Shown here: one piece after another, positions 1 to 38,437 of the stretch
Layout of the letters: every line of letters begins with the position of its first letter
How positions within the stretch are numbered: the stretch's first letter is position 1
Origin: Methanolobus sp. UBA118
Lineage (GTDB): Archaea > Halobacteriota > Methanosarcinia > Methanosarcinales > Methanosarcinaceae
DNA length: 38,437 nt
Assembly (NCBI GenBank): GCA_002508635.1
Contig: DACO01000145.1
Coordinates: 1 to 38,437, forward strand
Direction of reading: 5' to 3'
Program-made: the position numbers and the translations under genes
The notes under the pieces: model-generated
Database searches by the model: none
Seen by the model: the letters and a program-made list of their open reading frames with translations, nothing else
What the model was told of the DNA's origin: nothing

Positions 1-7
1 TTTCTAC

Positions 8-709
8 ATGCCTTCCACAAACCCCTCAGAAAATAAGACACCTCACATGCCAGAGGATTATGATACAAAGATTTCCTCTGTCCTCCCATATTATTCATCT
101 TTCCATCAGGAAACTATCAATCTTGTGAAATCCTTTCCATATGAACCGATGGTCTGGATGGATACGGGATGCGGTACAGGCTCACTTGTAAGCAAAGCTA
201 TCGGGCAATTCCCAGACACCAAATTCCTCATGCTCGATCCATCGGAAGGAATGCTGGAACAAGCAAGGGAAAAGTTGTCCTCATATCCCTGTGAGAGACT
301 TGAATTCCTGAGAGCTTCACCAACACAGGAGTTCCCACAGGAGCTTGAGAAAAAACCCGATGTTATCACTGCCATCCAGTGCCACCACTATCTTGATCGT
401 GAGACCAGGGCTAAAGCCGTAAAAAAGTGCTATGAACTGCTAAAAGACGGTGGCATTTTCATCACCTTCGAGAATATCAGCCCTCTTACAGAGGAAGGAA
501 TCTCTGTAGGGAAAAGATACTGGGGCAGGTTCCAGTCGGAACAGGGCAGGACTGATGATGAAATTGAACAGCACCTTAAGCGCTTTGGAACTGAATATTT
601 CCCCATAAACATCGAAGAACATCTGAAACTACTACGTAAAACAGGATTCAGGACAGTTGAAATGTTCTGGTATTCCTATATGCAGGCTGGTTTTTACTGT
701 ATCAAGTAG
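8..709 (+). CDS. Class I SAM-dependent methyltransferase (CmoA-like)
   Basis: 233 aa; motif I WMDTGCGTG, acidic LDPSEGML motif, post-II AIQCHHY, LKDGGIFI. Confidence 0.85.
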   Translation: MPSTNPSENKTPHMPEDYDTKISSVLPYYSSFHQETINLVKSFPYEPMVWMDTGCGTGSLVSKAIGQFPDTKFLMLDPSEGMLEQAREKLSSYPCERLEFLRASPTQEFPQELEKKPDVITAIQCHHYLDRETRAKAVKKCYELLKDGGIFITFENISPLTEEGISVGKRYWGRFQSEQGRTDDEIEQHLKRFGTEYFPINIEEHLKLLRKTGFRTVEMFWYSYMQAGFYCIK

Positions 710-859
710 TTACTTTCCGAAATCTTAAATCCCATGCCTCACAAGTTCTCAATGGGAGCAGGGAAAGTTATCGGTCATCAGGCCCATAAGATATCTTAGT
801 TAAACTGCTATACAGAGGCCCTCCCATCAGATTCATATGGTAATTGAGGAGGAATAATT

Positions 860-2152
860 GTGGGGGAAGCAGGGGAATTTCCACCGGGATTTGAGGACGT
901 ACTGAATTTCAGACTTTCAGATGCGCTTTTTGGAAGAAGAGCACGTCGTTTTTTCATGGGAGCATCAATCCCGGACGGCTACTTCAAATATACGTCAGAA
1001 CATGAAGCCATGCCACTCTCAGAACTTGAGCAGATGACGGTGCTGACCGCGATGGGAGCAAACACTGGCTGGCACAATCTGATCATGCGGGGAGAAAACT
1101 ATGCTCCGTACCTGTCAAACTATGCCTGCACCGCAGGAGGCAGAACCTTTCCGTCAGCAGCCGGATTCCATACCAGTGAAATCTTCTTTACGGATGACCA
1201 TGGCACCTATATGCTTAATACACGGGATGCACCTGCTCTCGCCAGACGAAAGGACGACGGCACCTTCTATCCTGAGGAACTGCTGGAAGCGCACCGCAGC
1301 CACATACACAAATTATACGACGGCAGACTGATATTGCCATCAGAGACGCCTCATGTGGAAGCGCACAACACCTGGGTGGTCAATCATCCCGGCACCACAT
1401 TGATCATACCCGTGGGCGACCTTGCACAGCATGTACTGGCAGGCCTGTTTTATTATACACAGAACGGTGTCTGTTTTTATGATGACGTGAACGGAAATCA
1501 GATAGAAGGGATCGAGCAGTTCTCGGATATAGTGAATACAGAAGAGCCATTCCCGATAACCTTCCTGGAGATGTGGTCCCTTGCCGAGCTGAGTGCGGAA
1601 CTCTCGACTGCCTGTTATGCAGGTATGATGATGCTGCAGGCCATGGGACTTGGGGGATGGATGTTCGATGGCATAGATCCCTATTCCGTTCTCGGGGCAA
1701 GCGGCGACCCTAAGGTAAAGGGTTTGGGTTTCAGATACGATACAGATAAGCGCTGGCCGCTTCCCAATCCAACAGGAATTGAAGGTATCTTTGAAGGATT
1801 TACACCGCCACATTACCCTGATATGCGTCATGCCGTTGATGCTCTCATGGACAGGAAATTCGGCCGTGGGGGACCATTCAACCCCGAAACACCGGGTTAC
1901 TACGAGGACACGCCCGGAGTGCGTGCAAGTGCAAAGGTACCTGATGAGCATTTCAGGGAATGCGTAGCTCTCCAGGCCCAGTATATCTATGATACTTTCG
2001 GCAAGTTCCCGGGAACCGTACCCAGCATCTTTGTCCTGACCTATCTACAGGCACAGCACATAGACCTTGATTTCTATGATCATTTCTACAAAAAAGGAGC
2101 ATATCTTAAAACACATGCAGAACATATGAAGAAATGGCATCCGGACAGATAA
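860..2152 (+). CDS. Conserved hypothetical protein, probable nitroreductase-like (FMN-binding) fold
   Basis: 430 aa, GTG start after GAGGAGG RBS; RRARRF, GRTFPSAAG and QAMGLGGW segments resemble nitroreductase/SagB motifs (inference). Confidence 0.6.
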   Translation: MGEAGEFPPGFEDVLNFRLSDALFGRRARRFFMGASIPDGYFKYTSEHEAMPLSELEQMTVLTAMGANTGWHNLIMRGENYAPYLSNYACTAGGRTFPSAAGFHTSEIFFTDDHGTYMLNTRDAPALARRKDDGTFYPEELLEAHRSHIHKLYDGRLILPSETPHVEAHNTWVVNHPGTTLIIPVGDLAQHVLAGLFYYTQNGVCFYDDVNGNQIEGIEQFSDIVNTEEPFPITFLEMWSLAELSAELSTACYAGMMMLQAMGLGGWMFDGIDPYSVLGASGDPKVKGLGFRYDTDKRWPLPNPTGIEGIFEGFTPPHYPDMRHAVDALMDRKFGRGGPFNPETPGYYEDTPGVRASAKVPDEHFRECVALQAQYIYDTFGKFPGTVPSIFVLTYLQAQHIDLDFYDHFYKKGAYLKTHAEHMKKWHPDR

Positions 2153-2165
2153 TCAGGGTGATAGG

Positions 2166-2504
2166 GTGGAAAATAAGCTAAACGAAGAAAACAAAGTTGA
2201 TAGCAGTAGTGTTAATGTTGATGTTACTGTGGTTATAGCCGATAACCCCGGGGAACTGGAGTTGGATGAAGCCGGATACTTCAGGATCGTGCCGGACCAG
2301 GAAAGAATGCTGATCCTGGCAAAACACTATTCCTATGATAAAGAACTACTGACGGTAATTGAAGGTCCGGATGCAAGGTCGATCTACCGGATAATCATCA
2401 AATACGGTTGGGCAAGTACACTCAACCATGCAGCCTATCTGGGTCAGGAACTGGCACGTGCCGAGATCGCAATGAAGATAGGATTTGATTATGTTCAGGG
2501 CTAA
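2166..2504 (+). CDS. DUF4346-like domain protein
   Basis: LDEAGYFRI and HAAYLGQELARAE...G..YVQ signature; starts 13 nt after the upstream gene. Confidence 0.7.
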   Translation: MENKLNEENKVDSSSVNVDVTVVIADNPGELELDEAGYFRIVPDQERMLILAKHYSYDKELLTVIEGPDARSIYRIIIKYGWASTLNHAAYLGQELARAEIAMKIGFDYVQG

Positions 2505-2519
2505 AAAATGAGGCCAGCT

Positions 2520-3677
2520 TCAGTACCTGAGCAATGCACCTACAACATAATCCTGATCAGGAAAGTCCTCTTCTTTCACAAACTCCACATCCGCACCTGT
2601 GCGCTGCGCAAGTTCGTAGAATTCCTCCAGTATATTCACCTTTGATGTCGGTCCCCCGCATCTTTCACACTCTTCAGGCGGCCTGGCATTTGGCTGCAGG
2701 TTCTGGTATCTTTCACAGATCCAGCCGGGAACCGACGAAGCTCTCCGCATCAAAAGGACATTTACCCGTGCCTGTTCAAGAGCTTGCCCGACATCTTTCA
2801 CACCTGCAACTGCAAGACCACCCTTTAGTATCTCGCTCTTGAACTTTTTTGCCCATCTGTTTGATTCCGCAAGTTCTTCTTCCTGTAATACGGAGTTCCC
2901 TGACTCAATTAACTCATCTTTTGGAATATCCATAGGTAAGTCAATTACGTCAAGTATGCTATTGCGAACCTCTTCCGGAAGCATTTCCTGAAGCTGCTGC
3001 TTGGCATTTCCAGGTCCTGCAAGAACCAGACCCTTTGTTTTCAGTTGTCCGCAGGTATCCTGAACGTTTCCGGCAACTTCCGTAAAGAAGGATTTCATCG
3101 CTTCCTTTCTCTGGCGGTTGAAACGCATCTGGCTCCAACCTCCCTTTTTGTGTTTGTTCATCAGGTCGGTGGACAGGTGTTCCCTCTCCTCCGCAAGGTC
3201 CGAACGTATACAAACGAATCTGGCCTCCTGTGAATCAACAAGAAGCATCCCGTAATCCTCATAGTCTGCACGCAGTCTTGCCAGGGGTAGCAGATAAGGA
3301 GAGGTGTCAAGTACAAGGGACCTTTCCGGCTCCACTGCAAGCCTGTAGACCTGCAGGAAAGATTCCGGTGAAGATACAAATATTATCCTGCCCTTCTCGC
3401 CTGAGACCGCTGGTTCGAAAATATATTCCTCCGCCATTTCCAGAGTTTTTTCAAAATCCGATAGCAACTCTCCTGTCATAACTTCCTTTATTGCCTTTAT
3501 CCTGGAATCCAGGAAAATTTTATTCGGATGCTCGTTTTCCCTGCCTCCCACCGGCAGATAGACTGAAAGATAGACATCCTCTTCAGTATATATCTCAGCC
3601 AGTGTCCTGATATCTATATCAGTAACAGGTACAGGAACTTCAGTAACCAGGTTTCTAAACGTTTCTTCAGGATTCAT
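2520..3677 (-). CDS. aRF1/eRF1-related peptide release factor paralogue (VLRF1/baeRF-type)
   Basis: HKKGGWSQMRFNRQR catalytic-loop variant, LVLAGPG, C-terminal Zn-ribbon insert and VGALLRY end typical of eRF1 domain 3. Confidence 0.8.
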   Translation of the reverse strand: MNPEETFRNLVTEVPVPVTDIDIRTLAEIYTEEDVYLSVYLPVGGRENEHPNKIFLDSRIKAIKEVMTGELLSDFEKTLEMAEEYIFEPAVSGEKGRIIFVSSPESFLQVYRLAVEPERSLVLDTSPYLLPLARLRADYEDYGMLLVDSQEARFVCIRSDLAEEREHLSTDLMNKHKKGGWSQMRFNRQRKEAMKSFFTEVAGNVQDTCGQLKTKGLVLAGPGNAKQQLQEMLPEEVRNSILDVIDLPMDIPKDELIESGNSVLQEEELAESNRWAKKFKSEILKGGLAVAGVKDVGQALEQARVNVLLMRRASSVPGWICERYQNLQPNARPPEECERCGGPTSKVNILEEFYELAQRTGADVEFVKEEDFPDQDYVVGALLRY

Positions 3678-3849
3678 ATAAAAAAATGAGATTCACCTGT
3701 ACTTAAATCTAAGGATTATCAAAGTTCTTAAATGTCATCGCAAATATAGCCTGTATGGGAGCATTGACAATTTCCACTTCAAAAGATCAGGAACTTCCGG
3801 TCTTCTTCCAGTGGAACTGACACAGTAATGAGAAACATAGTAAATAGGC

Positions 3850-3878
3850 ATTAAATGTTAACATCGTTAACATTTAAT
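3850..3878. promoter_or_regulatory. Perfect 13-3-13 inverted repeat, candidate operator upstream of cysE-cysK
   Basis: ATTAAATGTTAAC-ATC-GTTAACATTTAAT in the divergent intergenic region, 70 nt before the cysE start. Confidence 0.55.
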
Positions 3879-3948
3879 AATGTCTGAATCAATCTATTAA
3901 ATAAAAATCGGCCTGAACACGGGTCTGAAAATAAAGCTGGGCAATAAT

Positions 3949-4935
3949 ATGGGTAGTGAAACAGAAACTGAAATGAGAAAATGCACAATCCTCAGTTCCA
4001 TGATCGATAACAGGTACCGTGCAGAGATTCCAGAGATCGTAGATATGGTAGCTTCGAGTTGCTCTGACAAAAACTGTTTTGATCACCTGGATGCTGCAGT
4101 GATACCTTCAAGGGAGGCTATGATCGAGATCATAGAACTGCTCAGGGATGTGCTGTTTCCCGGTTATTTCGGTGACCAGACAGTTGACAGGAGTGTTCTG
4201 CCATACCATATCGGTAATGAGATAACAACACTCTTCGAAAAGCTGTCAAAACAGATCTCTAACAGCATCATCCATGATTGCGACAGATATGAGGAGAATT
4301 GCACCGAATGTCTCGAACAGGGTCAGGAGGAGACCATCAGATTCCTGAAAAAGATCCCTGAAATCCGTTCCCTGCTTGCATCGGACATTATAGCCGCATA
4401 CGAAGGAGACCCCGCAGCTAAAAGTCATGATGAGATCATCTTCAGCTATCCCGGCATTTTTGCCATGACGGTCTACAGGTCAGCCCACGAGCTGCACAAA
4501 CAGGGAATCTCCATAATCCCGCGGATAATGACAGAACATGCCCACAGTGTCGTAGGAATCGATATCCATCCCGGAGCTCGGATCGGGAAAGGATTCTTTA
4601 TCGACCACGGCACAGGTGTGGTTATCGGGGAAACCTGCGAGATCGGTGATAACGTGCGAGTCTATCAGGGAGTTACTCTTGGATCACTGAGCTTCCCAAA
4701 GGATGAGACAGGACAGATCATCCGTGGTCAAAAGAGACATCCTACCATAGAGGATGACGTTATCATCTATTCCAATGCCACCATCCTTGGCGGGGATACC
4801 ACCATCGGGGCACGCTCGGTTATCGGTGGTAACGTATGGCTTACAAAATCGGTTCCACCTGACACCAAGGTCATCATAGCGGAACCGGATCTGATATTCA
4901 AAGAAAAGAACCAGAAGGGGAGTTTAAGCAAATGA
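3949..4935 (+). CDS. cysE: Serine O-acetyltransferase (EpsC-type CysE)
   Basis: [32 protein letters not shown] and KRHPTI hexapeptide motifs; stop overlaps cysK start. Confidence 0.93.
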
Positions 4936-5876
4936 GCAAGATCTACGAAGACATAACAAAAACAGTTGGTAACACACCTTTAGTCAAGTTGAACAGGATC
5001 ACCGAAGGATGCCATGCAACCGTACTTGCAAAGGTCGAATCCTTCAATCCGTTAAGCTCGGTAAAGGACCGTATTGCTCTGAGTATGATAGAAACGGCCG
5101 AAAAAGAAGGATACATAAAGACAGATACCGTTGTCATCGAGCCCACGTCCGGAAACACGGGTATCGGCCTGGCATTCGTCTGTGCCGCAAAGGGCTACCG
5201 CCTGATACTTACCATGCCTGAGACAATGAGTGTGGAGAGAAGGAAGATAATGAAAATGCTGGGTGCGGAGATCGTTCTCACACCCGGTCCGGGAGGAATG
5301 CCCGGAGCCATCGAAGAGGCTGAGAAGATGGGAAAGGAGATGCAAAATGCCTTTGTACCGCACCAGTTCCTCAATCCCGCGAATCCTGAGATACACCGAA
5401 AGACAACAGCCGAGGAAATATGGAACGATACTGATGGTGCCGTGGATATACTCGTGGCCGGGGTTGGTACCGGAGGAACCATTACCGGAGTATCTGAGGT
5501 TATAAAATCACGCAAGCCGGAGTTCAGGGCAGTTGCAGTGGAACCGGAGGAGTCACCGGTACTTTCAGGAGGAAAACCCGGACCACATAAGATACAGGGA
5601 ATCGGTGCCGGCTTCGTTCCTGATATCCTGAATACTGACATCATCGATGAAGTTATTAAGGTAAACAGCGACGATGCTTTCAAGACCGGGCAGGAGCTCG
5701 CCAGAAAGGAAGGTATCCTTGCGGGCATCTCATGTGGTGCAGCCCTTCATGCTGCACTGGAACTTGCGAGAAGGAAAGAAAATGAAGGCAAGGTCATTGT
5801 GGTTGTCCTGCCTGACACTGGTGAGAGATATCTGAGTACTCCACTTGCAGATACCGGGACAGAGAAAAAGGCCTGA
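4932..5876 (+). CDS. cysK: Cysteine synthase A (O-acetylserine sulfhydrylase)
   Basis: [12 protein letters not shown] lysine, [34 protein letters not shown]. Confidence 0.97.
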
Positions 5877-5940
5877 AAAATCTACATAGCAGAAAATAAA
5901 AAGAGTTAATCATAAAAACCCTCCGCCCTAAATAGAAGCA

Positions 5941-7029
5941 ATGGAACGCGTGATCATCCATGTTGACATGGACTACTTTTATGCAGCCATAGAGGAAAGG
6001 GAGGACCCCTCCCTTAAGGGCAAGGCGGTGGTCGTATGCATGTATTCCAACCGCGGTGAGGAGGGCGGAGCTGTAAGTACATGCAATTACGTGGCAAGGG
6101 ATGCGGGTATCCGTTCTGCCATGCCATGCAGGCAGGCAAAGTCCCTGGATCCTGATGCCGTATTTCTTCCGGTACGCAAACCTTTCTATGAAAAAGTATC
6201 AGCCAGCGTGATGGAGATCCTGCGTTCAAATGCCGATAACGAGGAAAGCTTTGAGAAGATAAGTATAGACGAAGCCTTTCTGGAAATTACCAATTCCTCA
6301 GATTCCGATTTTGATAAGGCCAGAGAGATCGGGATTAGAATCAAGGAAGAGGTCAGGGAAAGGGAAAGGATTACCTGCTCGGTGGGAATCGGTCCCAATA
6401 AACTCATAGCCAAGATGGCATCCTCTTTTAAGAAACCAGACGGTATAACCATTGTAAGACCAGAAGAAGTGAAGGATTTCCTGAGACCCATGCCTGTGAA
6501 AAAGCTCTGGGGTATCGGCGGTGTCACCGAAGAGAAGCTTGCTGAAATGGGTGTTGAAACCATTGCTGAACTTGAAGAACATGACATACTGGAACTCATC
6601 TCTGTTTTCGGGAAGAATAAGGGAACATGGCTCAAGCAGGCAGCATCGGGTGTGGATGAAAACCCCGTAAAAGAGAGAACGGCAAGTGACCAGATAGGAA
6701 GGATGGCTTCACTAAAACATGATACCAGGGATAAGAAGATGATCTTCTCTTTGCTGGATGAACTTGCAGATGATGTCATGTCCAGGGTCAGGTCACGGAA
6801 AGTCGGTTTTAGGTCAGTGACCGTAACTGTTATTTTATCAAATTTCAAAACATCTACCAAAAGCCGGACTTTCAACCACCCGGTCTCCGATGTGGAATCC
6901 CTTAAGGAGAATGCAAAGCAGATGATGCAGCAGTTTCTTGAGGAAAGCACTTTGAACTTCAGGCGTATCGGAGTAAGGGTTGGAAGCCTTCATGAGACAG
7001 CAGGACAGAAAAGTCTGTTCGATTTCTGA
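5941..7029 (+). CDS. dinB: DNA polymerase IV (Y family)
   Basis: IHVDMDYFYAAIE, SIDEAFL, NKLIAKMAS..KKPDG, LWGIG; C-terminal PIP box QKSLFDF. Confidence 0.95.
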   Translation: MERVIIHVDMDYFYAAIEEREDPSLKGKAVVVCMYSNRGEEGGAVSTCNYVARDAGIRSAMPCRQAKSLDPDAVFLPVRKPFYEKVSASVMEILRSNADNEESFEKISIDEAFLEITNSSDSDFDKAREIGIRIKEEVRERERITCSVGIGPNKLIAKMASSFKKPDGITIVRPEEVKDFLRPMPVKKLWGIGGVTEEKLAEMGVETIAELEEHDILELISVFGKNKGTWLKQAASGVDENPVKERTASDQIGRMASLKHDTRDKKMIFSLLDELADDVMSRVRSRKVGFRSVTVTVILSNFKTSTKSRTFNHPVSDVESLKENAKQMMQQFLEESTLNFRRIGVRVGSLHETAGQKSLFDF

Positions 7030-7039
7030 GGATATTAAG

Positions 7040-7897
7040 ATGCCTGAAACAAATAACGCTTACAGGGGTAACAGACCAGGTGAAAGTAAGTGGAGAGGCG
7101 AGCTATATGATATTATCTTTGAGGCCGAAACCCCTGCCGGTAAATATTTTGATCTCCTGCTGATCGTAAGTATTATCCTGAGTGTTATTGTGGTAATGCT
7201 GGACAGTATCAGTTCAGTAAGAAACAGTCATGGACAGGTGCTTCACGATCTTGAGTGGTTCTTTACTATCATTTTTACAATAGAGTACTTTCTCCGCCTT
7301 TTATGTGTCCGGGACAGGATAAAATATGCTGCCAGTCCGCTTGGTATTGTCGATCTAATAGCGATAATACCCACATATATGAGCCTCTTCCTCCCCGGAA
7401 GCCAGTTCCTGCTTGTGATAAGGGTACTGAGGGTATTGAGGATATTCCGTGTCCTCAAACTGGTACACTATGTCAGTGAAGCTGAGATGCTTGCAAGAGC
7501 CCTGCGTGCAAGCAGACAAAAGATTACCGTCTTCCTGTTCACGGTACTGACCCTTGTGGTAATACTCGGCTCCCTGATGTACCTGATAGAGGGTGAAGAG
7601 AACGGTTTTACCAGCATACCCACAAGCATATTCTGGGCAATCGTAACTCTCACGACCGTGGGTTTTGGTGACATTGTGCCCCAGACACCCCTTGGCAGGA
7701 CACTGGCATCTGTAATAATGATACTTGGTTACAGCATAATAGCTGTCCCAACGGGTATTGTCACATCAGAGATCAGCTTTGCTTCCATGGAAGAGAGGAG
7801 AAGAACAGAACCTCAAAGAATATGCCCGGAGTGTGGGAACCCTGAGCATGACAATGATGCTCTCTTCTGCAAACATTGCGGAACAGGGATTCTGTAG
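7040..7897 (+). CDS. Voltage-gated potassium channel-type ion transporter with C-terminal Zn ribbon
   Basis: 6-TM layout, S4 RVLRVLRIFRVLK, filter TTVGFGD, CPEC...CKHC tail; the ATG at 7040 follows GAGG and avoids the dinB overlap of the 6980 ORF call. Confidence 0.9.
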   Translation: MPETNNAYRGNRPGESKWRGELYDIIFEAETPAGKYFDLLLIVSIILSVIVVMLDSISSVRNSHGQVLHDLEWFFTIIFTIEYFLRLLCVRDRIKYAASPLGIVDLIAIIPTYMSLFLPGSQFLLVIRVLRVLRIFRVLKLVHYVSEAEMLARALRASRQKITVFLFTVLTLVVILGSLMYLIEGEENGFTSIPTSIFWAIVTLTTVGFGDIVPQTPLGRTLASVIMILGYSIIAVPTGIVTSEISFASMEERRRTEPQRICPECGNPEHDNDALFCKHCGTGIL

Positions 7898-8081
7898 ATA
7901 TTCCGGACCCTGCTATATCTGAATCATCATTATCATCATTCCTTTTTATACGGATATATATAAATAAGAGAACAGGACAACTTTTTTCCATCAAGAACTG
8001 ACTCTATAAATATAGAGTGTCATTTATAAATTAACTGAAAACACGTTGTCAAAAAGAGGGATTCATATATCAAGCTATGAA

Positions 8082-9671
8082 ATGAAAAACGAAGATGAAA
8101 AGAATTTTCAGCTTGATCTACTCAGAAAAACACTCGGATCCATACAGGATCTTGTTGTGGTTATAGACAGGGATCTCAGAATAGTTACAAGCAACTGGAA
8201 AAACTGCGATTCAATACCCTCAAGGGAAAAGCAGGGTCATCCTTACTGTTATAGCTGCCTCATGAAACGCAGCACCCCCTGTGAACCATGTCACCTGCTC
8301 GAGGTATTTACCACAGGAAGATGTAAGAAGTTCGAGATAGAGGATCCTCTTGACGGAAAGACTAAGGCCATTGAACTATCTCCCATCTTTGACGGGAATA
8401 ACCGTGTCACCATGGTCGTGCGACATTCAAAGGACATCACCGAACGCAAGAATGTGGAAAAGATCCTGAAGATGAGAGAGCGCCAGCATGCAGCAGTGGC
8501 AAGATTGGGACAGCAGGGACTGTCCGGAACGGATCTTGACCTGCTCATGAAGGAAGCCGTAAAACTTGTTTCCCGGACACTGGATGTTGAGTACTGCAGG
8601 ATAATGAAGCAGGAGAAGGAGGGTGACTTTGTGATGCTGGCCGGTGTCGGCTGGGAAGAAGACCGGGATGAAGACATCTCTCCGGAAGAAAGTGACAACG
8701 GACAGAACATACTCTGCTACACACTCTACAACGGAGAAACATCCATCGTGGACCACAGCGAAACAAAGGACAAGTTCAGTGGTTATTCATTGCTCAGGGA
8801 TCATGATCAAGTCAGCGGTATGGATGTGCTCATCGGCAGCAGGGACAGGCCATTTGGAACCATGAACGTCCATACAGCCCAGAAAAGGATGTTCACAGAG
8901 GACGATATACATTTTGTACAGTCCGTAGCAAACGTACTTGCGGAATCCATCAACCGCAGGGAAAACGAACAGAGACTGGAAAAATACACAAAAGAGCTCG
9001 AGGACACCACCGAGCTTAAGGTACTATTTGCAGATATTCTCACCCACGACCTTCTCAACCCGGCAAATGTTATCCGCGGATTCACAGAGGAACTCATCAT
9101 CCTCGAGCACGATGAGAGTAAACAAAAGCTGCTCGACAAGGTCCACACGAACAATGAGAAACTCATCGAGATGATGGAATCCGCTGCAAAGTTCATCAAA
9201 CTCGAATCTGTCAACGATATCAGTTTCGAGGAGCAGGACGTTGTACCCCTGCTTGAAAAAAGTATCAGGAATTTCAGGGATAATATCGATAAAAAGAATA
9301 TCGATCTCGTGTTTAATCCGGCATGCAAGTGCAAAGTTATGGCAAGTCCTCTTATCGAAGAGGTCTTTATCAATCTGCTCAGCAATGCTATAAAATACAG
9401 TCCTTATGAAGGGAAAATCGTTGTCAGCTCCACTGACCTTGGTGACAGATGCAGGATACAGGTTACGGATTTTGGTCCCGGTATCAGTAATGAAGACAAA
9501 CCAAGGATATTTGATAGATTCAGACAGGCTGACAAAGGCAGTGTCAAGGGCAGCGGACTTGGTCTTGCAATCGTGAAAAGAGTCGTTGACCTGCACAGAG
9601 GAGAGGTAGGGGTCGATGATAATCCTCTTGGAAACGGCAGTATCTTCTGGGTAAACCTGAAAAAAGCTTAG
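8082..9671 (+). CDS. PAS-GAF sensor histidine kinase
   Basis: PAS ending DITERK, GAF ending FTEDDIHF, H-box THDLLNP, N-box NLLSNAIKY, DFGPGI and GSGLGL; start at 8082 (ATG) or 8046 (TTG). Confidence 0.92.
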   Translation: MKNEDEKNFQLDLLRKTLGSIQDLVVVIDRDLRIVTSNWKNCDSIPSREKQGHPYCYSCLMKRSTPCEPCHLLEVFTTGRCKKFEIEDPLDGKTKAIELSPIFDGNNRVTMVVRHSKDITERKNVEKILKMRERQHAAVARLGQQGLSGTDLDLLMKEAVKLVSRTLDVEYCRIMKQEKEGDFVMLAGVGWEEDRDEDISPEESDNGQNILCYTLYNGETSIVDHSETKDKFSGYSLLRDHDQVSGMDVLIGSRDRPFGTMNVHTAQKRMFTEDDIHFVQSVANVLAESINRRENEQRLEKYTKELEDTTELKVLFADILTHDLLNPANVIRGFTEELIILEHDESKQKLLDKVHTNNEKLIEMMESAAKFIKLESVNDISFEEQDVVPLLEKSIRNFRDNIDKKNIDLVFNPACKCKVMASPLIEEVFINLLSNAIKYSPYEGKIVVSSTDLGDRCRIQVTDFGPGISNEDKPRIFDRFRQADKGSVKGSGLGLAIVKRVVDLHRGEVGVDDNPLGNGSIFWVNLKKA

Positions 9672-9785
9672 ATGCCTTTTTATTCGGAAACTGTTCCCAA
9701 AGGCTTTTTATTCCACGCTATCCCACCTATATATGAGTTTATCAGATAGTAACTTAAGATCTATTTTAAGATCGGGGGCTTTGAA

Positions 9786-11690
9786 GTGGAAGATGAAAGG
9801 ATATCATATCACGATTCAGTTCGTACAGTATATAAACGCATAAAAGAAGACGGCATGACAAATGTCTGGGACCGCTACGTAGCACAGGGAATGGGAGGCG
9901 ATCCCGACAGAAGATGCGCCTTCTGCCAGGCCGGCGTGCGTTGTGACCTGTGCTCCAACGGACCATGCCGTGGCAGCGCTGCAAAGGACAAGCGCGGAGT
10001 CTGCGGTATCACGGCAGACGGAATGGCAATGCGTATGATGCTTCTGCGTAATGTGATGGGAGCATCCACTTACCACTACCATACAACACAGACCATAAAG
10101 ACACTCAGGGCTACCGCAAGAGGTGAAACCCCATTTGAGATCCGTGAAGAAGGAAAACTTCGCAGCTTTGCGGACAGACTGGGTGTTGACAGCAGCGGTG
10201 AAGTGAAAGATGTGGCCCTGCGACTCTGTGATTTTGTTGACGGGGATTTTGACAGGGAATATGGTAAGCCAAGCAGGATAGTCGAGCTTCTTGCACCGGA
10301 TGAACGTCAGAAGCTCTGGAAGGAAATTGGCATCTTCCCCGGCGGGATCAATTCCGAGATGATGCGGGCCACAAGCTCCTCCCTGACAAACGTTGACGGG
10401 GATTATGTGAGTCTGGCTCTCAAAGCAATGAAACTGGGAATAGCCATGGCCTATCAGAGCCAGATAGTTAATGAATACTGCCAGGACATGATGTACGGCA
10501 TACCAAGACCCCATAATATGCGTGTAGATCTTGGTGTGCTGGATCCTGATTATGTGAATATTTTACCCAACGGGCATGAACCGTTCCTGGGATTTGCCAT
10601 GGTACAGCTTGCCAGAGAGCAGAAGTGGCAGGACAAAGCAAAGGAAATCGGAGCAAAGGGACTCAGAATTATCGCCAACATCGAGACGGGACAGGAAATG
10701 ATCCAGAGATGGGAGATGGATGATGTTTTCTATGGTTTTACAGGAAACTGGATCATGCAGGAAGCGGTGCTTGCAAGCGGTTCCGTGGACGTGTTCGTAT
10801 CAGATATGAACTGTTCCATGCCCATTGATCCCCTGTATGCCGAGAAATACAGGTTCAGACTTATACCTGTGAGTGATTTGATTTCCTTTGAAGGAGTAAC
10901 TGAAAGGATGAACTATGTTCCTGAAAAGGCTCGTGAGCAGGCTGCGCAGCTTCTTCAGATGGGAATCGATAATTTCAAAGAGCGCAGGGAATCCGTTAAA
11001 CCTGTTACCGGACTGCCAATGAGGGAAGCTGTAGTAGGTTTTTCCACCGAGAGTATACTTGATGCGCTGGGAGGAAACCTTGATCCTCTACTGGATGCTG
11101 TCAAGGATGGAACACTGAGGGGAATAGCAGGTATGGTCTCCTGTACAACCCTGAGGGACTTCGGGCACGATAACCATACAGTCGATGTGGTGAAAGAACT
11201 CATAAAGCGTGACGTACTCGTGCTTTCCATGGGATGCGGTAACGGTGCCGTACAGGTTGCAGGCCTGTGTAGCCCCGAAGCAAAGGACCAGGCCGGGCCG
11301 GGTCTGAAAAGCATCTGTGAGGCTCTGGGAATCCCGCCCGTACTGAGCTATGGTACATGTACCGATACCGGCCGGCTTGGAGATCTGCTTGGTGCCGTAT
11401 CCGGGGCACTTGGAGATGTGCCGTTACCTGATCTTCCGGTCGTGGCAACGGCCCCGGAGTATATGGAACAGAAAGCAACTATTGATGCGGTATTCGCACT
11501 TGCACTCGGGCTTTATACACATGTGAATCCCGTACCCACGGTCACAGGTGCTCCTGACCTTGTGAAACTGCTAACAGAAGACTGCAAGGACGTTACAGGT
11601 GGATTGCTTAACGTGGAGACCGATACCATAAAAGCAGTGGACTCCATGATGGAGCACATTGAGGGTAACCGTAAGAAGCTGGGAATCTGA
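9786..11690 (+). CDS. cooS: CooS/CODH-family protein with atypical C-cluster ligands
   Basis: CAFC..G..CDLCSNGPC and GVCG D/B-cluster motifs; NGHEP, DMNC, SCTT, MGC, GTCTD, EQKA; NIETGQE replaces the usual ICCTGNE. Confidence 0.9.
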   Translation: MEDERISYHDSVRTVYKRIKEDGMTNVWDRYVAQGMGGDPDRRCAFCQAGVRCDLCSNGPCRGSAAKDKRGVCGITADGMAMRMMLLRNVMGASTYHYHTTQTIKTLRATARGETPFEIREEGKLRSFADRLGVDSSGEVKDVALRLCDFVDGDFDREYGKPSRIVELLAPDERQKLWKEIGIFPGGINSEMMRATSSSLTNVDGDYVSLALKAMKLGIAMAYQSQIVNEYCQDMMYGIPRPHNMRVDLGVLDPDYVNILPNGHEPFLGFAMVQLAREQKWQDKAKEIGAKGLRIIANIETGQEMIQRWEMDDVFYGFTGNWIMQEAVLASGSVDVFVSDMNCSMPIDPLYAEKYRFRLIPVSDLISFEGVTERMNYVPEKAREQAAQLLQMGIDNFKERRESVKPVTGLPMREAVVGFSTESILDALGGNLDPLLDAVKDGTLRGIAGMVSCTTLRDFGHDNHTVDVVKELIKRDVLVLSMGCGNGAVQVAGLCSPEAKDQAGPGLKSICEALGIPPVLSYGTCTDTGRLGDLLGAVSGALGDVPLPDLPVVATAPEYMEQKATIDAVFALALGLYTHVNPVPTVTGAPDLVKLLTEDCKDVTGGLLNVETDTIKAVDSMMEHIEGNRKKLGI

Positions 11691-11786
11691 TGCTTCCCTA
11701 TTTTATCTTTTTAGAATATCCAGATCAATGAGTTCAGGAAAACAAATTTCAATATTTATATAAATAACGATGACAATTATATCTTC

Positions 11787-13463
11787 ATGGAGATCCTCAT
11801 AACCGATATCGTTGATGCTGCCCTGATAAGCGGCGTTACTGCAGTTTTTCTTTTTGCTGACATCATTGCAAAGAACCATCTGAAAATCGGTCTCAGGGAT
11901 ATCGGTGCGGATCTGGCCCTGGGTGCGTTCGTGGTCCAGTTTGCTTTTCTTACAAATTTGCTGACGAACCAGCAGATGAGCTCTTTTAATGAGAACGTTC
12001 TGTTTGCGATTGGTTTTGCCATTATCTGGATACTATGCCTCTGGCTGCCAAGCAAAAGGGACATACTGGCCGACATGTTCTCATACACTCTTGGAATATT
12101 CGCGCTTGCCGGAGCTATCATGCATTCCCTCGGAGCTCCAAATCCCACCGGAATCCTGATAGTGACGGTTGCCTCATTCATCCTTTCGGTTATAGGTTTC
12201 CTTTTCGCAGATCATCTTAAAAGTGAATCAACTACCCAGAGATTCCGCAGCATTACTAAAAAGATGAATGTCTATGAGATGAACGAGAACTACAGAAAGA
12301 TAGATGCAGGAAAATCTGGTACCGACCCCCTTCAGCCTGTTATAGACATTATCAGGGGTGCCATCAGGGATGATGATACCCTGACAGCCACACGCGGAAT
12401 ACGCGAACTTGCGGATTTTGGTTCGGAACTTGTGCAATCCCACGATAATACTTCCCTGGTTATCAGGCATCTGAACTCACAACTTTACGGTCTCGGAATG
12501 CTGGCAGAAGAAGAGCGAAACAGAGATTTGATTGTCGAGGTCATTGATGCCTTCAAAACAATAGCATGTAGCTGTATTCAAAAAGGTATGGAAAAGAGCA
12601 CATTGCAGGCAATCGAACATCTTCACAATTTCTTCAGATGGCATATGGACAAAAGTTTCTTCCCGACCCTTGGCCGGATAGAGCTGATCAAAAGAGCTGA
12701 GACCACCACCGATCTCTATAATGTGCTCAAGAAGAATACCATCACCTCACCAAGGCATAAATTTGCCACTGCCAGTGGAAATATAGGTGAGAACGCTGCC
12801 AGGTTCAGGATGATAGAAGCAGCAGAGAGGTCTGTTGAACTGCTCAAGATCATTGCCCTGGATGCAGCATCCAAAAAAGACATCGATACGCTTGAATATG
12901 TGCGAAGCGCACTTGTTGAAGTCGCAGCTACGGTCAAGGAAAACAAGATCGAGCATCTTGAAAAGCAGATAATTACAACCCTCAGGGATATCTGTATCAA
13001 AGCCGTGCAGGAATCATCCGACAGGAAAAAGAACGATTCGCTTCCAAAGGCTGTTGCAGCATTAAGAGATGTGGGAGAGATATTCGGGGAGAGGTCCTAT
13101 CCTGATGTGACAGGTTCCCTGAAGGATATAGGTATCGTGGCCGCCAGAAGGCATTCCGATTCCAAGGTCTCCCATGTGATACCTCATATAGAGCACTTCT
13201 GTCTGCTTGCTTCGGAAAAACAAATGGATGACCATGCATCAAGTTCGGTGGTCGCTATCATGGAGGTATGCAGAGCTTCCATAAGGGAGCAGATGGTTGA
13301 ATCCACAGCCAGATCATCAAAGACACTTGCCAGCCTCTCAAACAGGGAAGACCTTACGATCTTTGTTAATGAGGCCGTTTTCGAGCTTGGGAAATACAGG
13401 GAAATGGACAGAGAGATGTTCGCCCTGTTCGAGAAAACCTATAACAACTCTGGTGGGAAGTAA
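11787..13463 (+). CDS. Hypothetical membrane protein (about 5 N-terminal TM helices plus helical-repeat domain)
   Basis: 558 aa ORF; hydrophobic first 140 aa, then amphipathic helical repeats. Confidence 0.75.
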   Translation: MEILITDIVDAALISGVTAVFLFADIIAKNHLKIGLRDIGADLALGAFVVQFAFLTNLLTNQQMSSFNENVLFAIGFAIIWILCLWLPSKRDILADMFSYTLGIFALAGAIMHSLGAPNPTGILIVTVASFILSVIGFLFADHLKSESTTQRFRSITKKMNVYEMNENYRKIDAGKSGTDPLQPVIDIIRGAIRDDDTLTATRGIRELADFGSELVQSHDNTSLVIRHLNSQLYGLGMLAEEERNRDLIVEVIDAFKTIACSCIQKGMEKSTLQAIEHLHNFFRWHMDKSFFPTLGRIELIKRAETTTDLYNVLKKNTITSPRHKFATASGNIGENAARFRMIEAAERSVELLKIIALDAASKKDIDTLEYVRSALVEVAATVKENKIEHLEKQIITTLRDICIKAVQESSDRKKNDSLPKAVAALRDVGEIFGERSYPDVTGSLKDIGIVAARRHSDSKVSHVIPHIEHFCLLASEKQMDDHASSSVVAIMEVCRASIREQMVESTARSSKTLASLSNREDLTIFVNEAVFELGKYREMDREMFALFEKTYNNSGGK

Positions 13464-13626
13464 AACCAGCTTTTCGAAGATTATATGTACTGTCATTGTA
13501 TTCTAATATTGCTGAGTGGTCACGTTAGAGTTTAGCGGACCTCAAATTTGAATTTACTTAAATTTAAAAACAAAAGGCTAAGGCAGGTCCAGACCTGGAA
13601 CTTAAAGCCTGTAAGAAGGGATTATT

Positions 13627-14520
13627 ATGGAAATCAACGGAGTAGAAATTGAAGATACTTTCGCAGAAGCGTTTCCGATCAAGATTGCAAGGGTTCTCAT
13701 CACCGCAGCTACAAAACGCTGGGCAGAGATAGCCGCCCTGGAAGCAACAGGATTTGGTACATCAGTTATCATGTGCCCTGCAGAGGCAGGGATCGAGAAG
13801 TTCGTAGGCCCTGATGAGACACCTGACGGAAGACCTGGTGTTTACGTCCAGTTCTGCACCTTCGGATACGAATCACTCGAGCACCAGTTACTCGAGCGCC
13901 TCGGCCAGTGTGTGCTTACAGCACCAACAACAGCAGTCTTTAACGGCCTTCCGGATGCTGAGAAGCAGTTCAACGTAGGTTTCAAACTCAAATTCTTCGG
14001 TGACGGAATGGAATCCGAGACTGAGATTGACGGTCGCAAAATGTTCAGCATCCCGATCATGGAAGGAGACTTCCTCGTGGAAGAGAACATCGGCGCTGTT
14101 GCAGGTATCGCAGGCGGTAACTTCTTTATCTTCGGTGACAGCCAGATGACCGCACTCACAGCAGCAGAAGTTGCTGTAGATGCTATCAAGGATCTTGAGG
14201 GTACAATCACCCCGTTCCCAGGCGGAATCGTTGCCAGTGGTTCCAAGGCAGGTTTTAACAACTACAAGTTCATGAAGGCAACCGCAAACGAGAAGTTCTG
14301 CCCATCAATCAGGGACAAGGTCGAAGGCACTGAGATCCCGGAAGGTGTAAAGGCAGTTTACGAGCTTGTCATCAACGGTCTTGACGAGGATGCAATCCAG
14401 AAGGCAATGAAGGCAGGAATTGAGGCAGCCATTGCAGTTCCTGGTGTATCGAAGATCACCGCAGGAAACTACGGCGGAAAGCTCGGAAAGTACCAGTTCC
14501 ACCTGAAAGACATCTGCTGA
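13627..14520 (+). CDS. ftr: Formylmethanofuran--tetrahydromethanopterin N-formyltransferase
   Basis: [54 protein letters not shown]. Confidence 0.98.
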
Positions 14521-14550
14521 TTGTCTTTTCTTTTTCTCTTTTCTATTTTT
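14521..14550 (+). terminator. Oligo-T terminator of ftr
   Basis: TTGTCTTTTCTTTTTCTCTTTTCTATTTTT directly after the stop codon. Confidence 0.6.
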
Positions 14551-14620
14551 AACGTACTCTAATTCCTGCATTTTTTTCAATTACCATTCTTCCTAGTAGT
14601 TATCTTAAACTGCAGAATTG

Positions 14621-14638
14621 TGGCCTTAATATTCAACT
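14621..14638 (-). promoter_or_regulatory. 18-bp island motif, copy A
   Basis: AGTTGAATATTAAGGCCA; TTTAAGAT 11 nt downstream; faces the ftr 3' end with no gene downstream. Confidence 0.5.
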
Positions 14639-14693
14639 AAATATTTCCAGTTAGCTTTGCTTGTTAATGTATGGGCCTTACCAGACAAATTTG

Positions 14694-14711
14694 AGTTGGA
14701 CATTGTGACCA
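14694..14711 (+). promoter_or_regulatory. 18-bp island motif, copy B
   Basis: AGTTGGACATTGTGACCA, 7 nt, then TAAATAAA; upstream of gene 14861. Confidence 0.7.
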
Positions 14712-14860
14712 TAAATAATAAATAAATTATGTGTAAATTGTAATTAATTTATTAACTGAATTTACAGTGTAGGAGCTTCCCTGTGACAAAAAATGTTCAA
14801 AAATCAAAATCTTCTGGGGGATTTTTTATCAGGTATATCAGCTTAATATGGAGTATTTAA

Positions 14861-15232
14861 ATGACAGAAAACCGAGGAAGATACCTGGTAATAATTGGTG
14901 GAGTTTTAGGTATCTTTGTAAGTTTAGGACTATACGGCTTAATTGAAGGGATAATAACCACCAATTATATAGCTATAGGCTTTATTTATTGTGCGACACC
15001 AGTACTGGGAATATCTGACCCAAAAACAGTGTTGGCAATCTATACATTTTCAGCAACAGCACTTGCAGTTATTGGAATCATAGCAGCTTACCGATTATCG
15101 GAAAACGTACGTAATTCTGCATTCATTATAATTGCATCTGGTTTGGCTGGATTCCTATTCATGGGCTTTTTGTGGATTCCAACGGGAATTTTGTTTGTAC
15201 TTGGTGGAATACTATTAATGAAAGATAATTAA
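14861..15232 (+). CDS. Small multi-pass membrane protein
   Basis: 123 aa, about 4 hydrophobic helices, GGAG RBS. Confidence 0.75.
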   Translation: MTENRGRYLVIIGGVLGIFVSLGLYGLIEGIITTNYIAIGFIYCATPVLGISDPKTVLAIYTFSATALAVIGIIAAYRLSENVRNSAFIIIASGLAGFLFMGFLWIPTGILFVLGGILLMKDN

Positions 15233-15271
15233 AGCTTGGTATCCCAACTTAGCATTTATGCAAATTGAAAA
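15233..15271 (+). repeat. About 38-bp direct repeat, copy 1
   Basis: AGCTTGGTATCCCAACTTAGCATTTATGCAAATTGAAAA; shares TCCCAACTTAGCAT and CAAATTGA with 15697-15734. Confidence 0.8.
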
Positions 15272-15311
15272 CTGATCATTGGAACTGATGCCTATAGGGA
15301 GGGCAATATTA

Positions 15312-15683
15312 GTGCCAAATGAGAAAAGAAAAATCGATGAAAATAAGGAACACCCATATGTTTCGATAGCAAAAGCATTTGGATTATTGATTGTTATATT
15401 TTTCCTACTCTCTGCAGCCTTTTTTGTGTGGAGTGGATACAACCACATAAATTCAAAGGAAATAGATGCCAGACTACTGGATGCTGTTCCCGATGAGTTT
15501 GTCATAGTTACGGAAGAGGAACTAAATGACTATCCATCACTCGAAAAAGCAATAGATACTCAGACTTATGTAAAAGCAAATCCTCATGAATGGAGCAAAA
15601 CAATAGATTTTCTTGACGAAAAGGGTTCGCATGTAATCAAATTCGAGAATGAATATTATCAAATCATGTTTATAACTGCATAG
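15312..15683 (+). CDS. Hypothetical protein with one TM anchor
   Basis: ORF 15279..15683; the GTG at 15312 follows GGGAGG; hydrophobic AFGLLIVIFFLLSAAFFVW then an acidic domain. Confidence 0.7.
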   Translation: MPNEKRKIDENKEHPYVSIAKAFGLLIVIFFLLSAAFFVWSGYNHINSKEIDARLLDAVPDEFVIVTEEELNDYPSLEKAIDTQTYVKANPHEWSKTIDFLDEKGSHVIKFENEYYQIMFITA

Positions 15684-15696
15684 GAGAGTACAGGAT

Positions 15697-15734
15697 AGCT
15701 GGTGTCCCAACTTAGCATATACAAATTGAGAAAA
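15697..15734 (+). repeat. About 38-bp direct repeat, copy 2
   Basis: AGCTGGTGTCCCAACTTAGCATATACAAATTGAGAAAA. Confidence 0.8.
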
Positions 15735-15808
15735 GCCTGAGAGCTTGCTTACAGGATACAAAATCAGATTAGAACTATATATCCTGCACTTTTTAAGTTT
15801 CTGGTTGA

Positions 15809-16537
15809 TTACAAAACTGGACTAATAGTCCTTATTTCTATTATCGATCCCCACATGTGGAAACTCATCATATCATCACGTGGATAAGCTGTGAATCTGA
15901 CTTCCGTTCCATCAATGCTAAAATCATCCGGTAGGTTCATCAGGTCATATCTTGTGTCATCAGTGCCCACTATTCCATAAAATCCGCCTTCAAGATCTTT
16001 GTACGTCACAGTTCCAGTAGTATTGATGAGTTCACTTTCTGGAATAACATCGATGGTCAGTTCATAGCCGTCTTCGGTTCCTGTAATTTCTTCCAATGGA
16101 CGCACATAAATCCCAGATATAACCTGTTCACCTGTTTCAGTGACTTCAAATATCCACATGTGATACCCTGGTGCTCCTGCCAGTTCTGCACCTATACTCG
16201 CTCCGAGGTATGCGTCTTCTTTAAGTTTGAGTCCTTCACTGTATGTCATTTCCCATGAGTATCCATTAGCGATGTTTTCTTCAAGTTCAACTATAATGGT
16301 ATCTCCAACAATAGCATAGGCAGCACTCTGGTTGTCATACTCTGAAAAATGATGATAGACTGTTGACATTGTGCCTATGGCAACGCCAGATTTATCGGTG
16401 ATTCCGTTTTGATCATCTACATATGGTGTTGCAGTGCTGTATGTGGATTCGTTATTTGTATTTGTATCAATGCAACCTGTAGTAGAGGCAAGCAGGAGGA
16501 CTAAAAATAGGCTTGCTATTATACTTATTGATTTCAT
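15809..16537 (-). CDS. Lipoprotein with I42 (chagasin-like) protease inhibitor domain
   Basis: Lipobox STTGC; GDTIIVELEENIANGYSW, GAPG..W.F and YVRPLE resemble I42 motifs; C-terminal GTVTYKDLEGGFYGI domain. Confidence 0.8.
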   Translation of the reverse strand: MKSISIIASLFLVLLLASTTGCIDTNTNNESTYSTATPYVDDQNGITDKSGVAIGTMSTVYHHFSEYDNQSAAYAIVGDTIIVELEENIANGYSWEMTYSEGLKLKEDAYLGASIGAELAGAPGYHMWIFEVTETGEQVISGIYVRPLEEITGTEDGYELTIDVIPESELINTTGTVTYKDLEGGFYGIVGTDDTRYDLMNLPDDFSIDGTEVRFTAYPRDDMMSFHMWGSIIEIRTISPVL

Positions 16538-16580
16538 CTAGCATCACGTATGCTTTTTTGTAGCTATTAGACCGAACAGG

Positions 16581-17177
16581 TCATTTTATAGATCTAGCCA
16601 CCTTTAAAGCCTCTTCCTTGCTAGTCGTAGCAACAACATACATTTGGACGTCTTCTACATCCCATATCAAGGTATGAGTCTGTGTAAATTCTATGTATAT
16701 AGCTTCATGTCCATTGATACTGACAGTTTCATCATTATCAGTTGCCTGATACTTGAAAGAATCATTATGATGAATCCTTTCACTGATATCTATAAAATCA
16801 GTATTGTTCTTGTACCATAAATCAACACTTTCCAAAACACCCTCTTGAGCTGTTCCATCAACGCTTTTATGAATATATGCATGAGTGAAATTATAACCTT
16901 CAGGAATATATGAAGGATAACTTACCTCAAAACTTGCTCTATCCTGCACTTCTTCCAGTGATAGACGAACAGGAGTTTCATTTTTATTTAAATTGCTTGT
17001 TTGTAGTTGAGCAATAGATAAATTTTCTTCCATCAAGGTAGAATCCTGTAGTTCCTTCTCTTTTTGAACATCTGTTTCTGCAGTTTCTTCTTGGTCGGTC
17101 TGTTCGTCTAAGCAACCTGCTGTAAAAAATACAGATAACAAAATCAATAAAACGATTAATATTTCCTTATTTCTCAT
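16581..17177 (-). CDS. Lipoprotein with DUF4367-like domain
   Basis: Lipobox FTAGC; PSYIPEGY, VSINGHEA, LIW and SKEEALKVARSI. Confidence 0.8.
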   Translation of the reverse strand: MRNKEILIVLLILLSVFFTAGCLDEQTDQEETAETDVQKEKELQDSTLMEENLSIAQLQTSNLNKNETPVRLSLEEVQDRASFEVSYPSYIPEGYNFTHAYIHKSVDGTAQEGVLESVDLWYKNNTDFIDISERIHHNDSFKYQATDNDETVSINGHEAIYIEFTQTHTLIWDVEDVQMYVVATTSKEEALKVARSIK

Positions 17178-17258
17178 AATTTATACCTACTCACTCTTAA
17201 AGTTCATTACATAATTAATTATTTTTAATGCATGGGTAATTATTTAATAATTACTTTA

Positions 17259-17276
17259 TGGCCATTTCATCAAACT
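17259..17276 (-). promoter_or_regulatory. 18-bp island motif, copy C
   Basis: AGTTTGATGAAATGGCCA, 8 nt, then TTATTAAATA; upstream of gene starting at 17177. Confidence 0.75.
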
Positions 17277-17345
17277 GTTTTCAAATTAAGATTTTTACGA
17301 AAAATTGACTCAGGCACTTGATCAGAAGTAGTGACTGATAGTTTC

Positions 17346-17363
17346 AGTTGGATGATGTGGCCA
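17346..17363 (+). promoter_or_regulatory. 18-bp island motif, copy D
   Basis: AGTTGGATGATGTGGCCA, 5 nt, then TTTTAATA; upstream of gene 17441. Confidence 0.75.
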
Positions 17364-17440
17364 AATATTTTTAATACAACAATTTCTTTTCTTTAGTAAG
17401 TAAGAATGTATTCTAAATTTAAAAGTAAAGAAGGGTGTGC

Positions 17441-18559
17441 ATGAAAAAGAAAGCTCTATTGGCATTGTTTTTAATCGGGTTGAGTATTTTCATATCAGGC
17501 TGCGTTGATGATGAGCTTACAGCTGAACAGATTGCAGAAAAACTACAGGAGAAACAGGCAAACATCGAAGATTATTCGGCAACAGTTCACATGACAGCTT
17601 CTGCAGACGGTCAAGTTCAAGAGATAGAATATGAGGTTGTTCAGAAAATGCCAGATAAATCAAGATCTGTTGTGGTGGAGCCAGATGAGCAGGCCGGTAT
17701 TGTAACAGTTTGTAATGGTGAGAACGTGTGGGTTTATGATCCTGCAAATGATGCTGTTATAACAGACAGCCCTGAAAGTACTGATACATCTGCGGTTGAT
17801 TATACAGGTATACCTGCAATCGATTATACGAGTTTTATAAGTGGAATGCTAAACGAAAGTCATGTTTCGATTGGAGGACTTGAAAGAATTGATGACAGAG
17901 ATGCTTATATAATCAGTATGGTGCAAAAAGATAATTCCAGTAAAGGAGGGCCTGTGATTGATGGGAAAATGTGGATTGACAAAGAAACATGGATGCCAGT
18001 AAAAATAGAGATGGCTAGAGATGATGGGTATCAGGTTATCGTAGAATATCAAAACTTCAAGGTTAATACGGGTATCTCGGATGAAGAGTTCGAGTTTGAG
18101 ATCCCTGAAGGGGCAAATGTCTTTGATTTACGGCGTCGTCCTGTGAAAATGACATTTGAGGAAGCACAGGATATATCAGAGTTTGAGATGCTGGTTCCTT
18201 CTTACATACCGGAAGGATATGAACCGGACAATGTTCAGTTCAGCAACGATTCGCTTGTAACTGGTCGAAAAGAATCGTTCACATTGATATATTCAAGTGA
18301 AGAACACAACATTGCAATATCCGAATATTTCTACGAAGAAGGAAAGGATTCGAGTTCATTACCAATGAAGGAAGGTGAAAAGGTTTTTGTCAATGGTGCA
18401 GAAGCCAATCTCTATGCCATGGATGGTGATAACAAGTGGTTAGAATGGAAAACCGAATATGTGACCATTCATATTAGAGGACCTCTTGATACTGAAGAGA
18501 TTATAAAAATTGCAGAATCGATGGATGTTCCAACTTCTATTGTTAAAAACGAAATGTAG
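17441..18559 (+). CDS. Lipoprotein: LolA/RseB-like beta-barrel plus DUF4367-like domain
   Basis: Lipobox FISGC; KMPDKSR, VCNGENVWVYDP, WIDKETWMPVK, NTGISDEEFEFEIPEGA; then PSYIPEGY...EEIIKIAESM; start at 17441 (ATG) or 17435. Confidence 0.85.
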   Translation: MKKKALLALFLIGLSIFISGCVDDELTAEQIAEKLQEKQANIEDYSATVHMTASADGQVQEIEYEVVQKMPDKSRSVVVEPDEQAGIVTVCNGENVWVYDPANDAVITDSPESTDTSAVDYTGIPAIDYTSFISGMLNESHVSIGGLERIDDRDAYIISMVQKDNSSKGGPVIDGKMWIDKETWMPVKIEMARDDGYQVIVEYQNFKVNTGISDEEFEFEIPEGANVFDLRRRPVKMTFEEAQDISEFEMLVPSYIPEGYEPDNVQFSNDSLVTGRKESFTLIYSSEEHNIAISEYFYEEGKDSSSLPMKEGEKVFVNGAEANLYAMDGDNKWLEWKTEYVTIHIRGPLDTEEIIKIAESMDVPTSIVKNEM

Positions 18560-18642
18560 TGTATTAGGAGGGAATATCAATAGAAAATAACAATTCGAAA
18601 AAAAAGGGATATTTTTCCCTGCTTCTATTTTGTGTTGGAATA

Positions 18643-18897
18643 GTGATTGGATTATTGGATTATTTGTATCTGGGAGAATATTTCATACTTATAACAATAC
18701 TGAGCTTTGCCGTGTTAGCTGCATCTATTGGGATGTTCTGGGAAAAACATAAAAGGATTTCAAAGTATCTATCAGTTCTTTTGCTGGCTACAGCTGGATT
18801 GTTCTTGTATTGGAGCACGGCTCGTATATTCTATGCTGTGCTGTCTCTTACTTTTGTTTTAATGGTCATTGTAGAGGACATGAGATTGACACGGTAG
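18643..18897 (+). CDS. Small membrane protein (about 3 TM)
   Basis: 84 aa hydrophobic ORF; start uncertain. Confidence 0.55.
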   Translation: MIGLLDYLYLGEYFILITILSFAVLAASIGMFWEKHKRISKYLSVLLLATAGLFLYWSTARIFYAVLSLTFVLMVIVEDMRLTR

Positions 18898-18969
18898 AGA
18901 CTATGACAATCAAAACAGTATTATTAACCTCAATCTCACCTTTTTACTTATACTGAAGGAGAAATCGAA

Positions 18970-19641
18970 TTGACACTTAAATCAATAGCCAACAAAATAA
19001 ACATCCCTTTGTTATTGATATCATTTACATACTTAGCAATGTGGATTGTTGGACTAATTGGATTCGTATTATCTCAACTCGTATCCAGCTTAAACATCCC
19101 CTATGTAATAGCTGATTATTTCATCCTCACTCTCTTCTATATGCTCTCTATGATCCTTCCTATGATAGGAATCCTGCTGTATATGGATGATATAAGACCA
19201 GTCTCAAAGAGATGGTATCTGGCAATTCCCCTCTTGATTTCTGCATTCTTATTAACGTATGTCAGAGATAATCTTTATATGACATCTATATTTGGTGTCT
19301 CATTCATGTCTGCCAATGGTAGCTTACCCTTCTTAGAGACACAAATTGGACAAGGCCTTGTATCAATATTATTCTCAATATCTTCCATACTGCTCGTTCT
19401 CTCAATGCCGGATATCAGAAGAAAAGTACTGAGAATACCTTTTGCTCTATCCATAGTTATGACTATATCATTTTCCATTTACGTCATAGTAACCCAGGTT
19501 ATAAGAGCATACTATTCCGATGTTCAGATATTCGGAATTTTACACATCATCTGCATTCTGTTATTTGGTCTCTTTCTTAGCTGGTTTGCAGTCTTTGAGG
19601 AAGAACTTTTATCTCAATTCCCGGATGCAAAAAGAAAATAG
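18970..19641 (+). CDS. Multi-pass membrane protein (about 6 TM)
   Basis: 223 aa, TTG start after AGGAG. Confidence 0.75.
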   Translation: MTLKSIANKINIPLLLISFTYLAMWIVGLIGFVLSQLVSSLNIPYVIADYFILTLFYMLSMILPMIGILLYMDDIRPVSKRWYLAIPLLISAFLLTYVRDNLYMTSIFGVSFMSANGSLPFLETQIGQGLVSILFSISSILLVLSMPDIRRKVLRIPFALSIVMTISFSIYVIVTQVIRAYYSDVQIFGILHIICILLFGLFLSWFAVFEEELLSQFPDAKRK

Positions 19642-19776
19642 AAGGGAAACTCACTTTCTACTTCTAACCACGCAGAAAGCTCCCATTATCACAAAAATGA
19701 GATCTATGGGACTAAATGAAGACAAGTAATTATCTCCACTAGATCCCTGATATGTATTATTAAATATTGTTCTCTT
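19608..19776 (+). repeat. About 170-bp direct repeat, copy 1 (other copy 23119-23289)
   Basis: Long identical runs, e.g. CTCACTTTCTACTTCTAACCACGCAGAAAGCTCCCATTATCACAA; copy 1 has a 2-nt deletion. Confidence 0.92.
19651..19776 (-). pseudogene. Orphan 3' end of a NosD-type surface protein gene
   Basis: Translates NNTYQGSSGDNYLSSFSPIDLIFVIMGAFCVVRSRK*, nearly identical to the tail of 23162..24718; no 5' part. Confidence 0.85.
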
Positions 19777-19781
19777 GTTCT

Positions 19782-19877
19782 TTGAAATATCTTGCATTTG
19801 CAGATTTTACTGGTAATGGGAAGGTTGATGTTTTCAGGTCTTATGGAGGGCCTAATGTCGTGGTTTTTTTAACATAG
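19782..19877 (+). pseudogene. FG-GAP/VCBS-repeat gene fragment
   Basis: Translates LKYLAFADFTGNGKVDVFRSYGGPNVVVFLT* (DFxGxGxxD motif). Confidence 0.5.
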
Positions 19878-20090
19878 AATATAGGAAACCACATACATAA
19901 CATGCGAAGGGAAGGAATATCTGTCAAATAAGTGATTATAGATTCCTGAAGTTGATTGGATCATTTTCAGACCCACTATTCATAGAGTGCATGTATGTAA
20001 TGGTACTGAAAAAACCATTTTTATATAAGCTATGGTTCTTTCTTGGATCTTCGTTTCAGAACAAGGGAGAGAGGAATAAAACTATGACCG

Positions 20091-21392
20091 CTACATATAA
20101 TTGTTCGCAAAATGAGCTGTGCTTTCCAGCTGGGAGGAGGTGAAAAGTCCAAATATCTTGTCGATAGGGCCATGAGCTCTAATATCTTCTAATTCATAGA
20201 TGAATACTGCAGAATCTCCAAAATCCATTGTTTCGCCTAACTGAGTATAGTTAGCTCCTCCATCGACAGCTTTCTTCCATGTTTCATAATCGGTTATCCC
20301 GTCATAGTCGTCTTTTGCTTCAATTGTGATTGCTATCTGGTTGTTATTGTTTGAGAAGGCAATATCAGTTATTGTTGATGCGTAATGGCTCAGATATGAA
20401 TCCATTAGCAGTTCTTTTGAATCAACATCCCATACCCTTATTTTAGATTCATCAGTAGCTGCCATGTATTTTCCGGAAGGTGAGAGTGATAAATATTTAG
20501 TTGAATCCTGGAAGCCATTAAAGAAGTATATCTCTTCACCTGATGTTGCATTCCATAAGGTTACACCCCAGTTATATGAGGGCATTCTTACCCCTTTAAT
20601 ATAGAATGTATTCGGATACGAGAATCCTCTTGTCACAAAGAAGGATCCATTTGGCGAGAATTGTATATCAGAAACATATGCTGATGTTTCAATTACTTTC
20701 GTGGCTGCTCCACTTTCTACATCGAAGAAAACAACGTCCTTATCAAAACCTGCAACCAAGAACTTTCCATCGGGAGTATATGCAATAGATGATGGCATCT
20801 GATTTTTGTAGAAGAATTGCTGTGAAGATCTTCCTGGGGATATATTCCAGATTTCTATACCGAATTGGTTCTGATCTTCTGCCAGACTTTTTTCATAAGG
20901 TATGGCATAAGTCAAATTATCCGGGGAAAAAGCAGCATCGTATATTTCTTCGCTATCAAAATAATGTGTTCTGATTATTTCCCAATCACCTACACTATAT
21001 AGTGTTACTTGTGATTCGTCATCGAATGTTTTCGCCCAGGGATCATTTATCGAACACGCTACAAGGTATTTTCCATCCTGAGAGAATTCTAGGTCACTTA
21101 TCTCATCCGATTGTTTTTTGTCTATAAGTTTCATCATTCTACTCTGGTTGAATACACCAGCAGGTTCGTAAATTGTTACACCTTCTACAATATCCCATGC
21201 TCTGATACTTCCTCCTATTGAATCACCAACGACGATATACCTATCATCTGGAGAATAATCTATTGCAGAAAAATGACGATCATATGCATATGATGTTTTT
21301 ACAGGTTGAGAGACCTCATTCGTGGTCACTAAAGTAAAAAGTAAAATTATCAAGAATATAGCAACAATAAGCGTTTTGTTCGTTTTATCCAT
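20091..21392 (-). CDS. Secreted or membrane-anchored WD40/beta-propeller protein
   Basis: N-terminal hydrophobic helix; repeats YSPDD, FSQDG, FSPDN, YTPDG, FSPNG, LSPSG with AWD/IWN/LWN/VWD. Confidence 0.88.
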   Translation of the reverse strand: MDKTNKTLIVAIFLIILLFTLVTTNEVSQPVKTSYAYDRHFSAIDYSPDDRYIVVGDSIGGSIRAWDIVEGVTIYEPAGVFNQSRMMKLIDKKQSDEISDLEFSQDGKYLVACSINDPWAKTFDDESQVTLYSVGDWEIIRTHYFDSEEIYDAAFSPDNLTYAIPYEKSLAEDQNQFGIEIWNISPGRSSQQFFYKNQMPSSIAYTPDGKFLVAGFDKDVVFFDVESGAATKVIETSAYVSDIQFSPNGSFFVTRGFSYPNTFYIKGVRMPSYNWGVTLWNATSGEEIYFFNGFQDSTKYLSLSPSGKYMAATDESKIRVWDVDSKELLMDSYLSHYASTITDIAFSNNNNQIAITIEAKDDYDGITDYETWKKAVDGGANYTQLGETMDFGDSAVFIYELEDIRAHGPIDKIFGLFTSSQLESTAHFANNYM

Positions 21393-21426
21393 TTTTAAGT
21401 CCTTTTTTATAGGTGATTCCGGTGAC

Positions 21427-21513
21427 TTATATTTGGTGTGTTATTGATAACAAGATACGAAAAGCCAATGTTAACAGTAAGATGGCAAAAACGATTATGG
21501 TAAGAGTTTTGAT
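21427..21513 (-). pseudogene. Signal-peptide remnant
   Basis: GGGGTG RBS, 5 nt, then ATC AAA ACT: IKTLTIIVFAILLLTLAF, stop after 28 codons; resembles the WD40 gene N-terminus. Confidence 0.4.
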
Positions 21514-21880
21514 GATAACACCCCTTAATTAATATGGGAGTTACATGAGAAAATATATGATGTTTTTCATAAGAGACGCCTAATCTGAATATTCATATTT
21601 TTCCTCGTTTTTTTCTGTATCCTTACCAGAAAATAATATATTATCGCACCTATGAAATTTTGTCCATATTATCCATTTGTTATTTTTTTATATTGTATGT
21701 CCTTAACTCATATAAAAAATATTATCTTCATTTTCTTTTTTGTAGTAGTTCCACCGGTATATAGAGACGACATCAATGTTTACTGTAACATTGATTCTCT
21801 AATATTTAGGTAATATCAAAACAATATTACTCTTATTTAACATAAATTCAAAGGAGAGATATAAGAAGGAATAAAAGTAC

Positions 21881-22717
21881 ATGGCCAGTGTTCATATCGT
21901 GTGTTGGAAGTGCGGAAAGAAGTTTGAATACATCCCCAATATTGTTCCAATTGTAAAAGGAGGAACAAAAAAAGCAGAGGCTGAGGAAGATATCGTCATC
22001 AGAGAGTGTCCATTCTGTAAAACAATGAATCGGTTTGAGTATGAAGAATCTTATAGTAGTGATCCCGAAGATGTCGTGATCTTAGGAAGGAATCCGTCTG
22101 GTATTGATACTGATGTTGAGTGGATTAAAAATGCCGGGAAAGAATATTTTACAAAATCACCTGATGCATTGAATGCTATAGCAAAGGATTTGGTTGCATT
22201 AAACAGTGCCTTAATAACTGCATACATAGCAGCTTTAACGTTACTTGGGCTTCCGGAGAGGGGGATTCTCTCATCGCCTGAATCGTTGATAATAATCGCT
22301 TTGCCTATCATTGCGTGGTTATTGGGTGCGGTAGGTGCTGCCGTTGCAGGGTTTACAAAAACAAAGATTAATCTTGATTCAACAGAAAGCATCAAAAAAG
22401 GACTCATGGATCTCGTTTCAAATAAAACCTATGCCATAGGATTTTCATACCTGTTTCTAGTCATTGGATTGGTCTTGGGGGCTTATGCTTTGGTTGGTCC
22501 GAGCTATGATACGACAACTCTTGATGATGTCCAGTTTATTGTTGGTAAAGATAATATAGCTGCATTTGAGAACATGTCTCTGCTTGAAAACAATCAGACA
22601 ATGATAACTGAACCAGTTACTCTGATCGATGAAAGCGAGAAGACTTATACGGTTCTCAAAAAGAATAATGAGACTGTTGTATTTAATAAAGATCAGGTAG
22701 TGGGAATCAAATATTAG
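21881..22717 (+). CDS. Hypothetical protein: N-terminal Zn ribbon plus about 3 TM helices
   Basis: CWKC...CPFC, hydrophobic segments, soluble C-terminus; AGGA RBS; T-tract after the stop. Confidence 0.8.
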   Translation: MASVHIVCWKCGKKFEYIPNIVPIVKGGTKKAEAEEDIVIRECPFCKTMNRFEYEESYSSDPEDVVILGRNPSGIDTDVEWIKNAGKEYFTKSPDALNAIAKDLVALNSALITAYIAALTLLGLPERGILSSPESLIIIALPIIAWLLGAVGAAVAGFTKTKINLDSTESIKKGLMDLVSNKTYAIGFSYLFLVIGLVLGAYALVGPSYDTTTLDDVQFIVGKDNIAAFENMSLLENNQTMITEPVTLIDESEKTYTVLKKNNETVVFNKDQVVGIKY

Positions 22718-22804
22718 ATTCCTTTTCTTTTTTAATTGAATGTTTTAATTGTTTTTATGAAGGCAGAGTGCCTTATACTCTTGTTGATAGTTATATAGGT
22801 TTTA

Positions 22805-22822
22805 TGAGCATTACATCCAACC
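22805..22822 (-). promoter_or_regulatory. 18-bp island motif, copy E
   Basis: GGTTGGATGTAATGCTCA, 7 nt, then TATATAAC; faces the 3' end of gene 21881..22717. Confidence 0.6.
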
Positions 22823-23044
22823 GATTCACAAAATGTTAGTTACATGGAAGAAATTTGTAAGATTGCTCACTGTTGCCAGGATCCCGATGCATGCCACAGA
22901 ATACCTTGTGATGTATTATTACTAAAATTATTGTGGATGAGGAGAAGCAAATGTGTCAGAAGGTAGAATCTGATTGCATATAATGTCACCTGCTTCTCCT
23001 CAAGAATAGCAAATAATGATAATTCTTTATGATATTAAAGGATA

Positions 23045-23062
23045 TGACCTTATCATCAAACT
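23045..23062 (-). promoter_or_regulatory. 18-bp island motif, copy F
   Basis: AGTTTGATGATAAGGTCA, 5 nt, then TTTAATAT; followed by an AGGTGA RBS and an ATG that stops after 7 codons. Confidence 0.6.
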
Positions 23063-23118
23063 GTTTCTATTGCTATCTAAAAAGAAAAGGTAAACGAAAA
23101 ATCTATCCATTACGTCTA

Positions 23119-23289
23119 TTTATCTCAATCCCCAGATACAAAAAGAAAATAGAAGGAAAACTCACTTTCTACTTCTAACCACGCAGAAAGCTCCCATTAT
23201 CACAAGAATGAGATACATGGGACTAAATGAAGACAAATAATTCCCCCTACTACCTCCCTGATACGTGTTATTATAAATATTGTTCTCTT
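23119..23289 (+). repeat. About 170-bp direct repeat, copy 2
   Basis: Contains an orphan tail LSQSPDTKRK* matching LSQFPDAKRK* of 18970..19641, plus the real 3' end of the NosD gene. Confidence 0.92.
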
Positions 23290-24718
23290 CTTCCCCAACG
23301 AAGCACTCATCATTATCAGAGAATGAATTATCAAAAACAGAATTATTGATGCTTGATTCTTTGAACCTAATACCAACATTACCTAGCCTCATGCTATTGT
23401 TCATGATTGAATTATCAGAGGACTGCTGCAAAAACATACTAAATCCCATGTTATCAAAAAACTCATTGTCATCAATCTCATTCTGATCTGAAAGATAGAA
23501 GGAAATTCCGCAATCATTGTGATAGATCTCGTTATTTATTATTAGATTATTATCTGAAAAGCCCAGCATAATTCCAGTTGAACTACCTTTGATCCAATTA
23601 TTCCTCACTTCACAACCAAAGGTCCCACCGATGTAAATACCATCATCATTGTCCAGTATCTCATTGTCTTCTATCAAACATCCTCTGGAATCATCAAGAT
23701 ATATTCCAATAGAGTTATTTTGAATTACATTGTTCGAAATTATACTATCAGAGACTCCATCAAAATATATGCCTCTGTCATTATGTGTACAACTTAGATT
23801 ATACAGGTTTACTCCATTTGCATTATAGAAGCTTATACCACGCAAATTATTAGAAACTGAAATATCTCTTACAGTTACATTGACACAATTGTAACAATAC
23901 ACAACCCCAGCCCCTGAAGATGAATCGATAATGACATCAAAAACATTGTTCAAATAAAGTATTTTCTTCCCATTAACCCGATTACTCAGATCGACCTTAT
24001 TCAATCCCGATTCATCTCCAAAGTTGAATTTATTATCGAACATTCTATTAGCAGACAAATTATTATTGAAACTGTCATCTCTCAATATAATTCCAGACTC
24101 AGAACAACCACCAACTGAATTATTTCCCAGGAAGTTGTTATAAGAAGAATCAAGACAGATTCCATCCATTTGATTTATGATTGTATTGTTCTCGATCTGA
24201 TTATTACTGGATTCCACTAAAAAGAAACCATATCCCCGATTCTCATCTAAAAAATTGTCACTGATCATGTTCCTATAAGAACCCTCTATAAAGATTCCCC
24301 ATCGGCAATCAGATACAAAATTATTGCTCAGATTACAACCATTTGAACCATTGAGCCAGATACCATAACCTTCGTTATTGATTCCATGCAGGGAAAAACC
24401 AGCAATTGTTACGTTATCAGCCTGTACTGAAAAGATACTGCTATCAGGATCTTTGATACGAACAACTACGTCTTCTGTCCTTGAAGAATTCGAAATAAGA
24501 ACCAACTCTTTAGTTATTATTATATTCTCAATGTATTGTCCCTTAGTAACAACAATACTATCACCGGGAGCAGCACTATCAACTGCTTCCTGAATTGAGG
24601 AAAAATCTCCATTCCCTTCACTATTAACAATAAGAACACTAGCATCAACTGTGCATGATAATAGCAAAAACAAAAATCCAAATAAACAGCATTTTCTCAA
24701 CATTGTAACATCCAACAT
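23162..24718 (-). CDS. NosD/CASH right-handed beta-helix surface protein with C-terminal sorting-like anchor
   Basis: Signal peptide, GDFSSIQEAVD, GIxLxxSxNNxIxNN repeats, tail SSF-hydrophobic-RSRK (PGF-CTERM-like tripartite layout). Confidence 0.88.
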   Translation of the reverse strand: MLDVTMLRKCCLFGFLFLLLSCTVDASVLIVNSEGNGDFSSIQEAVDSAAPGDSIVVTKGQYIENIIITKELVLISNSSRTEDVVVRIKDPDSSIFSVQADNVTIAGFSLHGINNEGYGIWLNGSNGCNLSNNFVSDCRWGIFIEGSYRNMISDNFLDENRGYGFFLVESSNNQIENNTIINQMDGICLDSSYNNFLGNNSVGGCSESGIILRDDSFNNNLSANRMFDNKFNFGDESGLNKVDLSNRVNGKKILYLNNVFDVIIDSSSGAGVVYCYNCVNVTVRDISVSNNLRGISFYNANGVNLYNLSCTHNDRGIYFDGVSDSIISNNVIQNNSIGIYLDDSRGCLIEDNEILDNDDGIYIGGTFGCEVRNNWIKGSSTGIMLGFSDNNLIINNEIYHNDCGISFYLSDQNEIDDNEFFDNMGFSMFLQQSSDNSIMNNSMRLGNVGIRFKESSINNSVFDNSFSDNDECFVGEEENNIYNNTYQGGSRGNYLSSFSPMYLILVIMGAFCVVRSRK

Positions 24719-24839
24719 TATTGAGAATAAGATTACTTATAGTTTAAGATGTAAATGGACCTGGTTCAAGGATGAGAGATATGAGACTGGTTTATAAGAT
24801 TGTTCCAGTATTTTTGTATTAAAATCGGAAGGATACTGA

Positions 24840-25390
24840 ATGAAAAAAATAAATATTAAACAAATTGGCTTCCCCCATATTTCAATTTAATATCCCTTGT
24901 CTTTTTGTTGTTCTATATGGCTTTACATCTGTTTCTGGCAGAAAGTGGCATACAATATGTTCAATCCAGTGGAGGAGGGCTATTATATGAAAACTTTGAT
25001 TTTTTCGGTTTCCACATAATTGATATTAATGGCAATAAGTCCGGCAGTCTGATATCTCCTTCAATTGTAATGGTGATATTGTTATTTTTGAACGTTGTTT
25101 TTTTATTCAGAAGTAAATTTTCAAACAAGATAGCTGTAAATGTCTTTCTTCCGACTTTGATGTTGGTTTCTTATCACATGTTCTTGAGTGAGCTCAATTC
25201 AAAACTAGAAATGTCTGTTGTATCAGATTCATTTTGGCTTAGTGAGTTAAACATGTATGGATACCAGTTTTTTGACAGTATTGAGAGAATATCTGTTAGT
25301 TGATATAATTATTCTGTATTTTTTATTCTGTTCGCAATTATCTATAATGCTTCAAAATTAATTATTCGAAGTTTTGAAGTGCAAACATAA
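24840..25390 (+). pseudogene. Disrupted membrane protein gene (frameshift plus internal TGA)
   Basis: The ATG at 24840 (MKKINIK) joins ORF 24905..25303 if one A is added at 24858-24860; after TGA 25301-25303 the frame continues YNYSVFFILFAIIYNASK...* to 25390. Confidence 0.6.
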
Positions 25391-25398
25391 AGGGATTT

Positions 25399-25926
25399 TC
25401 ATAAGTTGAAAGGAATTTCTTCTGAAGATGCTTTCTGGAATCTCTGAACCTTATTTTGATAATCGGTTTGATTCTCAATTAAAAGATCACCGTAACCGGA
25501 AGGGAAAGTATATCCTCTTTCTTCATTTCCTTTGGTGACAAAAAGATAGGTTTCTCCCGGCTGGAGCAGTTCATCCCCTTCTCCAAGGGACAGATACTTC
25601 CAAACAAACACGGTCTCGTAGCCGCCAAACTGGTTTACGATGACATTTCCAGTAGCATTACCTTTTATCGTTTCCATGACCTCTACACTGAAATGGGTTT
25701 GCAGATATGGTTCTGTTGACGTGCCAACCTCTTCGATCACCTTACCAATAAATACATCACTGGCAAACCCGACCAATTCTCTATCATCGGAAACATTGAT
25801 AGCATAATCTATATGTGCGATTCCTCGTTCAGCGTCAAAGTAGTTTACCTGAACAAAATAAAAAGCCGTTCCCAGAAGTCCTGCAACAATTAAGAAGACT
25901 AAAAAAGTATTCAATTTGTTTGCCAT
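25399..25926 (-). CDS. Membrane-anchored extracytoplasmic protein
   Basis: One TM, then ELVGFASDVFIGKVI...VMETIKG...QFGG...LQPGETYLF; start at 25926 (ATG) or 25947. Confidence 0.78.
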   Translation of the reverse strand: MANKLNTFLVFLIVAGLLGTAFYFVQVNYFDAERGIAHIDYAINVSDDRELVGFASDVFIGKVIEEVGTSTEPYLQTHFSVEVMETIKGNATGNVIVNQFGGYETVFVWKYLSLGEGDELLQPGETYLFVTKGNEERGYTFPSGYGDLLIENQTDYQNKVQRFQKASSEEIPFNL

Positions 25927-25958
25927 GTGTCTTTTTTCAAATTGCAAATATACATATA

Positions 25959-26102
25959 CTATTCAATAGCAGGTTCTAGTTCTAATGCTTCATCCGGATA
26001 TTCGTTGATTTCAATGAACAGGAACTCTAAACTCAAATCTTCAGGGTATTCTCCTGTAATTTGTCTCTTTGTTATATTGTTGTCCAAGGTTATTTCGTAC
26101 AT
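25959..26102 (-). pseudogene. C-terminal remnant related to gene 28538..28936
   Basis: MYEITLDNNITKRQITGEYPEDLSLEFLFIEINE aligns by eye with ATLDDNSTVSQEIAYHPWNEMSIDIND. Confidence 0.45.
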
Positions 26103-26111
26103 ATAGTGTCT

Positions 26112-27770
26112 TTATCTCAAGTCGATATCTCCTCTAAGCCCTCCAAGCAATTCCCATTTTACTTCTCCATAAGAAGGATGTGGATATGGTAGTTCTCTTT
26201 TCAGCATGACCTCGACCAAAGCTTTATAGTTGTTTCCGGATTTCATATCAAGCGTATATTCATAATTATTGGATTCTAGATAATCCAGAACAACTTGTTC
26301 TTCATGCACCAATTTCATATTTCCACCACTTGAATTCATTCCGTCATCAAGCTTGGCTGTTTCTATCTGGACAAAGACCGGCAGGGTATCCGTCATTTCA
26401 CCATGTTGATCACTATGAGAAAAAGCATCTTTGTAGAGGTAATTCAGTTTCATTGAAATCATTACTCTTGAATATGTTTCGTTTATGGGAGTGGCGTTGG
26501 CTTCTAAATTCTCAACATAAACATTGTTTCCAGGCATATCTGCTTCGAATGGGAAGTACCAGATAATTGTCAGAATAAGGACTAAGATAGCAAGTACTAT
26601 CAATCCAGCAATACCTTTCTTCAACCAGGATAGGCCGAAGTAAAAAGCAATTATGGTTAGTACTATCAGAGTGATGATAAAAATGAGGATTTTTTGGAAT
26701 GGGCTGAAGTTTATGTTTTCAGAAGTATTGTCTGCAAATGAATTGTCTTCAATGGTATTTTTGTCGTCTGGATATCGATGATAAATCCCATATTCCTCAT
26801 TTGACCGAAACTTGTTATTTTTAATGATATTGTTGTCAGTGCTTTCTATTATGATTCCGTTCAGGTTGTTGTAGAAAGTGTTTTGTTCGAATATGTTATT
26901 TGAGCTCAGGGAAATTAAGCGTATTCCAGAGTCCTCATTTTCTGCAAAATGATTTTCTTTTACTGAATTCGAGTTTGATTGCCATAAATGAAGACCATAT
27001 TGCTTGTTCTCATTGAGATTGTTGCCAAATATTGTGTTTTTATCTGATGATGTCAATGCCAAACCGATATTATTGAGGATTAGTTCATTCTCTGTAATTG
27101 TGCTGGAAGAAGATTCCCTAAGGGCCATTCCATACATCTGATTATTGCTGATGTTATTATATTCAATGATTATCTGATCCGCTTCATCCACATAAAAACC
27201 ACGTTTGTTATCATGAATATTATTATTTTTCAGGCTGCTCAGTGTGGAATCAAGTAGATAAATCCCATGTTCAGTATTTGAGAGAATACTGTTATTTTGA
27301 ATATTGTTTCCAGAGGAATACCTGATATAAAGGCCATCTTGGGTGTTGCTAATGACGTTGTTTTGTATCCGTAAATTGTCTGCATTGTCTATTAGAATCC
27401 CGGCTGTGGGATGTGTATCATTTTGTCCTGTTATAGTTATGCCATCTATTTTTACATCATCCGAACGGATGTGAATTATAGGTGATGAAGAATCGTTGGA
27501 TTCAAGAATTACGTCCTTGGGATCAAGGGTAACAGAATATAGACCCACAGGTTTATCGATGGTAAGACTTTCAGTGTAGATTCCCTTACTGATGATTATG
27601 GAATCGTGTTCCTGAGCATGGTTGATTGCATCCTGTATTGAGGAAAAGGCATAACTGGTGTTGTTACTGTGCATGTCTACTGTGAATGTAGATGCAGAAG
27701 CACCACTTATGGTGAAAAGTAAAAGCATTAAGATAATGAGATTTACAGGCTTCATGTGTTTTTTGATCAT
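26112..27770 (-). CDS. NosD beta-helix protein with internal TM hairpin and extra C-terminal domain
   Basis: Signal peptide, FSSIQDAIN, many GIxL..S..N.I..N repeats, two TM helices near aa 360-405. Confidence 0.88.
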   Translation of the reverse strand: MIKKHMKPVNLIILMLLLFTISGASASTFTVDMHSNNTSYAFSSIQDAINHAQEHDSIIISKGIYTESLTIDKPVGLYSVTLDPKDVILESNDSSSPIIHIRSDDVKIDGITITGQNDTHPTAGILIDNADNLRIQNNVISNTQDGLYIRYSSGNNIQNNSILSNTEHGIYLLDSTLSSLKNNNIHDNKRGFYVDEADQIIIEYNNISNNQMYGMALRESSSSTITENELILNNIGLALTSSDKNTIFGNNLNENKQYGLHLWQSNSNSVKENHFAENEDSGIRLISLSSNNIFEQNTFYNNLNGIIIESTDNNIIKNNKFRSNEEYGIYHRYPDDKNTIEDNSFADNTSENINFSPFQKILIFIITLIVLTIIAFYFGLSWLKKGIAGLIVLAILVLILTIIWYFPFEADMPGNNVYVENLEANATPINETYSRVMISMKLNYLYKDAFSHSDQHGEMTDTLPVFVQIETAKLDDGMNSSGGNMKLVHEEQVVLDYLESNNYEYTLDMKSGNNYKALVEVMLKRELPYPHPSYGEVKWELLGGLRGDIDLR

Positions 27771-27774
27771 TGTG

Positions 27775-28515
27775 TCATTGATCCCGATATGTACCTTCCC
27801 CGGTTACAAGTTCACCTTCTCCTGCTATCCAACCATTTTGAGGTCCTGATAATTCTATTCTAATATAGTCTCTGTAATTGTTAGATGGCCATCCTGCAGC
27901 TTCTGCCCATTCATTAGTTCCACCCATATGAACGTCCATGGTGACAGTAGTATTCGGAGAAGTATCATAGTAGGCATATACCCTACCTTCATACCTGTAT
28001 GCATCAGCATCCCTTTGACTTGTGGTTTTACCTAGATAAGTGAGATTATACTTTGGTGCCAGAAGTGGCTCGTTGTTAATCGGGTCTCTAGTATCTATTG
28101 TATGTTCAGGGGATACTCCTGTACTAAACGAGAGAGGCATTGGATAGGTATCTGGGCCTTCTCCTCTGAGAACTAAGTGTGGCTCAAAATGATCAGTTTT
28201 CAGTGAAAGCATCAGTCCGTGTTCTGTTTCCACAAGTGCAGTTTTCCATTCGGAACGGGGGCCTCTATAACTGTTGTTCACGATTTTTTGTCCCACACAA
28301 GATGTATTGTTCATTGTTGGGAGTGGAACATAGAGAGTTACGTTGTTCAGAGGTGAGTATATATACAAAATAGCATCATAATCATAATGGCTCATGTAAT
28401 TTCTTTCATACATTTCCTGCTCCTGTCCTTGCCACCAAAAAGAAAGCAGGCCAACAGAAATAATCAACAACATTATGAAGCCAATTCCTAGTTTGTAAAG
28501 AGTCCTCATATTCAC
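27775..28515 (-). CDS. Membrane-anchored hypothetical protein
   Basis: 246 aa, N-terminal TM, NVTLYVPLP; 4 nt from the next gene (operon). Confidence 0.8.
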   Translation of the reverse strand: MNMRTLYKLGIGFIMLLIISVGLLSFWWQGQEQEMYERNYMSHYDYDAILYIYSPLNNVTLYVPLPTMNNTSCVGQKIVNNSYRGPRSEWKTALVETEHGLMLSLKTDHFEPHLVLRGEGPDTYPMPLSFSTGVSPEHTIDTRDPINNEPLLAPKYNLTYLGKTTSQRDADAYRYEGRVYAYYDTSPNTTVTMDVHMGGTNEWAEAAGWPSNNYRDYIRIELSGPQNGWIAGEGELVTGEGTYRDQ

Positions 28516-28537
28516 AATCCTGATATCAGAGTATAAT

Positions 28538-28936
28538 TCAAACTGTTATCTCACCTATTGATAACTCATTGTCATTGATATCAATCGACATTTCGTTCCA
28601 CGGATGATAGGCAATCTCCTGGGAGACAGTACTATTATCGTCAAGTGTTGCCACTACAAGATATCCACTTTCAGTTCCTTTAAACAATGTCCTGAAAACC
28701 ATTAAAAGTGGCTTTTTTTCTGTAATTCTTTCATCGGATTCGACAACGTACTGTTCCTTGAGCATGGATTGATTAGTAGGGCCAAATATCTCAACTGTCA
28801 CCTCATGAGTTGTAACATCCTGATTCCAAATGCTAAATAACGGAGTTGGTGATCCGACAAAAATGAAAGGGAAGACTACAAAGAAAAATACTAGCACTAT
28901 CACAAGGCCGATGATTATTTTGTGATAAGTTTTGAT
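28538..28936 (-). CDS. Membrane-anchored hypothetical protein (possible ATC start)
   Basis: ORF 28538..28903 extends in frame to an ATC at 28936, 5 nt after GGAGGTG, giving xKTYHKIIIGLVIVLVFFF. Confidence 0.7.
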   Translation of the reverse strand: MKTYHKIIIGLVIVLVFFFVVFPFIFVGSPTPLFSIWNQDVTTHEVTVEIFGPTNQSMLKEQYVVESDERITEKKPLLMVFRTLFKGTESGYLVVATLDDNSTVSQEIAYHPWNEMSIDINDNELSIGEITV

Positions 28937-29034
28937 ACTGCCACCTCCTAACTTATGCTAATTTATTGTGGTAAACATATGATACTTGTATATGTTCGTT
29001 ATTTTAAGTAAGCTTATTCATTCATATAGGACGA

Positions 29035-29631
29035 TTATTCTAATCCTGTCCACACCTGAACAACCGTACTGGTATCCATATCGACAAGAGCAGATATCGA
29101 AATGTCCAGCCATGTTACACTGATCAGAGTCTTTCCGGTATAGAATTTCTCCGAGGTCTTTGGTAGTATTTGTTTTACGGAAGGATCTCCCTTAATTTGC
29201 ATACCGGAATCCATAGCACTGGCAATTTCTTCGTTCTCAATGGCCAGAACAATAGCTTCAGAACGGACAGATTCAGGAATAGCTTCAAGGATATATCCGG
29301 CGAGTATCAGCTCATCGTCATGATATGTAAAGTCATATCTGTCAGCATATCTTGAATCAGGGGAAGAAGCTGTAGCATGTATGTGTATTTTGTTACTCTC
29401 CTCTGATGCGCTGAGTGTTATGTTATCGTATTCTATACCAGGATAAGGACTGAGCTGTTGAGCGATGTCTTCCTCGATCTTATCAAAGTCTGCAGGAGTT
29501 GTGCCAATCCATTGGAATTCATTAACAGAAGAAGAAGGAGTGGAATCTGTCAGGGAAAAAATACCGGCGGAGAGAAAAATCATTATCAATATGGCTATGG
29601 ACATTTTAGAAATATGGACCATGGATTTCAC
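29035..29631 (-). CDS. Secreted hypothetical protein
   Basis: 198 aa, signal or TM helix, then a soluble acidic domain. Confidence 0.75.
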   Translation of the reverse strand: MKSMVHISKMSIAILIMIFLSAGIFSLTDSTPSSSVNEFQWIGTTPADFDKIEEDIAQQLSPYPGIEYDNITLSASEESNKIHIHATASSPDSRYADRYDFTYHDDELILAGYILEAIPESVRSEAIVLAIENEEIASAMDSGMQIKGDPSVKQILPKTSEKFYTGKTLISVTWLDISISALVDMDTSTVVQVWTGLE

Positions 29632-29680
29632 CTGAAAAGAGAGACGGACATATCAGTATGTCCGTGCACCATGCTTATTT

Positions 29681-30961
29681 TCAATCTCCGATAGTTATGG
29701 AATATTCAAACCTTTCTATATTGACTGGAAGTATGCTTAATGTCCATTCTCCGATGGAACCTGATGTATCATATGTCTCTACGTATGATTCCGTAACTTC
29801 CTGATAAATTCCGGCACCATCGATCTCCCAGGGTGGATAGGAGGAAGCTCCGAGACTTACGGTACCGCTATAAGTAGTTTTAACCAGGTTTAGTTCAACA
29901 TCACCTGATCCATTCTGGAGTGTCAGGTCAAAAGAAGGATCTTCATTTTGGTTTTGGCTGTCTGCTTCCATCCATCTGTCATAATTGTAAGTATTGGTGG
30001 ATACCTCTATAATTATAGGATTATTGGTCTGGGTTGTGAATACCTTGGTGTAAGTTTCAGTAGGCTGGGTCCATACTTCAAATTCCAACGATACTTCATC
30101 ATCCCACTCATCTATTGAAGGATCGTCAATGTCCAGATCAATAGAGCCGAAATATGTTCCTTTTGCATCATCTGGTACTTCAAGGTGTACGTTCACAACA
30201 GCCGTTTCTCCTGCTTTTACAACAGAAGGAGCGGTGATGCTGATTGCATCGTTTTCAAATGCAAGTGAACTTGTTCCGTAGATACTGGAAAAATACCGTT
30301 GTTCGTCACTAAACTCCGGATCGATCCCAATATCATGGTCACCTATATTCTTAAGCTTGATCTCATAATCATATACTTCTCCTGATTCGACACGGTCACT
30401 TACATATGGTGTTTGTATCTGAATGTTCGGAGGAGTCCATACTTCGATAAAGAAGTGCATGGCATTGATATATTGTGGATAGACTGAATATGTTTGCGGC
30501 ATTACATCATCTGTAAATGCAATATCAGCCCCGTAATTTCCAATATCTGCGTCTTCAGGAATGTCCACCGTAATTATAAATTCTACCTTTTCATCTGGTT
30601 CCAGGTCTTTGCTGGCAGGTGTTATGCTGATCCAGCTTTCATCAAAGAGGTTTTGTTCATAAGCAGTTGGAACCATTTTTGGTTCGAGCGTGATTGTTTT
30701 ATTATCTTTGTTAGTCACTGTTACTGAGATCTCATCATTGCTCCCCGGTTTTAACCGAGTGTTCGAATAAGTCGGATTGATATTAAGTTTTGCAAAAGTT
30801 ATATCCTGGTATAGTATTGATTCATCATTAACTTCAATCACTTCCGCCTCTGAGGTCGAGTACATTTTAACATCTGCGCTGACAACAGGCGAAAAAGCAA
30901 GTCCGATGAGTAGCATTGAAACAATTAAGCTGTGTATTCGTATTCTTTCCTTGTTGTGCAT
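29681..30961 (-). CDS. Secreted protein with two Ig-like (COG1470-type) domains
   Basis: Signal peptide ending VSA; internal duplication (LKPG...VTVTN...VDIPEDADIGNYGADI...EVWT and VESG...IKLKN...LEVPDDAKGTYFGSI...EVWT); GAGG RBS. Confidence 0.82.
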   Translation of the reverse strand: MHNKERIRIHSLIVSMLLIGLAFSPVVSADVKMYSTSEAEVIEVNDESILYQDITFAKLNINPTYSNTRLKPGSNDEISVTVTNKDNKTITLEPKMVPTAYEQNLFDESWISITPASKDLEPDEKVEFIITVDIPEDADIGNYGADIAFTDDVMPQTYSVYPQYINAMHFFIEVWTPPNIQIQTPYVSDRVESGEVYDYEIKLKNIGDHDIGIDPEFSDEQRYFSSIYGTSSLAFENDAISITAPSVVKAGETAVVNVHLEVPDDAKGTYFGSIDLDIDDPSIDEWDDEVSLEFEVWTQPTETYTKVFTTQTNNPIIIEVSTNTYNYDRWMEADSQNQNEDPSFDLTLQNGSGDVELNLVKTTYSGTVSLGASSYPPWEIDGAGIYQEVTESYVETYDTSGSIGEWTLSILPVNIERFEYSITIGD

Positions 30962-31095
30962 ATTTATCCTCTTCTTGATTTGATCAGTTTGCCCACTGGT
31001 TCGGAATTTAGACTCTTTATTAAATTTAATTTCTAGTATACAACATTATTTTTAATGTGTTATATGCAGTTGTAATCTGACTTATAAATTAATTA

Positions 31096-31113
31096 TGGCC
31101 ATAACATCAAACT
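31096..31113 (-). promoter_or_regulatory. 18-bp island motif, copy G
   Basis: AGTTTGATGTTATGGCCA, 7 nt, then TTTATAAG; heads the long minus-strand gene run starting at 30961. Confidence 0.78.
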
Positions 31114-31160
31114 ATTTAGGTAGTCTATCGGACGTTAAATGGTTGTAAAGAGATATTTAC

Positions 31161-31178
31161 AGTTGGACGATTCGGCCA
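31161..31178 (+). promoter_or_regulatory. 18-bp island motif, copy H
   Basis: AGTTGGACGATTCGGCCA, 7 nt, then TTTATAAG; upstream of 31243. Confidence 0.78.
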
Positions 31179-31242
31179 TAAGTAGTTTATAAGAACTATG
31201 TTATTTTTTAATAATTTAATAAAGAAGTTAACAAGGATACAT

Positions 31243-31365
31243 ATGGCAAAGAGATCATTATTGATATTATTCTTAATAGGTCTGAACCTGCTCATATCAG
31301 GCTGCTTTGATGAAGGTTTCACAGCTGAGCAGATTGCTCAGAAGAAACGGAGTAAAGGAATATGA
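31243..31365 (+). pseudogene. Truncated paralogue of the LolA-like lipoprotein 17441..18559
   Basis: MAKRSLLILFLIGLNLLISGCFDEGFTAEQIAQK versus MKKKALLALFLIGLSIFISGCVDDELTAEQIAEK; stops after 40 aa, overlapping the next ATG. Confidence 0.85.
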
Positions 31366-31757
31366 ACACAAGAAGAATAGCATTGAGTTTGTTGATCATG
31401 GCAGTGTTTTTCCTTATGATAGCCGTAACTATGGAAGATGTCAAGGAGGAAGATGAAGAAATGCCATCAACTCCCTGGTTTGAAACGGGAGATGAATTAG
31501 GAGATGAATTGAGTCGCCTTTCGACAGATGAACTCCGTGAACTGGCTAAGACAAACGAATCCGTGCGAGAACTTATCGAAGAGGATATGAAGATTGATCC
31601 AGTTAAGATTGAATCCATTGAAGATTTGGAGCATTTACCTGAAAATTATCCTGAGGAATTGAAAAGGAAGTATCTTGAAGATTTGGGATATGCACCTAGT
31701 AATCAATCGCTAGAAGATGCAGAGTCAAATAATACAAGTATGTATCATTTGAGCTGA
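31362..31757 (+). CDS. Small acidic secreted or membrane-anchored protein
   Basis: 131 aa; N-terminal hydrophobic helix, then a very Glu/Asp-rich domain. Confidence 0.7.
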   Translation: MNTRRIALSLLIMAVFFLMIAVTMEDVKEEDEEMPSTPWFETGDELGDELSRLSTDELRELAKTNESVRELIEEDMKIDPVKIESIEDLEHLPENYPEELKRKYLEDLGYAPSNQSLEDAESNNTSMYHLS

Positions 31758-32518
31758 GAATAATACCTTCTGGACCTGCCATCTTTTTCAGTGCAGATAA
31801 AATCATCCTTTTTAAGTTCTGTTATGTGCCAGTGTACTGTACTTTTGTCGATGTTGAGATGTGAGGACAACTCCTGTCCGGTGATACCCGGCCTTTCAGT
31901 TATAGTCTGAATTATTTGTTTACGGTTTTTGTTCTTCCTGTGAAGATGAAGTAGCTTTTGACCATCAGTTTTTGAACAAGTGATGTGGAATATACCTTTT
32001 ATCTTACCTTTTTTAATAGTCTGTATACGATTATCAGAGACCAGTCTTGAGATATAGTACCTAAGAGTACCTCGTTTTATATCCAGATCTCTGGATATCT
32101 CGGATTCCAGACAGCCGGGATTCTCAGTTATGTAAGAAACAATTTCCTGCAGTTTTGGATTTATATCCCTGGATAGTATTTTTCCAAGTAAGATCGGGAA
32201 GCATTTCAGTAGTGTAAGCGTAGAGAATGCAGCTCCGCTTATAACAGATAGTTGTATCCACAAAGGCAGTTCCCAGAAAGTGATAGTTTTATCAGCTCCA
32301 CTGCTTTTAACTATCTCGTCTTCACCTATTGGTCCGACTGCCGGGGTTACGATGTAACCACCATTATCATCAGGATGAAATATTTCTAATGGATGCAACA
32401 GAAGGAAAAATGGGTCCCTATTAATGAGATCATTACCATTCAAAGTGCAAACTGATAGTATAGTTACTAAAATAGCTAACAGGATAATTCCTTTTTTAAT
32501 GATTGAAACCGTTTTCAT
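31745..32518 (-). CDS. Membrane-anchored transcriptional regulator with two winged-helix domains (COG3398-like)
   Basis: TM1 (IILLAILVTILSV), loop GGYIVTP...GAD..ITFWELPLW, TM2, then ENPGCLESEISRDLDIKRGTLRYYISRL and RPGITGQELSSHLNIDKSTVHWHITEL with wing KDGRSRRY. Confidence 0.88.
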   Translation of the reverse strand: MKTVSIIKKGIILLAILVTILSVCTLNGNDLINRDPFFLLLHPLEIFHPDDNGGYIVTPAVGPIGEDEIVKSSGADKTITFWELPLWIQLSVISGAAFSTLTLLKCFPILLGKILSRDINPKLQEIVSYITENPGCLESEISRDLDIKRGTLRYYISRLVSDNRIQTIKKGKIKGIFHITCSKTDGQKLLHLHRKNKNRKQIIQTITERPGITGQELSSHLNIDKSTVHWHITELKKDDFICTEKDGRSRRYYSQLK

Positions 32519-32666
32519 AATCTTAGAATATTGTCCATTATACTACCAAAAAAATCATACCCGATGCACCAGTAAATACAGAACTTAGTAGTAAACCCCG
32601 TTTGTGTCCTGTCATAATTTTTTATATTTATCGCTCAGAAAATTTTCTAAAGAGATATATTCTTTT

Positions 32667-32684
32667 TGGCCATAATGTCCAACT
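32667..32684 (-). promoter_or_regulatory. 18-bp island motif, copy I (upstream of the regulator)
   Basis: AGTTGGACATTATGGCCA, 7 nt, then TATAT; about 150 nt before the regulator start. Confidence 0.75.
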
Positions 32685-32767
32685 AAATATTTTTTACATT
32701 TCCATCTATACGTGCAATTTTTCTGGAATTACACCAATATTAGAAATAATTGTAGTAGTTGAGATCT

Positions 32768-33370
32768 ATGACAGCAATGCAGGATTATCTGAAACCAACA
32801 TCCATCATCGATTTTGAACATCCGGCTGTAATGGAAAAAGCAAAGGAACTTGCAGTGGAAACAGAGGACCCAATAAAGATAGCAAGACTCTGTTTTGAGT
32901 TTGTTAGGGACGGGATCAAACATAGTCATGATTACCACATGAATCCTGTCACCCTGAAAGCATCCGAGGTCCTGGAACATGGCACAGGTTATTGCTATGC
33001 CAAAAGCCATCTACTGGCAGCGCTTCTCAGAGCGAATTCAATTCCGGCAGGTATCTGTTACCAGCGCCTGAGCAGAGATGATAAGGGAGCTCCTTTTTGT
33101 CTGCATGCCCTGAATGCAGTTTATCTGGAAGGAATTGGATGGTATCGCATTGATGCCAGGGGGAACAAGGAAGGAGTGAATGCCCGGTTCAGCCCACCTC
33201 ATGAGCAGCTTGCATATGAGATAAGAATTGAAGGGGAAGCCGACCTGCCTGAAATCTGGGCAGACCCGCTTCTGCCTGTCGTGGAAGTTCTGAGCAAGTA
33301 CAAAGACTATGCTGAAGTCTACGATAATCTACCTGATGTTTTATTGATAGCGAATAACTGTGACGGATAA
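32768..33370 (+). CDS. Transglutaminase-like family protein
   Basis: GYCYAKSHLLAALLRA, LHALNAVY and WYRIDARG Cys-His-Asp triad; start at 32759, 32768 or 32777. Confidence 0.88.
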   Translation: MTAMQDYLKPTSIIDFEHPAVMEKAKELAVETEDPIKIARLCFEFVRDGIKHSHDYHMNPVTLKASEVLEHGTGYCYAKSHLLAALLRANSIPAGICYQRLSRDDKGAPFCLHALNAVYLEGIGWYRIDARGNKEGVNARFSPPHEQLAYEIRIEGEADLPEIWADPLLPVVEVLSKYKDYAEVYDNLPDVLLIANNCDG

Positions 33371-33426
33371 ACACAGGCGAAAAACGTATATCAAACTAAT
33401 TACGCTCTTTTAATCGGGGGTAGAAA

Positions 33427-33873
33427 ATGAGCGTAAAAATAGACAGGATATTGATAGCTACCGATGGTTCTGAAAATGTAAAGAACGCAGTAGACTGGGG
33501 TATCGAACTTGCAAAGAGAAACAATGGGAAAGTCACAGCCCTTTATGTGGTCCCGCCTTCAGGCATCTCTCTGGCCATGCGCGGTGAGATGTGGGCCAGG
33601 GGACTGCATGAGCACCTGAAAGAAGAGGGTGGTAAAGCTGTTGAATATGTCAATGACCTGGGTGCGAAAGAAGGAGTGGAAGTAGAATCCGAGATAATCG
33701 AGGATAGGGATCCTGCGGATGCAATTGTGGACTTCGCTTATGAAAATAATATCGACCTGATAGTTATGGGAACGCTGGGTAGAACAGGACTTGACCATAT
33801 ACTGCTCGGAAGTGTCGCTGAAAACGTTGTTCGTCACTCAAAGAAACAGGTACTAGTGGTACCGGCAAAATAA
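33427..33873 (+). CDS. Universal stress protein (UspA family)
   Basis: ILIATDGS, DLIVMGTLGRTG...LGSVAENVVR. Confidence 0.95.
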   Translation: MSVKIDRILIATDGSENVKNAVDWGIELAKRNNGKVTALYVVPPSGISLAMRGEMWARGLHEHLKEEGGKAVEYVNDLGAKEGVEVESEIIEDRDPADAIVDFAYENNIDLIVMGTLGRTGLDHILLGSVAENVVRHSKKQVLVVPAK

Positions 33874-33930
33874 AAGTCGATAAAGATTTTATCGGAAAGA
33901 TAAAAAGAAGGGCAAGGGTAAATTAACTTA

Positions 33931-35331
33931 TTACCCCATACCGATAGCCGTAAGCCCCGCATTTATACCGCTCTGGATTATCTCCTGCGGATTGATGCCT
34001 GTTACCTCGAGCATGACATAGACTCCAAGGAAAGTCCCGATCATACTTCCAAGGTTTGCAAGCGCTGCCACCATTATGACCCTGAAGAGGTTGTTCTTCA
34101 TCATGTCCTCGGTGGACTCGATGTCCACCATTCCCTTGAAGTCATCTGTGGTTGGGTTGCGGTATTTTGCCTCGGTAAGACCTGCAAACCAGCCTGCAGC
34201 CATCATGGGATTCAGGGACGTAAGCCATGCAACTGAAAAAGCGGTGATTACCGAGTAAGGATGACCCCTTGCAAGGATGGCTCCTGCGGCACTGAGCACC
34301 CCGTTGATCACAAACCACCAGGCAAATGCCAGCAGCATGGTCTCAAGGGGCACCCCTGACAGGATCAGCAGTGCAAAGGTCGCAAGGGCGATTCCCACGA
34401 TCACAAAACCAAAGACTTTCATTATACTGAAGCGCTTTTTAGGAGCTTCGGTGGCATATTCAGTCTTTGGAAGGGTATCGGGATTCTCAATATATTTCTG
34501 GATACCTGCCCTGTGCCCTGCACCCACAACTGCAACGATTTTTTTCCCGCCTCCTGATGCGGCCCTGAGAAGATTTCTTGCCATATAGGCATCCCTCTCA
34601 TCGATCAGGACCTTGACTGCATTTGGAGAGGTCTCCCTGAACTCCTCAACAAGCATGGAAACGATGTCCTGATTTGTTATGGTATCCATATCGATATCCT
34701 TGGTACCGCCGATGCCAAGCACCGCAGCGATCAACCCGCCAAGCATTTTCAGTTTTTCAACAAAGCCCATCTTGCTCCAGAAACGCTGCAGTGTTACCTG
34801 CACATTCCTGTCTATAAGAAGGATCCTGGCTCCGTTCTCCTCAGCCGCATCCATGGCACTGATCATCTCGGCACCCGGCTGGATGCCCATCTCGTCGGCG
34901 AATTTCTTCTGTACATGGGCAAGCAGCATGTGTACTATATAGAAATACACCTTGCCTTCCCTGAGCAGGTCTTTCACAGGAATGTCCGTATTTTCGACAT
35001 TGCCCTTTAGCGAATCGTATCTTGCCTTGCACAGTTCCACGGCTACAATATCCGGTTTTTCCCGCTCTATTGTACTGATAACTTCCCTGACACTTTTCTC
35101 AGAAACGTGAGCTGTTCCCACTATAATTATCTGAGAAGGTATGTTTTCCCGGTCTTCATTTTCCTGACCTGCTGTAGATGAGATAATATCCTTTACAATG
35201 TCAACTTCTGTCTGTTCATTCGTCGACGACATGGAAGCGACATTCTCCGCAGGGTGAAAGTCTCCCGAATCATTCAGCTCGTATTCACTGAATGCTCCCT
35301 GCGAATCATCAAAATTACTGGATTTTTTCAA
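33931..35331 (-). CDS. TraB/PrgY (pheromone shutdown) family membrane protein
   Basis: VGTAHVS, VAVELC..R, PGAEM, LIDERDAYM, VVGAGH, C-terminal TM helices. Confidence 0.92.
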   Translation of the reverse strand: MKKSSNFDDSQGAFSEYELNDSGDFHPAENVASMSSTNEQTEVDIVKDIISSTAGQENEDRENIPSQIIIVGTAHVSEKSVREVISTIEREKPDIVAVELCKARYDSLKGNVENTDIPVKDLLREGKVYFYIVHMLLAHVQKKFADEMGIQPGAEMISAMDAAEENGARILLIDRNVQVTLQRFWSKMGFVEKLKMLGGLIAAVLGIGGTKDIDMDTITNQDIVSMLVEEFRETSPNAVKVLIDERDAYMARNLLRAASGGGKKIVAVVGAGHRAGIQKYIENPDTLPKTEYATEAPKKRFSIMKVFGFVIVGIALATFALLILSGVPLETMLLAFAWWFVINGVLSAAGAILARGHPYSVITAFSVAWLTSLNPMMAAGWFAGLTEAKYRNPTTDDFKGMVDIESTEDMMKNNLFRVIMVAALANLGSMIGTFLGVYVMLEVTGINPQEIIQSGINAGLTAIGMG

Positions 35332-35358
35332 TTCTTATCCTCTTAAAGCATTTTGAAC

Positions 35359-36450
35359 TTATTCGTTCAGTAACGTCATTGTACGCATGAGATCCGATCT
35401 TGAGAGTATCCCGACCAGCTCTCCGTCACTAACAACCAGCAGACGCCCGACATTATTTAGTGTCATCACCTTAAACGCCTCTGATGCCGTATCTTCCGGA
35501 CTCACCGAGATTATATCCCTTGTCATTACATCCGAAACAAGGGTTGCAAAACGGTCGGTTGGAATGATGTTACGTATATCTGTAAATGTCACAATCCCTT
35601 TTAAAGAGTTACCCTGCATGACAGGATATCCGAGATGTTTGTTCTCAAACATAAACTTTGAGAGTTCTTCCACAGTAATATCAGGAGATACTGTCCGCAC
35701 GTCTTCTGACATGATATCACTGACATTGTATTTTTCCAGGAGCACGGAAATAGTGGTTGATTTGTCCTCCTCGGATGCGCCGATATATACAAAAAATGCT
35801 ATCAATATAAGCCAGGGATTGAAGAAAAGGCCCACAAGTCCCATGAGAAAGGCAAACATTTTCCCAAAGCCTGCTGCATAATGAGTGGCCTTGACATAGC
35901 TCATCCTTTTTGCATACCATGCCCTGAGCAGCCTTCCGCCGTCCATTGGAAACGCAGGTAGCAGGTTGAAGAGTCCCAGCACTATATTAATAGAACCCAG
36001 GATGTAGAACATCAGCCAGATTGAAGTCCCACCGTAACCCGAAGCGATGGAAGCTAAAATATAGTTTGCACCAAGGAGAATAAAACCGATAATAAAACTT
36101 ACCAGCGGACCTGCAAAGGCCATCCTCAGTTCCTGAGAAGGTTCCCTGGGAATCTCCTCCATGGAAGATACGCCACCAAACAAAAGCAATGTAATATCCT
36201 TGATCTCAACGCCATAACTCTTTGCAATATAAGAATGCCCGAGCTCATGCAAGAGTATGCAGGCAAAAAGGAGAATCGTTGTCAGAAGAGATAGTGCATA
36301 GTTAAGGATGACCGGAGTCGTGCCCGCAAAACCAAGCGGATACTCGTTGATCGAAAAGACCAGAGCAAAAACAGGAAGGATAAGTAAAAACGTTATGTGG
36401 AGTTTTACAGGTATCCCCATTATACTCCCGATCTTAAGTGATGAATTCAT
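35359..36450 (-). CDS. Site-2 (M50) zinc metalloprotease with CBS pair
   Basis: HELGH, FAGP, NLLPAFPMDGGR, two CBS domains. Confidence 0.95.
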   Translation of the reverse strand: MNSSLKIGSIMGIPVKLHITFLLILPVFALVFSINEYPLGFAGTTPVILNYALSLLTTILLFACILLHELGHSYIAKSYGVEIKDITLLLFGGVSSMEEIPREPSQELRMAFAGPLVSFIIGFILLGANYILASIASGYGGTSIWLMFYILGSINIVLGLFNLLPAFPMDGGRLLRAWYAKRMSYVKATHYAAGFGKMFAFLMGLVGLFFNPWLILIAFFVYIGASEEDKSTTISVLLEKYNVSDIMSEDVRTVSPDITVEELSKFMFENKHLGYPVMQGNSLKGIVTFTDIRNIIPTDRFATLVSDVMTRDIISVSPEDTASEAFKVMTLNNVGRLLVVSDGELVGILSRSDLMRTMTLLNE

Positions 36451-36733
36451 GCTTTGTTGTTAGATGAGCTTCGTATTTAATTTTATCCGGGGATTAGAAA
36501 AAACTCAGACAGAACTTTTTGATCTGGAATCTGCCTTTATACTTATCCTTAAAAATTACTCAAACTGATTACTTTCACCCTGCTTGGATCATAAGTATAT
36601 ATTATACATACAGATTTCCACTCAAGCACGGGCCTGATGAACACACGTCCTACAAGTTTCAGGGCATGGTGTCATCAGCCTCATCCCCTCAACCATTGCT
36701 CCTTGACTATTTTATTTTATATTTCCAAATTCT

Positions 36734-37888
36734 TCAGGACCGAAGTGCTTTTTCAAGATCGTCAATGAACATATCAATGGTTCCGATATCAAGATGAGGC
36801 ATTATTACAAGCCTTAATGCCTTCGGATCCTGGGTGATGGAAACATGCCAGTCATATTCGCTGGAAAGTTTTGTACGGAGGGTCGTAGGATGTGGAACCT
36901 CCAGTGCCACAACATTCATTACAGGATCGATAACAGGCCGGATACCAAGTCCTTTTACCCTTTCTACCAGATGACTGGTAAGGTCCATGCATCTTTCAAC
37001 CACTTTTGAGTATCCTTCTACCCCCAGGAACTTCATCACAGCATAGGTCGCTGCAACCGCTGCACCACTTCTGGTCCCTGTGAGTGTGTATTGGGTATCC
37101 ACTGTAAGATAGGGAGCATGTACTCTCAGATGATTGATGTACTCGAAGTCCCTGAAAAGCAGCACACCTGAAGGAATGGTACTAAGACCCATCTTGTGAG
37201 GATCAACTGCCATGGAAGTTACCCCCGGAAGGGAAAAATCGAATTTGTGATCCCCGGAAATGAACGGCAGTACAAAACCACCAAACGCCGCATCTATGTG
37301 CAGCGGAAGAGAATGAGACATTGCAATTTCCGATATCTTTCCTATCGGATCCACCTGTCCGAATTCCGTGGAACCTGCAATAGCAACCAGCCCAACGGTA
37401 TTCTCATCTATAAGAGACTGCATTGAATCCACACAGACTTTCATCTGATGGTCCAGATCAGCCTTTCTTACCTCCATATCAAGGATATCGGCGATCTTGT
37501 CAAAAGAAAAATGAGCAGATGCGGGAACCACTATATTCGGTCTTACTTCAGAACTGTCATAGTTTCCCCGATCTCTCGAGAAATTACGCATTGCACGAAC
37601 TGCCTGAATATTTGACTCCGTTCCACCGGTTGTAAGATAGCCTTCAACAGAACCGCAGTGATATATATCACCCAGCATCAGGATTATTTGCTTTTCCAGA
37701 TCATGGGTACCCTTGAAAAGACCAAAATCACCCATGTTAGACTCAATGAACTGCATATGTGCCCTGACTGCAACCTCATGGGGATAGGTGCACATTGAAC
37801 TGAGAACCCGCTGATAGCTGAAGTCCTTTTTTTTCGCATCATTAAGAAGAGAGAAGATCTCTTCCTCGCTAACTCCGGTTTGCTTCAT
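36734..37888 (-). CDS. mfnA: L-tyrosine/L-aspartate decarboxylase
   Basis: [36 protein letters not shown] (PLP lysine), TLTGTRSG. Confidence 0.93.
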
Positions 37889-38437
37889 TTACACACATGA
37901 ATACTACCGGATGTTTAAAACCATTGTGTTTGAAGATTTGCCTGGTTCTTTTAATTTGAAGATTGATCATTTTGCTGATTTTAGCATACTGATTTTGTTG
38001 ATTTTGGTTATTGCTACATCATTTTTCCGGATTTTAGTTTAATAGCTTGCAAAATAGATCACAACAGATGAAGATAGATGAGACAAAATTTCAGGATTTG
38101 CTATATCGACGGAATTTTGATGGTTACGGATTTCTGGAATCCTGTTTTTGTCCTCTGGATAACTCCGGGAAGATTTTTTGGCTAGAGAGCTACCCCATTA
38201 TTTCTACTGGAAGCCTATCTTTTTGTTAGGTTTGTTTAATCAAAAGTAATCTTTATATATCAGAATATCTATACTTACACTACCAGGTTTTTTTTGAAAT
38301 TTTAAAAAAAGATGTTTTCATCTTTTTTTGTGCATTCCAGTTGAAATCATAGGGTCACTGTGATTTATAAAGCTTCCAGTTGAAACAAAGGGGTTAAGTT
38401 CCATAGGAAGCTCTGAAGCTTATAACCATCCTGACCA

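What the first reader, a model, noticed from the sequence alone, without database searches (positions are those of the whole stretch)
14621..32684. Nine copies of an 18-bp promoter-proximal motif point to a regulon of a membrane-tethered tandem-wHTH regulator
Seen in sequence, oriented copies: A 14621- AGTTGAATATTAAGGCCA; B 14694+ AGTTGGACATTGTGACCA; C 17259- AGTTTGATGAAATGGCCA; D 17346+ AGTTGGATGATGTGGCCA; E 22805- GGTTGGATGTAATGCTCA; F 23045- AGTTTGATGATAAGGTCA; G 31096- AGTTTGATGTTATGGCCA; H 31161+ AGTTGGACGATTCGGCCA; I 32667- AGTTGGACATTATGGCCA. All are intergenic and inside the island. In eight of nine a TATA-like box follows the 3' end by 5-8 nt (exactly 7 nt in B, E, G, H, I). The core is a pseudo-palindrome (TGGACAT-T-ATGGCCA in I) with an asymmetric AGT extension, which suits a protein with two non-identical wHTH domains. 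Copy I precedes the only regulator in the island (31745..32518), which has two TM helices and an external loop. Established: binding just upstream of the BRE is the geometry of TFB-recruiting archaeal activators such as Pyrococcus TFB-RF1. Inference: an autoregulated, one-component membrane sensor activates a set of envelope proteins. I do not know of a described operator for this family.
Basis: partly seen in the sequence, partly recalled or inferred. Interest (0 to 1): 0.88.

Follow-up and report, generated by a model that had tools for sequence, protein, structure and literature searches.

The report
Operator of membrane-anchored archaeal surface regulator
An 18-base DNA signal sits at an exact distance before the core promoters of secreted-protein genes in this methanogen, recurs in front of the same membrane-anchored DNA-binding protein in three archaeal classes and changes when that protein changes, so it is likely that protein's docking site and likely marks an undescribed switch for archaeal cell-surface genes.

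Summary
All nine copies are present as described and exceed chance. The genome is probably Methanolobus. The motif lies within 800 bp upstream of 28 of 30 homologues of the regulator 31745-32518 and follows the family into Methanoperedens, Methanomicrobiales and Archaeoglobi. Variants track protein clades: Archaeoglobi keep the TATA-proximal half and change the distal half (15 of 17 loci); one paralogue clade has a 17-bp form. Of 130 first downstream genes, 116 start with a hydrophobic segment; several are proteases or protease inhibitors. Corrections: only six of nine sites face a gene; more sites lie outside the island; the last two bases belong to the BRE, which is strong, unlike TFB-RF1 targets; the first 'TM' is usually signal-peptide-like; a secreted jelly-roll partner gene precedes the regulator in 53 of 89 loci, though not here. 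Binding, activation versus repression, and the signal are inferred, not shown. Three complete genomes keep single sites without an intact regulator. I found no description of this operator in ten literature searches. Verdict: real, a new variant of the transmembrane-regulator class, and directly testable.

The parts
14621..14638 (-). Site A: orphan copy; points into the 3' end of ftr, no TATA at the family spacing; likely the relic half of a divergent pair
   Evidence: in L031 the equivalent of site B is paired with a site that faces a beta-helix gene
14694..14711 (+). Site B with BRE-TATA at the family offset; 167 nt before 14861-15232
14861..15683 (+). Two small membrane proteins behind site B (123 aa; 134 aa), no Pfam family
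15809..17177 (-). Genes behind site C: DUF4367 lipoprotein-like protein (16581-17177) and chagasin-family I42 protease inhibitor (15809-16537)
17259..17276 (-). Site C; 99 nt before 17177; its best TATA placement is 5 nt further than usual
17346..17363 (+). Site D; divergent partner of C; 95 nt before the ATG of the LolA-like gene
17435..18559 (+). LolA-like plus DUF4367 lipoprotein-like protein (weak MucB/RseB N-terminal hit, below cut-off)
22805..22822 (-). Site E: weakest copy, TATA at the family offset, but points into the 3' end of 21881-22717(+); orphan
23045..23062 (-). Site F: followed by an SD-like sequence and a 7-codon frame only; likely promoter of a decayed gene
25399..30961 (-). 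Run of six co-oriented secreted or membrane proteins behind site G (first gene 29681-30961; includes beta-helix protein 26112-27770); one operon is inferred, not shown
31096..31113 (-). Site G; 152 nt before 30961
31161..31178 (+). Site H; divergent partner of G; precedes a truncated LolA/DUF4367 remnant (about 31243-31356) and 31362-31757
31745..32518 (-). Regulator, 257 aa: hydrophobic N-terminal helix (3-25), disordered external segment, TM helix (about 86-115), wHTH1 (121-178, helix RGTLRYY), wHTH2 (197-254, helix KSTVHWH); PF24266 and PF13412
32654..32668 (-). BRE (motif positions 17-23) and TATA box (24-31) of the regulator's promoter; start of transcription predicted near 32631
   Evidence: TATA at -23 to -30 from the Fig. 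S3 legend of PMC5378194
32667..32684 (-). Site I: operator in front of the regulator, 166 nt before its ATG

Best explanation
The 18-mer abuts and shares two bases with the BRE at a fixed distance from the TATA box, and it is likely the binding site of the membrane-anchored tandem-wHTH protein at 31745-32518 and its paralogues, which likely switch on their own operons and a set of secreted-protein genes. Shown: sequence, fixed geometry, co-occurrence and co-variation with the family, secreted targets. Inferred: one protein chain covers the site with two unlike wHTH domains, wHTH1 on the TATA-proximal half (TGGNCA) and wHTH2 on the distal half (AGTTGGA); bound next to TFB it would stabilise TFB-TBP on promoters with a good BRE and a soft 5' TATA edge (activation about 0.65, given binding). 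Least certain: the input. I favour a co-component sensor acting from the membrane, in which the short ectodomain and the secreted jelly-roll partner report on extracellular proteolysis or surface-protein state (about 0.35), over release by proteolysis (about 0.3) or another signal.
For: Site upstream of 28 of 30 homologues at 34-100% identity, the two misses having truncated upstream DNA. Same site with homologues in Methanoperedens and Methanogenium. De novo Archaeoglobi motif ATTCTCAAnATATGGTCA with the same proximal half and spacing in 15 of 17 loci; there wHTH1 keeps R[GS]TLRYH and the wHTH2 helix differs. A 17-bp form goes with one paralogue clade (10 of 11 rows) in genomes that also hold 18-bp paralogues; on a quick tree of 106 proteins the 18-bp label needs 7 changes (shuffled 31.2), the 17-bp label 4 (11.5), the Archaeoglobi label 3 (7.9); helix-to-helix spacing is 76 aa in 44 of 44 K-type and 77-78 aa in 14 of 14 proteins of the 17-bp clade. 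Genome level: strict pattern in 31 of 60 genomes with the family and 3 of 61 without; Archaeoglobi 16 of 21 against 11 of 75; reversed-pattern controls 0; kin are not independent. Five regulators of one clade whose wHTH1 Arg is replaced (LGSIRYQ) have TA or similar in place of GG in their own upstream site. Targets: 116 of 130 first ORFs with an N-terminal hydrophobic segment against 401 of 1783 in G000 (47 of the 130 are the partner and regulator clusters); S8, C39, M12 peptidases, serpin, I42 inhibitor, LolA/DUF4367, beta-helix proteins. Fixed orientation, 105 against 3, is what a contact with the basal machinery needs. Partner gene directly upstream in 53 of 89 loci; its model is closest to the Tk-SP subtilisin jelly-roll region.
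Against: No binding or expression data. The BRE is stronger than generic and overlaps the site, which fits steric repression and not the TFB-RF1 pattern. Single-contig or apparently complete genomes G062, G152 and G165 each have one good site and no intact membrane regulator found. 38 of 106 regulators have no same-strand site within 1.3 kb, among them Methanocella, one Methanoperedens clade and most of the YWQFLL clade, where a TGTTAGAGA variant was seen in only 6 of 27. Next to the LGSIRYQ regulators the divergent sites keep GG, so that change may be promoter decay. Co-variation rests on few clade-level events and the tree is the quick one. 30 of 160 sites have no ORF of 70 aa or more within 330 nt. 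The partner gene is not beside this window's regulator; the only copy found in G000 is at the C146 paralogue. The TATA comparison uses a generic set chosen for high scores, which biases it.
Confidence: 0.62

Rival explanations
1. Same protein and same site, but a repressor: it covers the BRE and blocks TFB until an envelope signal leads to its cleavage or release from DNA.
For: The last two bases are BRE positions and the BRE and TATA core are near consensus. The pseudo-palindrome puts the proximal half-site on positions 14-18, and in Archaeoglobi on 16-21, inside the BRE (sequence). PMC5937170 states that regulators bound within the promoter hinder TFB or TBP.
Against: Base-exact spacing and one orientation over more than 100 sites and three classes are stricter than occlusion needs; divergent promoters carry two separate oriented sites, only 10 bp apart in 20 of 43 pairs; genes behind sites often decay, with no sign either way from expression.
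Confidence: 0.22
2. The motif is read by another factor (a soluble tandem-wHTH homologue, another regulator or an alternative TFB), and the membrane regulator is only one of the targets.
For: Orphan sites in G062, G152, G165; G062 has a soluble tandem-wHTH homologue. A co-inherited target would also co-occur with the motif.
Against: Four loci of non-membrane or divergent homologues (L119, L122, L126, L128) have no site upstream; G003, G046 and G009, where only such weak matches were found, have no pattern hit. Variants follow paralogue clades inside single genomes, which one shared factor would not produce.
Confidence: 0.1
3. The copies are remnants of duplicated promoter cassettes or recombination sites of a mobile island, without a cognate regulator.
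For: The island is low in GC, holds gene remnants, and A and I lie at its two ends in one orientation with 29 nt at 86% identity.
Against: Flanks of the other copies are unrelated; the motif is tied to BRE-TATA spacing and is kept between classes; no tRNA or Rfam hit in the window and no recombinase among 40 ORFs scanned.
Confidence: 0.04

Closest known systems
Transmembrane transcription regulators (TTRs; Demey et al. 2023, PMC10269533, passages read)
   Same: DNA-binding domain plus TM segment; the paper finds TTRs enriched in Methanomicrobia and few validated; ArnR is the archaeal entry seen in its Table 1 passage.
   Different: No operator, partner or regulon for this family appeared in the passages read; its supplements were not opened.
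TFB-RF1 (PF1088) of Pyrococcus furiosus (PMC5937170, passages read)
   Same: Site just upstream of BRE-TATA at a conserved distance; regulates its own operon.
   Different: TFB-RF1 binds the palindrome TCTG-N5-CAGA before a weak BRE; here the site is oriented, overlaps a strong BRE, and the protein has two wHTH domains and a TM helix.
ArnR/ArnR1 of Sulfolobus acidocaldarius (PMC6396743, passages read)
   Same: Membrane-bound archaeal regulators of surface-structure genes.
   Different: ArnR has an N-terminal HTH, HAMP and sensing domains, two C-terminal TMs and needs two inverted-repeat boxes; here the topology is reversed, with tandem wHTH at the C-terminus and one site per promoter.
ToxR-ToxS / VtrA-VtrC co-component systems (as summarised in PMC10269533)
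   Same: Membrane regulator with an adjacent gene for a small extracytoplasmic partner.
   Different: Those partners often have a lipocalin-like fold; this one models as a jelly roll like that of Tk-SP. The N-terminal position of the ToxR DNA-binding domain is recalled, not from a call.
Bacterial ECF sigma regulons (sigmaE-RseA-RseB; recalled)
   Same: Logic only: autoregulated, several paralogues with distinct promoter elements, targets in envelope proteolysis, LolA/RseB-like and DUF4367 proteins among the targets.
   Different: No sigma domains; works beside TBP and TFB.
'Cold box' of Methanolobus psychrophilus R15 (PMC5378194; passages, section 16 and the PDF supplement text read; Fig. S7 is a picture)
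   Same: Conserved motif upstream of BRE-TATA in the same genus.
   Different: It precedes nine near-identical sRNAs; the one homologue of those sRNAs found in G000 (C85) has no such motif before its TATA box. The box sequence itself could not be read.

Membership tests
TTR class | DNA-binding domain plus at least one TM segment | tested here: met
   PF13412 and PF24266 above cut-off; helix 86-115 hydrophobic and modelled
TTR class | Regulates transcription from the membrane | not testable with these tools
   needs localisation and expression experiments
HTH_HVO_0163_N (PF24266) tandem-wHTH proteins | PF24266 domain followed by a second wHTH | tested here: met
   52.2 bits against cut-off 31, two stretches; two wHTH folds in the model; Atlas neighbours of homologue P0003 share it
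TFB-RF1-type activator | Site immediately upstream of BRE at a conserved distance | tested here: met
   102 of 138 unbiased hits at one offset; site overlaps the BRE by two bases
TFB-RF1-type activator | Weak BRE | tested here: not met
   BRE sub-score median 3.1 against 1.8 for generic promoters
TFB-RF1-type activator | Palindromic TCTG-N5-CAGA site | tested here: not met
   oriented site, 105 against 3; different sequence
TFB-RF1-type activator | Recruits TFB | not testable with these tools
   needs EMSA with TBP and TFB
ArnR | N-terminal HTH, HAMP, sensing domain, two C-terminal TMs | tested here: not met
   against the description
ArnR | Paired TCGAC-N5-GTCGA boxes | tested here: not met
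   one different oriented site per promoter
ToxR/ToxS-like co-component system | Adjacent conserved gene for an extracytoplasmic partner | tested here: inconclusive
   met in 53 of 89 family loci, not at this window's locus
ToxR/ToxS-like co-component system | Lipocalin-like partner fold | tested here: not met
   best Foldseek matches are jelly-roll-bearing subtilases and GOLD domains
ECF sigma factor | Sigma region 2 and 4 domains | tested here: not met
   no such family among 17 Pfam and 15 NCBIfam hits
Cold box (M. psychrophilus) | Lies before the conserved cold-induced sRNA family | tested here: inconclusive
   one homologue in G000 lacks the motif; figure unreadable

The most novel reading that the evidence does not exclude
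This family is an archaeal functional counterpart of ECF sigma factors: membrane-tethered, paralogue-specific promoter-selection factors whose two wHTH domains read a modular two-half code fused to the BRE, gated by a secreted jelly-roll partner that shares the GYxVxP N-terminal peptide with the sensor's ectodomain, and driving an extracytoplasmic protease and inhibitor programme whose mRNAs often carry a dedicated structured leader.
Probability: 0.25. Interest if true: 0.88.

Novelty: new variant of a known kind. Interest (0 to 1): 0.66.

Why it matters
Archaea lack sigma factors (established knowledge), and ArnR is the only archaeal entry I saw in the table of validated membrane-bound regulators. 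This gives an exact operator, natural specificity variants that predict which domain reads which half, a candidate partner and a target list for a family found in 60 of 121 sampled genomes of this family and 21 of 96 Archaeoglobi-class genomes. How methanogens sense and remodel their surface, and how a regulator works next to TFB from the membrane, become testable with a gel shift, a domain swap and a deletion.

Tried and rejected
Complex prediction of partner (A4) with the regulator's ectodomain and TM (A5): no answer, score 0.27 against a mark of 0.32; not used either way. Sequencing runs: no RNA holder listed, so no start sites were mapped. The R15 TSS tables (S3, S6) are Excel files not held with the paper, and Fig. 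S7 is a picture; they may bear on spacing, expression and the cold-box question. First motif search in four other clades returned mostly signal-peptide coding DNA and was replaced by an anchored search. A regex for the YWQFLL clade was too strict (4 of 31); the revised one found 6 of 27. Foldseek of the regulator gave only generic wHTH matches with TM-scores near 0.2, including RPC34-type chains; no TFE/C34 relation is claimed. The profile search of 1.84 billion representatives never left the queue, so the family's full range is unmeasured. The careful tree did not finish; the quick tree was used, on 106 of 141 proteins (rows with under 900 bp upstream or truncated were left out). The M50-CBS gene at 35359-36450 was considered as releasing protease and set aside: it lies in the flanking backbone (same order in L031). 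Literature: ten searches; none listed a paper on this operator or family; the library lacks most subscription papers. No Rfam or tRNA hit in the window.
Full report
Observation. The nine 18-mers are present letter for letter and all are intergenic. They lie in a low-GC stretch from about 14.5 to 32.7 kb whose genes are mostly secreted or membrane proteins. The nearest named homologues of the regulator are from Methanolobus, so the genome is probably of that genus; it is 70.55% complete. A matrix made only from 15 sites of other genera ranks six window sites and three sites on contigs C168 and C126 as the nine best of the genome; A, B and E fall lower. C126 carries a paralogous regulator beside two of those sites, and C146 a third paralogue.

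Which genes the sites face. B, C, D, G, H and I lie 82-170 nt before a reading frame; H first meets a truncated LolA/DUF4367 copy. A points into the end of ftr, E into the end of a convergent gene, and F precedes only a 7-codon frame. In the related locus L031 the equivalent of B is paired with a site that faces an intact gene, so A is best read as a relic. Outside the island C168:9718+ also faces no gene.

Promoter geometry. A generic BRE-TATA model learned from 809 upstream regions of G000 fits 26 of 30 family sites at one offset, with the TATA box at motif positions 24-31 and the BRE at 17-23. To avoid circularity I selected 138 hits on positions 1-15 alone; C17, A18, A20 and A21 appear at 0.82, 0.96, 0.95 and 0.91, the model fits at the same offset in 102, and the core promoter lies on the 3' side in 105 and on the other side in 3. 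The BRE scores above generic promoters and the first two TATA bases below them; the second comparison is biased by how the generic set was chosen. TFB-RF1 acts at weak BREs through a palindrome (PMC5937170, passages), so the position matches and the defining weakness does not.

Who binds it. The motif lies within 800 bp upstream of 28 of 30 best homologues in the family (the 30 include the window's own; 26 have it in the regulator's orientation, three of these weakly) and beside homologues in Methanoperedens and Methanogenium. In Archaeoglobi an unsupervised search returned ATTCTCAAnATATGGTCA followed by GAAA and TATA in 15 of 17 loci: same proximal half, same spacing, new distal half. Their wHTH1 recognition helix resembles ours and their wHTH2 helix does not. 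A paralogue clade including C146 has a 17-bp form and a linker one or two residues longer; G000 has five such sites before its own set of genes, three of them on C146. On a quick tree the variants follow protein clades, also within single genomes. A strict pattern occurs in 31 of 60 genomes with the family and 3 of 61 without; in the Archaeoglobi class 16 of 21 against 11 of 75; kin are not independent and many of these genomes are incomplete. Against: G062, G152 and G165 keep one site each without an intact regulator found; 38 of 106 regulators have no same-strand site; the YWQFLL clade shows a possible variant in only 6 of 27. I put direct binding by this family at about 0.88; the domain-to-half assignment is an inference from few events.

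The protein. The model has an N-terminal helix, a disordered segment (26-76), a TM helix and two confident wHTH domains. In 39 of 39 aligned homologues a lenient rule finds a signal-peptidase-like site after the first helix, leaving an ectodomain of median 27 residues before the conserved FW[ED]LP and TM; this is a heuristic, not SignalP, and the window's protein has an insertion and no clear site. In 53 of 89 loci with full upstream DNA a conserved secreted protein of about 150 aa lies directly upstream, behind the site. It has no Pfam family, models as a beta-sandwich closest to the Tk-SP subtilisin structures, and many copies begin with a GYxVxP peptide like the one that opens the regulator's ectodomain. 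In G000 it is found only at the C146 paralogue.

The regulon. Of 160 distinct sites in all fetched loci, 130 have an ORF within 330 nt and 116 of these start with a hydrophobic segment, against 401 of 1783 in G000. The loci were chosen around regulators or pattern hits, and 47 of the 130 fall in the partner and regulator clusters. Of 33 representatives scanned, 13 had Pfam hits, among them S8, C39 and M12 peptidases, a serpin, LolA/DUF4367 and beta-helix proteins; the window adds an I42 inhibitor. Two unannotated targets show a GDSGAP serine-protease-like motif (motif meaning recalled). A conserved leader of about 120 nt with two hairpins follows a site in all 3 copies found genome-wide in G000 and in 66 of 98 hits overall (which includes partial reverse-strand hits); 9 of 18 predicted pairs show compensatory change; one locus tested gave no Rfam match. 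No copy lies in the window.

Mechanism. Most likely the regulator binds as one chain with two wHTH domains across the oriented site, contacts TFB and turns on itself, its partner and a programme of secreted proteases, inhibitors and surface proteins. Base-exact spacing and fixed orientation favour activation; the strong, overlapped BRE keeps repression at about one in four. The signal is not known; I favour a partner-gated sensor of extracellular proteolysis or surface state.

Known and new. The protein is a TTR by definition (PMC10269533, passages) and a PF24266 member; it is not an ArnR (PMC6396743, passages) or a TFB-RF1. The 'cold box' of M. psychrophilus (PMC5378194; passages, section 16, PDF supplement text) is probably different, on one homologue only. 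Ten searches listed no paper on this operator; other papers were seen as listings only. Earlier AI notes report similar membrane tandem-wHTH regulators with promoter motifs in other archaea; they are leads, were not checked, and are not counted as support. The labels COG3398, ECF/RseB and genus names for unnamed handles are recalled or inferred.

Noticed in passing
G000 C168:9383-9511(-), C126:10388-10514(+), C171:3151-3270(+); L148:6503-6628 and many loci: Conserved two-hairpin 5' leader of about 120 nt between family sites and the ribosome-binding site; compensatory changes in 9 of 18 pairs; no Rfam match in one locus tested; internal ATGA/CTGA resemble kink-turn boxes (recalled, untested). 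Not in the window.
   Followed up: partly
G000 C146:1433-, 3360-, 3607-; C168:9562-; C126:10321+: 17-bp variant sites, a candidate separate regulon of the C146 paralogue, which keeps the partner gene.
   Followed up: partly
window 19608-19788 and 31218-31356: Gene remnants: C-terminus of the beta-helix gene 23162-24718 (89% over 160 nt) and N-terminus of the LolA/DUF4367 gene; the island is decaying or reshuffling.
   Followed up: partly
window 21881-22717 (+): 278-aa ORF with an N-terminal Cys-pair motif and several hydrophobic segments, no Pfam or NCBIfam hit and no site in front; looks like a separate insertion between island genes.
   Followed up: no
window 21661 (-): Weak tenth copy upstream of the WD40 gene 20091-21392, without a TATA box at the family spacing.
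   Followed up: no
G000 C85:about 5613: Homologue of the cold-induced sRNA family of M. psychrophilus R15, with its own conserved-looking upstream sequence; a way to read the real cold box.
   Followed up: partly
L141-L145: Repeated cassettes of secreted C39-like peptidase genes, each with a divergent site pair whose second site faces a short gene fragment.
   Followed up: no
L167, L173, L131: A site directly precedes a soluble winged-helix gene in two Archaeoglobi loci (followed by a LolA-like gene in L173); a similar gene lies near the cluster in L131; possible regulatory cascade.
   Followed up: no
L156:18618-19034: Partial ftr copy at the edge of the related island, suggesting that rearrangements use the ftr boundary.
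   Followed up: no
L021, L025, L134, L168, L172: Regulator copies broken by stops or truncation while their sites persist.
   Followed up: no
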